Below are positions 1-42,074 of a DNA stretch of 42,074 bases, piece by piece (positions within the stretch are counted from its first letter, which is position 1; each line of letters opens with the position of its first letter). This DNA is from Candidatus Nanohaloarchaea archaeon (GTDB lineage: Archaea; EX4484-52; GLR71): NCBI GenBank assembly GCA_013138765.1, contig WTCB01000067.1:1-42074 (forward strand), given 5' to 3'. The position numbers and the translations under genes were made by a program. The notes below the pieces were generated by a model. That model was not told the origin of the DNA, did not search any database, and saw only the letters and a list, made by a program, of their open reading frames with translations.

Positions 1-2
1 CG

Positions 3-3000
3 ATAAACATAACACTTGCTGATGAGTGCGGTCTTGACATTTCCAATGCTGAACTGAACATTACATTGAACAATACTGATGTGGGTGCAGCTGACTATTG
101 TACTGATGTAATCAATCTTGGTTCCGGCAATTATTCTTGTGAATGGGAGACTACAGTTACGGGTGTTGGTCGGTATGATGTCATAGTCAAAGCATACAAT
201 GTGACATATCATAATAATGGAACCATTACACTTGTCGATTCATTCAGGGTCATACCTCCGATAAACAATGCACCTAACCTTACAAACAATACAATGCTGT
301 ATGATATTGATGGATGGGGCGCCACATTCAACTTTTCAGTCGAGGTATATGATAAAGATTATGATACTGTAAATGTGTCATTCTGGATATCATCTGACAA
401 TTCAACATGGGTCTTTGAGGATTCTAAGAACTGTACAGCATGCAATGAATGGAACCAGTTGAATTTCAGCTATGACGGTTTTTCATGTTCGGATCAGCAA
501 GAGTGGTATTATAAGTTCAATGCGACAGACTATGAGAATGATACTGAACTTTCAGGAGTCAATTTCACGGTTGAAAAAGATGATGTGACTGTTGTATATT
601 CAGTAGGTGGCGGTAATGCCACTTATGTCAACAGGACAAGTCCAGGCACTACGCAGTTGATATTCTCAGTGTTTGATGCAGACAATGTCAGCAATCCTGT
701 ATTGTCAGCGGGTAGTAATGGTTCTTTCTGGGTATCTTATAATGATACGACTTATGATACTGGGTATTTCAACCAGACCAATTCAACCGGCAATCTAAAT
801 TACATATTCAAGCCATCCTGTTCACCTAAATATGCTATAGGACCACAGAACTGGACAGGTGGCATAAAAGGAGATACCTGTTACTTTGATACCAATGATA
901 CCGAGTCGCTCATCGTATATGTTGTCGGCGAGATGAATGAGACTCTTGTAACACCTTTGGGTGGAGACTTCTTTGAAAATGATAATGTCAGCATCAGGGT
1001 AAATCTGACACAGGAATGTGATGTTGCCGATATTGTGGTTGATGCTGCGGTTGATTTTTCCGTGCACCATGATACCTATTCTGCTACTTGTTCTGTTGTC
1101 AATGAAGCAGATGGTAATTATAATTGTACATGGAATGTTACTGGAGCACCTGGCGGTTGGTATAACATTACTGTGAACTCTACAAGACAGTATCTGAATT
1201 CCATATCAAAATTAAAGATAAATTCATTTTTCCATCAGATCAATCCTGTGATTTTTGATGCAAGTGCAGACAAGTCATCTGTCGTATGGGGCAATGATCC
1301 TGCAAAGTCGCAGGTGACATTTACAGTAAATGTTACAGATGATGATGATACGGTTGATGTATACCTTTGGGAGTCTTTGGGTTCTGCTACTGGTCCTTGG
1401 ACACTTGCAGATCAGACAACATGTGTTGATTGCATAAATACGACAAAGACATTTACAAGGACCTATAGCGCTTGCGGTGAAATCGGGACTTGGTACTGGA
1501 AAATAAATGCAAGTGATACGGACACTCTTTCTGATGAAGAGCCGGTCTATAATTTTAATGTTACAAAACGGGCTGTATATTTTGTTCATGATAGCGGAAA
1601 TAATACAGATGTGGTCCGTACAGGCACTAATACAACTACTTTGAAAGTGCGTGCATTTGACAATTATACTGATGCTAATTTAGGTAGTGGTATGCAAGGT
1701 TATTTCTGGGTCACTACAAATGGTACAGCTACAGAGATATGGGGTAATCAGCTGAGCGATACTACTGACTTTCAGGGTTATGTAGAATATGATTTTGAGC
1801 CTGGATGTTCTTCGCCACTTTATCTTACGGGCACTCAGGATTGGAAAGCAGGGATTATGGGTGGCAGCTGTTACCTTGATACGAATTCAACATTTTTTGA
1901 ACTTGACATAAATGGAAGCCTTTCAAACAGTCTAGATGTACCTGTACCGACTGAAAGGTATGAGAAGGAGACAGACATGACTTTCTTTGGCACTTTAAGT
2001 GATGATTGTACTGCAACAACAGGCACTTATGTGTCATCTGCTGATACAGTCAAGTTTGATGTGACTGGTGTGAATACATATCTCTGTTCGGCATTTACTG
2101 ATTTTGGTAATGGTACATACAGCTGTGACTGGAATAATATTGGACCGTTCCTCGGGCTTCACAATGTCACGCTTAATTCAACAAAAGCATATTATGATGC
2201 TTCAAGCGTTTTGGTTGAAGAGGCATTCAGGATTGGTATCGCTCCAGAGATGGGAGAGACTTATGTTGACGTTCTTTCAGATGGTTGGGGATATAATTAC
2301 ACTTTCAAGGTTGAATTCAGGGACATGGAACCTGATGATACTGATAACATAACATTCTATAAAGCCTACAGTGATGCAGGACCATGGTACACGGTTGCAT
2401 CTGAAGAAAGATTTAATGGTGTCTCCTGGTCAAACATAACATTCAACAAGATATTTGATTGTTCTGATCTGATATCGGGGCCTTATCTTTATTATAAGTT
2501 CAATGTTACTGATAGTTTCGGATTTACAGATGAATCCGTGATTAAAAATATTACTTTAGAGAAAGATGACATTGATGTTATTTATATCTCCGGAGAATAT
2601 GTATCCATTGATCGTGAAGGTTCAGATTCTGCGTATTTTAAAGTGTTAATAAATGATACTGATTTTGGTACAGTTGTTGCAGGTGATATAAATGCAACTG
2701 TCTGGAAAACATTTGATGCAGCATCTTATGATTCCGGCAATGCTACCGTGACTGATGCAAATGGATATGTCAATTATTCATTTGATCCTGATTGCGGTTA
2801 CTCTACATCTGATGCACAGTATTGGCTTATAGGGACTACCGGAAATACTTGCTATGCAAATAAGAATATGACTGTTCCAAAACAGTTTGCAATTGTCGGG
2901 CAGCTGAAAAACAATCTTTACAGACCACTTCAGAGTTCTGTGTTCAATGTAACGGATGGCGTATTCTTTAATGTTTCAACTACAACTGATTGTCCGGCTG

Positions 3001-6000
3001 AAGGTGCGCAGACTGGAGCATCAGTTATTCTTAACCTTACACATTCGGGCAGCACTACATATGAATGCAGTCCTGTGAATGATGAAGGAACCGGCGTGTA
3101 TAACTGTACGTGGGATTCAACAGCTAAACTTGAAGGAAATTATACTGTAAACATGACGTCAACTTTAGTTAATTATAACTTAAATAATACCTGGTGGACT
3201 GAGAGGTTCTGGCTTGAGAACAAGAACACTACATATGATAATGAGTCTGTCACACCATTAAGTGGCGGTTGGAGCCGAAACTTTACATTCAATCTTTCTG
3301 TTTTGGACATTGAAGCTGATGATGTGACCTGTACATTGTTTACAAATACTACCGGTACATGGGTTGAGCGAGGTCAAAGTATAGTTACTGGAGGAGTCGG
3401 AAACTGTAGTATTCTCGTATGGGATTTCACACCAACGGATGTCGGCTCTGCATCATACAAGTTTATGGTTGAAGATGCTGAGATATCAAATACATTCAAT
3501 ACGACCGTATTTACTGGTCTTACGATAACAAAACCCGTAGTATCTGTGACATTTGAATCACTGAATGATACAGCTGTGAACAGGTCTGATGGAAGCGATA
3601 CTCTTGTTGTCCGTGTCTATGATACTGAGAATAAATCATATGTAAATAATTCTAATGTGACTTTCTGGGTCACTACAGATGGATTAAATATTGATGCTGG
3701 TTCAGTCTTTACGACAAATGTTACAGGGCATGCATCATTTGCATTTACACCGACATGCACCCCTTATTATGAGGCGGGACATCAGTTATGGTTAGCGGGA
3801 GTAACAGATGATAATTATGTCAATTCAAACACAACTTTGAATTATACAACTACAATTTATGGACAGATGACTAATCTTGTCAGTTCTCCTGCTGGAGAGA
3901 AATATCTGCGCGGTGAAGAAAATGTTACAATCCGTGCAAACATCACAAGTGACTGCAGTTCTTTGGAAACCATGAATGAGACATCTGTCAATTTCACAAT
4001 TACATCGCAACATACTGGAACATCTTATGGTTGCACAACTGAAATATATAATGAGACTACCGGATATTATAATTGTACTTTTGATACAGGCGGCAAAGAA
4101 CCTCGTGGATATAATATAACTATGAATTCAACTCAAGAATTTTATTTGATAGACATAAGTACTGATGTCTATTCAGCAGGTGTTGAGTCATTCTGGATAG
4201 AGACCAGACCTACTCTTGTTGCGCCTAATATAACTCCGGTATCCGGCGGTTGGGGCGAAAGACATTATTTCACAGTCAATTCTACTGATTATGATCTTGA
4301 TACACTCATAGTCAAAGCATGGTTCAGAAAAGATGGTGATAGTTATGCACCTGCAAATTCTTTGACAAATAATACTATATCAGGTGTTGATCAATATGTT
4401 ACATTTTCACCAAAAATATTTGGCACCAGTGATGCAGACACTACATGGTACTACAAGTTTAATGTGACTGCGTCAGATGGTGATGGATATACAAATGAAA
4501 CAATTGAACAATCATTTTATGTTGAACCTGATACAACATATCTCGAATATATAACAGGAAATAATACCATTGTAAATAGATCTGCTCTGCCAACCGATCC
4601 AGATTATAATGTGACATTTATGTTTAGGGCATGGGATGTTGACAAAGACCCTGATGCAATCATAATCGGCAAAAAAATTAAGTTCTATGTTACAGATGAT
4701 ACTGTCAGTAATTATAGACCTTATCCAGCTTTGCCTACAAGTTATCTTTATACAAATGCGACAGGGTATCAGAAATATGTATTTGAACCGGATTGCAGTT
4801 ATGATGTAGGACCACAGAAATGGAAAGCTGGAATTTTAGATAATCCTGAATTCAATTCAACAAATTCAAGTGACTTTTATTTCAATATAACAACTGTGCC
4901 ACTTGCTGCAATGCTTGATTATCCAATCGGTGCCATTACATTTGAGAAAGGTGTAGACAATATCCTTCTCCGTGGTAATGTCAGTGATGATTGTGGTCTT
5001 GTATCTGGTGCAAATGTAAATATCAGTGTAATGCAGGGGGGTACAACTTATGCTGAATGTTATCCGGCTGGAGATGAAATGTCAGGCTGGTATAATTGCA
5101 CTATAGCCAACACAATCCATAATACATGGCCTGTCGGGCTGTATAATGTTACAATAAAAGCAGATAAGGCATATTATAATGATTCGGATATTTTTGTTGT
5201 TGAAAATGCTTTCAGACTTGTTACAAGACCAGTATTGTCTAATCCGACAGCAACTTCAACACAAGGCGGAACTCTTGGCGGTTGGGGTGAATTATGGACA
5301 TTTACTGTAGACATACAGGATCCTGATTTTGATAGTTCAAATGTATCATTTTGGATTAACCGGACGGGTTCATGGGAATTTATGGATTCAGTCATATGGG
5401 CACAGGGCAATCCAACAATTACATTTGCCGATAAAACATTTTCTTGTTCAGGAGCTGTTGATCTTGGTGTGAAACAATACAAGTTCAATGTGTCTGATGA
5501 TTATGATTATACAGATGAGATCAGCTCTGCAATGACTCTTGAAAAAGATGATACGGATGCAATACCTACAGGTACTGGGGGGCAGAGCGTAGATAGAAAT
5601 GGTACAGTGACCATACTATTGCAGACACAACTTATGGATACCGATAAGGGTTATTCTGCTGTCGGTCCGGGTGTGGACGGAAAAGTATGGATTACAGTAA
5701 ATGGTAGCGATGTTGGCAGTTTTGATGATGGATATGCATTGCAGACAGATGCAAGCGGATATCTTAATTATAATTTTGACATCAATTGCTCTTACACAAC
5801 TGGTGAGCATGCATGGATGGGAGGCACTTCAGGAAGTGCATGCTATAAGGATTCTGCATATCCAACTGAATATTTTGATTCACTTGGTAAATTGTACACT
5901 GATGTTGAATCACCTGTGAACGGTTCAAGCTATGGGACAGGCACACCAGTTTTCTTTAGGGTCAATGTGACCAGTGATTGTGTTGATGAAGGTCTTATCG

Positions 6001-9000
6001 ATTCCGAATTGAAAGGTATAGAATTGCAGAGTCCATCATCATCATGGACCAGCTGTTCACCAATCAATTCTGAAGGTGGTGCAGATCTAGGTTGGTATAA
6101 TTGTACATGGGATTCTACATTCAAGGAACCAGGCAACTGGACAATAAGGACAAATGCGTCAAATGATACATATTATACTGCGGTCAATACATGGGTTGAT
6201 CATTTTGAACTTTTGAATAACCCACCAAGCTATTCAGATATGGATGGTACACCTGACACTGGCGCGTGGGGTACAGTCTATACTTTCAGCGTCAACTTCA
6301 CAGATTCGGATGCGGATGATGTTGATTGTGACCTTTATGTCACAACTGATAACGGAGCTACTTGGGTACTTCGGAATTCAACCACACTTGCAAGTCCGGC
6401 TGTCTGTAATCTGACCGTATCTGATTTTGATTGCGGTGATATAGGCACTGATAACTATTTCAAGTTCGGTCTTGATGATGGCTACAATCCGATCAACACT
6501 ACAAATGTGAGCGGGCCAAACATAACTGTAAATAATATTGAGATGATCTATGTTGATGGAAATGATCAAGATGTTGACAGGTCATATGGGACATTACCAC
6601 TTAAGGTCTATGTGAATGATACAATTAAAGGTGGTTCTGTGTCGCCTGCGGTTGCTGTATATTTCAACATAACAATTGATGGTTCGACATATGTTCTTGA
6701 TGGGTCTAATACTACATCAAATGGAAATGCAACATATGAGTTCACACCATCTTGTTCGTATTATCCTGGTGAACAGATGTGGTATGCTGAAGTCAATGAT
6801 TCCTGTTACACTCCAAAGAACACTACTGAATATAACCTGACCGTCTATGGTACATTGACCAATACACTTGACGTACCTACAGGAGTTGAATATTTCCTCA
6901 ATAATAATATTACGCTCCGTGCAAATGTGACAAGTGATTGTGCAGCAGAAGTCATGAATGAGACTGATGTGACTTTCAGATATTTCAGGACTGGGTATTC
7001 AAGTACATGCCCTGTAAATAATGAATCTACAGGATACTATAATTGTACTTTCAACAATACGGGTATGCCTCCTGGATACTATGATTTTGAGATGAATTCG
7101 TCACAATCATTCTATAATACGGATTCAAGAGTATTCTCATATGTGTACGGAATCTCGTCATTCTGGCTTGAGACATTGCCAATACTTACAGCACCGACTG
7201 TAAGTCCTGGTGTTGGCGGATGGGGTGAAACGTTCTATTTTGTCACAAATGCGACCGATCGTGACCTTGATACGATGACTGTCAGATTGTGGTTGCGTAA
7301 GATGCCAGGCGGCAGTTGGATCATGAAGAATTCGACAACAGCCCAGGGCATCAATCAGACGGTCAATCTTTCAACTAAGTTCCCGAGCGGTGGGGACATG
7401 GGCGACTGGGAATTTAATTTCACAGTGACTGCAGATGACTCATGGGATGTTTACGGGACACAGAATGTATCATTCACTGTTGAGGCTAATGATGTCAGGA
7501 TTGAGATACTTTCCGGAAATGATTCAATCGTAAACAGGTCAAGCCTGCCGGGGAACAGCAATCCTGATGTAACGTTCAGTGTGCGCATATTTGATGATGA
7601 CCGTGATGTACTTATTCTTGATCCTGTCAATACAAGGTTTTATGTGACAAAAGACGGAAGCAACTTTGAGACATTGGCAACAGTATCAAATGATACCAGT
7701 GAATTCTATGTTACATTAGACCCTGACTGCACTTATGGCATCGGTCCTCAGATGTGGAAAGTATCAAGTGTATTTTCAGGAAATAGTTGGTATAAGCTGA
7801 CAAATACAACTGATCAGAATTTTAATATCACTACAATTCCTTTATCTGCAAACATAGCTGAACCGAATGGAATTACAAGAGTACGTGGTGTGGATGATAT
7901 ATTTATTCGCGTTAATGTTACAGACGAATGCGGTCTTGTGGCAGGTGCAAGTTCAGTAGTAGTTGTAGAGAGGTCAGCAATACCGTATTTTACATGTCCA
8001 CCAGATGCAACTATGTCTGATGAAGCGAATGGTTATTATAATTGTACTGTTCCAAGTGCATCAACAACAATTTGGACTACTGGTGAGTATGATGTCAAGA
8101 TTGATTCATCAAAAGCATATTATAATTCATCTGTTACATATCTTAAAAATAATGCGTTCCGTCTTGTGACAGTATCTAAACTTGATAATCCTGTCATAAC
8201 TTCAGTGAGTTCAATTGGTTCATCTGATTATGGTTGGGGTGAAGATTGGACATTTGAAGTTGATGTCTTAGATGAAGATAATGACAATGTAAATGTATAT
8301 TTATGGGTCAATCTTACTGGTTCATGGGAATTACTGAATTCAACAGTATGTACTAACTGTGGTGGCAGTACACATACAATCAGTTTTACCGGTCATGATT
8401 TCTTATGTACTGATATAGGCACACCTGATTTCAAGTTCAATGTGTCTGATGATTATTCTTATACAAATGAGACGGCTGGCACATTCAATATAATCAAAGA
8501 TGATACTATCACTTATTATGGTCTTATAGGGGATTCATCGCAGATTGACAGGGAAGGAAATGATGCTGAAACATTCTCTATCAAGATACGTGATGCGGAT
8601 GTCGGTGCTTATGTAGGTACAACAATTCCGAATTCAACAGGAAAAATATTTGTGACTACAGATGGAGCAACATATGATGCGGGAACATCTAACACGACAA
8701 ATGCTTTAGGATATCTGTATTATACATTTGATCCGGATTGCAGTTATGAGGTCGGTGCTCAGAAATGGTATGGTGGTCCAAGAGATGATGCTTGCTATAA
8801 GGATTCAAATTCACCGGTCTTTGACACTTCTTTAGTTGGACAGCTGAAGAGTTCAATCATTAATCCAGTATACAGTTCAAGTGTCTTTGTAGGCAGCATT
8901 GTCAACCTGAATGCAAGCATATTTGATGAATGTCTTGTTCCTGTATCTGGAGTGTCTATAACTCATGAGGCAGTTTCACCATTTAATATATTTGAAGATA

Positions 9001-12000
9001 TTGTACCTGTAGTAAATAATAGTGTTGGGCATTATAATTCAACATGGGATACAATGTTCCATCAGGGCGGTAATTGGAGTTTTAGGATAAATGCAAGCAA
9101 GATTAATCATTATGGTAATTCTACTATATTTTCTAACTGGACATATCTGAATAATACAGTACCTGTCGCTGAGAATTTCACTGTATCTCCTGAGGTTGAA
9201 GGATGGGGACGTGTGTATACTTATGGAGTACAGATATATGATACACAATTTGATAACATAACCTGTGACCTTTATGTCAGCACAGATAATGGTGCATTAT
9301 GGGTTTTGAAAAACAGTACATTCATTGAGACCGTTCCTACTTCAGGTTATGCAAACTGTACATTGTCAGCATCTGATTTTGATTGTTCTGAAATAGGTAC
9401 GGATAATATGTATAAGTTCCAGATATTTGATGGTACAAACAAGTTCAATACAAGTTCAATATCAGGACCGAATTTAACAGTTGATACAGTTTCGATTGAG
9501 TATATCTATGGTAATGATTCGATTGTAAACAGGTCGGGGGCTCAGACTACATTATTTTCGACAAGAGTACTTGATGTTGATAAAGGAAGCATTCCTGTAA
9601 TGGACAGTTCTTCAGTTACATTTTGGACAACTTATGATAATGCAGTTTATAATACCGGCAGTTCAGTGTCTACAAATAGCACTGGTTATGCTGATTATAT
9701 TTTCAATCCAGCATGTACTCCGATAAAATATGAGGTAGGGCCACAGTATTGGGTTGCAGGCGTGACTGATTCTTGTTATAGTGATATTAATACAAGCAGT
9801 AATTATACAACCACGATCTACGGTTCAATGGACAATCAGATACTATCGCCTCTTGGGACTAAATTTATTGAAGGTATCGATAATGTCACTATCAGGTCAA
9901 ATGTTACAAGTGATTGCAGTTTAGAGGAGACGATGAATGAGACTCTTGTCAATTTCACAATGACATCGCAGTATCTGGGGACACAATACGGATGTACAAC
10001 AGAAGTCTATAATGAGACTACAGGATACTATAATTGCACTTTTGAGACATCAGGAAAAGATCCACGAGAATATAACATTACAATGAATTCAACACAGATG
10101 TATTATATCACTAATGTTACAACTTCATCATATTCTTCCGGCACATCATCATTCCGTATTGAAAATATACCCGTCATGACAGCACCTACAGTAAGTCCTG
10201 GTGTCGGCGGGTGGGGTGAGATATTCTATTTTGCTACAAATGTGACTGATGCAGATGATGATATAATGACTGTCAGGTTATGGCTGCGCAAGAAACCAAG
10301 CGGTAGCTGGATACTTAAAAATTCAACTACTGTGCAAGGTAGCGATGTGGTCGTAAATCTTTCAACCAAGTTTATCAGCGGCAATGATATAGGCGACTGG
10401 GAATTTAATTATACAGTAACTGCGGATGATTCATGGGATGTCTATGGAACTCAAAATGTATCATTTACGGTTGAACCAAATGATGTACGGATTGAATTGA
10501 TATCAGGAGATAATTCAATTGTCAACAGGTCAAGTCTTCCGGGAAACAGCAATCCTGATGTCACCTTTGTTGTGAGCGTGTTTGATGATGACAGGGATAT
10601 ACTTATTGCTGATCCGGCCAACACTCGGTTTTATGTGACAAAAGATGGAATTAATTTCACAACATTAGCAACCGTTTCAAATGATAGCGGTTATTTCTAT
10701 GCTACACTTGATCCGGATTGCACTTATGATGTAGGTCCTCAGATGTGGAAGGCATCAAGCGTGTTCTCAGGAAATAGTTGGTATAAGATGACAAATTCAT
10801 CAGACTTTTCATTTAACATAACTACAGTACCATTGTCTGCAAATATGGTTCAACCAGATGGAATTACAAGAGTACGAGGCGTGGATGATATATTTATCCG
10901 TGGTAATGTTACAGATGAATGCGGTCTTGTTGACGGTGCAAGTTCTGTGTTTACAGTTGAGAAATCGGAAATACCATATTTTACATGTCCACCTGATGCA
11001 ACTGTATTTGATGAAGATAATGGTTATTATAATTGTACGGTTCCAAGTGCATCAACATCAGGTTGGTCTCCTGGAGATTTTGATGTCAAGATAGAAACTT
11101 CAAAGGCATATTATAATTCGTCAGAGACAGTTACCAGTGCTAATGCTTTCCGTCTTGTGACTGTTCCTGAAGTGGATAATCCTGTAATAACTACTACAAG
11201 CACTATGGGGATATCTGATTTTGGTTGGGGTGAAGATTGGAAATTTGAAGTGGACATATTTGATGATGATAATGATGATGTCAATGTATATCTATGGGTC
11301 AATCTTACAGGTGACTGGGAACTTTTGAATTCAACAGTATGTACTAATTGTGGGGGCACCACACATACAATCAGTTTTAGTGGACATGATTTCGTCTGCA
11401 GTGATATCGGTACACGAGATTTTAAGTTTAATGTATCTGATGATTATTCTTACATAAATGAGACGTCGGGGGCATTCAATATCATAAAAGATGATACAAT
11501 TACATATTATGGTTCTGTTGGTGATGGTTCACAGATTGACAGAGAAGGAAATGATGATGAGCTGTTTGCAGTAAGAGTGAGGGATGCAGATGTAAATGCA
11601 TATGCCGGTTCTACAATACCTGCCGCAACCGGAAAGATATTTGTGACTACAGACGGTTCAACATATGATGCAGGAACATCTAATACGACTGATCCATCTG
11701 GATATCTATATTATACATTTAATCCTGATTGCAGTTATGGTGTAGGTGCACAGACATGGTATGGAGGTCCAGCAGGAGATTCATGCTATAAGGATTCAAA
11801 TTCACCAGTCTTTGATACAGATTTTATTGGACAGTTGAAGAGTGGCATAATAAATCCTGTGTATGGTTCAAACATTTTTGTGGGAAATATTGTCAATTTC
11901 AATACAAGCATCTTTGATGAATGTATAGTTCCTGTATCAGATGTCACAATTACGCATGAAGCAGCTTCACCATTTAATCTATTTGAAGATATTGCACCTG

Positions 12001-15000
12001 CAGTCAATAATAGTATTGGGCATTATAATTCAACATGGGATACAATGTTCCATCAAGGTGGCAATTGGAGCTTTAGGATAAATGCAAGCAAGACGGATTA
12101 TTATAGCAATTCAACTATATTTTCTAACTGGACTTACCTTAATAATACACCACCTACTGTTGAGAACTTTACAGTGTCGCCCGATGTTGAAGGATGGGGT
12201 CGTATATATGCCTATGAAGCACAGATATCTGATACACAATTTGATAATATAACCTGTGACCTTTATGTCAGCACAGATAATGGAGGGTCCTGGATCTTGA
12301 AAAACAGTACATTTATTGAAACTGTCTTGACTGGAGGGAATGCTAATTGTACACTGTCATCATCTGATTTTGATTGTTCTGAGATAGGTACTGATAACAT
12401 GTACAAGTTCCAGATTTATGACGGCACAAATAAGTTCAATACCAGTTCAAAATCAGGACCAAACCTTACAACTGATACAGTTTCGATTGAATATTTATAT
12501 GGTAATGATTCGGTTGTAAACAGGTCTGGAAATCAGATAACTTTATTTTCTGCAAGAGTTTTAGACGTTGATAAAGGAAGCATTCCAGTTATGAATGATT
12601 CGTCAGTCACATTCTGGACAACGCATAATAATGTAGTTTATAATACGGGTATTGTTATATCAACAAATTCTACGGGATATGCAGATTATCAGTTCAATCC
12701 GACTTGCAGTCCTGTTAATTATGGGGTTGGACCTCAATATTGGAAAGCGGGCGTTACCGATTCATGTTATGCACAGACAAATTTCACCCAAGAGAACTAT
12801 ACAACAACTATCGTTGGTGATCTTATAAATACAATTGAAAATCCAGCATACGGCACTGAATATTTACGTGGTGAAAATGTAACATTAAGCAGCGTAACGT
12901 CTCCAACAATTACTGATGACTGTCTTTTAGGTCTTGAAAATATAAACAATGACATTACGTTCTATAATGAATATGGTGTCGCTAACTATTCCTGTAGCAG
13001 TGAAGAAGTGGCAGGTGGTTATTATACGTGTACAAGAAATACTACCGATATGGTTGCAAGATTCTACGATACTGAGATGATATCATGGGAGCCATATTAT
13101 AATAACGGAACTATACTTTTACAAGATCATATATTTGTAAAGACTGTACCTAACATGACAGATGAGGTTGCGATCACAAGTGTTGGTGGCTGGGGTGAAA
13201 CATTCTATTTCTCAGTCAATGTGACTGATGAGGATCTGGATAATGTTACATTGAATCTTTATGTGAAAGATACAGCTTCTGGTTTCTGGGGTGCTCCAAA
13301 AAACAGTACGGTACTTTACAGCCCTCAAGGAGAATATGTAACATTGTCTTGGAGTGATGCACCTTATTGTACTGTCGGTATTTGGGAATATAGGTTTGAA
13401 GCAAGTGACACGCATGGAGATGTAAGTTTTACGGATTCACATAATTTCACTATTGAAAAAGATGATGTCGAAGTGCAATATTCTTTCGGTGATGGTTCTT
13501 ATGTATGGAGAAATGGGTCGGACAGTACAACATTGACATTGGATATTGTTGATTCAGACAGAAATAATCTTTCTGTAGGGACTGGTACTTCGGCACGGTT
13601 CTGGGTCACTACAGATGCAAATGATTCTGGTTCATGGGACATAGGCAAAGATACGGCAACATTAGATGGAGAGATAGATTATTATTTCATGCAGCAGTTC
13701 CCTGAGGGGGGTCAGAAATGTGATTATACTGTCGGTATCCAGAAATGGAAAGGTGGCATATTTAATGACATCTGCTATAAGGATAAGAATTCTACGGAGT
13801 ATGACTTGTCTGTGAATTCAAGTCTGGTGCCTAATGTAACTAATGTATACAGTCAGGGATATTTAAGAGGCGATCATATACCACTTCTTACATCAGTCTA
13901 TGATGACTGCGGTCCTGTATCCAATGTTACACTTTCATATTCTCTTTTGAATATGCCAAACCAGTATGTGTGTGATAAACAAAATAATGTCGGCTGGAAT
14001 GAAAGTGATGGAGATTATAATTGTACTTGGGATTCCACAAACAAACCATATAAGTGGTATAATGTTACAGCTTCTGTGTCAAAAGAATTTTTTGTACCTA
14101 ATATGACTTCAGGCAATGATAGATTCTTCCTTGGAATAACACCGCAGCTTGAATCTTTATCAGTATACCCTGAGGTTGGTGGCTGGGGAGAGAATCATCA
14201 ATTTAATGTAAGATTGACAAGTTTTGATCTTGCAACAAATAATGTATCTCTTTGGAAAAGTTTCGATAATGTATCATGGGACCTTGTCAATTGGCAGACT
14301 GTTATTATGCCTATAGGTCAGTGGGTACAGTTCAATGAACGATTTACATGCAATGATTATCTTACGCCGCCATCAGGTGTGAATTATTATAAGATAATTT
14401 CTGAAAATGTTTTCGGTTTCAGCAGTGAAACTTTAGTGTATAATTACACTCTTGAGTATGACAATATTACTTTAGTCATAACACCTGCAACCAATGATAC
14501 TGTCCGTCGGCTTGGAGCGGATGATGCATTCCTTGAGGCAAGGATATATGATACTGATTATGGGGTGTATCAGAATAATACAGATGCAAATATATGGGTT
14601 ACAAAAGATGGTGCAACATTTAGCTATAATGAGTCCTGTTCATCTGATGATGGGTATTGTGGCATAATCTATAATCCTCAATGTGATAGTGGTGTGGGAC
14701 TTCAAAATTGGAAGATTGAAGTGTACGATTCTTGCTATCAGAATATCAATTCAACAGATGTGACATTGTCTGTTATCGGACAATTGTACAGCAATGTAAT
14801 CAATCCATCATTGGATGACATACTTAACAAGAATACAACTACATCTTTCAACACTACTGTTTTCGATGATTGTGATAATAATATATTGGATGCGTCTGTC
14901 TCCTGGTACAATAGTACACCGATACTTCTTGGAACTGGATATAATGTCAGCTGGAACATTCCATTAAACTATACAAAAGGACCAGAGACAATAATTACAA

Positions 15001-18000
15001 ATTCAACAAGACAATATTATGATTATGGATTTAATACTACTGATGTGCTTGTGTATGGATTTAGTGAAATATCAAAAATATTACCATTGAACCTCTCAAG
15101 CTATCTTGCAGGATATGATGTGCCGGTACAGTGTATTGTAATTGATGCAAATACAACTGAGAATCTTACTGATTATAATGTGAGCTTCTATAAGAATGAT
15201 GTGTTCCAGAGCTCAAATCTGACCGATTTAAATGGGACTGCTTTATGGATGTGGGTCACTGATTCAGAGCCATATGGTTGGTATAATATCAGCTGTAAAA
15301 TATCAAATGATGATACTTTGTATTATACGCCTGCAGTATCTTATGCAAATACAACTGTTAGGGTCAACAGGACATTGATGATACAAAGCATAGTGCTCTC
15401 TAATCCTGATATCTATAGAAATGATTCATTTACACCTTATGATACAAACATAACTGTTAACATATATGATGCATTGTTCGGTCCTGCAGATAATGCAGAT
15501 GTATGGTTCTATAATTCAACAGGATTTATGGATAATTGTACAACTGATGCATTTGGTAATTGCCATATTGGATATAATGCACCAGATAATATTACACCTC
15601 AAGGGTATGCTGTTTATGTAAATGCTACAAAGGCAGGGCTTGAAAATTCAACTACAGACAATACAACAATCGGTGTCTATGGATTATTGTATATAAATAT
15701 AACTGGACCTGCTGATGACAGTTCTTGGAGTAAGGCGATAACATTAAATCTTTCTTCTTATATTGAAAATGAGAATGGCTATATAGACACTGCAACTGTT
15801 GATTGGTATATCGATTCTGGTTTTGTTGCAACAGGACAGAATACTACATATCCATTAGTATCGCAGATGCCTGGGCCAAAAACATTGCAATCAAATGCTA
15901 CAAGACCCTATTATGTAACAGGTACTGATAATATCTCATTGAACATAAATGGTCTTGTTGATGTGATGTGGTGGTTCCCTCTCAATGGTTCCAAACAGGC
16001 ATATCCCGGGTCTTTTGATGTACAGTGTCTTGTGAAAGATAATACTTCAGGGTTGTCTGTGGAGGGGTATGCAGTTGATTTCTGGTATCTTAATGATTCA
16101 AGTTATGTATATAATGGGACATATGCAACAAATGAATTAGGTCTTGCCGGGTTCACATGGTATCCTGAATCAAAAGGTGTTTTAGATTTCAAGTGTAACA
16201 TTACTGATAATGCTACTGTGTTTTATTCGCCAAATATTGGAGAAGCGTTCGCTACAATAATAATAGAAGATATAAATCCGCCTGCGATAACTAATATCAG
16301 CATAATTCCAAACAAAACGATTGAAGCAAATCTGAATTATACAAACATAACCGCTGTTGTCACTGATGATATTTTAGTGTACTCAGTCATTGCAAGCATT
16401 ACGCTTCCGAATGGTACAGTTGTCAATGAGACTATGAATAATATATTCAATGATACTTACCGTGTTGAATATCTGTCACCAATCGGAGGAAATTATTCTG
16501 TCGATATTGTCGCAAGCGATTCGCCGCCAGAGAATAATACAAATGCGGTATATGCCGGAAATATTTCAGTATGGGGTAAGGCTGATATGGTCGGGGAAAG
16601 GACAGATGAATATGTCGCTTTCGGTATCACTCAGGTGTCCGGAGAATCGTTTATGTTGACAGTCAATGCGACAAATAATGGTCCAGCCAATGCTTATGAT
16701 GTGTCTATAACTGTTACTGAGGACCCAATCGGTACTGTGACTTATAATACTACAAATTATGATTGCGGTAATCTGAGCGTGGGAGAGATGTGTTCAAGGG
16801 ATTTCCTTGTTACAGTACCTCCAAAGACTGCACCGCAACTCATAACAGTCTACAGTACAATCTGGTGGGACAATCCTGACAAGACACCTAACTCGACAGT
16901 CGGTATAACTTTGATTGATGTTGCATCAAATCCTGTAATTGATATTCTTGAAGCATTCATTCAGAATCAGACTGTGCATGGTGAAACTACAACTATCGGA
17001 ACATTGACAGTCAGTTCTGCGGGTAATGATTATGTAGATAATATTGTATTGGATAAAGTTGGAGATACGCTTGCTCTTTCCTGTCCATTATGTAACCTGA
17101 CAATATCAAAGTCAACTGAAGAGACTTTGCCTGCGGGTGATTATTTTATTTCTGAAATATCAATAGACATCCCCTATGGACAGAGTGCGGGTGATTATTG
17201 GACTTATGTATCTGCTAAATCAGACAATGCACCTCAAGATTTGGTCATTGTAAATGCTACTGTACCTCTTGATGTAACTTGGGAGCGGGTGCCAACTACA
17301 TTTGGGACTATTTTAGCTCTTGTAAATACAGATACTACACTTATAGGTACAATTACTGCAAAGAATAACGGTAATTCTGAAAGGAACATGATAGTCCAAT
17401 CAGGCGGTAATGGTTCATTGTTTGTTACGAAGTCGCCGGGGTCATTTACGATGGGCATAGGTGTGTCTGCAAATGTTACAATCAATTATTCAATTCCTGC
17501 CTTAACAACGCAAGGTATGTATTATGTACAAGTACATATACGAGATTCAACGGCCGACCCTGCGGATGGGATTACTGACTTTTGGTTAAATGTGACTGAT
17601 CTGCCACCGGTAATATCTAATTTGTCTATTGTTCCATTAGGCTATGAACCGGATGTTGGCCATTCAAATATAACTGCGCAAGTGACAGACAATGTTTTGG
17701 TTTCACAGGTATGGCTGAATTCGACAAAACCAAATGGTTCTGAGTTTATAGACTATTTTACTTTAAACGGAAGTGATGCATATCTTAATTACAGTGAGAA
17801 TGAGATAGGAGTACATAAGGTTAAGATATGCGCAAATGATACGGCCAACCTTATCAGCTGCACTCAGGCGTATAACATAAGTGTAATGGTCAATACAACA
17901 GTTGTTACAGAGACAAACATAACTAATGTTACAATTTATGGTGTCTTGTTTGATTCTGGCCTTAATGTAACATTTAATTTCACAACATTCAATGCTGGAT

Positions 18001-21000
18001 ATTCGAGAGCTCTTGAGGTTAATACAACAGCTGCATATCCCGCTTTATGGAATGTGTCGCCATCACAATGGAGTATGGGCGACATAATCAACACACCATA
18101 TACCGGTGAGGCAGTCTTGTCTATACCTAAAGATGTGATTGGTGTATATTATATTAATTTCACATCAAACTGGACAAATTATGATGGTACAAATGATACA
18201 CTTATGACACCTATCAAAATAGTTATAGGTTCTAATCCGGAGCTTAATGTGACTGATGGACCAGCATTGCTTGTGATTGAAAGCGGTAAATCTGCAAGCC
18301 AGAATTTGACGCTTGAGTCAATCGGTAATGATAATGCATCGGATATACAGTTCAATTGTACAGGCGGGATTGCTTGTGCGGATTTCAATGCGTCTTTTGA
18401 TCCAGCAACAATCATGACACTCAATAAAAGTGATAGTGCCAATTTCACAATCAATATTTCTGTTCCTATAGGTTATTCGACAGGTGTATATGATGGGATA
18501 TTTAATGTCTATACAGCTAAGACAAATACATCTGTGAACATTACGGTCGTAATACCTGCTAATCTGACATGGGCACATAATCCAATCATAATATCAAAAG
18601 ATGTCGTTGCAAACACTACAGGTAATTTTGGTTCGGTCCGGGTATCTAACATAGGTAATTTACCATTAGGAGTTTCTGCAAGCGTTACAAATACAACATT
18701 GTTTGCAGTAAATTCTAGTTGGGTTGATTTACCTGTCGGGAATCATTCAGATGCCATGATCAATTATACAGCACCAGAATTATTCAGCCTTAATACTTAT
18801 ACTGCATATTTCCGTACGACTAACATGACAGCATTACCATCAACTCGAGAAACATTATTGAACATAACAATACATCCGTTGTATCTAGACATCCTTTCAC
18901 CTACGTCAATATCTCCAGTGCTGAACGTTTCAGAAGGAAAGAACCTAACTGCTGCATTTAATCTTACTTATGCGTCTGTGCCTTTATCTGATAATGTTAC
19001 ATGGCAGATAAATTTGACCAATGACGGTCTATCACATTTGGTAAACATAACAGATATCAATTATTCTGTCGTATCTAATCTTTGGACAATCAATTTCACT
19101 GCGCCGGATATTCTTGCAGGTGTGGGTTATGATCTGGTGGCCAATGTATTTGATGTGTTAAATAACATCAATGTAATCGCAGCTGAAAAAGATGCAGTCA
19201 TATATGTAGATACTATACCACCAGAGCTTTCAGTAGATATGGTGTCCAGCATAATCAATGGCAGTGCTGTGCCAATATATGTGAATACAACTGATGTTGG
19301 AGGGATGGATTATCTATTGATTGAGATAACAATGCCAAATGGAACTGTGGTCTCATACAATGCAACTCTTATAAGTTCTGTCGGCAATGATTATTTCTAT
19401 AATCTCGACTTTACTGAGACTGCACTTTTAGGTCCATATCCAGCTGTCATAAGTGCATATGATCTTTCAGGTAATGTAAACACAACAAATGCAACATTTG
19501 ATTCGTATCTTCCTACATATTTCAGCGGTTATGCGTATGATCTTGAGAGTGTTGATAATGAGACAGCGGTACCTTTAGAGTTTAATATGTATAAGAACAA
19601 TGTTTTCGAATTGATGCATAATATCAATTCTGATAATGTCACCGGGCTTTATAACGAAAGTGTTTATGTCAGGTTATATGATGTAAGTGTTGATGTATTG
19701 AATGTTACTTTAAACTTCAATGATTTCAGCATGCCTCCCGGCGGTATTTTCAATCCAGTCGTCTTTGGTGATATCCCAGTTTCATTAATTGGTGCGGGAC
19801 CTAAGAAGGCGATATATCTTGATAATGCTATGGATACGAACCCAAATATTATATTTGATTATTCGCCATATGATGATGTGGCTGTAAGTGACCTTGCGGT
19901 GTACCAGTGTGACAATTGGACCATAAAGACAGGATGCGTCAATCAGTGGATAAGAAAGAATGCATCAGTTGATACTTTCTCAAGAACGGTTTCATTTAAT
20001 GCTACAAGTGTGACCGGGGCATATGCGTTAGCACAATATCTCTGCGGGAATAATGTGTGTGAAGCTGATTATGGTGAATCTAACTCAATATGTCCAACTG
20101 ATTGTGTTATAGATGTGCCATCATTCCCACCTATGCCTGCAGTACCAACATCTGGTGGCGGCGGCGGTGCTGGCGATGGTGCAAGTTCCGGTGAAGGTGT
20201 AGGCGCTGGAGACGGTGGTGCTGGTGGAGAAGGTGATTTAACGCCTGAGACTGTAGATGAGGAAGTAGTGCCTATCGAAATAAAATCAACATTGCTTTAT
20301 ATTACGCTTGCTCCGGGCGAGAAATCAATACATTCAATTGAAATCAAGAATAATCAGGATAAAAGAGTAACATCACAGTTAAGTGTAGATGGGTTGATAT
20401 GGGATCTTATTCAGCTTGAGAAAACTGAGATAACGGTTGATAAAAAATCAACAGAGAATGTAAAGATTTCAGCATATGCGTTACCTTCTACAATGCCTGG
20501 GATATATACTGGGGACATTGTCGTAAAGACAGGGACTATGATATATAGGACTCCTGTTACTGTAAAGGTTGAAGTCAAAAAAGAAGCATTGCTGGATGTC
20601 ATAATTGAGACTTTGTCAGATATAGTCAAGCCGGGCGATGAAGTAAAGATTATGGTCACCGTCAAGAACATGGGAGAAACTGAAACTGTTGAAGATATAA
20701 TATTGGAGTATGTAATTAAGAATCTTTATGATGACACTGTCCTTACAACTTATACTGAGACACTTGCAGTCAATCAGTCATTGTCTTATATAAAATCATT
20801 AGAGATTCCAAATATCACTAAAGAAGACCGTTATGTAATCAATGTAAATGCTAAATATGCAAATGGTGATAAATTTGCAACGTCTGCGGCAGTCATTGAT
20901 GTAAGTACAAAACCATGGCCTATCGTAATACTTCTTCGGCTGTCTAAGAGCTGGGTAACTTATGTCATATTGTTGATAGTGTTGCCTGGTCTTTATTTTG

Positions 21001-22139
21001 GACGAAAGGCATATATGTCGTACTTAGATAAGAAGAAGAAGGCTGCAAGATACATATTCCCTATGGATTATTCAAAACTGCCGCAGAAGGGTGAAGAAAG
21101 TGTTAAGGTGGGTAAGATTGCAGAGACTGATGTCAATGCGTATATCAATATAAAGAATCTGACTATGCACTCAATTGCGGCAGGCGGTACAGGTTCAGGA
21201 AAGAGTGTAACTGCCATGTCAACAGCTGAAGAACTTTTAGATTTAGGCCTGCCTGTAGTTGTGTTTGATCCAACAGCTCAATGGTCCGGATTTATAAGGC
21301 CATGCAAAGATCAGCATATGCTTGATCTGTATCCTAAATATGGCCTTAAACCGGAACATGCTAAATCATATAAGACAAACATAATTGTTGTTGAAAGTGC
21401 AGATAGTCTAACTGATGAAGAGATAGATATTCGTCAGTATATGAAACCTGGCGAAATAACAGTATTTGTCATGAGTAAGCTGTCGTCATCAGAACTTGAT
21501 AAGTTTGTAAGGAGGACAATCAAGAGCATATTTGCGATTCAGTGGCCGGAAGCAAAGACTTTGAAAGTGCTTATAGTCTATGATGAGATGCATAGGCTTT
21601 TGCCTAAATACGGTGGTAAGGGCGGTTATCTTGAACTTGAACGTGGATGCCGTGAATTTAGAAAATGGGGTCTTGGTCTGTTTATGATATCTCAGGTATT
21701 GGCGGATTTCAAGGGCGCAATAAAAGCTAATGTCGCAAATGAAATTCAGTTAAGGACAAAGTATAATGGTGATATACAGCGTATCAAGCAAAGATATGGT
21801 CCTGATTATGCTACCCGTGTGGCAAGACTTACAGTCGGTGCAGGACTTATACAGAATCCGGAGTACAACGAAGGTAAACCATGGTTTATCCAGTTCAGGC
21901 CACTCAGACATGACACGGGCAGATTAAGCAATGAGGAGCTTGATGTCTATATGGGCCTGAAGAAATCAATTGATGAGATTGCGTCAAAAATTGCTAAATT
22001 TAAATCAAAAGGTGTAGATACTTATGATATTGAGATAGAACTCAATATGGCCCGTACAAAGTTGCAGCAGGGTGTATTTAAGATGTCTGAAACATACATA
22101 CAATCTTTGAAAGCAAGACTTGAGTCCATGTCATCTTAG
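3..22139 (+). CDS. Giant repeat-rich surface protein, 5'-truncated by the window edge (at least 7,378 codons visible). It comprises a huge N-x-S/T-rich ectodomain, a single TM helix and a C-terminal cytoplasmic FtsK/HerA-superfamily ATPase.
   Basis: The ORF track gives 66..22139, ending at TAG 22137-22139. Translating the same frame from nt 3 to 65 gives INITLADECGLDISNAELNIT with no stop. That peptide matches the recurring 'N(V/I)T.RAN.TSDC' subdomain, so TTG-66 is an ORF-caller artefact and the gene starts upstream of the window. There are no in-frame stops over 22 kb in an AT-rich sequence. Confidence 0.9.
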   Translation: MNITLADECGLDISNAELNITLNNTDVGAADYCTDVINLGSGNYSCEWETTVTGVGRYDVIVKAYNVTYHNNGTITLVDSFRVIPPINNAPNLTNNTMLYDIDGWGATFNFSVEVYDKDYDTVNVSFWISSDNSTWVFEDSKNCTACNEWNQLNFSYDGFSCSDQQEWYYKFNATDYENDTELSGVNFTVEKDDVTVVYSVGGGNATYVNRTSPGTTQLIFSVFDADNVSNPVLSAGSNGSFWVSYNDTTYDTGYFNQTNSTGNLNYIFKPSCSPKYAIGPQNWTGGIKGDTCYFDTNDTESLIVYVVGEMNETLVTPLGGDFFENDNVSIRVNLTQECDVADIVVDAAVDFSVHHDTYSATCSVVNEADGNYNCTWNVTGAPGGWYNITVNSTRQYLNSISKLKINSFFHQINPVIFDASADKSSVVWGNDPAKSQVTFTVNVTDDDDTVDVYLWESLGSATGPWTLADQTTCVDCINTTKTFTRTYSACGEIGTWYWKINASDTDTLSDEEPVYNFNVTKRAVYFVHDSGNNTDVVRTGTNTTTLKVRAFDNYTDANLGSGMQGYFWVTTNGTATEIWGNQLSDTTDFQGYVEYDFEPGCSSPLYLTGTQDWKAGIMGGSCYLDTNSTFFELDINGSLSNSLDVPVPTERYEKETDMTFFGTLSDDCTATTGTYVSSADTVKFDVTGVNTYLCSAFTDFGNGTYSCDWNNIGPFLGLHNVTLNSTKAYYDASSVLVEEAFRIGIAPEMGETYVDVLSDGWGYNYTFKVEFRDMEPDDTDNITFYKAYSDAGPWYTVASEERFNGVSWSNITFNKIFDCSDLISGPYLYYKFNVTDSFGFTDESVIKNITLEKDDIDVIYISGEYVSIDREGSDSAYFKVLINDTDFGTVVAGDINATVWKTFDAASYDSGNATVTDANGYVNYSFDPDCGYSTSDAQYWLIGTTGNTCYANKNMTVPKQFAIVGQLKNNLYRPLQSSVFNVTDGVFFNVSTTTDCPAEGAQTGASVILNLTHSGSTTYECSPVNDEGTGVYNCTWDSTAKLEGNYTVNMTSTLVNYNLNNTWWTERFWLENKNTTYDNESVTPLSGGWSRNFTFNLSVLDIEADDVTCTLFTNTTGTWVERGQSIVTGGVGNCSILVWDFTPTDVGSASYKFMVEDAEISNTFNTTVFTGLTITKPVVSVTFESLNDTAVNRSDGSDTLVVRVYDTENKSYVNNSNVTFWVTTDGLNIDAGSVFTTNVTGHASFAFTPTCTPYYEAGHQLWLAGVTDDNYVNSNTTLNYTTTIYGQMTNLVSSPAGEKYLRGEENVTIRANITSDCSSLETMNETSVNFTITSQHTGTSYGCTTEIYNETTGYYNCTFDTGGKEPRGYNITMNSTQEFYLIDISTDVYSAGVESFWIETRPTLVAPNITPVSGGWGERHYFTVNSTDYDLDTLIVKAWFRKDGDSYAPANSLTNNTISGVDQYVTFSPKIFGTSDADTTWYYKFNVTASDGDGYTNETIEQSFYVEPDTTYLEYITGNNTIVNRSALPTDPDYNVTFMFRAWDVDKDPDAIIIGKKIKFYVTDDTVSNYRPYPALPTSYLYTNATGYQKYVFEPDCSYDVGPQKWKAGILDNPEFNSTNSSDFYFNITTVPLAAMLDYPIGAITFEKGVDNILLRGNVSDDCGLVSGANVNISVMQGGTTYAECYPAGDEMSGWYNCTIANTIHNTWPVGLYNVTIKADKAYYNDSDIFVVENAFRLVTRPVLSNPTATSTQGGTLGGWGELWTFTVDIQDPDFDSSNVSFWINRTGSWEFMDSVIWAQGNPTITFADKTFSCSGAVDLGVKQYKFNVSDDYDYTDEISSAMTLEKDDTDAIPTGTGGQSVDRNGTVTILLQTQLMDTDKGYSAVGPGVDGKVWITVNGSDVGSFDDGYALQTDASGYLNYNFDINCSYTTGEHAWMGGTSGSACYKDSAYPTEYFDSLGKLYTDVESPVNGSSYGTGTPVFFRVNVTSDCVDEGLIDSELKGIELQSPSSSWTSCSPINSEGGADLGWYNCTWDSTFKEPGNWTIRTNASNDTYYTAVNTWVDHFELLNNPPSYSDMDGTPDTGAWGTVYTFSVNFTDSDADDVDCDLYVTTDNGATWVLRNSTTLASPAVCNLTVSDFDCGDIGTDNYFKFGLDDGYNPINTTNVSGPNITVNNIEMIYVDGNDQDVDRSYGTLPLKVYVNDTIKGGSVSPAVAVYFNITIDGSTYVLDGSNTTSNGNATYEFTPSCSYYPGEQMWYAEVNDSCYTPKNTTEYNLTVYGTLTNTLDVPTGVEYFLNNNITLRANVTSDCAAEVMNETDVTFRYFRTGYSSTCPVNNESTGYYNCTFNNTGMPPGYYDFEMNSSQSFYNTDSRVFSYVYGISSFWLETLPILTAPTVSPGVGGWGETFYFVTNATDRDLDTMTVRLWLRKMPGGSWIMKNSTTAQGINQTVNLSTKFPSGGDMGDWEFNFTVTADDSWDVYGTQNVSFTVEANDVRIEILSGNDSIVNRSSLPGNSNPDVTFSVRIFDDDRDVLILDPVNTRFYVTKDGSNFETLATVSNDTSEFYVTLDPDCTYGIGPQMWKVSSVFSGNSWYKLTNTTDQNFNITTIPLSANIAEPNGITRVRGVDDIFIRVNVTDECGLVAGASSVVVVERSAIPYFTCPPDATMSDEANGYYNCTVPSASTTIWTTGEYDVKIDSSKAYYNSSVTYLKNNAFRLVTVSKLDNPVITSVSSIGSSDYGWGEDWTFEVDVLDEDNDNVNVYLWVNLTGSWELLNSTVCTNCGGSTHTISFTGHDFLCTDIGTPDFKFNVSDDYSYTNETAGTFNIIKDDTITYYGLIGDSSQIDREGNDAETFSIKIRDADVGAYVGTTIPNSTGKIFVTTDGATYDAGTSNTTNALGYLYYTFDPDCSYEVGAQKWYGGPRDDACYKDSNSPVFDTSLVGQLKSSIINPVYSSSVFVGSIVNLNASIFDECLVPVSGVSITHEAVSPFNIFEDIVPVVNNSVGHYNSTWDTMFHQGGNWSFRINASKINHYGNSTIFSNWTYLNNTVPVAENFTVSPEVEGWGRVYTYGVQIYDTQFDNITCDLYVSTDNGALWVLKNSTFIETVPTSGYANCTLSASDFDCSEIGTDNMYKFQIFDGTNKFNTSSISGPNLTVDTVSIEYIYGNDSIVNRSGAQTTLFSTRVLDVDKGSIPVMDSSSVTFWTTYDNAVYNTGSSVSTNSTGYADYIFNPACTPIKYEVGPQYWVAGVTDSCYSDINTSSNYTTTIYGSMDNQILSPLGTKFIEGIDNVTIRSNVTSDCSLEETMNETLVNFTMTSQYLGTQYGCTTEVYNETTGYYNCTFETSGKDPREYNITMNSTQMYYITNVTTSSYSSGTSSFRIENIPVMTAPTVSPGVGGWGEIFYFATNVTDADDDIMTVRLWLRKKPSGSWILKNSTTVQGSDVVVNLSTKFISGNDIGDWEFNYTVTADDSWDVYGTQNVSFTVEPNDVRIELISGDNSIVNRSSLPGNSNPDVTFVVSVFDDDRDILIADPANTRFYVTKDGINFTTLATVSNDSGYFYATLDPDCTYDVGPQMWKASSVFSGNSWYKMTNSSDFSFNITTVPLSANMVQPDGITRVRGVDDIFIRGNVTDECGLVDGASSVFTVEKSEIPYFTCPPDATVFDEDNGYYNCTVPSASTSGWSPGDFDVKIETSKAYYNSSETVTSANAFRLVTVPEVDNPVITTTSTMGISDFGWGEDWKFEVDIFDDDNDDVNVYLWVNLTGDWELLNSTVCTNCGGTTHTISFSGHDFVCSDIGTRDFKFNVSDDYSYINETSGAFNIIKDDTITYYGSVGDGSQIDREGNDDELFAVRVRDADVNAYAGSTIPAATGKIFVTTDGSTYDAGTSNTTDPSGYLYYTFNPDCSYGVGAQTWYGGPAGDSCYKDSNSPVFDTDFIGQLKSGIINPVYGSNIFVGNIVNFNTSIFDECIVPVSDVTITHEAASPFNLFEDIAPAVNNSIGHYNSTWDTMFHQGGNWSFRINASKTDYYSNSTIFSNWTYLNNTPPTVENFTVSPDVEGWGRIYAYEAQISDTQFDNITCDLYVSTDNGGSWILKNSTFIETVLTGGNANCTLSSSDFDCSEIGTDNMYKFQIYDGTNKFNTSSKSGPNLTTDTVSIEYLYGNDSVVNRSGNQITLFSARVLDVDKGSIPVMNDSSVTFWTTHNNVVYNTGIVISTNSTGYADYQFNPTCSPVNYGVGPQYWKAGVTDSCYAQTNFTQENYTTTIVGDLINTIENPAYGTEYLRGENVTLSSVTSPTITDDCLLGLENINNDITFYNEYGVANYSCSSEEVAGGYYTCTRNTTDMVARFYDTEMISWEPYYNNGTILLQDHIFVKTVPNMTDEVAITSVGGWGETFYFSVNVTDEDLDNVTLNLYVKDTASGFWGAPKNSTVLYSPQGEYVTLSWSDAPYCTVGIWEYRFEASDTHGDVSFTDSHNFTIEKDDVEVQYSFGDGSYVWRNGSDSTTLTLDIVDSDRNNLSVGTGTSARFWVTTDANDSGSWDIGKDTATLDGEIDYYFMQQFPEGGQKCDYTVGIQKWKGGIFNDICYKDKNSTEYDLSVNSSLVPNVTNVYSQGYLRGDHIPLLTSVYDDCGPVSNVTLSYSLLNMPNQYVCDKQNNVGWNESDGDYNCTWDSTNKPYKWYNVTASVSKEFFVPNMTSGNDRFFLGITPQLESLSVYPEVGGWGENHQFNVRLTSFDLATNNVSLWKSFDNVSWDLVNWQTVIMPIGQWVQFNERFTCNDYLTPPSGVNYYKIISENVFGFSSETLVYNYTLEYDNITLVITPATNDTVRRLGADDAFLEARIYDTDYGVYQNNTDANIWVTKDGATFSYNESCSSDDGYCGIIYNPQCDSGVGLQNWKIEVYDSCYQNINSTDVTLSVIGQLYSNVINPSLDDILNKNTTTSFNTTVFDDCDNNILDASVSWYNSTPILLGTGYNVSWNIPLNYTKGPETIITNSTRQYYDYGFNTTDVLVYGFSEISKILPLNLSSYLAGYDVPVQCIVIDANTTENLTDYNVSFYKNDVFQSSNLTDLNGTALWMWVTDSEPYGWYNISCKISNDDTLYYTPAVSYANTTVRVNRTLMIQSIVLSNPDIYRNDSFTPYDTNITVNIYDALFGPADNADVWFYNSTGFMDNCTTDAFGNCHIGYNAPDNITPQGYAVYVNATKAGLENSTTDNTTIGVYGLLYINITGPADDSSWSKAITLNLSSYIENENGYIDTATVDWYIDSGFVATGQNTTYPLVSQMPGPKTLQSNATRPYYVTGTDNISLNINGLVDVMWWFPLNGSKQAYPGSFDVQCLVKDNTSGLSVEGYAVDFWYLNDSSYVYNGTYATNELGLAGFTWYPESKGVLDFKCNITDNATVFYSPNIGEAFATIIIEDINPPAITNISIIPNKTIEANLNYTNITAVVTDDILVYSVIASITLPNGTVVNETMNNIFNDTYRVEYLSPIGGNYSVDIVASDSPPENNTNAVYAGNISVWGKADMVGERTDEYVAFGITQVSGESFMLTVNATNNGPANAYDVSITVTEDPIGTVTYNTTNYDCGNLSVGEMCSRDFLVTVPPKTAPQLITVYSTIWWDNPDKTPNSTVGITLIDVASNPVIDILEAFIQNQTVHGETTTIGTLTVSSAGNDYVDNIVLDKVGDTLALSCPLCNLTISKSTEETLPAGDYFISEISIDIPYGQSAGDYWTYVSAKSDNAPQDLVIVNATVPLDVTWERVPTTFGTILALVNTDTTLIGTITAKNNGNSERNMIVQSGGNGSLFVTKSPGSFTMGIGVSANVTINYSIPALTTQGMYYVQVHIRDSTADPADGITDFWLNVTDLPPVISNLSIVPLGYEPDVGHSNITAQVTDNVLVSQVWLNSTKPNGSEFIDYFTLNGSDAYLNYSENEIGVHKVKICANDTANLISCTQAYNISVMVNTTVVTETNITNVTIYGVLFDSGLNVTFNFTTFNAGYSRALEVNTTAAYPALWNVSPSQWSMGDIINTPYTGEAVLSIPKDVIGVYYINFTSNWTNYDGTNDTLMTPIKIVIGSNPELNVTDGPALLVIESGKSASQNLTLESIGNDNASDIQFNCTGGIACADFNASFDPATIMTLNKSDSANFTINISVPIGYSTGVYDGIFNVYTAKTNTSVNITVVIPANLTWAHNPIIISKDVVANTTGNFGSVRVSNIGNLPLGVSASVTNTTLFAVNSSWVDLPVGNHSDAMINYTAPELFSLNTYTAYFRTTNMTALPSTRETLLNITIHPLYLDILSPTSISPVLNVSEGKNLTAAFNLTYASVPLSDNVTWQINLTNDGLSHLVNITDINYSVVSNLWTINFTAPDILAGVGYDLVANVFDVLNNINVIAAEKDAVIYVDTIPPELSVDMVSSIINGSAVPIYVNTTDVGGMDYLLIEITMPNGTVVSYNATLISSVGNDYFYNLDFTETALLGPYPAVISAYDLSGNVNTTNATFDSYLPTYFSGYAYDLESVDNETAVPLEFNMYKNNVFELMHNINSDNVTGLYNESVYVRLYDVSVDVLNVTLNFNDFSMPPGGIFNPVVFGDIPVSLIGAGPKKAIYLDNAMDTNPNIIFDYSPYDDVAVSDLAVYQCDNWTIKTGCVNQWIRKNASVDTFSRTVSFNATSVTGAYALAQYLCGNNVCEADYGESNSICPTDCVIDVPSFPPMPAVPTSGGGGGAGDGASSGEGVGAGDGGAGGEGDLTPETVDEEVVPIEIKSTLLYITLAPGEKSIHSIEIKNNQDKRVTSQLSVDGLIWDLIQLEKTEITVDKKSTENVKISAYALPSTMPGIYTGDIVVKTGTMIYRTPVTVKVEVKKEALLDVIIETLSDIVKPGDEVKIMVTVKNMGETETVEDIILEYVIKNLYDDTVLTTYTETLAVNQSLSYIKSLEIPNITKEDRYVINVNAKYANGDKFATSAAVIDVSTKPWPIVILLRLSKSWVTYVILLIVLPGLYFGRKAYMSYLDKKKKAARYIFPMDYSKLPQKGEESVKVGKIAETDVNAYINIKNLTMHSIAAGGTGSGKSVTAMSTAEELLDLGLPVVVFDPTAQWSGFIRPCKDQHMLDLYPKYGLKPEHAKSYKTNIIVVESADSLTDEEIDIRQYMKPGEITVFVMSKLSSSELDKFVRRTIKSIFAIQWPEAKTLKVLIVYDEMHRLLPKYGGKGGYLELERGCREFRKWGLGLFMISQVLADFKGAIKANVANEIQLRTKYNGDIQRIKQRYGPDYATRVARLTVGAGLIQNPEYNEGKPWFIQFRPLRHDTGRLSNEELDVYMGLKKSIDEIASKIAKFKSKGVDTYDIEIELNMARTKLQQGVFKMSETYIQSLKARLESMSS
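4191..7160 (+). repeat. Three-module (~3 kb) super-repeat, oldest and most diverged copy
   Basis: It starts at the boundary motif FWIETRPTLVAP..GGWGE. Its module order (A-type 'LW.RK', B-type 'VNV..W.N.TG.WE', C-type 'CDLYV.TDNG') is the same as in the next two units. Unit length is 2970 nt. Confidence 0.7.
7161..10151 (+). repeat. Three-module super-repeat, copy 2 (2991 nt)
   Basis: It starts at FWLETLPILTAPTVSPGVGGWGETFYF. It is colinear with 10152-~12800 at roughly 80% nucleotide and 80-85% amino-acid identity by eye. The G-W-G anchors 7221/8235/9204 lie exactly 2991 nt from 10212/11226/12195. Confidence 0.85.
10152..13133 (+). repeat. Three-module super-repeat, copy 3 (2982 nt)
   Basis: It starts at FRIENIPVMTAPTVSPGVGGWGEIFYF. 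High identity to copy 2 extends to about nt 12800. The last C-subdomain (12800-13133) is diverged. Confidence 0.85.
14889..16265 (+). repeat. Two copies of a ~160-aa bi-domain unit (14889-15375 and 15789-16265), separated by an unrelated ~138-aa beta-rich segment
   Basis: By-eye alignment of ASVSWYNST...VQCIVIDANT...YNISCKISNDDTLYYTP with TATVDWYIDSG...VQCLVKDNTS...LDFKCNITDNATVFYSP. The shared W-Y, ATR.YY, VQC.V.D and C.I....FY.P positions line up. Confidence 0.5.
16266..18877 (+). repeat. Two tandem ~440-aa cassettes (16266-17594 and 17595-18877). Each is a 'D.PP.I.N.S..P' Ig-like domain followed by three CARDB/ASH(PapD)-like beta-sandwich domains. A third PP-type Ig-like domain starts at 19206.
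   Basis: Parallel motifs in both cassettes: EDINPPAITNISIIP / TDLPPVISNLSIVP / VDTIPPELSVDM; SNPVIDILE / SNPELNVTD; L(T/E)(V/S)..(A/I)GND..(D/N); and 'G.Y...(V/F)...' domain endings. Confidence 0.6.
20043..20105 (+). other. Four-Cys motif CGNNVCEADYGESNSICPTDC. It belongs to the CG.G.CE....E....CP.DC class common in archaeal and bacterial secreted proteins.
   Basis: Direct translation. The codons are in frame with the giant ORF. Confidence 0.7.
20154..20237 (+). other. Gly/Ala/Asp/Glu low-complexity linker (GGGGAGDGASSGEGVGAGDGGAGGEGD)
   Basis: Direct translation. This is the only G+C-rich stretch in the gene. Confidence 0.8.
20949..21002 (+). other. Single predicted transmembrane helix of the giant protein (SWVTYVILLIVLPGLYFG)
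   Basis: A hydrophobic run is followed immediately by RKAYMSYLDKKKKAARY, consistent with the positive-inside rule. N-x-S/T sequons are very dense before it and nearly absent after it. Confidence 0.75.
21180..21206 (+). other. Walker A / P-loop (AGGTGSGKS)
   Basis: Direct translation, matching GxxGxGK[ST]. Confidence 0.9.
21567..21593 (+). other. Walker B-like strand (VLIVYDEMH), of the hhhhDE.H type found in HerA
   Basis: Direct translation. It lies about 120 residues after Walker A. Confidence 0.7.
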
Positions 22140-22182
22140 AGATAAATAGGATTAAGATTAAAATATGATATAGGTTGATGAT

Positions 22183-24174
22183 ATGACCCGAAAAAAAGGC
22201 AAGGCTAAAGAAAGTGAATTCAGTGGTATGAGCCTGGATGGCCTTCAGGATAAAAAGAAAGAGATCAAAGATTTTCTTGCATCTTTAGAGAATGATTATC
22301 GTAATGCTACCATCTCTGAAAAAAGTTATAAACACACAAAAGAGATCAATCTGAAAAAAATGATTGATGTAAAAAAACAGCTTGAAGATTTTGGCATTAC
22401 TGATACTGATGATGAATCTGATTCAAGTTCTTCTACTGGCGGGGATAAATCAACAACTGCAGCTCCTGGTGCAACTGCGACAGATGCAACTTCGGGAGAT
22501 AATGCGTCTGTGAATAATGTTCCAGTTGATAATGTGCCTGTAGCTGAGGGTTCAGTCGGTAATGCATCTGTAGATCCTGTTGAGTCTTCATCGCAATCGA
22601 CAAATAATCAACAAGAGGATAAAAGTTCTGAAGTATCAGATGCTTTATTAAATGAGGATACTAAGCATCTGTCTATAGCGGATAAATTAAAGCAGTTTGT
22701 GGCATTATCAAATGCAGTCGCGGAGCAAAAAGCTAAGAACACATCAAGCGGTCCTGCAGGAGCTTCGGGTTCATCTGTTCCTTCTCAACCGGTTCAAACA
22801 GTTCAAGCATCCCAGACAAGTCAAGCGAGCAGTGCACCAGCACAGAATGTTGAGATGTTAATGCAAAAATTTTCAGAAAAGATCAATGTTGATCTTGAAC
22901 GCATCAAAGCCAATATCGATTCGTCTAAAGATATGCGTGCGTCGACAGATGAAAAGGTACAGACAGTTATGGAAGGCCTTACAGAACTTAGAACTACTGT
23001 GTTTCAAAGAGAAGCAGGGTTGAAAGAGCAGGAACTCAAGTTTACAAGGGTTAAAGAGCTTGTAGATGATATTGAACCTGAAAAGATCAACAAGGAATTC
23101 ATGAAACGAGATAAATTTATGTCTGAAATGGAAATTCGTATTGAAAAGTTAGAAGTTAAGATGGAAGATTTCATTAAAGCAATAAAACATACAGAAGGTC
23201 TGCTGAAAAGTATTGGCGGGCTTGAGAATGTGGCAGAGATTGATCATAAGGTTGCAAAAAAATTGGAACAGATAATTGAGACTGAAAAATCTATGGAGCA
23301 TCTCTCTTCAAAAATGGAAAAGATGTTTATCAGCATAAATCAGAAACTTGAAGATTTTGATACCTATGAAGCAAGACAGGAAAATATGAATGAAATAATG
23401 GATGATATGCTCAAGAACGTTGATCAGCTTGGTGTTAAATTTGAGAATTATATTGACAAAAAGGATATGATAAAAGTACAAGATAATGTGGATTCATTGT
23501 CTGAAAAGATAGAGTTGATGATGGGTATCCTGAAAAAAGCTGTTCCTTTTGCTGAAGCTGAAATTCCAAAAGAGCTCCAGGAGCTTGAAGAGAAACGTGA
23601 GGATATAGAAAGTATCTTATCTACACTTGAACATGAACATAATAAGAAACAGATTGCGGATAAGGACTATAAAAGTATCAAGAAAAAAAATGAAGTTGTT
23701 CTGGACAAGGTTAAATCAGATATTAACAAATTCATGAAAAAGATGAGTAAAGATGCGGCACATAATGTATCTTCTGGTCCAAAACAAAAGAGGGATACAA
23801 AAGAGCCAATTAAAGACACGACCAATAAAACAGATGTCGATGTTGAGTCGCCTCATGATAATACGGTTTCGGAAGAAAATGAAAAAGAATCAGATGAAAT
23901 TAAATCTGAAGCTGTTAAGTCGGAAGATGTTGAATCAGAGGCCGTCAAGTCAGATGATGTCAAGTCAGATGAATCCAATAAAGATGAAAATGAACAGGAA
24001 TCTGAGCCGTCAAAAAATGAGTCAAGTACGGCTGCTGAAAAAATAATTGAAAGACCTAAAGTTGAAAATGTTGATGTTAATGACCCATTGATTGTCGAAC
24101 TTGAAGAATCGCTTGCTCAAGGGCTTATTTCACAAGACACTTATGAAAAAACAAAAAAATTGATTACAGGTTGA
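22183..24174 (+). CDS. 663-aa coiled-coil protein with no TM or signal peptide. It has a disordered S/T/A/Q/N-rich linker, an acidic K/E/D/S-rich tail, and SHOCT-like short helical motifs near both termini.
   Basis: ATG 22183 lies 7 nt after an AGGT (22172-22175) and 43 nt after the giant gene's stop. Residues ~230-520 are heptad-like and rich in E/K/L/I/M. Sequon density is low, about 7 in 663 aa. Confidence 0.85.
   Translation: MTRKKGKAKESEFSGMSLDGLQDKKKEIKDFLASLENDYRNATISEKSYKHTKEINLKKMIDVKKQLEDFGITDTDDESDSSSSTGGDKSTTAAPGATATDATSGDNASVNNVPVDNVPVAEGSVGNASVDPVESSSQSTNNQQEDKSSEVSDALLNEDTKHLSIADKLKQFVALSNAVAEQKAKNTSSGPAGASGSSVPSQPVQTVQASQTSQASSAPAQNVEMLMQKFSEKINVDLERIKANIDSSKDMRASTDEKVQTVMEGLTELRTTVFQREAGLKEQELKFTRVKELVDDIEPEKINKEFMKRDKFMSEMEIRIEKLEVKMEDFIKAIKHTEGLLKSIGGLENVAEIDHKVAKKLEQIIETEKSMEHLSSKMEKMFISINQKLEDFDTYEARQENMNEIMDDMLKNVDQLGVKFENYIDKKDMIKVQDNVDSLSEKIELMMGILKKAVPFAEAEIPKELQELEEKREDIESILSTLEHEHNKKQIADKDYKSIKKKNEVVLDKVKSDINKFMKKMSKDAAHNVSSGPKQKRDTKEPIKDTTNKTDVDVESPHDNTVSEENEKESDEIKSEAVKSEDVESEAVKSDDVKSDESNKDENEQESEPSKNESSTAAEKIIERPKVENVDVNDPLIVELEESLAQGLISQDTYEKTKKLITG
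23908..23982 (+). repeat. Imperfect 5 x 15-nt tandem repeat encoding (E/D)-x-V-(K/E)-S pentapeptides: EAVKS EDVES EAVKS DDVKS DESNK
   Basis: Read directly: gaagctgttaagtcg / gaagatgttgaatca / gaggccgtcaagtca / gatgatgtcaagtca / gatgaatccaataaa. Confidence 0.7.
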
Positions 24175-24179
24175 TATGA

Positions 24180-27100
24180 TTGTTGACAAGAAAAAATAAT
24201 ATGCGGCATATGCATATGTTCATATTAGTGTCAGCTTTGATTTTTTTGGCAGTTCCAGCATTTACAGTTTCAAATCCATATTGGTTTGATACTGATTGGC
24301 ATTTCAGGACTAACCTTACAATCAATAATAGTGATTATGCCCGTGATAATTGGCCAATTGAACTGGATATTAATTTTACGGACCTTCTGTATCAATCAGG
24401 CAAGAACGGTACATTTGATAATGAGTCCATCCGTGTGATTGAACATAATTCTAGCGGGAGCGTATTATTTGAGCATCCTTTCCAATTTGATGATGCGATT
24501 GGATTCAATAATATCACTAATGCTTTAGGGACTATTACTTTTCTTTTGAACGGGACAACAACAGCTGATCAGATAAGGTACGTCTATGTATATTTTGACA
24601 TTGCTGAAAATACAGTCAAGACTCCTGTTACATATTCAACCAATCTTAATTATTCTTGGGATGGTGAAGAAGTTCATGTCAATAATAGTATCTATAGATT
24701 AAAGATAGATACATTGCGGGGTGAGAATACATCTGGGCTTTACGATATTTATTCGGATAGCATAATCTTTATCACAGCTTCTACAAGCAGTAAGACAAAG
24801 GAATATACGCAATTTTCAAATGGAACCGATACTTTTTCTTTTGATTTCAGAAATAATGCAACGTTTTCTGGCGGAAATATAAAACGAATTGTTGAACAGG
24901 CAGGGGTCGAGACATTGTGGGATAATCCGGGCGCGGTGACTGGTTTTGGATTTATGAGAAAGAGATATATCTTTTATGAAAATACATCCTGGATAAAAAT
25001 TGAACAAAATTATACTAATGTGGGTGTGTCATCTGTGACACGGAATTCTACAAGTGCGGGTGCATTATCCGTGAATGATCTTTTAACTCCTGAATTTTGG
25101 GTGCCACTTCTGTTTTGGAATATGACAAATCCTATGTCCTGGTTCGGTGCATCAGACGGTAGTCGAGGGCTTGGGTTGATTAATTATAATTATAGTTCTA
25201 ATGCGAATGTCTATGCTAAAAATGATACATTTTTAGATCGTATGGGAATTCATCTTGATCCTGTCACAATTGCACCCAATGAATCAGTAACTTATACGAC
25301 TATAATGCAGTTTAATGGGATTAATTATAATCAGGTCATCCTTAAATCGCTTAGGGATCAGATGTATTATCCGCCAATTATAACTCTTGATGCAAATCAG
25401 TTTATTCCGGCGTCAACAACTCCACAAATAAATTATTCTATATATAATCGGAATGATTCGGTTTTAATTATTGCAAATGTTACATCTGATGTGTATAATA
25501 TTGTTACATCAATGAATGCTACAGTTGATATGGGAACTTTGAGCGGTTCTGATGATCTTGATATCGTGCTGTATGATGATGGTGATGCAGCTCACGGGGA
25601 TGCAACGGTTTCAGATGGAATCTTTTCAAACATGTTTAACCTTTCTGAAAATAGCATTGTTGGTGTATGGAATGTAACTGTCAGAGCATTTGATTCTTTT
25701 GATGTTCTGCTTGTTTCTGAAAATACATCATTTAATGTAACTGATAGATATAATGTAACACTTAATATTTCAAATCCTCTTGGAATTGTTGACCGTGTGG
25801 TGAATGCTACAATCAATGTGAAAAATTCTAGGGATGAATCTGTTGGAGGTGCAACTATTAATTGTACATATGGCGCGGGACCGTTGACTAACATAACTGA
25901 CTTTGATAACGGTACATATCTTCTTAATTTTACTGCGCCTGCAATAACGGGCAATTATATCTTGGTCTGTAACGGTACAAAATTCAATAATACTGATGGT
26001 GATTCGCAGTCTTTCAATACTGAGACAAGTGAGACGACAATGTCTTTAGCAGCAGCACCTCAAAATCATACATCTTCGGGTATAAATCTCTTAGATGGAG
26101 ATACATTTATGATGTCTGTGAATACTACTGATATAGGCGGTGCGAATGCAAAAGCGGTAAATATATCATTGACACTTCCTGTGAATTTCAGTGCCAATTC
26201 GACTACCGGGCTTATCTTGGAATCTTGCGGTGATGTACTTATGTCATTTTCGTGTATCAGAGATTTTAATATCAGTGTTTTAAATGGCACTATCCCTGGA
26301 AATTATACAATCAATATCAGTACAACATGGATTAATCCAAACCTTCTTACAAATTCAACAAATGTCTCATTTATCACTTATGTTCTTTCAAATCCTATAA
26401 TTGATGTTTCAGAAAATAATGTGTCAGGAATTATTTCAGATGGCAAGGCGGGGACTTTAGGTAATTTTACGGTCGAGTCAATCGGCAATGATAATATTAC
26501 AGATGTGACATTTAATGTGTCTGGCCTTTCTGATTTTAGCATAACATTCAATCCCCTTAACATATCTTCATTGGTGATGAGTACATCACAATCTGTTTCT
26601 GTTGATGTGGCTGTGCCACAAGATTATGTGTCTGGTATCTATTCTGGTACAATCAATGTCAGTTCTCTTGATGGAGGGTGGAAAATGCTTGCATTGAATG
26701 TGACTGTGCCCGGGTTAACAACTGTGTCATTTTTGAAATCTCCTGACAATTACACATCTTCAATAATTTCTTTGGATTCCGGTGATTATTTTGATGTGAC
26801 AACTATTATGACAAATGATGGCATCTCTGATGCTAAAAACGTAAATATCACATTGTCAATGCCAATAAATATCAATTCTAATTCTACTTTTGAACAATGC
26901 GGCCGTGTAAACAGTAGTGATAATTGCACTAAAATGTTTAACATAACGATCAGTAATTATACTGCGCCCGGCAATTATACATTTAATATGACTTCAAGTT
27001 GGGTCAATCCTGACCTGTCTGTTTCGTCATCATATTTTAATTTTACAGTCCAGGTTGTTTCAAACCCTATAATTGATGTTTCTGGTGGGATATCAAGTAC

Positions 27101-30098
27101 ATTATCTGATAATTCATCTGTTTTTGCGGGTAATTTTACAATTGATTCTTTAGGGAATGATAATTTAACAGACATTACATTTACAGTATCCGGTCTTCCT
27201 GATTTTACATTTAAATTCAGTCCGGATAATCTGTCTGATCTTGGTGCTAATATGTCACAGTCTGTGTCTTTGAATGTGTCGGTACCGTTTGCGCAGTCTC
27301 CCGGGAATTATACTGGCGAAATAAATGTCAGTTCAGTTAATGGCGGTCATGGAGTAATTGACATAAATGTGACTGTCGATAGTCGGCGTGAATGGGACGT
27401 GACTCCAAAATCATGTCTCAGGTCTGAAAATCCAGATACGGGCACAGTATGTGTTGTAACTATTAAAAATACTGGAAATGTTCCACTCAATATTACAATT
27501 AATTCAGTGGATATCAATTATACGTCTGTAAATGAAACAAATATGACAATACCTAAAAATTCAGATTATGCGGTTGAATTCCTTTATAATGTGACTAATG
27601 TGACTAAGGATTTTTATTATGAGAATTATACGATCAATGCAACAGAAGTCGATGCAGTACCACAGCATTATGATTTTAATATAACACTTATCCCCTACAT
27701 TGTGCCGTTATTTTTGATAAATCTGAGTGAAGTTGTGGCTAAGCAAGATACAAATATTGAAATTTTTGCAAATATAACAGACAGGTCAACAACAGGTCTA
27801 AATTGGACAATGCTAAATGTTACATTACCGAACGGTACAATTGATGTGTTTAATATGTCTTTAGTAGCTACAAACGGTACAACTAGTCTGTGGTTTTTCA
27901 ATTATTCTGGAAACATGTCTGATTTTGTAAATTATACTGATGGTAATGCATCACTCAATATCTCAAATTATACAGGCAGTACTGTGACTCGCGGGACATA
28001 TAATTTTTCTATATATTCACAAGACAATACTGGTGTTATCGGGGTATACAGCAGTAATTTTAAGATATATACGAATCTGGTTATAGGTTTTACACCAGGT
28101 TCAACAAAATATTATCAGGGTTCAACGGGTTCTATATATTATACGGTTACTGATACGAATGGTGTGGGTATCTCAGATGCCAATGTTACGATATCGCTTA
28201 TGGGTCCTGATGGTTATGTGATGTATACTGAAAATTTTATGACTGATCCGACCGGGCAGGTGTCACCTGTGCCGACATTTGCCATTTCCAATGATGCAAC
28301 AGTGGGTATCTATAATTTTACTGCAGAAATGACTTATTATGATACTGTCTTGGAGACGGATGTGACATTTGTCGAGAATTCTACATTTACATTACAATCA
28401 GGAAGTTCAGGTGGTGGCGGCGGGCTTACAGCAGATATTGACACGGGCGTGTTATGGTATCCAGATAATGTTATGCGTTTTGAGATGTGGTTCTCTTATG
28501 CAGGCAATGTCACTGAACCGGATAACATGACACTTTTTGTATATGACCCTGCAGAAAATCTGTATTTTAATGTAACATTAAATGATACAAATAATACGGC
28601 ACCGGGACTTTATCATTATAAATTTGCAATGCCTATGAGTTCGGCATCGGGGTATTATTATGCAATCCTTACTGCATCAAAAGAGGGTTTTGTAAGTCAG
28701 AAAGTAAAACCGTTCAGGGTCTCTAAGGGGGGACCATATGATGTACGAGTGATGATAATACCACCATATGAAGTGCAGCGTCAAGATTATGTCAATTTTA
28801 ATATCTATATAGAGAATATGGGTGAAGTGACACAAGATGTATACCTTGATTATTGGGTATCCTACGGGAATGATACTTATTATTATAACAGTGAAGCAGT
28901 GCTTACGCCTGCTGGTGTAAATGTAACAATCACAAGGAGTGCATATATATTTTCAAATCAGCATCTTGGAATAAATACACTTAATGTCATGGCAACATAT
29001 GATAGTGTCCAGGCACCAATAATATCAAATGAAACATTTGAAGTAATTGAAGATGATGTAGAGATCCCACCACCACCAGATATTCCAGAGATACCTCCCG
29101 TTGTTCCTTCTGGCTGGCCTGAATTACCGGACGGTTCAAGCAGTTATGAAGATCTAAAGCCCATATCTGATTATGATGAAGAACATAGTATTTTTATAGA
29201 GACATATAATAAAGAGATCAATATCGTAAAAGGTTGGACAGATATAAGCGGTATCCGTATACGGAATAACGGTTGGGATACGCTTACAGATATAACTCTT
29301 GAATTGACAGGGATACCCTCGTCTTGGTTCAATATAACTCCTGAGAAGTATGAAGCGATACCTTCCGGGAATAGCACTCTGTTCCTTGTTGAATACAGTA
29401 TTCCCAAAAATGCAGAATCGGGTGTATATCCGTTTACTCTTGTTGCAAATTCTAAAGAAGTATCTGATGATAAGATGGGGCGTCTTATTGTGTTTACATC
29501 TATTGAAGAATTGATACGGCAGGATATCATCAATTTGAAGATTGAGATAAATAAGTTAGAGGGTGATCTTTATTTTGCAAGAAATATAGGCAAGGATGTT
29601 TCTGCGATATGGACAGTGATCGATCAGGCATGGATTCAACTTGTTCTTGCTGAAGAGAATGTAGATGATAAATTATATGATGATGCTCTTCAGAATATAC
29701 AGGTCGTTTCGGGGTTGGTAAAACGAGCAAAAATGCTTCTTGAAGCAGCATCAGATATAACTGTTCTTGGTGATGATAAAAGTGTATGGGTCACGGCATT
29801 AAAGGCTTTGGTCGTTATGGGAGCCTTTGCAGCAATCAGTATGTGGTGGATAAAGAAGAAAGATAAATTTAAACTGAAGAAATCTTTAACTAAATTTAAG
29901 AAAAAGACATTAAGCAAAGATGAGATTGAAATACGTAAAAAAGATTTGCTGTATGATAAGACTAAGATTCAAAGAGTGTTAAAGCTTTTAGAAAGTGAAT
30001 CTAAGGATGGGATTATGAATAAAAGTGCATATGATGAATTGAAAAAACTTAATGAGAAAAAGATTGCAACGATTGATAAGAAAATTAAAAAATTATGA
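24180..30098 (+). CDS. 1,972-aa second large surface protein. In order it has an N-terminal signal/anchor, a DUF2341-like domain, multiple Ig/CARDB/ASH-like beta-sandwiches, a G5 linker and a Pro-rich linker, a helical stalk, a C-terminal TM and a Lys-rich cytoplasmic tail.
   Basis: TTG 24180 lies 8 nt after AGGT (24168-24171), the same AGGTTGAT context seen upstream of 22183. The first ATG, at 24201 (MRHMHMFILVSALIFLAVPAF), is an alternative start. Sequons are dense throughout the ectodomain. The stop is TGA at 30096-30098. Confidence 0.9.
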   Translation: MLTRKNNMRHMHMFILVSALIFLAVPAFTVSNPYWFDTDWHFRTNLTINNSDYARDNWPIELDINFTDLLYQSGKNGTFDNESIRVIEHNSSGSVLFEHPFQFDDAIGFNNITNALGTITFLLNGTTTADQIRYVYVYFDIAENTVKTPVTYSTNLNYSWDGEEVHVNNSIYRLKIDTLRGENTSGLYDIYSDSIIFITASTSSKTKEYTQFSNGTDTFSFDFRNNATFSGGNIKRIVEQAGVETLWDNPGAVTGFGFMRKRYIFYENTSWIKIEQNYTNVGVSSVTRNSTSAGALSVNDLLTPEFWVPLLFWNMTNPMSWFGASDGSRGLGLINYNYSSNANVYAKNDTFLDRMGIHLDPVTIAPNESVTYTTIMQFNGINYNQVILKSLRDQMYYPPIITLDANQFIPASTTPQINYSIYNRNDSVLIIANVTSDVYNIVTSMNATVDMGTLSGSDDLDIVLYDDGDAAHGDATVSDGIFSNMFNLSENSIVGVWNVTVRAFDSFDVLLVSENTSFNVTDRYNVTLNISNPLGIVDRVVNATINVKNSRDESVGGATINCTYGAGPLTNITDFDNGTYLLNFTAPAITGNYILVCNGTKFNNTDGDSQSFNTETSETTMSLAAAPQNHTSSGINLLDGDTFMMSVNTTDIGGANAKAVNISLTLPVNFSANSTTGLILESCGDVLMSFSCIRDFNISVLNGTIPGNYTINISTTWINPNLLTNSTNVSFITYVLSNPIIDVSENNVSGIISDGKAGTLGNFTVESIGNDNITDVTFNVSGLSDFSITFNPLNISSLVMSTSQSVSVDVAVPQDYVSGIYSGTINVSSLDGGWKMLALNVTVPGLTTVSFLKSPDNYTSSIISLDSGDYFDVTTIMTNDGISDAKNVNITLSMPININSNSTFEQCGRVNSSDNCTKMFNITISNYTAPGNYTFNMTSSWVNPDLSVSSSYFNFTVQVVSNPIIDVSGGISSTLSDNSSVFAGNFTIDSLGNDNLTDITFTVSGLPDFTFKFSPDNLSDLGANMSQSVSLNVSVPFAQSPGNYTGEINVSSVNGGHGVIDINVTVDSRREWDVTPKSCLRSENPDTGTVCVVTIKNTGNVPLNITINSVDINYTSVNETNMTIPKNSDYAVEFLYNVTNVTKDFYYENYTINATEVDAVPQHYDFNITLIPYIVPLFLINLSEVVAKQDTNIEIFANITDRSTTGLNWTMLNVTLPNGTIDVFNMSLVATNGTTSLWFFNYSGNMSDFVNYTDGNASLNISNYTGSTVTRGTYNFSIYSQDNTGVIGVYSSNFKIYTNLVIGFTPGSTKYYQGSTGSIYYTVTDTNGVGISDANVTISLMGPDGYVMYTENFMTDPTGQVSPVPTFAISNDATVGIYNFTAEMTYYDTVLETDVTFVENSTFTLQSGSSGGGGGLTADIDTGVLWYPDNVMRFEMWFSYAGNVTEPDNMTLFVYDPAENLYFNVTLNDTNNTAPGLYHYKFAMPMSSASGYYYAILTASKEGFVSQKVKPFRVSKGGPYDVRVMIIPPYEVQRQDYVNFNIYIENMGEVTQDVYLDYWVSYGNDTYYYNSEAVLTPAGVNVTITRSAYIFSNQHLGINTLNVMATYDSVQAPIISNETFEVIEDDVEIPPPPDIPEIPPVVPSGWPELPDGSSSYEDLKPISDYDEEHSIFIETYNKEINIVKGWTDISGIRIRNNGWDTLTDITLELTGIPSSWFNITPEKYEAIPSGNSTLFLVEYSIPKNAESGVYPFTLVANSKEVSDDKMGRLIVFTSIEELIRQDIINLKIEINKLEGDLYFARNIGKDVSAIWTVIDQAWIQLVLAEENVDDKLYDDALQNIQVVSGLVKRAKMLLEAASDITVLGDDKSVWVTALKALVVMGAFAAISMWWIKKKDKFKLKKSLTKFKKKTLSKDEIEIRKKDLLYDKTKIQRVLKLLESESKDGIMNKSAYDELKKLNEKKIATIDKKIKKL
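24279..24630 (+). other. DUF2341-like N-terminal domain (tentative)
   Basis: YWFDTDWHFRTNLTINNSDYARDNWPIELDINF...ESIRVIEHNSSGSVLFEHPFQFDD...IRYVYVYFD resembles the 'W.yR..i.i.n....l.dfpv.v.l ... iRf.d.dg..l.ye.e ... iyvYyg' pattern of DUF2341. This was recognised by eye only. Confidence 0.4.
26031..27383 (+). repeat. Two tandem ~225-aa bi-domain units (26031-26714 and 26715-27383), of the same domain class as the giant protein's C-terminal cassettes
   Basis: ETTMSLAAAPQNHTSSGINLLDGDTF...SNPIIDVSENN...FTVESIGNDNITDVTFNVSGLSDFSITFNP...GIYSGTINVSS aligns with LTTVSFLKSPDNYTSSIISLDSGDYF...SNPIIDVSGG...FTIDSLGNDNLTDITFTVSGLPDFTFKFSP...GNYTGEINVSS. The period is 684 nt. Confidence 0.8.
29787..29852 (+). 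other. C-terminal TM helix of the 1,972-aa protein (WVTALKALVVMGAFAAISMWWI)
   Basis: A hydrophobic run is followed by KKKDKFKLKKSLTKFKKK (positive-inside). Confidence 0.8.
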
Positions 30099-30455
30099 TT
30101 GTGAACTATATTGCCTTTTTCGCAAATCAATAATTGCTAACTTTTTTTTGATTTCAGAAGTATGATGCTGTTTTTCAAAAAATACAATAAAAAATAGAAT
30201 ACACATGAATATTGTCAATACCAGTATGCTTACAGTATAACTTATTATATCGTTTATGATGTGGTATGTGGTGCCATCTGAAGTTGTACATAGTGTTTTT
30301 CCGCCTTGCATAGCAAATGAATACTCAATTGATGAGGTACCTCCGAAATTGTTACAGATGTCGACGTGTATAGATTCATGGAAATAGGTATGTGTGGCAT
30401 TTATGAACATGAACATTAAAATGATTATGATTATGTTTTCGAGAAATTGTTTCAT
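30093..30455 (-). CDS. 120-aa small membrane protein with two predicted TM helices and an HExxH motif (HESIH)
   Basis: ATG is the reverse complement of 30453-30455. The N-terminal IIIIILMFMFI and C-proximal ISYTVSILVLTIFMCILFFIVFF are hydrophobic. HESIH is encoded at 30366-30380. The gene converges on the 1,972-aa gene and overlaps it by 6 nt. A TATA-like box on the minus strand is centred about 26 nt upstream of the ATG. Confidence 0.55.
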   Translation of the reverse strand: MKQFLENIIIIILMFMFINATHTYFHESIHVDICNNFGGTSSIEYSFAMQGGKTLCTTSDGTTYHIINDIISYTVSILVLTIFMCILFFIVFFEKQHHTSEIKKKLAIIDLRKRQYSSQS

Positions 30456-30478
30456 AAGTATCTTTTAATATTGTTACA

Positions 30479-30486
30479 TTTAAATA
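30479..30486. promoter_or_regulatory. Archaeal-type TATA box TTTAAATA (core ATTTAAAT is palindromic) in the divergent intergenic region
   Basis: It matches the archaeal consensus TTTAWATA. It lies 24-31 nt from the minus-strand ATG at 30455, consistent with a leaderless transcript. A second TATA-like box, TTTATATT (30525-30532), lies about 32 nt upstream of ATG 30564. Confidence 0.4.
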
Positions 30487-30563
30487 GCTGTATGTTTATT
30501 TTATAATTAATTAGCATTATCTGGTTTATATTTATTGATCTATGATTGTAAATGTGATGTTTT

Positions 30564-31556
30564 ATGACGTGGGGATATTTAAAAAAGATATGTTCATCTA
30601 CTGTTTCTATGTTATTTTTAATTTTTATAATATTTTCAATATTTGCAGTAAATCCCGTTTCTGCAAAAGAACTTCAAGTCGGGGTTTCACCGTTAATGTT
30701 GGATCTTGGAACTGTGGGAAAAGGTGAAAGTGTTGTGGGATCATTTTTTATTGTGACATCTTCAAAAGATGAGATTGTTGTAAAATTAAAGTCGTCACGT
30801 TCTAATTTTGATTTTTTTAAGAAAAAAGAGAATATAGATATCGTACATTATGTTTCAGAAGAAGACAGTTCTGGGTGGGTTTATTTTCCTGAGAATCCGT
30901 ATGTGCTAAAATATGAGGATGATCAATTAAATACAAAAAGTGGAACTATCTCTGATTGGGAAAAAGTAAATTTTGTGTTGAATGTTCCGGATGATGCTGA
31001 TTCTTGTTATCATGCATTTAAAATTGAGCCGATACCATATGCGACAAAAGAAGAAGGTACTTCTGTTGACATAATTGCGATGGTGGCAATTACTGTAAAA
31101 TTTAAAGTTGAGGGTGATTGTGAGGTTCGTGGGGAAATATTGGACATAATGCAAGATAGTTCAAGTAAATATATTGATATTGGCGTCTATTTTAAGAATA
31201 CAGGAACGGCAACAGTATCTTTGTTCAGTCCAGAGGTTATGATCCTTTATGAAAATGGTACTTTGCTTGATAAAACACGTTCTGGATATTTATATGTTGC
31301 ACCGGGAGATATAGGGGTGTTGAATGCACGGTTTAATCCTAATAAAGTACATCCCGGCAATTATCTTTTAAATTCAACAGTAGCCTATGGTGCAAATACA
31401 ACATCTAAACAAGTAACATTGACTATTGAGGAACCCAAAATTATTGATGCTACGGTATCTGTTCCAGTAACAACTGATGGTATAAATTATAATTTTTTCT
31501 TGTTGTTTGCAATAATAATTTTGATTGCCTATAAGATATATAAACGAGATAATTAG
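30564..31556 (+). CDS. 330-aa secreted, C-terminally TM-anchored two-beta-sandwich (CARDB-like) protein
   Basis: It has a signal peptide (MLFLIFIIFSIFAVNPVSA|KE) and a C-terminal anchor (FFLLFAIIILIAYKIYKRDN). A GTGAT lies 5 nt upstream of the ATG. The stop is TAG at 31554-31556. Confidence 0.8.
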   Translation: MTWGYLKKICSSTVSMLFLIFIIFSIFAVNPVSAKELQVGVSPLMLDLGTVGKGESVVGSFFIVTSSKDEIVVKLKSSRSNFDFFKKKENIDIVHYVSEEDSSGWVYFPENPYVLKYEDDQLNTKSGTISDWEKVNFVLNVPDDADSCYHAFKIEPIPYATKEEGTSVDIIAMVAITVKFKVEGDCEVRGEILDIMQDSSSKYIDIGVYFKNTGTATVSLFSPEVMILYENGTLLDKTRSGYLYVAPGDIGVLNARFNPNKVHPGNYLLNSTVAYGANTTSKQVTLTIEEPKIIDATVSVPVTTDGINYNFFLLFAIIILIAYKIYKRDN

Positions 31557-31620
31557 TGTTTTATATTTTAACTATTAAATCAGTTGATGATTTATCTGTA
31601 ATATGGGCTCTTGAGCACAA

Positions 31621-31640
31621 TTTTTAAGAAATTATATAAG
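31621..31640 (+). promoter_or_regulatory. TATA-like elements (TTTTTAAGAA, ATTATATAAG) forming a possible internal promoter
   Basis: They sit in the largest + strand intergenic gap (115 nt), 32-50 nt upstream of ATG 31672, which has no SD-like sequence. T-runs (TGTTTTATATTTTA, 31557-31570) directly after the preceding stop could act as an oligo-T terminator. Confidence 0.3.
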
Positions 31641-31671
31641 TACTTAAAACCAATATTATTTTGTGTTCTCT

Positions 31672-32220
31672 ATGGGAAAATCATCAAAAAAACAAATTAA
31701 GATAAATTTTACTAAATATGTCTCAATAACTATTGGTTTTTTGTTAGTAATCTTTCTATTTTTTGCAATTTTTTCGACACCATCTTTTGAATCGGATAAT
31801 CATGTCTTAAATCATACAGTCATACACGCAGAAGATTTATTTTTTACTTATGAAGTTGATAAATATCCAACTGCTGTGGAGATAAGCAATATTACAGAAC
31901 GTAATTTATCGATAGGTTTTTCACTTGAAACATCAAGCCTTAATTTTGGTGTGGTCCCGACTGGAGGCAATATGGGGAAACGTTTTTTGACATTAAAAAA
32001 TACAGAAGAGAACAATGCAAAGATACAGTTTGTTGCATATGGCGATATATCGCAAATGATACAGTTTAGTGATAATGATTTCAATTTAGTCTCTGATGAA
32101 CTTAAACAGGTTGATATAGTTCTTGAAACAGAGTTGGATACACAGGTAGGAAATTATTCGGGTGAAATAGACCTAGTTATCAAAAGAGCTAAATATGGTT
32201 TTTTAGAGTGGTTTATATGA
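31672..32220 (+). CDS. 182-aa N-terminally anchored protein with one ASH/PapD(MSP)-like beta-sandwich
   Basis: The first ATG in the ORF is used; the track's start at 31663 is a GTG. The TM is YVSITIGFLLVIFLFFAIF. The motif LNFGVVPTGGNMGKRFLTLKNTEENNAKIQF....GNYSGEIDLVI fits the 'l.FG.v..g....k.l.l.N.......i.f' class. Confidence 0.75.
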   Translation: MGKSSKKQIKINFTKYVSITIGFLLVIFLFFAIFSTPSFESDNHVLNHTVIHAEDLFFTYEVDKYPTAVEISNITERNLSIGFSLETSSLNFGVVPTGGNMGKRFLTLKNTEENNAKIQFVAYGDISQMIQFSDNDFNLVSDELKQVDIVLETELDTQVGNYSGEIDLVIKRAKYGFLEWFI

Positions 32221-32244
32221 TTATCTATATTACGGGTGCAGTCA

Positions 32245-33009
32245 ATGTTTGGAAATAGATATTTTTCATCAATTGTTTTGGTTGTTCTTTTAGTATCTAT
32301 GACTTTTGCATACGGTACTGCTGTAAACATCAATGTTGCGGAATTTTTAGATTCTACATCAAAAGAGATTGATTGCTGTAATCTGGATGATAAAGTGATG
32401 ACTGCAAGCTATGATGTCTTTAATTCTGGAAGCATTGCATATGCTGCACGCATCAGGATGGATGTTTTTGATGAAGGAGAGATGGTCACATCAATATGGA
32501 GCCGTGAATATCGTATTAATCCTGCTCAAAGAGAAACAATAGATCTGTATTGGTATGAACAATCAGATAAAATACTTTTTGCAAATGCTAAATTATATAG
32601 GGCATATGATATTTTAGATATTGGAAATGTTACCTGGGAATTTAATGAGGCAGAGGTATCTCAAAGTGTGAATGATCTTGAGAGTCTGATTGGGTTTGAT
32701 AAGATCTGTGTGTATGATAATAAAATAAAATTTGAGATCACAACAGATGAAGATATTGAAAAAATGATAATATATCCAATACAGTATACAAAAGGATGGA
32801 TTTTTGAGCAGACAGTTGTTAATGATGTAATTTCTGGTAAATCAAAGAAAGTCTCAATAGATTATGATACAGGGGCATTTTTTGAAGATGAGATTACATT
32901 GATTGCAGTAAGTTCTGATGGCAGATATTATGGTGAAAAAACATTTTTACTCAAAAAAGAAGTCGGGCTTAAAAAATGGTTTAATATGTTTATGGATGCG
33001 TTGAATTAA
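32245..33009 (+). CDS. 254-aa secreted protein (signal peptide, no membrane anchor) with CARDB-like beta-sandwiches
   Basis: ATG 32245 lies 6 nt after GGGTG (32234-32238). The signal peptide is FSSIVLVVLLVSMTFAYGTA. The ORF-track start at 32236 is a GTG that overlaps the SD-like site. Confidence 0.75.
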   Translation: MFGNRYFSSIVLVVLLVSMTFAYGTAVNINVAEFLDSTSKEIDCCNLDDKVMTASYDVFNSGSIAYAARIRMDVFDEGEMVTSIWSREYRINPAQRETIDLYWYEQSDKILFANAKLYRAYDILDIGNVTWEFNEAEVSQSVNDLESLIGFDKICVYDNKIKFEITTDEDIEKMIIYPIQYTKGWIFEQTVVNDVISGKSKKVSIDYDTGAFFEDEITLIAVSSDGRYYGEKTFLLKKEVGLKKWFNMFMDALN

Positions 33010-33011
33010 TT

Positions 33012-33017
33012 AAGGAG
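33012..33017 (+). promoter_or_regulatory. Shine-Dalgarno-like AAGGAG
   Basis: It lies 6 nt upstream of ATG 33024 but has zero spacing to ATG 33018, which favours 33024 as the start. Confidence 0.6.
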
Positions 33018-33023
33018 ATGTTT

Positions 33024-35828
33024 ATGAAATTAGGATGTTTATTGTTTATTTTTATGTCCTTGCTATCTCTTGGAAATGTTGTATATGCAGTTCCAGCATT
33101 TAATGATGTCTCAGTTCAGACTCCTGAGATTTGGCTTGGTGAGAGTGAAACCATCTTTGTTAATTGCAGTGATGATAATTCAACAATATCAAATGTCTAT
33201 GCAGACATAAGTACTGCAAGTGCATTGTTTCCGGGCAATTCTTTTGTGCAAGATGCGGATGGCCTGCATTATCTTGTAATATCAACAGAGGCACAATCTA
33301 ACTTTAATAAAGTTGGGTTGTTTGACGTAATTGTATATTGTGAAAATGAGCTTGGTGATTCAGTAAATACTTCTGTTTCATTTACTGTGTCGAATTTAAG
33401 TATTGAGATAAGCAGTATGGAGTCTTCTATTTATATAGGCGATATAACAGAGGTTGATGTATTTCTCAGAAAAGATGGAAATTCTATAACTTCAGATGAT
33501 ATCAGTTTTAAAGTATTTAAGGGTGATTCAGAAGTTGTGTTACTTCCGCAGCCTTATTATGATTTTGAAAAAGGATGGGTCTTAAAATTTTCAACAGATA
33601 CTTTCAGTTCCGGCAGTGATATATTTTCTATAGCCGCTAATTATTCAGGGAGTGAAATATCTTTTGGTAAGGTGGTCAATGTGTATGATCCTGTTGATTT
33701 TTCTATTTTAGATGTTGATGATGAATTGGTGACTTTTGATGAGATTATCACAGTCATGGTCAAAGCAACAGATCGTGGTGATTCTATAAATATAGATGAA
33801 AATCAGATATCTGTCCGTATCGGGTCGACAAGTGTAAGTGTCTCGGAGGTATTGTCAGCATCAGCAAGTGGTGCATATGACATAATATTTACGGCACCGT
33901 CATTATCTTTCGGGAAACAGACACTTAAAGTTTATTTTGAGTACGGCAATTATTCGTTATCTGATTCTGAAAGCGTGGTCTATGTAATTCCTGCTTCCGG
34001 AGTATTATTTTCAGATACGGACAATAAACATGTCGTTGATATGAAGTTTAGTTCTGATGATTTTAGCACGGATGTCAGAACTGATAATGACGGAAAATAT
34101 TCATTATCATTTCCTCCCGAGACTTATGATGTACAACTTAAAGATGATTTTTCTACACTTGATATATATGATGTTGAAATAGATGAGTTTGATGATGCTA
34201 TAAAATATCAATCATTGTCATCAACTAGTGTGATTGGTGTTTCAGGACAAGGCATATTTTATTATGCAATTGCACCTGAATTAGATTATGGCTATGCCAG
34301 CCTGAAAATCAGGTATGACCCTACTAAAATCAATGATATCTATTCAATGGAAACATATATCTGCAATGAATGGGATACGGGAAATAAGCGTTGCGGTTCT
34401 GAATGGGCTGCCATTGATTCTGAGGTTGATAGTCTTAGAAAGACTGCAACAGTTGATGATGCTGCGCTTAATGCTGCATACATTGTGGGAAATAAAGATA
34501 CTTTAAATGTTGGAGCAACTATTGATAAAGAGATATATAACATCAAAGAGGATATAAAAATAACAGGGCTCAGTCAGGATAGTACAAGAATTATAGTATC
34601 TGACGTCATGGTTTCTGCATCAATAGCGGGTACATCAATTTCTGCATCAGCAGTGTCTGATACAAAAGGGCTGTTTTCTTTCAGCATACAAAATCCTAGA
34701 CAAGAGGGCAATTATACACTTGCTGTAAATATGTCTAAAGATCCTTTTATCTCAGCACAAAAAATAATTAATTTTGAGGTTGTCAAGAAAAAAGAGGTTG
34801 CAATTGTGGCTCCTGATACGATCAGGCTGTCTTCAGGCGAATCTACCGAAGTTGAATTTTTAATAATAAATACGGGCGAATCAGATCTGTCAGATCTATC
34901 AATTTCATTAGCTAATATTCCGTTAAGTTATTATCAGATGATCTATCCGGATAATATTGATACTCTGAAAGAGTCTTCAGAGGTTTCAGCGGTTGTATAT
35001 TTTGATATACCTGACAATGCATCAAAAGAGATGATCAGTTCTTCATTTGAGTTAACGGGTTCTGATTTTTCTAAAAAACAGAATTTTGTGCTGAATATAC
35101 TTCTGCCAAAAAATGATAGTTTAGATGCATCATCAGTTTCATCAACAGTATCTGATTCTTTAACAAAAGTTTCAGTCTTAGATAAGATCTCATCAATTGG
35201 TATGCCTACGGGCAATTCAATATATCTTATGGCATCCAGTGAAGTTTTATCTGTTGCAATATTTACAATATTAACTTTCAGTACTGCACTTTTTTTCCGA
35301 AAACGAAGATTGGTAAATGCATATAATGTTAAATTAAGAGAGAGCAATAGATTGCTCATATTTAATATAAAAGAACATGTGTTCGGCATAAAAAAACAGA
35401 AAAGTTATGTTAATCCAAAGAGGGATAGGAAAAGTTTAAAGCAATTTAAAGATGATAAAGATGATAAAGATGATTTAAAGTATTCAGAAGATTCAAATGA
35501 TATCGTTGATACAAATGATACAAACGATGCCCTAACAAAATCAGAAGGTGCCATTATGTCTTCTGCGCCTTCAGATAAGGTTGCGGCAATACCTAAAAAT
35601 GATGCAGATGTTATTGATGATTCAAAAGAAGATATAAAAGATGGTACAAAAAAAGATACAAAATCTGTTTTAAAATTGGATCTTATAGCTGATATATATA
35701 CAAATCTGAATACTAAAATTAAGGATGCAAATGAGATGATAGAATCAGATGTCAATGAGGATAATGATAATGATGATAATATCTCTTCAAATGCGGATGT
35801 AGATGAATCTGAAAAAAGGGTGTTTTAA
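33024..35828 (+). CDS. 934-aa surface protein. It has a signal peptide, several Ig-like and carboxypeptidase-regulatory-like beta-sandwiches, a NEW3/CARDB-like domain, a TM (35244-35297) and a ~175-aa acidic, low-complexity cytoplasmic tail.
   Basis: The N-terminus is MKLGCLLFIFMSLLSLGNVVYA. GVLFSDTDNKHVVDMKF...TDNDGKYSLSFPPETYDV is CarboxypepD_reg-like. The TM is VLSVAIFTILTFSTALFF followed by RKRR. The tail is rich in D/K/N/S (KDDKDDKDD, NEDNDNDDN). Confidence 0.85.
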   Translation: MKLGCLLFIFMSLLSLGNVVYAVPAFNDVSVQTPEIWLGESETIFVNCSDDNSTISNVYADISTASALFPGNSFVQDADGLHYLVISTEAQSNFNKVGLFDVIVYCENELGDSVNTSVSFTVSNLSIEISSMESSIYIGDITEVDVFLRKDGNSITSDDISFKVFKGDSEVVLLPQPYYDFEKGWVLKFSTDTFSSGSDIFSIAANYSGSEISFGKVVNVYDPVDFSILDVDDELVTFDEIITVMVKATDRGDSINIDENQISVRIGSTSVSVSEVLSASASGAYDIIFTAPSLSFGKQTLKVYFEYGNYSLSDSESVVYVIPASGVLFSDTDNKHVVDMKFSSDDFSTDVRTDNDGKYSLSFPPETYDVQLKDDFSTLDIYDVEIDEFDDAIKYQSLSSTSVIGVSGQGIFYYAIAPELDYGYASLKIRYDPTKINDIYSMETYICNEWDTGNKRCGSEWAAIDSEVDSLRKTATVDDAALNAAYIVGNKDTLNVGATIDKEIYNIKEDIKITGLSQDSTRIIVSDVMVSASIAGTSISASAVSDTKGLFSFSIQNPRQEGNYTLAVNMSKDPFISAQKIINFEVVKKKEVAIVAPDTIRLSSGESTEVEFLIINTGESDLSDLSISLANIPLSYYQMIYPDNIDTLKESSEVSAVVYFDIPDNASKEMISSSFELTGSDFSKKQNFVLNILLPKNDSLDASSVSSTVSDSLTKVSVLDKISSIGMPTGNSIYLMASSEVLSVAIFTILTFSTALFFRKRRLVNAYNVKLRESNRLLIFNIKEHVFGIKKQKSYVNPKRDRKSLKQFKDDKDDKDDLKYSEDSNDIVDTNDTNDALTKSEGAIMSSAPSDKVAAIPKNDADVIDDSKEDIKDGTKKDTKSVLKLDLIADIYTNLNTKIKDANEMIESDVNEDNDNDDNISSNADVDESEKRVF

Positions 35829-38319
35829 AATTGAAGGAAAAAAGATTTTTATTTATTTGATATTATTATCATCCTTTTTGTTGTTGCCATTGATATATTC
35901 TCTTCAGCAGAATTTCATGGTCAATGGCAATTTTACCTCTGGCAGTTCTAGTGGGTGGTCATATTCTGAGGATGATCCTTTTGGAGCTGCAACATCAAAT
36001 TTTAATGAAACTGGAGGGGATGATAATCCGGGGGTCTGGTATTTTGAGGTCAATGATAGTTTGGCGGATACTGGGTATAATGTGATGGGTAATCTGACTA
36101 ATGATGGAGGGATTTGGTTAAATCCGGGAACTATCAATTCTGTGACTGTGCCATTTTCATATAAGCAGACCTGGAATATTGCAGCACCCGCAGTAAACCT
36201 TATCAAAGTATTTTTGATAAGACCTGACAGTTCAGAGGTCTTACTTTTTTCACGGTCGTCAACAGTTGATGATGCTAGCTATGCTTCTGAGTCTATTGAT
36301 GTTGGGATCAATAATTTTTCTGCGACTGGTACATACAAGATAAAGCTGTATAATTATGTTGAGACTGCAATATCTGAGATACCATTGATTCAAAATTTCT
36401 GGGATGATGTTGAGATAGTGGTTGATTATCAGGATGAAATTGCACCGGCAATAAGTGTTTCCTCACCATTAAATAAATCTTATGCAACTGATTCTCTTTG
36501 GGCAAACCTTACACTTGATGAAGACGGTTCATGGTGTGGGTATTCGCTTGATGGTGCAGCAAATGTCACTATGTCAAATACGTCTGGTAACTGGAACAGT
36601 CTTGTTTTTGGGCTATCTGATTCAAGCCATAATATTTTGTTTTCTTGCAATGATACGGCCGGCAATATGAATGCGTCAGGCGTTACTGTTTATTTTAGCG
36701 TTGATACCACATATCCAAAATATTTTTATAATCAGACAAATTCAACAGAAGTTGGTTCGGATGTCCTGTTCAGCCTTTACTGGACTGATAATGATCTTTT
36801 AGGTTATGTATTCTCATTTGATAATGGGACAGGTACATTTACAAATGATAGTTATGCGGGCATGACAGGTACCGGTAACTGGTCAAATGTGAGCAAGTGG
36901 GTCAATTCTACTGTCGGGTCTACAATCAGGTGGCAGGCATATTCAAATGATACGGCCGGCAATATGAATGCTTCTTTGATCTATAGTTTCATTACGGTCG
37001 ATTCAGTAGCTCCTGAGATAACAGTACAATCACCATTAAATAAAACATATGCAACTGATTCTCTCTGGGCAAACCTTACACTTGATGAAAACGGTTCATG
37101 GTGTGGGTATTCGCTTGATGGTGCAGCAAATGTCACCATGTCAAATACGTCTGGCAATTGGAACAGTTTAGTTGAAGGGTTATCCGATTCAAGCCATAAT
37201 ATTGTGTTTTCATGCAATGATACAGCAGGCAACATGAATGCTTCTATGGTTACAGTCTATTTTACAGTTGATACAGTTATCCCTACATTGTATCTATATT
37301 CTCCAGAGAATATTACCTATGACAATAAACAGATTGATCTTTTGGTCGGTGCTGATGAAAGTATAGATGTCTGGCAATATAGTCTTAATGGTGCATCAAA
37401 TGTTACATTTGAACCGAATACGACAATAACTGCTGTGTCCGGTCTGAATAATATCACAGTTTATGCGAATGATACCTCTGGAAATCTGAACAGCACTATA
37501 ATCTATTTTTCACTCAATACGACGCTTGAAGTTGCACTTATAGAACCAAGCACGTCGTTTGTTACAAACATTATACGAAATACACAGTTTATCGTAAATG
37601 CAACGGTTGTATGCCGTGAAGGAAATTGCGGTGATGTGTCTGCAACGGTGCGTTATAATAAGACATCATCTAACCCGGATAGTCCGATCAATATTACAGT
37701 TGGCGCTGAACCGTTCTTTATTGATGAAATGTCTCCACTATCTACAAAATCATGTTCAACAAATCCATTGTCGGAAGATGAATATTGCAATATTACATGG
37801 GTATTGAACGCTACTGATCCCAGTTTTGATCTATGGAAAATTGATGTTAATTTTAGTTCTGATTCTGGTTGGACTTATTTGAATAGTACACTATCATCTG
37901 AGATTGAGGTGGTGCCGTGTGTTGTTGACCTTACCGTCACATGGAATTCTGTTGATTTTGATAATCCACTTGTACCGAACACATATCAAAATCCAGCATT
38001 AGGTAATGGTGGTGATATGTATAATATAACAATAAATGAGGGTAGCTGTAATACTGACCTGTATATCAGAGGTACAGATATGGTCGGTAATGTGACAAAA
38101 TATATTTTAGGGGCAGGAAATCTTACATGGAGCAATAGTTCTAATCAGTATAGCACTTCTTATAACATGACTGAAACATATGCGCCGTTAAAGATTGATG
38201 TACCAGCAATTACAAATATTACAACATGGTACTGGGTTAATATACCACCAATATTTGCTGAATATTATAATGGGACTGTATTTATACAAGGTGTTAAAAA
38301 TGGAAATCCGCAACCATAA
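35803..38319 (+). CDS. 838-aa secreted protein. It has an N-terminal anchor/signal, a galactose-binding/CBM4_9-like jelly-roll (tentative), three Ig-like 'SP.N.TY....L......C.YSLDG..NVT' domains and Cys-containing C-terminal domains, with no C-terminal TM.
   Basis: ATG 35803 overlaps the upstream gene by 26 nt. The hydrophobic segment is IFIYLILLSSFLLLPLIYS. VNGNFTSGSSSGWSY ... NFWDDVEIVVD resembles the 'NG.FE.G...gW ... fDdv.l' edges of CBM4_9-type domains. Confidence 0.8.
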   Translation: MNLKKGCFKIEGKKIFIYLILLSSFLLLPLIYSLQQNFMVNGNFTSGSSSGWSYSEDDPFGAATSNFNETGGDDNPGVWYFEVNDSLADTGYNVMGNLTNDGGIWLNPGTINSVTVPFSYKQTWNIAAPAVNLIKVFLIRPDSSEVLLFSRSSTVDDASYASESIDVGINNFSATGTYKIKLYNYVETAISEIPLIQNFWDDVEIVVDYQDEIAPAISVSSPLNKSYATDSLWANLTLDEDGSWCGYSLDGAANVTMSNTSGNWNSLVFGLSDSSHNILFSCNDTAGNMNASGVTVYFSVDTTYPKYFYNQTNSTEVGSDVLFSLYWTDNDLLGYVFSFDNGTGTFTNDSYAGMTGTGNWSNVSKWVNSTVGSTIRWQAYSNDTAGNMNASLIYSFITVDSVAPEITVQSPLNKTYATDSLWANLTLDENGSWCGYSLDGAANVTMSNTSGNWNSLVEGLSDSSHNIVFSCNDTAGNMNASMVTVYFTVDTVIPTLYLYSPENITYDNKQIDLLVGADESIDVWQYSLNGASNVTFEPNTTITAVSGLNNITVYANDTSGNLNSTIIYFSLNTTLEVALIEPSTSFVTNIIRNTQFIVNATVVCREGNCGDVSATVRYNKTSSNPDSPINITVGAEPFFIDEMSPLSTKSCSTNPLSEDEYCNITWVLNATDPSFDLWKIDVNFSSDSGWTYLNSTLSSEIEVVPCVVDLTVTWNSVDFDNPLVPNTYQNPALGNGGDMYNITINEGSCNTDLYIRGTDMVGNVTKYILGAGNLTWSNSSNQYSTSYNMTETYAPLKIDVPAITNITTWYWVNIPPIFAEYYNGTVFIQGVKNGNPQP
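36442..36708 (+). repeat. Intragenic Ig-like domain repeat, copy 1 (89 aa)
   Basis: APAISVSSPLNKSYATDSLWANLTLDEDGSWCGYSLDGAANVTMSNTSGNWNSLVFGLSDSSHNILFSCNDTAGNMNASGVTVYFSVDT. It is about 91% identical at nucleotide level to copy 2 over the ~198 nt I aligned by hand (18 mismatches). Confidence 0.9.
37009..37275 (+). repeat. Intragenic Ig-like domain repeat, copy 2 (89 aa), exactly 567 nt downstream of copy 1
   Basis: APEITVQSPLNKTYATDSLWANLTLDENGSWCGYSLDGAANVTMSNTSGNWNSLVEGLSDSSHNIVFSCNDTAGNMNASMVTVYFTVDT. A third, much more diverged copy follows at ~37279-37540. Confidence 0.9.
38288..38293 (+). promoter_or_regulatory. Shine-Dalgarno-like AAGGTG
   Basis: It lies 6 nt upstream of ATG 38300, inside the 3' end of the 838-aa gene. 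Confidence 0.6.
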
Positions 38320-38980
38320 TCTGTTATTGGCTGCAATATTATTTGCAGCCATTATATTTTTGGAACCTGTGAGCGCATTTAATCTTGGTACTCTACAGAA
38401 ATCTGCAAGTCAGAATGTTACTTCGGGTGACACCATTTCGTTTGAACTTCTGTTCTGGAACATCTATGATGAGGGTTATGATGTTGTTTTAGAAAATGTT
38501 AAAGTACCTAAAGACTGGGTTGTCATTGTTGACCCTTCTTATTTTTATTTAGATAACAGGTCTTTTTTTGATGTTGAACATATATATATTCCCAGCATTA
38601 GAAAAACAATAAATGCATATCCTGTGACGGTTTATGTATCCGTTCCAAAAGCTGAAGCGTACGGGGATCATGAAATAGTATTGAAAGCTGTTGCGGGTCA
38701 AGGGGAGAGTCAATCAGGTTTTTCTTTGAAGCAGGAACGTCTGTTCTTTTTTGATGTTTTTGTGACAAAAGATTTATATCAGGATAGACCTAATGATGAT
38801 GCAGTAACTAAAAGTGTTTCTGTTGATATAAGCCCTATGATCTCGCATCAAGAACTGGGTGTGTCATCTACAGAAATATCATCTACTGATTTTTTATATC
38901 AACATATAAAAACGGGTATTATATTGATTAGTTTTGTTTTAATCTTAATTATTGCATGGAGGATATACGAATATGATTGA
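38300..38980 (+). CDS. 226-aa secreted, C-terminally TM-anchored NEW3/CARDB-like beta-sandwich protein
   Basis: The ORF-track start at 38195 would overlap the previous gene by 125 nt. ATG 38300 has an SD and gives a clean signal peptide (MEIRNHNLLLAAILFAAIIFLEPVSA|F). The C-terminal anchor is TGIILISFVLILIIAWRIYEYD. Confidence 0.8.
   Translation: MEIRNHNLLLAAILFAAIIFLEPVSAFNLGTLQKSASQNVTSGDTISFELLFWNIYDEGYDVVLENVKVPKDWVVIVDPSYFYLDNRSFFDVEHIYIPSIRKTINAYPVTVYVSVPKAEAYGDHEIVLKAVAGQGESQSGFSLKQERLFFFDVFVTKDLYQDRPNDDAVTKSVSVDISPMISHQELGVSSTEISSTDFLYQHIKTGIILISFVLILIIAWRIYEYD
38958..38962 (+). promoter_or_regulatory. Shine-Dalgarno-like GGAGG
   Basis: It lies 10 nt upstream of ATG 38973. That ATG overlaps the upstream stop codon (ATGATTGA). 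Confidence 0.55.
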
Positions 38981-40298
38981 CAAGAGATATCTTATTTTTT
39001 TTATTGGTATAATTGGTCTATCTGTTTTTTTTCAGGGTCAGCCATCAATTACTGGAAACATACTTTTAAGTGAAGTAAATGTATCTATAAATTCTTTTGA
39101 CAATGGCCAGATCAGTTATTTTAATTATCCCGATAGGATTACACAATATTCAAAGGTTAATATCGGTGCTGAATTTTTAAATACTGGAAGTACTTCATAT
39201 ACAAAAGAGATATTGTTGCAGATTGGTGTATATGGAGATAATATGACAGTTGTTGCAAACCGTACAGGGCTTACAGTGGTCATGAAACCCGGGGACAGAA
39301 GTTTTGATAAGTTAAGTTATACGCCACTCTATTATGGTTTTTATTGGATGCATCTGATTGTTTCATACGGAAATAAAACTGATGAGGCGTGGGGTACTTT
39401 TTATGTTGACCCATATTATATTATTGTGATACCACCTAACGTCACTGAAGATGATGGTCCCGGCGGCCCTTTAGATTCCGAAGCTATTTCAGGAGGTTCA
39501 GGAGATGAGTTAGGTTCTGAAGGGGGCATGAGCGATAGTTTAGATCTTGCTTCTTTGTTAGATTCTGGAATTTATGATACTGGAAGGACATTAGTTACAA
39601 TCTCAAATCCGGATAAGATATATGTACGTCCCGGTGAGTCAACCGCAGTTTATGTCATAGTAAATAATACGGGTACAATGACTTTGAGGAGGATGATGCT
39701 TTTACCGCGCAGTATGAGCGGAATTAAAGTTGATGCGCAACCGAGAAATATACAAATATTAAAAGGTACACAGTCGGCGATATTTATGATAACTGTCGAT
39801 GTTCCTGCTGACATTCTTAACCGTACATACCCATTGGATTTTAAGGTCTTGTTTGATAAGGGAAATCGTACAGGTCATGTTGATGTTGTTGTCGGTCCAC
39901 GTCTGGATGAAGACCTTATGGATACAATACTTAATTATAGATATATCATAACACGATTAAAAAGTGAAAGCGATACACTTTATTTTGACGGTAAAAACAC
40001 AAGTCTTCTTGAAAATTATATATCTTTAGCTGATTCTGATCTTGTAATTGCAAAAGATGATTATGATGTGGAGGATTATGATTCTGTTCGGGAGTACCTT
40101 AAGAGAACAAAATTGCATTTAGACGATGCTGTGCTTGAACTTGCGAGTCTAAGGAGTGAAACAATGATTATTGTGTTTGCACCCAATATCTGGCTTTTGA
40201 TTGTGCTGGCAATTACAATGATTACGGCGATAGGTGTAGTCTATGCACATAGACATAATCTGAAAAAAGTTGTTAAAGAAGCAGAGGACGGAATTTAG
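38973..40298 (+). CDS. 441-aa surface protein. It has a signal peptide, a CARDB-like domain, a G/D/S/E linker, a NEW3/CARDB-like domain, a helical stalk and a C-terminal TM.
   Basis: The N-terminus is MIDKRYLIFFIGIIGLSVFFQG. The linker is TEDDGPGGPLDSEAISGGSGDELGSEGG. The TM is IIVFAPNIWLLIVLAITMITAIGVVYA followed by HRHNLKK. The stop is TAG at 40296-40298. Confidence 0.8.
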   Translation: MIDKRYLIFFIGIIGLSVFFQGQPSITGNILLSEVNVSINSFDNGQISYFNYPDRITQYSKVNIGAEFLNTGSTSYTKEILLQIGVYGDNMTVVANRTGLTVVMKPGDRSFDKLSYTPLYYGFYWMHLIVSYGNKTDEAWGTFYVDPYYIIVIPPNVTEDDGPGGPLDSEAISGGSGDELGSEGGMSDSLDLASLLDSGIYDTGRTLVTISNPDKIYVRPGESTAVYVIVNNTGTMTLRRMMLLPRSMSGIKVDAQPRNIQILKGTQSAIFMITVDVPADILNRTYPLDFKVLFDKGNRTGHVDVVVGPRLDEDLMDTILNYRYIITRLKSESDTLYFDGKNTSLLENYISLADSDLVIAKDDYDVEDYDSVREYLKRTKLHLDDAVLELASLRSETMIIVFAPNIWLLIVLAITMITAIGVVYAHRHNLKKVVKEAEDGI

Positions 40299-40316
40299 TT
40301 TTGTGTTATTGGTCCT

Positions 40317-40334
40317 GTATTGAATAATCAATAC
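40317..40334. promoter_or_regulatory. Perfect inverted repeat GTATTGA-ATAA-TCAATAC (7-bp arms, 4-nt spacer)
   Basis: Read directly. It lies 19 nt after the 441-aa gene's stop and a T-rich run (TAGTTTTGTGTTATT), and directly upstream of a TATA-like box. It could be a weak terminator hairpin or a dimeric regulator site. Confidence 0.35.
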
Positions 40335-40338
40335 AAAC

Positions 40339-40348
40339 AAATTTAAGA
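40339..40348 (+). promoter_or_regulatory. TATA-like box AAATTTAAGA
   Basis: It is centred about 27 nt upstream of ATG 40371, which has no SD-like sequence. This is consistent with a leaderless or near-leaderless archaeal transcript. Confidence 0.3.
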
Positions 40349-40370
40349 GATTATAGTTTAATTATATATT

Positions 40371-42074
40371 ATGGCATTAAAAGATAATCCAGTCATTTAC
40401 TTGACATATACCATGTGGAAATATTCAAAAGGCAACAGAAAAAATGTCATCTTATATTTTCTGATGTTTGTGATGGCAAACATAGTCAATCTGCTTGAAC
40501 CATTGGTCATTGCAAAGATATTGAACACTATACAGATTCAAGGGGTGGGTGCAGCAAATCTTAACACTATTCTATTTTATATATTTCTTTTTGTAGTCAT
40601 CTCTATTATGTTTTGGCTGTTCCATGGTCCTGCAAGAGTATTGGCATTCAACAACGCATTCCTTGTCCGCGCAAACTACAAAAAATACTTGCTTGACGGC
40701 ACAATGTCACTTTCTGCTCAATGGCACACTGATCATCATTCCGGCGATACTATAGACAAAATAGAAAAAGGCACAAATGCCCTGTACAGATATTCATCAT
40801 ATATATATGAAGTCATTGAGACAATAATACGGTTCATCGGTTCATATATTGCTCTTGTATACTTCAATCCCCATTCAAGCTACATTGTGCTTTTCATGAT
40901 CATAATCACTTTAGAAATAATCATCAGATTTGACAGAAAACTTATAAGACAATACATAAAGCTTAACAATGCAGATAACAGAATATCAGCAAAGATATAT
41001 GATACCATAAGCAACATAACTACAGTCATCATATTGAGGACTGAAAACCTTATATCAAGATCAGTATTCAAGAATATCATGGAACCGTTCAGGCTTTTTG
41101 TAAAAAATCATAGATTGAATGAGATCAAATGGTTCCTCGTATCAACATGTACATCCCTTATGAAGTTTCTTGTGCTTGCGACATACATATTCTTTAGCGT
41201 AAAATCAGGTTCAACTGTACTTGTAGGCAGTATCTATGCACTTTACGGTTATGTGAATAAGATAAACCAGCTGTTTTTTAGGTTTGCTTACAGGTATGGT
41301 GAGATTGTGCGCGAGAGGACCGCTGTCATGAATGCTGAAGAGATATCAGATGAATTTGAAAAGATAAAGGTGCATGAGATTAAACTAATCAAAAAAGATT
41401 GGAAAGAATTAAAGGTAGAAAACTTAAAATTTTCATACCACACTGAAGAGGGCTGTGACTTGCATCTTGATAATGTATCGTTATCAATTGAAAATGGTAA
41501 AAGGATTGCTGTGATTGGTAAAAGCGGTAGTGGTAAGACAACGTTACTTAAGATAATACGACAATTATACAAGCCTACACATGTAGACTTATCTGTTGAC
41601 AAAAGACACCTTGAAAACGGTTTTCAAGACATAAGCTCATCGATCGCCCTCATCCCACAGGATCCTGAAATATTCTCGACAACAATAAAAGAAAACATCA
41701 CAATGGGTGTGGGTCACAGCAAAGATGAAATCAAAAAGTATACCGACATGGCATGTTTTACGGATGTCATTGTGCGTCTGCCAAAAAAACTCGAATCATC
41801 AATTGTCGAGAAAGGCGTAAACCTGAGCGGTGGCGAGAAACAGCGCCTGGCTCTTGCGCGTGGGCTTATGGCCTGTAAAGACAAGTCAATCATATTGCTT
41901 GACGAGCCGACAAGCAGTGTTGACTCAAAGAACGAGATTGACATATACAGGAATATTTTTTATGAGTTTGGTGACAGGACAATCATATCATCAATCCACA
42001 GGCTTCATCTTCTGCCCATGTTTGACATGATATACTTTTTCGATGACGGTAAAGTCATTGCGGAAGGTTCATTT
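40371..42074 (+). CDS. ABC exporter with fused permease and ATPase (MsbA / type IV exporter architecture), 3'-truncated by the window edge
   Basis: It is not in the ORF track because no stop is reached. I translated 568 codons from ATG 40371 with no stop. The ~300-aa N-terminal half is multi-TM. It is followed by Walker A GKSGSGKTT (41517-41543), the ABC signature LSGGEKQR (41823-41846), Walker B IILLDEP (41889-41909) and an H-loop (SSIHRL). Confidence 0.9.
   Translation, partial: MALKDNPVIYLTYTMWKYSKGNRKNVILYFLMFVMANIVNLLEPLVIAKILNTIQIQGVGAANLNTILFYIFLFVVISIMFWLFHGPARVLAFNNAFLVRANYKKYLLDGTMSLSAQWHTDHHSGDTIDKIEKGTNALYRYSSYIYEVIETIIRFIGSYIALVYFNPHSSYIVLFMIIITLEIIIRFDRKLIRQYIKLNNADNRISAKIYDTISNITTVIILRTENLISRSVFKNIMEPFRLFVKNHRLNEIKWFLVSTCTSLMKFLVLATYIFFSVKSGSTVLVGSIYALYGYVNKINQLFFRFAYRYGEIVRERTAVMNAEEISDEFEKIKVHEIKLIKKDWKELKVENLKFSYHTEEGCDLHLDNVSLSIENGKRIAVIGKSGSGKTTLLKIIRQLYKPTHVDLSVDKRHLENGFQDISSSIALIPQDPEIFSTTIKENITMGVGHSKDEIKKYTDMACFTDVIVRLPKKLESSIVEKGVNLSGGEKQRLALARGLMACKDKSIILLDEPTSSVDSKNEIDIYRNIFYEFGDRTIISSIHRLHLLPMFDMIYFFDDGKVIAEGSF

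What the first reader, a model, noticed from the sequence alone, without database searches (positions are those of the whole stretch)
20949..22139. Giant glycoprotein ectodomain fused in frame, through one TM helix, to a cytoplasmic FtsK/HerA-type ring-translocase ATPase
Seen in the sequence: the ORF that encodes about 6,960 extracellular-looking residues continues without a stop through one hydrophobic helix (SWVTYVILLIVLPGLYFG, followed by RKAYMSYLDKKKKAARY). It then runs into a ~290-aa P-loop domain carrying AAGGTGSGKS, VLIVYDEMH, EFRKWGLGLFMISQ and IKANVANEIQLR. N-x-S/T sequons occur about once per 10-14 residues in the ectodomain stretches I counted, but only once in the last ~370 residues. 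This supports an outside/inside topology. Established knowledge: FtsK/HerA-superfamily ATPases are ring (usually hexameric) pumps for DNA or proteins. Examples are FtsK/SpoIIIE, HerA, Streptomyces TraB, VirB4/VirD4, the T7SS proteins EssC/EccC and the archaeal Ced-system protein CedB. Inference: I know of no described family in which such a pump forms the cytoplasmic tail of a multi-thousand-residue adhesin-like protein. Ring assembly would bundle several giant ectodomains into a fibre. Alternatively the ectodomain could hold a target cell while the ring energises DNA or protein transfer at the contact site.
Basis: partly seen in the sequence, partly recalled or inferred. Interest (0 to 1): 0.9.

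Follow-up and report, generated by a model that had tools for sequence, protein, structure and literature searches.

The report
SPEARE-type giant adhesin with HerA tail
This is a real giant cell-surface protein (more than 7,378 residues) of a tiny symbiotic DPANN archaeon whose cytoplasmic end is a HerA-type ring ATPase, but the design was already published in 2019 and 2023 as the "SPEARE" giant surface proteins, so this is a new member of a known and still functionally unsolved family.

Summary
One uninterrupted ORF (window 3-22139, cut by the contig start) encodes at least 6,982 sequon-rich extracellular residues. These are followed by a single TM helix, a P-loop ATPase and three C-terminal helices.

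By sequence and predicted structure, the ATPase belongs to the HerA clade of the FtsK-HerA superfamily. It is not an artefact. The same frame stays open at least 3,300 aa upstream of the ATPase in 41 of 44 related genomes with enough flank, and in a closed nanohaloarchaeal genome.

The claim that no such family is described is wrong. These are the SPEARE/giant surface proteins (Hamm 2019; Reva 2023). The tail is 46% identical (E 1e-129) to that of published BNXNv_0298.

What I add:
- HerA is a better assignment than "restriction enzyme" or "VirB4/TraG".
- The HerA HAS-barrel is replaced by the TM helix.
- The ectodomain is 15 tandem ~331-aa beta-sandwich units, then unique sequence, a Gly-rich linker and a conserved core.
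- The gene is tightly linked to a cytoplasmic coiled-coil protein (77 of 79 loci) and often to a second ~1,950-aa membrane glycoprotein.

Function remains inferred: a host-contact apparatus with a membrane-apposed ring motor.

The parts
3..22139 (+). Giant SPEARE-type gene, 5'-truncated by the contig end (at least 7,378 codons plus stop)
   Evidence: Frame 3 is open from base 3 with no stop in 7,378 codons. The window is a whole 42,074-bp MAG contig.
102..14990 (+). Ectodomain tandem array: 15 copies of a ~331-aa unit (5 super-repeats of 3 unit types), each unit a string of Ig/FnIII/macroglobulin-like beta-sandwich domains rich in N-x-S/T, Cys and Trp
   Evidence: Self-BLAST offsets are multiples of ~331 aa, with 15 copies located. 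Blocks at aa 2300-3300 and 3300-4300 are 75-85% identical. Alignment is A3. The AF2 unit model is all-beta with a core pLDDT above 85. Foldseek hits are RbmA, PECAM-1 and complement MG domains.
14991..20150 (+). Non-repetitive ectodomain region (~1,720 aa), including one NPCBM_assoc/NEW3-type beta-sandwich
   Evidence: Few or no self-hits beyond aa ~4,980. Pfam NPCBM_assoc scores E 3.6e-10.
20151..20198 (+). Gly-rich low-complexity linker SGGGGGAGDGASSGEG separating the variable giant part from the conserved core; candidate processing site
   Evidence: Located. Similar G-rich stretches occur at the same place in P0022 and P0066 and in BNXNv_0298. The cleavage idea rests on gel-fraction proteomics in PMC6642349 and is an inference.
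20199..20948 (+). Membrane-proximal conserved ectodomain (two beta-sandwich domains) shared with short family members
   Evidence: 22% identity, E 3e-13, to the same region of BNXNv_0298. E 5e-5 to the 628-aa short paralog P0099. Conserved columns appear in A1 upstream of the TM.
20949..21002 (+). Single transmembrane helix
   Evidence: It is the only hydrophobic segment in the protein. The AF2 model makes one continuous helix over tail residues 10-40.
21003..21053 (+). Basic juxtamembrane segment RKAYMSYLDKKKKAARY (positive-inside signal)
   Evidence: K+R is 7 on this flank against 3 on the outer flank.
21054..21929 (+). HerA-clade P-loop ATPase core. It has a beta-hairpin remnant in place of the HAS-barrel, then Walker A 21177-21206, FDPTAQW 21264-21284, Walker B 21567-21593, the REFRKWGLG arginine motif 21651-21677 and the sensor ISQ 21684-21695.
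   Evidence: Pfam DUF87 41.3 bits and HerA_C 27.2 bits, both above cutoff. PDB profile hits are only HerA. The AF2 model has pLDDT 93 and pTM 0.88. Foldseek top 37 hits are HerA. The catalytic residues are invariant in 67 homologs.
21930..22136 (+). Conserved C-terminal three-helix region (the 'coiled-coil tip')
   Evidence: Helices at tail residues 336-361, 367-381 and 385-403 in the model. The region is conserved into Nanohaloarchaeota.
22183..24174 (+). Conserved partner 1: a 663-aa cytoplasmic coiled-coil protein with no TM, a low-complexity linker and a conserved core at aa 222-533
   Evidence: A homolog lies on the same strand just downstream of the ATPase in 77 of 79 loci with room. The L002 518-aa gene scores 117.5 bits, E 4e-38, against profile A2, while shuffled and unrelated coiled-coil controls do not score. 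There is no specific Pfam or PDB family.
24180..30098 (+). Frequent partner 2: a 1,972-aa type-I membrane glycoprotein with a signal peptide, 111 sequons, NPCBM_assoc/MG2 beta-sandwich domains, a TM at aa 1868-1891 and an ~80-aa basic cytoplasmic tail
   Evidence: Pfam hits are and hydropathy and sequons. The best match is downstream on the same strand in 53 of 82 loci. At least 25 are full-length orthologs at 32-38% identity. It is absent from the nanohaloarchaeal locus L002.

Best explanation
Identity (probability about 0.9). The gene encodes a SPEARE-type giant surface protein of a DPANN archaeon. The closest relatives are Aenigmarchaeota, although the NCBI bin is labelled Nanohaloarchaea.

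Anatomy (shown by tool results):
- A heavily N-glycosylatable fibre of several dozen beta-sandwich domains: 15 tandem ~331-aa units, about 45 domains if each unit holds three, plus further ones in ~1,700 unique residues.
- A Gly-rich linker.
- A conserved core also found as stand-alone 550-700-aa proteins. The core is two membrane-proximal beta-sandwich domains, one TM helix, a HerA-clade ATPase whose HAS-barrel is replaced by the TM helix, and a three-helix C-terminus.

Mechanism (inferred):
- Like all characterised HerA/FtsK-superfamily members, the tail assembles into a ring, probably a hexamer, lying flat under the symbiont membrane (probability about 0.7). The invariant Walker A, Walker B, arginine and sensor residues support this.
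- Ring assembly would cluster about six fibres and six TM helices at one point of host contact.
- The ring is coupled to the always-adjacent cytoplasmic coiled-coil protein and, in this clade, to a second giant membrane glycoprotein.
- ATP hydrolysis most likely threads a polymer (DNA or an unfolded protein) through the ring's central channel at the cell-cell junction (probability about 0.4). The direction and substrate are unknown.
For: ORF and motifs:
- One continuous ORF with one TM, positive-inside charge, a sequon excess of 361 against 120 expected, and a Cys split of 119 against 2.

HerA assignment:
- Pfam DUF87 and HerA_C score above their cutoffs.
- A profile of 67 tails hits only HerA-clade chains in the PDB: 4d2i at 1.8e-10, plus 8wiv, 9c1m, 9x1l, YjgR, 8xau and 8ziq.
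- The AF2 model has pLDDT 93.
- The top 37 Foldseek hits are HerA. The first non-HerA hit is TcpA at rank 38.
- Catalytic residues are invariant in 67 homologs of 45-89% identity.

Family membership:
- The tail is 46% identical, E 1e-129, to the tail of published BNXNv_0298.

Not an artefact:
- In 41 of 44 species-representative genomes with a full 10-kb flank, the frame upstream of the ATPase is open to the locus edge, at least 3,297 aa.
- Of 143 newly retrieved 50%-cluster representatives among the best hits, 68 are at least 2,000 aa and 20 at least 4,000 aa, with a maximum of 7,878 aa.
- The apparent breaks in the 90%-identical relative L001 are 100-N scaffold gaps.

Module:
- The coiled-coil partner is present in 77 of 79 loci and in Nanohalovita.
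- The second glycoprotein is downstream in 53 of 82 loci.

Cytoplasmic bridges between a nanohaloarchaeon and its host are reported in PMC11001535.
Against: - No experiment or multimer model supports ring formation, substrate or direction.
- The conserved module contains no polytopic membrane protein. Six single TM helices are a thin basis for a DNA- or protein-conducting pore. By comparison, FtsK, TrwB and the Ced/T4SS systems use multi-pass channels (my own knowledge plus PMC9905601).
- No nuclease, relaxase, pilin or VirB6-like gene was detected in the window's called ORFs of at least 100 aa.
- HerA rings in anti-phage systems also act as scaffolds or activators, so a ring does not prove transport.
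- The tail reaches no NCBIfam equivalog cutoff. HerA scores 43.7 against 800 and CedD 39.2 against 600.
- Topology rests on hydropathy, charge and sequon bias, not on a dedicated predictor.
Confidence: 0.55

Rival explanations
1. The tail is a non-translocating hub. It is an ATP-regulated oligomerisation and anchoring module. It bundles the giant fibres and couples them mechanically to a cytoplasmic coiled-coil scaffold, like an adhesion plaque. It may also control assembly, turnover or shedding of the ectodomain. Nothing passes through the ring.
For: - The module has only single-pass proteins and no channel component.
- The universally linked partner is a coiled-coil protein.
- Distant family members carry 200-450-aa coiled-coil or P/A-rich extensions directly on the ATPase and no enzymatic domains.
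- Published proteomics found the ecto part and the TM-plus-cytoplasmic part in different size fractions, which suggests processing.
Against: - Every catalytic residue, including the arginine motif, is invariant across phyla. That argues for sustained ATP turnover rather than a structural role.
- All characterised relatives with this fold thread DNA or peptides (established knowledge of the FtsK-HerA superfamily).
Confidence: 0.25
2. It is a bona fide type IV secretion component. The tail is a VirB4/TraG ATPase and the giant protein is a 'straw' that injects effectors into the host (Reva et al. 2023).
For: - VirB4, VirD4/TraG and HerA share one superfamily.
- Weak sub-threshold hits exist to T4SS-DNA_transf (18.7 bits against cutoff 20.1) and TraC (20.2 bits against 567).
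- In BNXNv_0298, AAA_10 scores 30.2 bits, just above its cutoff of 27.5.
Against: - HerA families score best in both the window and the nanohaloarchaeal proteins.
- No VirB4, VirD4 or TrwB chain reaches E 0.01 in the PDB profile search.
- The top 37 Foldseek hits are HerA.
- The VirB4 N-domain PF03135 claimed for the short paralog is not detected even at E up to 10. That N-terminal region is a signal-peptide-led extracellular beta-sandwich.
- No VirB2, VirB6 or VirB8-like neighbours were found.
- A chain of beta-sandwich domains has no lumen, so 'straw' is not a structural inference.
Confidence: 0.12
3. The cytoplasmic tail is a type III restriction-enzyme-like domain that degrades imported DNA (Hamm et al. 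2019).
For: Pfam ResIII scores 28.3-29.1 bits (cutoff 22.5) on the nanohaloarchaeal tails.
Against: - ResIII models a helicase-type P-loop, not a nuclease.
- In the window it scores 18.1 bits, below its cutoff. In every protein scanned (and nine distant members) it scores below DUF87 and/or HerA_C.
- No nuclease domain is found.
- The fold is HerA.
- Reva et al. 2023 already rejected this reading.
Confidence: 0.02
4. Assembly or annotation artefact: two separate genes (an adhesin and a membrane ATPase) wrongly joined, or a chimeric contig.
For: - The source is a short-read MAG contig and the gene is highly repetitive.
- Stand-alone short forms of the core exist.
- The gene caller split the close relative L001.
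Against: - The junction is reproduced in dozens of independent assemblies and in a closed genome.
- The L001 breaks are scaffold N-gaps.
- GC content is continuous across the junction.
Confidence: 0.01

Closest known systems
SPEARE / giant surface proteins of Nanohaloarchaeota (NAR1_1133 5,998 aa; Ca. Nanopetramus SG9 8,553 aa; BNXNv_0298 8,880 aa; SVXNc_0300 9,409 aa) - Hamm et al. 2019 PMC6642349; Reva et al. 2023 PMC10266531
   Same: - Multi-thousand-residue extracytoplasmic chain of Ig-like domains, a single C-proximal TM, a conserved cytoplasmic P-loop tail and a C-terminal helical tip.
- The tail is 46% identical, E 1e-129.
- The membrane-proximal domains are weakly conserved.
- The coiled-coil neighbour is conserved.
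   Different: - A different lineage, with Aenigmarchaeota-like relatives.
- The ectodomain repeats are unrelated in sequence to any Pfam family.
- No tandem short paralog follows the giant gene in this window.
- A ~1,950-aa second glycoprotein partner is present here but absent from the nanohaloarchaeal locus.
- No laminin-G, protease or toxin domains were detected.
HerA DNA translocase/helicase (Sulfolobus HerA 4d2i; HerA-NurA 9x1m, 7f6d) and anti-phage HerA rings (SIR2-HerA 8wod, DUF4297-HerA 8zit)
   Same: - Best sequence and fold match for the RecA-like core.
- Shared motifs: Walker A, hhhhDE-x-H Walker B, RE-x-RK-x-G-x-G and SQ.
- These proteins are hexameric rings.
   Different: - The N-terminal HAS-barrel is replaced by a TM helix, leaving only a beta-hairpin.
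- No NurA, Mre11, Rad50, SIR2 or DUF4297 partner is present.
- It is membrane-anchored and fused to an extracellular protein.
- NCBIfam HerA equivalog cutoffs are missed by a wide margin.
CedB/TedB of the archaeal Ced/Ted DNA-import systems and bacterial VirB4 (PMC9905601)
   Same: These are membrane-associated HerA/VirB4-like ATPases thought to power DNA movement between archaeal cells at contact sites. A weak local NCBIfam hit to 'CedD DNA-translocating ATPase' scores 39.2 bits.
   Different: - No CedA/VirB6-like polytopic channel or VirB2-like pilin lies nearby.
- The score is far below the family cutoff of 600.
- Those ATPases are not fused to an ectodomain.
FtsK/SpoIIIE, Streptomyces TraB, TcpA, TrwB/VirD4 and T7SS EssC/EccC
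   Same: Same superfamily. All have an N-terminal membrane anchor followed by a cytoplasmic ring ATPase that pumps DNA or protein at a septum or contact site. TcpA is the first non-HerA Foldseek hit, at E 9e-10.
   Different: - Pfam FtsK_SpoIIIE scores 16.9 bits, below its cutoff of 24.
- Those proteins have 2-5 TM helices and little extracellular mass.
- There is no gamma domain, FHA domain or tandem ATPase domains.
Other giant prokaryotic surface proteins (halomucin of Haloquadratum; giant proteins of Omnitrophota/CPR, West-Roberts et al. 2023 as cited in PMC11001535)
   Same: Size, repetitive beta-sandwich build and a proposed role in cell-cell interaction.
   Different: To my knowledge those are not described as having a C-terminal TM plus HerA-type ATPase. 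This comes from memory and was not tested here.

Membership tests
SPEARE / DPANN giant surface proteins | Conserved cytoplasmic C-terminal tail homologous to published SPEARE tails (called 'the most conserved region' by Hamm 2019) | tested here: met
   46% identity, E 1e-129, over TM, ATPase and C-terminal helices against BNXNv_0298.
SPEARE / DPANN giant surface proteins | Multi-thousand-residue extracytoplasmic region made of adhesion-type (Ig-like) domains | tested here: met
   At least 6,982 residues before the TM. They include 15 tandem ~331-aa beta-sandwich units. The model and Foldseek give Ig/FnIII/MG-type folds. Sequons are 3-fold enriched.
SPEARE / DPANN giant surface proteins | Single TM near the C-terminus with the C-terminal domain in the cytoplasm | tested here: met
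   One hydrophobic segment, K+R 3 outside against 7 inside, sequons 361 against 1, and Cys 119 against 2. No dedicated topology predictor was available.
SPEARE / DPANN giant surface proteins | N-terminal Sec signal peptide | not testable with these tools
   The N-terminus lies beyond the contig start. Short family members do have one.
SPEARE (name-giving domains of 2019: serine protease, laminin-G, toxin, restriction endonuclease) | Presence of protease, laminin-G, toxin or endonuclease domains | tested here: not met
   Pfam finds none in 7,357 aa at E up to 0.001. Reva et al. 2023 argue that these are not real features of the family. I therefore do not treat them as defining.
SPEARE / DPANN giant surface proteins | DPANN archaeal origin | tested here: met
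   Among hits that carry a source name or record title, nearly all are DPANN MAGs or isolates, apart from one 'Heimdallarchaeota' bin and one 'Altiarchaeota' bin. The window contig is an NCBI 'Nanohaloarchaea archaeon' MAG.
HerA clade (FtsK-HerA superfamily) | P-loop core with Walker A, Walker B (DE), conserved arginine motif and sensor; profile match above the curated threshold | tested here: met
   DUF87 scores 41.3 bits (cutoff 23.2) and HerA_C 27.2 (cutoff 22). The motifs are invariant in 67 sequences.
HerA clade (FtsK-HerA superfamily) | HerA-like three-dimensional core | tested here: met
   Foldseek hits 4d2i at E 2.1e-14 with TMq 0.52, and the top 37 hits are all HerA. The model has pLDDT 93.
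HerA proper (DSB-repair helicase) | N-terminal HAS-barrel domain | tested here: not met
   Only a beta-hairpin (tail residues 59-75) lies between the TM helix and Walker A. The Pfam and PDB matches start at the hairpin.
HerA proper (DSB-repair helicase) | NurA/Mre11/Rad50 operon partners; NCBIfam equivalog score | tested here: not met
   No such neighbours were found. HerA_Thermprot scores 43.7 bits against a cutoff of 800.
HerA clade (FtsK-HerA superfamily) | Hexameric ring with a central channel | not testable with these tools
   Only monomer prediction was available. This is inferred from homology and the invariant arginine motif.
VirB4 / T4SS ATPase | CagE_TrbE_VirB N-domain (PF03135) and an AAA_10 or TraC-type match above threshold | tested here: not met
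   PF03135 is absent from the short paralog P0099 and from the BNXNv_0298 tail at E up to 10. It is also not among the window tail's hits at E up to 0.01. The window tail has no AAA_10 hit at E up to 0.01. TraC scores 20.2 bits against 567. No VirB4 chain appears in the PDB profile hits.
VirB4 / T4SS ATPase | Adjacent VirB2/VirB6/VirB8-type or CedA-type membrane components | tested here: not met
   The neighbours are single-pass or secreted proteins with only beta-sandwich Pfam hits.
FtsK/SpoIIIE | PF01580 above threshold; multi-pass N-terminal membrane domain | tested here: not met
   PF01580 scores 16.9 bits against a cutoff of 24. There is one TM only.
Type III restriction enzyme (ResIII) | PF04851 above threshold together with nuclease or methylase context | tested here: not met
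   ResIII scores 18.1 bits against a cutoff of 22.5 in the window. There is no nuclease domain. The hit covers only the generic P-loop region.

The most novel reading that the evidence does not exclude
The giant HerA-tailed adhesin, the universally linked cytoplasmic coiled-coil protein and (in this clade) the second ~1,950-aa membrane glycoprotein would together form a previously undefined, DPANN-wide cell-cell junction machine. It would be evolutionarily distinct from T4SS and Ced systems. A HerA-type ring fused directly to the adhesin would pump DNA or protein between symbiont and host, possibly underlying the cytoplasmic bridges seen by cryo-ET.
Probability: 0.25. Interest if true: 0.8.

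Novelty: new member of a known kind. Interest (0 to 1): 0.4.

Why it matters
DPANN archaea depend on physical contact with host cells, and how they attach and exchange material is an open question. SPEARE-type proteins are the leading candidates, but their cytoplasmic domain has been annotated in two conflicting ways.

This analysis contributes three things:
- It places the tail in the HerA clade, with the membrane helix in the position of the HAS-barrel.
- It shows the architecture is the rule rather than the exception. In 41 of 44 related genomes the frame stays open at least 3,300 aa upstream. There are 353 cluster representatives at E up to 1e-30, with lengths up to 7,878 aa.
- It defines a conserved partner set.

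Together these give concrete, testable targets: ring assembly, substrate, the coiled-coil partner, and processing at the Gly-rich linker.

For the scan itself, the lesson is that the finding is genuine but not new. Its value lies in refinement, not discovery.

Tried and rejected
1. SHOCT-like motifs (G-h-I-S-x-x-x-Y-x-x-x-K) occur at the ends of the 663-aa protein and in the tail of the 1,972-aa protein. Pfam SHOCT scores only E 0.029, below its cutoff, so I do not claim this.

2. Family assignment of the 663-aa partner failed. The PDB profile search and a Pfam scan of 72 members give only generic coiled-coil noise (SMC, GCN4, designed bundles, Baculo_PEP_C and similar).

3. I tested for a Rosetta-stone fusion of the ATPase with the partner. 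None of 143 representatives matches the partner profile. The extensions after the ATPase are unrelated coiled coils or P/A-rich linkers with a DUF5752-like motif.

4. Apparent frameshifts in the 90%-identical relative L001 turned out to be 100-N scaffold gaps.

5. The published VirB4 N-domain (PF03135) was not reproducible in the short paralog.

6. I searched for a second ATPase copy or short paralog in the window and found none.

7. There are no tRNAs in the window.

8. The first k-mer-based search for partner homologs found only 3 proteins. A profile built from the loci was needed.

9. Literature searches for a prior HerA assignment or a description of the gene trio in DPANN returned nothing relevant. 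The library does not cover subscription journals, so absence is not proof.


Full report
**1. Observation**

The reading frame containing the finding is open from window base 3 to the stop at 22137-22139. That is 7,378 codons without a stop. The ORF list starts it at 66 only because that is the first possible start codon. The frame in fact runs off the 5' end.

A neighbouring protein is 100% identical to an NCBI MAG protein (GQ477_03395, labelled 'Nanohaloarchaea archaeon') on a contig of exactly 42,074 bp. The window is therefore a whole contig, and the gene's N-terminus is missing.

The whole protein has one hydrophobic segment, SWVTYVILLIVLPGLYFG (nt 20949-21002). It has 3 K/R residues in the 20 residues before it and 7 in the 20 after it.

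N-x-S/T sequons number 361 in the ectodomain, against 120 +/- 10 expected from composition. The tail has 1 against 1.3 expected. Cysteines number 119 in the ectodomain and 2 in the tail.
- The average sequon density is about one per 19 residues, not one per 10-14.
- The scarcity of sequons in the tail is not significant on its own. The signal is the enrichment outside.

**2. What the tail is**

Pfam gives DUF87/HerA-central at 41.3 bits (cutoff 23.2) and HerA_C at 27.2 bits (cutoff 22). FtsK_SpoIIIE, T4SS-DNA_transf and ResIII all fall below their cutoffs.

A profile of 67 homologous tails hits only HerA-clade chains in the PDB at E up to 0.01. These are Sulfolobus HerA 4d2i at 1.8e-10, SIR2-HerA, DUF4297-HerA, HerA-NurA and YjgR.

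An AlphaFold2 model of the tail is confident, with pLDDT 93 and pTM 0.88. Its top 37 Foldseek hits in the PDB are all HerA. The first other protein is the FtsK-like coupling protein TcpA at rank 38.

The model shows, in order:
- a long helix covering the TM and the basic juxtamembrane segment;
- a short beta-hairpin;
- the RecA-like core;
- three long C-terminal helices.

The HAS-barrel that precedes the core in true HerA is absent. The membrane helix occupies that position.

Walker A (G87, G90, G92, K93), Walker B (D220, E221), the RE-F-RKWG arginine motif and the SQ sensor are invariant across 67 sequences of 45-89% identity. NCBIfam gives only local sub-threshold hits, HerA at 43.7 against 800 and CedD at 39.2 against 600. 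The tail is therefore its own family within the HerA clade, not an orthologue of a named protein.

**3. It is a known kind**

Homologs of the tail are abundant and essentially confined to DPANN archaea. Complete short members of 549-699 aa have this layout:
- a signal peptide;
- two or three beta-sandwich domains;
- one TM helix;
- the ATPase;
- the helical tip.

In the closed genome of Ca. Nanohalovita haloferacivicina, the 628-aa short member lies directly after an 8,880-aa gene whose own C-terminus is the same TM+ATPase. The window's tail is 46% identical to it, E 1e-129.

That 8,880-aa protein is BNXNv_0298, described by Reva et al. 2023 (PMC10266531). They report a signal peptide, about 75 Ig-like domains, a TM, a 'VirB4/TraG-like ATPase' and a coiled-coil tip.

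The family was first described as 'SPEARE' proteins by Hamm et al. 2019 (PMC6642349). That paper noted the single C-proximal TM and the conserved cytoplasmic tail, which it read as a type III restriction enzyme. It also noted similar tails in Aenigmarchaeota, Woesearchaeota and Micrarchaeota.

**4. Not an artefact, and common**

A scan of one genome per species found at least 547 relatives.
- Of the 44 best loci with a full 10 kb upstream, 41 keep the ATPase frame open to the edge of the fetched sequence, at least 3,297 aa.
- Where contigs are shorter, the frame is almost always open to the contig end.
- Stand-alone short forms also occur, with 43 to 2,356 aa upstream.

An exhaustive HMMER search of 1.84 billion cluster representatives found 353 at E up to 1e-30. 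Of the 143 newly retrieved among the best hits, 109 are at least 1,000 aa, 68 at least 2,000 aa and 20 at least 4,000 aa, with a maximum of 7,878 aa.

The 90%-identical relative L001 looked broken into three ORFs, but the breaks are 100-N scaffold gaps.

**5. Anatomy of the ectodomain**

- Residues ~34-4,980 (numbered from base 3) are 15 tandem copies of a ~331-aa unit. They are arranged as five super-repeats of three unit types. Two ~1,000-aa blocks are still 75-85% identical.
- A model of one unit is all-beta, with core pLDDT above 85. It matches tandem Ig/FnIII/macroglobulin domains such as RbmA, PECAM-1 and complement C3/C5.
- About 1,700 unique residues follow.
- Next is a Gly-rich linker (nt 20151-20198).
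- Last come about 250 residues that are weakly but significantly similar to the membrane-proximal part of BNXNv_0298 (E 3e-13) and of the short paralog (E 5e-5).

The giant protein thus equals a short-form core plus a linker plus a hugely expanded, fast-evolving fibre.

The linker is a plausible site for the processing suggested by Hamm et al. In their gels the extracellular part and the TM-plus-cytoplasmic part ran in different size fractions. This link is my inference.

**6. Conserved neighbours**

The 663-aa gene at 22183-24174 has no TM, few sequons and a coiled-coil core. A homolog lies on the same strand just after the ATPase in 77 of the 79 loci with room for it.

The corresponding 518-aa gene in Nanohalovita scores 117.5 bits, E 4e-38, against a profile of 72 cores. 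Shuffled sequences and unrelated coiled coils do not score.

The 1,972-aa gene at 24180-30098 has a signal peptide, 111 sequons, a TM at 1868-1891 and a short basic tail. It has downstream same-strand matches in 53 of 82 loci, many full-length at 32-38% identity. None is found in the nanohaloarchaeal locus.

The remaining window genes (30.5-40.3 kb) are small secreted or membrane proteins and are not conserved with the module. I did not find this partner set described in the searchable literature. That search does not cover subscription journals.

**7. Mechanism**

Shown:
- a catalytically intact HerA-type ATPase tethered about 20 residues from the inner face of the membrane;
- its fusion to a glycosylated beta-sandwich fibre;
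- its genetic linkage to a cytoplasmic coiled-coil protein.

Inferred:
- Ring (hexamer) assembly, by homology and the invariant arginine motif.
- Clustering of about six fibres and TM helices as a consequence.
- Polymer threading (DNA or unfolded protein) at the host contact, by analogy with HerA, FtsK, VirD4 and CedB (PMC9905601).

The main argument against transport is the absence of any polytopic channel protein in the module. This keeps a non-translocating hub or anchor role as a serious rival.

The restriction-enzyme reading is rejected. ResIII is only a generic P-loop match and is below cutoff here.

The strict T4SS reading is weakened for three reasons. HerA families outscore VirB4 and VirD4 families everywhere. 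PF03135 is not detectable in the short paralog. No other T4SS parts are present.

**8. Verdict**

It is, however, a new (Aenigmarchaeota-type) member of the published SPEARE/giant-surface-protein family. Its remaining interest is the unresolved function and the refinements made here.

Noticed in passing
window 22183-24174: A 663-aa cytoplasmic coiled-coil protein is almost universally linked to the HerA-tailed gene (77 of 79 loci with room, and also in Nanohalovita). It has no recognisable family. I did not find it mentioned in the SPEARE literature I could search.
   Followed up: yes
window 24180-30098: A second giant type-I membrane glycoprotein of 1,972 aa has 111 sequons, NPCBM_assoc/MG2 domains and a short basic cytoplasmic tail. 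It lies downstream in 53 of 82 related loci but not in the nanohaloarchaeal locus.
   Followed up: partly
window ~6900-12900 (giant protein aa ~2300-4300): A recent tandem duplication of a ~997-aa (3-unit) block is still 75-85% identical at protein level. It is a hot spot for expansion and contraction, and a risk for short-read mis-assembly of copy number.
   Followed up: partly
window 20151-20198; L001 9801-9900: A Gly-rich linker lies between the variable fibre and the conserved core. The same region is a 100-N scaffold gap in the 90%-identical relative. G-rich stretches sit at the same position in P0022, P0066 and BNXNv_0298. It is a possible proteolytic processing site.
   Followed up: partly
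P0192, P0198, P0237, P0238, P0242 (distant family members): About half of the more distant representatives carry 40-450 extra residues after the ATPase. These are either E/K-rich coiled coils or P/A-rich linkers with a repeated 'NHFADWI' DUF5752-like motif. No enzymatic domains are present.
   Followed up: partly
window 22183-22410, 24040-24171, 29850-30095: Short SHOCT-like motifs (G-h-I-S-x-x-x-Y-x-x-x-K-K-L) occur at the ends of the 663-aa protein and in the cytoplasmic tail of the 1,972-aa protein. The motif is also conserved at the end of the partner-core alignment A2. The Pfam SHOCT hit is below threshold (E 0.029).
   Followed up: partly
window 30564-40298: A run of same-strand genes encodes small secreted or single-pass proteins of 185-936 aa, several with signal peptide plus C-terminal TM. 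They are not conserved with the module except sporadically (L026, L028, L062, L076). ORFs 35803-38319, 38195-38980 and 38952-40298 overlap by 125 and 29 nt, so some start codons are probably mis-set by the mechanical ORF list.
   Followed up: no
window ~40300-42074: An ABC transporter ORF with fused permease and ATPase, MsbA-like by eye, runs off the 3' end of the contig.
   Followed up: no
whole window; L007, L040, L070: Taxonomic labels look inconsistent. The contig is labelled 'Nanohaloarchaea' at NCBI, yet its GC is ~37% and all its closest relatives are Aenigmarchaeota MAGs. Family members also sit in bins labelled Heimdallarchaeota (a 3.5-kb contig), Altiarchaeota and Parvarchaeota, which may reflect mis-binning or loose labels.
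   Followed up: no
L002 10001-11887 (CP107255.1): In Ca. Nanohalovita the giant gene is followed, with a 1-nt overlap (TAATG), by a 628-aa short paralog with the same core. The window has no such tandem paralog.
   Followed up: yes

Follow-up and report, generated by a model that had tools for sequence, protein, structure and literature searches.

The window analysed here is the whole 42,074-nt contig WTCB01000067.1 (assembly GCA_013138765.1) of a Candidatus Nanohaloarchaea archaeon (GTDB EX4484-52; GLR71), and all locations are given on its forward strand. The original prediction was of eleven co-directional genes, spaced by −26 to +115 nt and forming a single operon. All eleven + strand ORFs were found at the predicted sizes in the ORF listing of the window, and nine of the ten junctions agree with the predicted spacing (43, 5, 115, 24, 14, −26, −20, −8 and 72 nt), with overlapping start and stop codons at three of them. 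However, the junction between the 1,972-aa and 330-aa genes is 465 nt long (30099–30563), and a conserved gene on the opposite strand (30093–30455) lies inside this gap and breaks the array. The array thus comprises twelve genes in at least two transcription units, rather than one eleven-gene operon. The predicted features are as follows:

3..22139, + strand: giant SPEARE-type protein, at least 7,357 aa; ORF open from nt 3
20922..20978, + strand: single TM helix of the giant protein, aa 6953–6971 (hydropathy scan)
20979..22136, + strand: cytoplasmic HerA/FtsK-superfamily ATPase and C-terminal helical region (Pfam DUF87, PDB profile)
22183..24174, + strand: cytoplasmic coiled-coil partner, 663 aa (synteny; no TM segment)
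24180..30098, + strand: second large surface protein, 1,972 aa (Pfam, AF2 and Foldseek, topology)
30093..30455, − strand: small membrane protein with HExxH, 120 aa (conservation in relatives)
30564..31556, + strand: 330-aa WxLIP/PapD-like protein (AF2 and Foldseek)
31663/31672..32220, + strand: 185/182-aa anchored beta-sandwich protein (synteny, profile)
32236/32245..33009, + strand: 257/254-aa secreted protein (synteny, topology, hhalign)
33018/33024..35828, + strand: 936/934-aa Ig-like protein (synteny, topology; CarboxypepD_reg below cutoff)
35803..38319, + strand: 838-aa secreted sequon-rich protein (Big_13 domain, synteny)
38300..38980, + strand: 226-aa anchored beta-sandwich protein (hhalign, synteny)
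38952/38973..40298, + strand: 448/441-aa anchored two-domain protein (profile cross-matches, hhalign, synteny)
40371..42074, + strand: ABC exporter, truncated by the contig end (ABC_membrane and ABC_tran)

Because the contig begins inside the giant ORF, 7,357 aa is a minimum length and the N-terminus is missing. Its ectodomain consists of 15 tandem supermodules of ~330 aa (aa 1 to ~4950) and then ~2,000 aa of non-repeated Ig-like domains, and is followed by one TM helix and the cytoplasmic HerA-like ATPase. The position of the TM helix matches that in both short and giant homologues. The protein has 4.9 NxS/T sequons per 100 aa, and the ectodomain is 33–41% identical across the whole 10-kb flank in ~80 species, a moderate conservation that would suit a housekeeping function in the envelope no less than host binding. 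Walker A (AAGGTGSGKS) and Walker B (DE) motifs lie at ~21183–21203 and ~21582–21587 respectively, and the catalytic residues are invariant in 12/12 diverse homologues. The ATPase matched DUF87 in Pfam (1.4e-9), HerA 4d2i in a profile search of the PDB (1e-9) and HerA in PADLOC (5.5e-16); in NCBIfam the HerA and CedD matches were partial and all family-specific models were far under their cutoffs. These matches indicate that the ATPase is HerA-like, its nearest relatives being HerA proteins. The same architecture is seen in the 8,880-aa giant of Ca. Nanohalovita, which has been described as SPEARE-type (PMC6642349, PMC10266531), and the two ATPase domains are 46–47% identical. The giant ATPase fusion had been put forward as the core of a new apparatus; judged by its sequence, it falls instead in the published SPEARE family (PMC6642349, PMC10266531), a kind of protein already described in Nanohaloarchaeota.

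The 663-aa coiled-coil protein has a conserved central domain, low-complexity linkers, and SHOCT-like modules at its N-end (~22231–22380) and C-end (~24070–24171). No TM segment was found by hydropathy scan, and no Pfam family was matched. The 1,972-aa protein is predicted to consist of a signal peptide, a galactose-mutarotase-like supersandwich tip (AF2 model of moderate confidence, pLDDT 67), MG2 and NEW3 Ig-like domains, a TM helix (29781–29837) and an 86-aa cytoplasmic tail. Within this tail (~29892–30074) lies a ~55-aa module that is common to both ends of the coiled-coil protein. Alignment of the tail with the coiled-coil N-end scored 97.1% by hhalign (E 6.6e-11), and a second hhalign score for the shared module was 88.7%, compared to ≤11% for controls. 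An interaction between tail and coiled-coil protein, as originally suggested, gains support from a module common to both.

The opposite-strand gene (motif HESIH) is 60–70% identical in five relatives. It has the same position in loci L083, L090, L091 and L093, with which the window also shares its full gene order, and its presence marks a predicted boundary between two transcription units. Its product weakly matched the zincin family DUF3267 in Pfam (E 0.001). An HExxH family adjoins the 1,950-aa gene in 18 other loci and is likened to it as analogous only. The gene was absent from the gene set of the original prediction.

The seven smaller genes have a fixed order and encode paralogous Ig-like proteins, most of which are membrane-anchored and sequon-poor, with two secreted without an anchor. 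Over the whole cluster the proteins fall into two sequon-density classes, and their topologies are conserved. The most conserved small component is the 330-aa protein, whose family comprises 157 clusters at E≤1e-30. Behind its signal peptide come two beta-sandwich (Ig-like) domains, and a TM helix at the C-terminus anchors it. Its AF2 model (pLDDT 84) gave WxLIP 9i1y as the best Foldseek match (E 1.3e-11) and also matched FimC-type chaperones, with modest TM-scores of 0.41–0.53; the modelled fold is WxLIP/PapD-like, with tandem Ig-like domains and a TM helix. The 185/182-aa protein is anchored in the membrane by its N-terminus and has a single beta-sandwich domain, and its profile weakly matches giant proteins (E 3e-8). 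The 257/254-aa protein has a signal peptide only, without an anchor. Two domains of other members are paralogous to it, domain 2 in the 330-aa protein and domain 1 in the 448-aa protein (hhalign 98.3% and 93.4%). Ig-like domains also make up the 936/934-aa protein, between a signal peptide and a C-terminal TM helix with a low-complexity cytoplasmic tail. The 838-aa protein has 5.7 sequons per 100 aa, internal repeats and Big_13, and an N-terminal signal but no other anchor. A signal peptide and a C-terminal TM anchor flank the single beta-sandwich domain of the 226-aa protein, a paralogue of domain 1 of the 330-aa protein (hhalign 96.8%). The 448/441-aa protein has two beta-sandwich domains as well as a helical hairpin, with a signal peptide at one end and a TM anchor at the C-terminus, and its C-terminal cassette is common to the 936-aa and 1,972-aa proteins (profile cross-matches 1e-15 and 1e-32; hhalign 97.9%).

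Several other elements of the original prediction were borne out. The signal-peptide and TM topologies agree with the hydropathy scan, and the substantial cytoplasmic regions claimed for three membrane proteins extend 386 aa (giant), 86 aa (1,972-aa) and 183 aa (936-aa) past the last TM helix, the last of these being a lineage-specific expansion (family median 55 aa). The paralogous domain cassettes are seen in the profile cross-matches and hhalign comparisons, and Pfam and NCBIfam searches give no catalytic domain besides the ATPases.

Conservation of gene neighbourhood across relatives, proposed as a test of the original prediction, was strongly positive, with the 663-aa and 1,972-aa genes 3′ of the ATPase in most of 80 species-representative loci. 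The coiled-coil gene was present downstream in 75/76 loci, and the ~1,950-aa gene in 41/52 loci with room; the coiled-coil gene is also 3′ of the ATPase in Nanohaloarchaeota, ‘Nanoarchaeota’ and ‘Micrarchaeota’ loci. A second set of metagenome loci was anchored on the 330-aa gene. There the 185-aa gene came next in 65/65 loci with room, and the 257-aa gene (48/50), the 936-aa gene (30/33) and MinD (22/26) were likewise retained. A secreted ~295-aa gene was directly upstream in 36/40 loci and the 1,950-aa gene upstream in 17/27. Among the loci longer than 15 kb, the 838-aa and 226-aa genes were each found in 10/11 and the 448-aa gene in 9/11.

In many metagenomic loci the seven smaller genes are directly 3′ of the 1,972-aa gene, and a recurrent supercluster reads coiled-coil, HExxH, 1,950-aa, secreted ~295-aa, 330-185-257-936, MinD, 838-226-448, MinD. 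The relatives’ clusters thus contain one or two MinD/ParA-type ATPase genes; the window has neither the MinD nor the secreted ~295-aa genes present in most relatives. In some genomes the seven-gene module is separated from the giant gene and adjoins the genes for RNase P Rpp14 and KsgA. Gene order kept across relatives argues for a dedicated multi-component module over random adhesins, as had been claimed. The ABC exporter had been counted as a member of the system, but no homologue was found in 175 related loci (0/175), and relatives have other genes after the 448-aa gene. It is probably an adjacent neighbour and not a component.

With a probability of about 0.6, the window is a compact version of this conserved supercluster and encodes one membrane-anchored cell-surface apparatus. 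Aenigmatarchaeota-like DPANN archaea share the supercluster, and several DPANN phyla share its first two genes. The predicted core unit is the giant fibre tied to its ATPase by one TM helix, together with the coiled-coil protein and the ~1,950-aa surface protein. We infer that the apparatus serves host attachment and may also carry out ATP-driven translocation. In the HerA/FtsK superfamily pumps generally form rings, and the HerA-like ATPase would form a ring as its relatives do, so several fibres would be clustered at one site. The coiled-coil protein may connect this ring to the 1,972-aa tail through the shared module. The anchored Ig-like proteins would form a membrane-proximal base holding the anchorless subunits, possibly by beta-strand insertion. 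Host contact would be made by the exposed, heavily glycosylated parts, namely the giant and 838-aa proteins and the 1,972-aa protein, whose tip is carbohydrate-binding-like. At the contact site, ATP hydrolysis may power mechanical work or the translocation of a polymer (nucleic acid or protein). The cluster has no polytopic channel-forming protein and each component adds one TM helix, so the translocation path is hypothetical.

A housekeeping role is possible but unlikely. Here the giant, 1,972-aa and Ig-like proteins would be the cell’s own S-layer-like coat or sheath, and the ATPase, the coiled-coil protein and the relatives’ MinD would organise envelope growth or division. Nearly all Aenigmatarchaeota-like loci contain the cluster, its protein lengths are conserved, and 33–41% ectodomain identity over thousands of residues exceeds expectation for fast-evolving host-specific adhesins. 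MinD/ParA genes inside the relatives’ clusters and dense N-glycosylation sequons, which are typical of archaeal wall proteins, point the same way. However, we know of no S-layer protein fused to a HerA-type ATPase, and a tandem-repeat fibre of 7,000–9,600 aa is not lattice-like. The Nanohaloarchaeal counterpart has been tied by its authors to host interaction, albeit without genetic proof (PMC6642349, PMC10266531).

We consider it improbable that the locus serves Ced-type nucleic-acid uptake, in which host DNA or RNA would be drawn by the HerA-like ATPase into a symbiont that cannot synthesise nucleotides, with the surface proteins serving for contact alone. Most HerA/FtsK relatives pump DNA, and CedD, a DNA-translocating ATPase, is partially matched in NCBIfam (E 5.9e-10), but the score is 38 bits against a family cutoff of 600. 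Although DNA uptake has been suggested for SPEARE proteins (PMC6642349), the cluster has no CedA-like polytopic channel protein, and no nuclease or DNA-binding domain was found in it by Pfam and NCBIfam. Slightly less probable again is a type IV secretion-like ‘straw’, with a VirB4/TraG-type motor injecting effectors into the host through the giant protein, as published for the homologous Nanohaloarchaeal proteins (PMC10266531). The motor is membrane-anchored and weakly matches TraC, TraD and IcmO/DotL; profile searches nevertheless group it with HerA, VirB4 being absent from the PDB matches and IcmO reaching only E 0.007. The VirB4 N-terminal domain was not found in Pfam or NCBIfam, no VirB6-like polytopic protein, VirB3, VirB8 or pilin was seen in the window and 175 related loci, and tandem Ig-like domains offer no obvious conduit. 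Finally, that these are unrelated adhesin genes which happen to be neighbours on one strand of a small genome is scarcely credible and is contradicted by the conserved gene order: separate promoters at least at 30456–30563, the unlinking of the seven-gene module from the giant gene in some genomes and the unrelated ABC neighbour would agree with it, but gene order is held to ~30% protein identity in dozens of loci, sub-blocks are rearranged yet still adjacent, and a cytoplasmic module and domain cassettes are common to the components.

The preferred reading, a single membrane-anchored surface apparatus, can be compared with several known systems. RTX-type adhesins with a type I secretion ABC transporter (LapA, SiiE) likewise combine a giant repetitive adhesin-like protein and an ABC exporter in one array. 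However, the giant protein of the window is anchored by its own TM helix and not secreted, the window has no membrane-fusion or outer-membrane partner, and the ABC gene is missing from all relatives. A MinD/ParA gene inside a cluster is typical of spatially positioned envelope machines such as those guided by TadZ/CpaE (Tad pili), FlhG (flagella) and BcsQ (cellulose synthase), and the relatives’ clusters hold such genes, whereas the window has no MinD and no pilus, flagellum or synthase components.

WxL/Csc clusters of Firmicutes (PMC10599100; PDB 9i1y, 9i25) contain the best structural match of the 330-aa protein, WxLIP, and the window similarly encodes small and large anchorless secreted proteins beside anchored ones. 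It differs in having no DUF916/DUF3324 sequence match, no WxL domain and no docking domain common to its two anchorless proteins (hhalign), and TM-scores are only 0.41–0.53. Archaea also lack peptidoglycan, the ligand of WxL domains. The Ced ATPase, EssC/EccC (type VII), VirB4/VirD4 and FtsK/SpoIIIE are membrane-held RecA-type P-loop ATPases of the same superfamily as that of the window. Unlike in these translocases, a giant ectodomain and a single TM helix precede the ATPase of the window, which has no partner channel protein and scores far under the cutoffs of all family-specific models.

The SPEARE giant surface proteins of Nanohaloarchaeota (Hamm et al. 2019, PMC6642349; re-analysed by Reva et al. 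2023, PMC10266531) share with the window giant a multi-thousand-residue adhesion/Ig-like ectodomain, one TM helix near the C-terminus, a cytoplasmic P-loop ATPase with C-terminal coiled coil, and a coiled-coil gene downstream. Pfam searches of the window gave neither the serine protease nor the toxin-like regions that have been reported for the Antarctic SPEARE protein. In the Nanohalovita locus (L002) a second, short ATPase paralogue, also reported for Nanohalococcus (PMC10266531), is directly 3′ and is absent from the window, whereas the window has the 1,950-aa gene and seven-gene module that L002 lacks. The partner genes of the giant protein appear to be undescribed, neither SPEARE paper (PMC6642349, PMC10266531) discussing them, and they are testable candidates for host attachment in a DPANN symbiont.

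The window spans an entire MAG contig of 42,074 bp. It was predicted to hold a single operon of eleven co-directional genes, running from a giant ATPase fusion protein to an ABC exporter. All eleven forward-strand ORFs were present with the predicted sizes, and nine of the ten intergenic distances were as given, but the 1,972-aa and 330-aa genes are separated by 465 nt and not by 115 nt or less. A 120-aa ORF lies in this gap on the opposite strand, breaking the proposed uninterrupted operon, and the array therefore comprises twelve genes in at least two transcription units. The first unit encodes the giant, a 663-aa coiled-coil protein and the 1,972-aa protein, while the second contains a module of seven genes (encoding proteins of 330, 185, 257, 936, 838, 226 and 448 aa). 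The opposite-strand gene is as follows:

30093-30455, minus strand: small membrane protein of 120 aa with an HExxH motif (HESIH) and a weak DUF3267 zincin match (E 0.001)

This gene and the stop codon of the 1,972-aa gene overlap by 6 nt, and five relatives carry a 60-70% identical copy at the same position. The product may act as a membrane-embedded metallopeptidase in the processing of a surface component. Homology to a family of HExxH proteins of ~154 aa, encoded elsewhere beside the 1,950-aa gene (the counterpart of the 1,972-aa gene), was not supported by hhalign (1.4%). Pfam agreed with the identity of the ABC exporter. However, a homologue was found in 0 of 175 related loci (designated by L and a number), and the exporter is therefore a neighbour of the cluster rather than a component of it. 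As predicted, Pfam and NCBIfam revealed no catalytic domain in the window proteins apart from the ATPases. No tRNA genes or Rfam families were found in the window, and PADLOC detected no defence-system context for the cluster. In NCBI (locus tags GQ477_*) the contig is named 'Nanohaloarchaea archaeon', and its closest homologues are from Aenigmarchaeota- or Aenigmatarchaeota-labelled genomes (92% identity) and the 'Nanobdellati archaeon' MAG KA24 (93%). The taxonomic label of the contig is probably wrong.

The reading frame of the giant gene is open from nt 3, so the N-terminus of its product is missing. The remaining protein is at least 7,357 aa (relatives have 8,112 to 9,591 aa), and hydropathy analysis gave a sole hydrophobic segment at aa 6953-6971, followed by 386 aa. 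The ectodomain consists of 15 tandem supermodules of ~330 aa (25-35% identity) and then ~2,000 aa of non-repeated domains. Pfam identified only a NEW3 domain in it; serine protease and LamG domains were absent. Three consecutive supermodules (window ~6960-12960, aa ~2300-4300) are 73-82% identical at the amino acid level. This triplet is a recent internal duplication, and is a likely place for assembly collapse or copy-number variation. The ectodomain aligned with those of related loci at 33-41% identity along the full 10-kb flank.

The C-terminal 396 aa of the giant protein form a HerA/FtsK-superfamily ATPase (Pfam DUF87, 1.4e-9). In a profile comparison with the PDB, HerA (4d2i, 1e-9) was the top match, followed by YjgR and defence HerAs; IcmO/DotL reached only 0.007, and VirB4 was not among the matches. 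The motifs GGTGSGKS, DE(x)HR and REFRKWG, which belong to the RecA-like core (Walker A, Walker B and arginine/polar residues), were invariant across 12 diverse homologues. Every curated family model scored far below its cutoff, including that of HerA proper, the DNA-repair helicase, which gave a partial match of 42.7 bits against a cutoff of 800, and no gene for a NurA-like nuclease partner was found in the window or the related loci. PADLOC also matched the ATPase to HerA (5.5e-16) with partner effectors absent; for the anti-phage HerA systems (Sir2, DUF4297 or other effector) the HerA matches were partial and the partner proteins had no PADLOC match. The ATPase is thus HerA-like, the restriction enzyme label is wrong, and an assignment to VirB4 is not clear. 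Its homologues occur in MAGs labelled as several DPANN groups, and include short proteins of ~627 aa in total, which consist of a signal peptide, two beta-sandwich domains, a TM helix and the ATPase.

Conservation of the gene neighbourhood was examined in two sets of loci, with counts that rest on our own ORF calling and on profiles built for this analysis. An ATPase-profile scan of species-representative genomes gave at least 582 loci, and 80 of these were retained; a 330-aa-profile scan of metagenomes gave 187 relatives, from which 80 loci at 28-37% identity were retained. Taxon labels were taken from MAG records, and the metagenomic loci carry no taxonomy. Giant fusions are the rule among the 80 ATPase-anchored loci, because the ATPase ORF exceeds 2,000 aa and reaches the start of the locus in 52 of them. 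Public annotation of one region (L001:1-11776) splits the giant gene into three overlapping ORFs and calls spurious small genes on the opposite strand; in another (L175:1-11101) it gives the ATPase as a separate protein of 366 aa, yet the ORF runs for more than 2,000 aa. Giant fusions are therefore undercounted in annotation-based surveys. The word-indexed protein database yielded only fragments of up to 700 aa for the giant and 1,972-aa proteins, so that full-length fusions are not countable from it.

The predicted conservation of the neighbourhood was borne out. A coiled-coil homologue was found downstream of the ATPase in 75 of the 76 loci with room for it, as the immediate next gene in 66, and a 1,972-aa homologue in 41 of the 52 loci that extend far enough for it, by 8 kb or more (30-38% identity over ~2,000 aa). 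The pair of ATPase and coiled-coil genes was also present in loci labelled Nanohaloarchaeota, Nanoarchaeota and Micrarchaeota. The order of the seven genes was identical in every relative found via the 330-aa protein. In five lineages (the window, L083, L090, L091 and L093) the module comes after the 1,972-aa gene, separated from it by the small opposite-strand gene, while in other relatives its genes adjoin the RNase P Rpp14 and KsgA genes instead. In genomes where the module does not adjoin the giant gene, type IV pilus-like genes (two T2SSF/TadC-like genes, a KaiC-like ATPase and a pilin; L087:419-3815 and L089:1-2481) are located 6-10 kb upstream of the module. Synteny judged by BLAST within 10-kb flanks had made it seem uncommon for the module to come after the 1,950-aa gene. 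Flank length and sensitivity produced this artefact, and profile HMMs on the 330-aa-anchored loci reversed it, with the following counts.

Neighbours of the 330-aa gene in loci with room for them (metagenome profile annotation)
185-aa gene, next to the 330-aa gene: 65 of 65
257-aa gene: 48 of 50
936-aa gene: 30 of 33
MinD gene: 22 of 26
secreted ~295-aa protein gene, just upstream: 36 of 40
1,950-aa gene, upstream: 17 of 27

The recurrent metagenomic order begins with the coiled-coil gene, two small coiled-coil genes, the HExxH membrane protein gene, the 1,950-aa gene and, on the opposite strand, the secreted ~295-aa gene. It continues with the 330-, 185- and 257-aa genes, a ~75-aa ORF, the 936-aa gene, MinD, the 838-, 226- and 448-aa genes, a ~86-aa ORF and MinD. 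Eleven loci exceed 15 kb; of these, 10 carry the 838-aa gene, 10 the 226-aa gene and 9 the 448-aa gene. This block is at times inverted or upstream, yet it remains adjacent. Most relatives have one or two MinD/ParA-type ATPase genes (~255 aa) inside the cluster (L011, L022, L030, L102, L108, L133 and ~50 further loci). The window is a compact variant, having neither MinD nor the ~295-aa gene.

Pfam and PDB profile comparison were uninformative for the coiled-coil protein. However, profile-profile alignment with hhalign matched the cytoplasmic tail of the 1,972-aa family to the N-terminus of the coiled-coil family (97.1%, E 6.6e-11, 57 columns) and to its C-terminus (88.7%). The controls, which comprised reversed sequences, another coiled-coil family, the middle of the coiled-coil protein, the ATPase C-terminal end and the 936-aa tail, gave at most 11%, and the shared module was accordingly not detected by hhalign in the ATPase C-terminal end (11%) or in the 936-aa tail (1% or less). 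Its consensus resembles Pfam SHOCT, but the matches were weak (E 0.029, 1-2 of 21 members), and we call it only SHOCT-like. In one clade (L021, L024, L027, L034, L050, L133 and L173), two small coiled-coil proteins of ~100-150 aa are encoded between the coiled-coil and HExxH genes, and the module is weakly present in them (hhalign 62%). The tip of the 1,972-aa protein was modelled by an AlphaFold-type method (pLDDT 67) as a galactose-mutarotase-like supersandwich, a fold known from accessory domains of glycoside hydrolases and lyases. There was no sign of a catalytic domain in the tip model and, with moderate confidence, the tip is predicted to be a carbohydrate-binding-like supersandwich rather than an enzyme.

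Each cluster protein has at most one anchoring helix by hydropathy. The giant, 1,972-, 936-, 448-, 330- and 226-aa proteins have a C-terminal TM anchor and the 185-aa protein an N-terminal one, while the 257- and 838-aa proteins have a signal peptide and no anchor; these topologies are conserved across the families. The density of NxS/T sequons falls into two classes, a high class comprising the giant, 1,972-aa and 838-aa proteins (4.9, 5.6 and 5.7 per 100 aa respectively) and a low class comprising the 330-, 257-, 226-, 936-, 448- and 185-aa proteins (0.4-2.7), which suggests that the former are exposed and glycosylated and the latter shielded and membrane-proximal. Profile cross-matches and hhalign indicated that the small proteins are assembled from few related domains. 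The 226-aa protein matched domain 1 of the 330-aa protein (96.8%), domain 2 of the latter matched the 257-aa protein and domain 1 of the 448-aa protein (93-98%), and the second cassette of the 448-aa protein matched the membrane-proximal parts of the 936-aa protein (97.9%) and the 1,972-aa family (1e-15). The 330-aa family, with 157 clusters at E<=1e-30, is almost uniformly 300-330 aa long. In an AlphaFold model (pLDDT 84), the 330-aa protein folds into two beta-sandwich domains with a TM helix at the end. The 936-aa protein ends in a cytoplasmic tail (window 35280-35828) that is a 183-aa low-complexity expansion; tails in this family have a median length of 55 aa, and that of the close relative KA24 (L090:13252-16083) carries an NMNMNM repeat.

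Around a membrane-anchored HerA-like ATPase, genes for surface and cytoplasmic proteins are thus conserved and co-located as a set. The most likely way for these parts to work together can be sketched as follows. An ATPase ring, as in relatives, would cluster several giant fibres, and the coiled-coil protein would connect the tail of the 1,972-aa protein with this ring. The Ig-like proteins that have anchors may form a base in which the anchorless subunits are retained. Host binding could fall to the glycosylated parts and the carbohydrate-binding-like tip, ATP hydrolysis could drive polymer translocation or mechanical work, and MinD-type ATPases may position the assembly in most relatives. 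We tentatively propose, with a probability of roughly 0.3, that this is an undescribed ATP-powered DPANN surface organelle, in which a HerA-like ring bundles giant glycoprotein fibres at one membrane site, the coiled-coil protein couples it to a second large surface protein via the shared docking module, a paralogous Ig-like base surrounds it and MinD positions it in most lineages, allowing contact-dependent holding of a host and movement of macromolecules. The main weakness of the mechanism sketched above is that the cluster has no polytopic channel protein and is known here from sequence and models.

The question bears on the means by which DPANN archaea hold on to their hosts and draw material from them, for which SPEARE-type giants are prominent candidates, so far treated as lone genes. 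In Aenigmatarchaeota-like genomes the giant protein lies within a conserved set of ~10-17 genes, the coiled-coil partner is retained across several DPANN phyla, and two components have a common cytoplasmic module. With these findings, what had been one odd gene becomes a defined list of parts that can be targeted in multimer modelling, pull-downs, proteomics and cryo-ET labelling. The searchable literature yielded no account of the conserved partner set, the WxLIP-like component or the cytoplasmic module, though an unannotated Aenigmarchaeota-specific family module of Castelle et al. (PMC8204110) possibly overlaps.

The broad conservation and the MinD genes would also suit a housekeeping envelope scaffold, which, however, does not fit the ATPase fusion or the fibre-like repeats. 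A Ced-like importer of nucleic acids is plausible for this class of ATPase; however, the CedD model gave the window ATPase 38.4 bits against a cutoff of 600, the window has no polytopic CedA-like protein, and no nuclease accompanies the cluster. A type IV secretion system fails on both its ATPase and its channel. The VirB4 N-terminal CagE/TrbE/VirB domain is absent from the window ATPase (Pfam, NCBIfam), the TraC model gave 19 bits against a cutoff of 567, VirB4 is absent from the PDB profile matches, and the VirB6, VirB3, VirB8 and coupling protein families were not found in related loci. Chance adjacency is excluded by the synteny, as the original prediction held in setting the genes apart from a random set of adhesins.

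Among other surface systems, type I secretion of giant adhesins differs in that the ABC gene is missing from the 175 loci and Pfam found no membrane-fusion protein. The archaeon has no outer membrane, and no usher of chaperone-usher pili is present; PapD-type pilus chaperones (FimC-type, E 1e-6 to 1e-7) were weaker fold matches of the 330-aa model. The top PDB match of that model was the Enterococcus WxL-interacting protein (WxLIP; E 1.3e-11, TM 0.41-0.53), which it resembles in fold and architecture, without a DUF916/DUF3324 sequence match in Pfam and without a WxL domain in the window proteins. WxLIP, which has tandem Ig domains and a TM anchor, is proposed to engage its partner via beta-hairpin insertion (PMC10599100). 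A common docking domain, predicted by this analogy for the two anchorless proteins (257 and 838 aa), was not found (hhalign 0.4%).

The closest known system is SPEARE. Hamm et al. reported that the cytoplasmic part is the most conserved region of SPEARE proteins, with relatives in Aenigmarchaeota and other phyla (PMC6642349), and Reva et al. re-interpreted what had been taken for a restriction domain in it as a secretion-type ATPase (PMC10266531). The coiled-coil gene and any other partner are absent from the discussion in both papers. The original definition included serine protease and laminin-G/adhesion domains, which the window ectodomain does not have, but their family-defining status is disputed (PMC10266531). 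In Ca. Nanohalovita haloferacivicina, an 8,880-aa giant protein of the SPEARE family has the same C-terminal architecture as the short homologues, ending in the same ATPase domain, and its gene is followed by a short paralogue and then by a gene for a 518-aa acidic coiled-coil protein. The paralogue (L002:10001-11887, CP107255; 628 aa, with signal peptide, two beta-sandwich domains, TM helix and ATPase) begins 1 nt inside the end of the giant gene, and such a second ATPase is absent from Aenigmatarchaeota-like loci. The Nanohaloarchaeal ATPase regions are 46-47% identical to that of the window over 95-98% of its length. Like SPEARE proteins, the window giant is very long and lies mainly outside the cytoplasm, with a single TM helix close to the C-terminus and its C-terminal region in the cytoplasm, and it is a new member of this published family.
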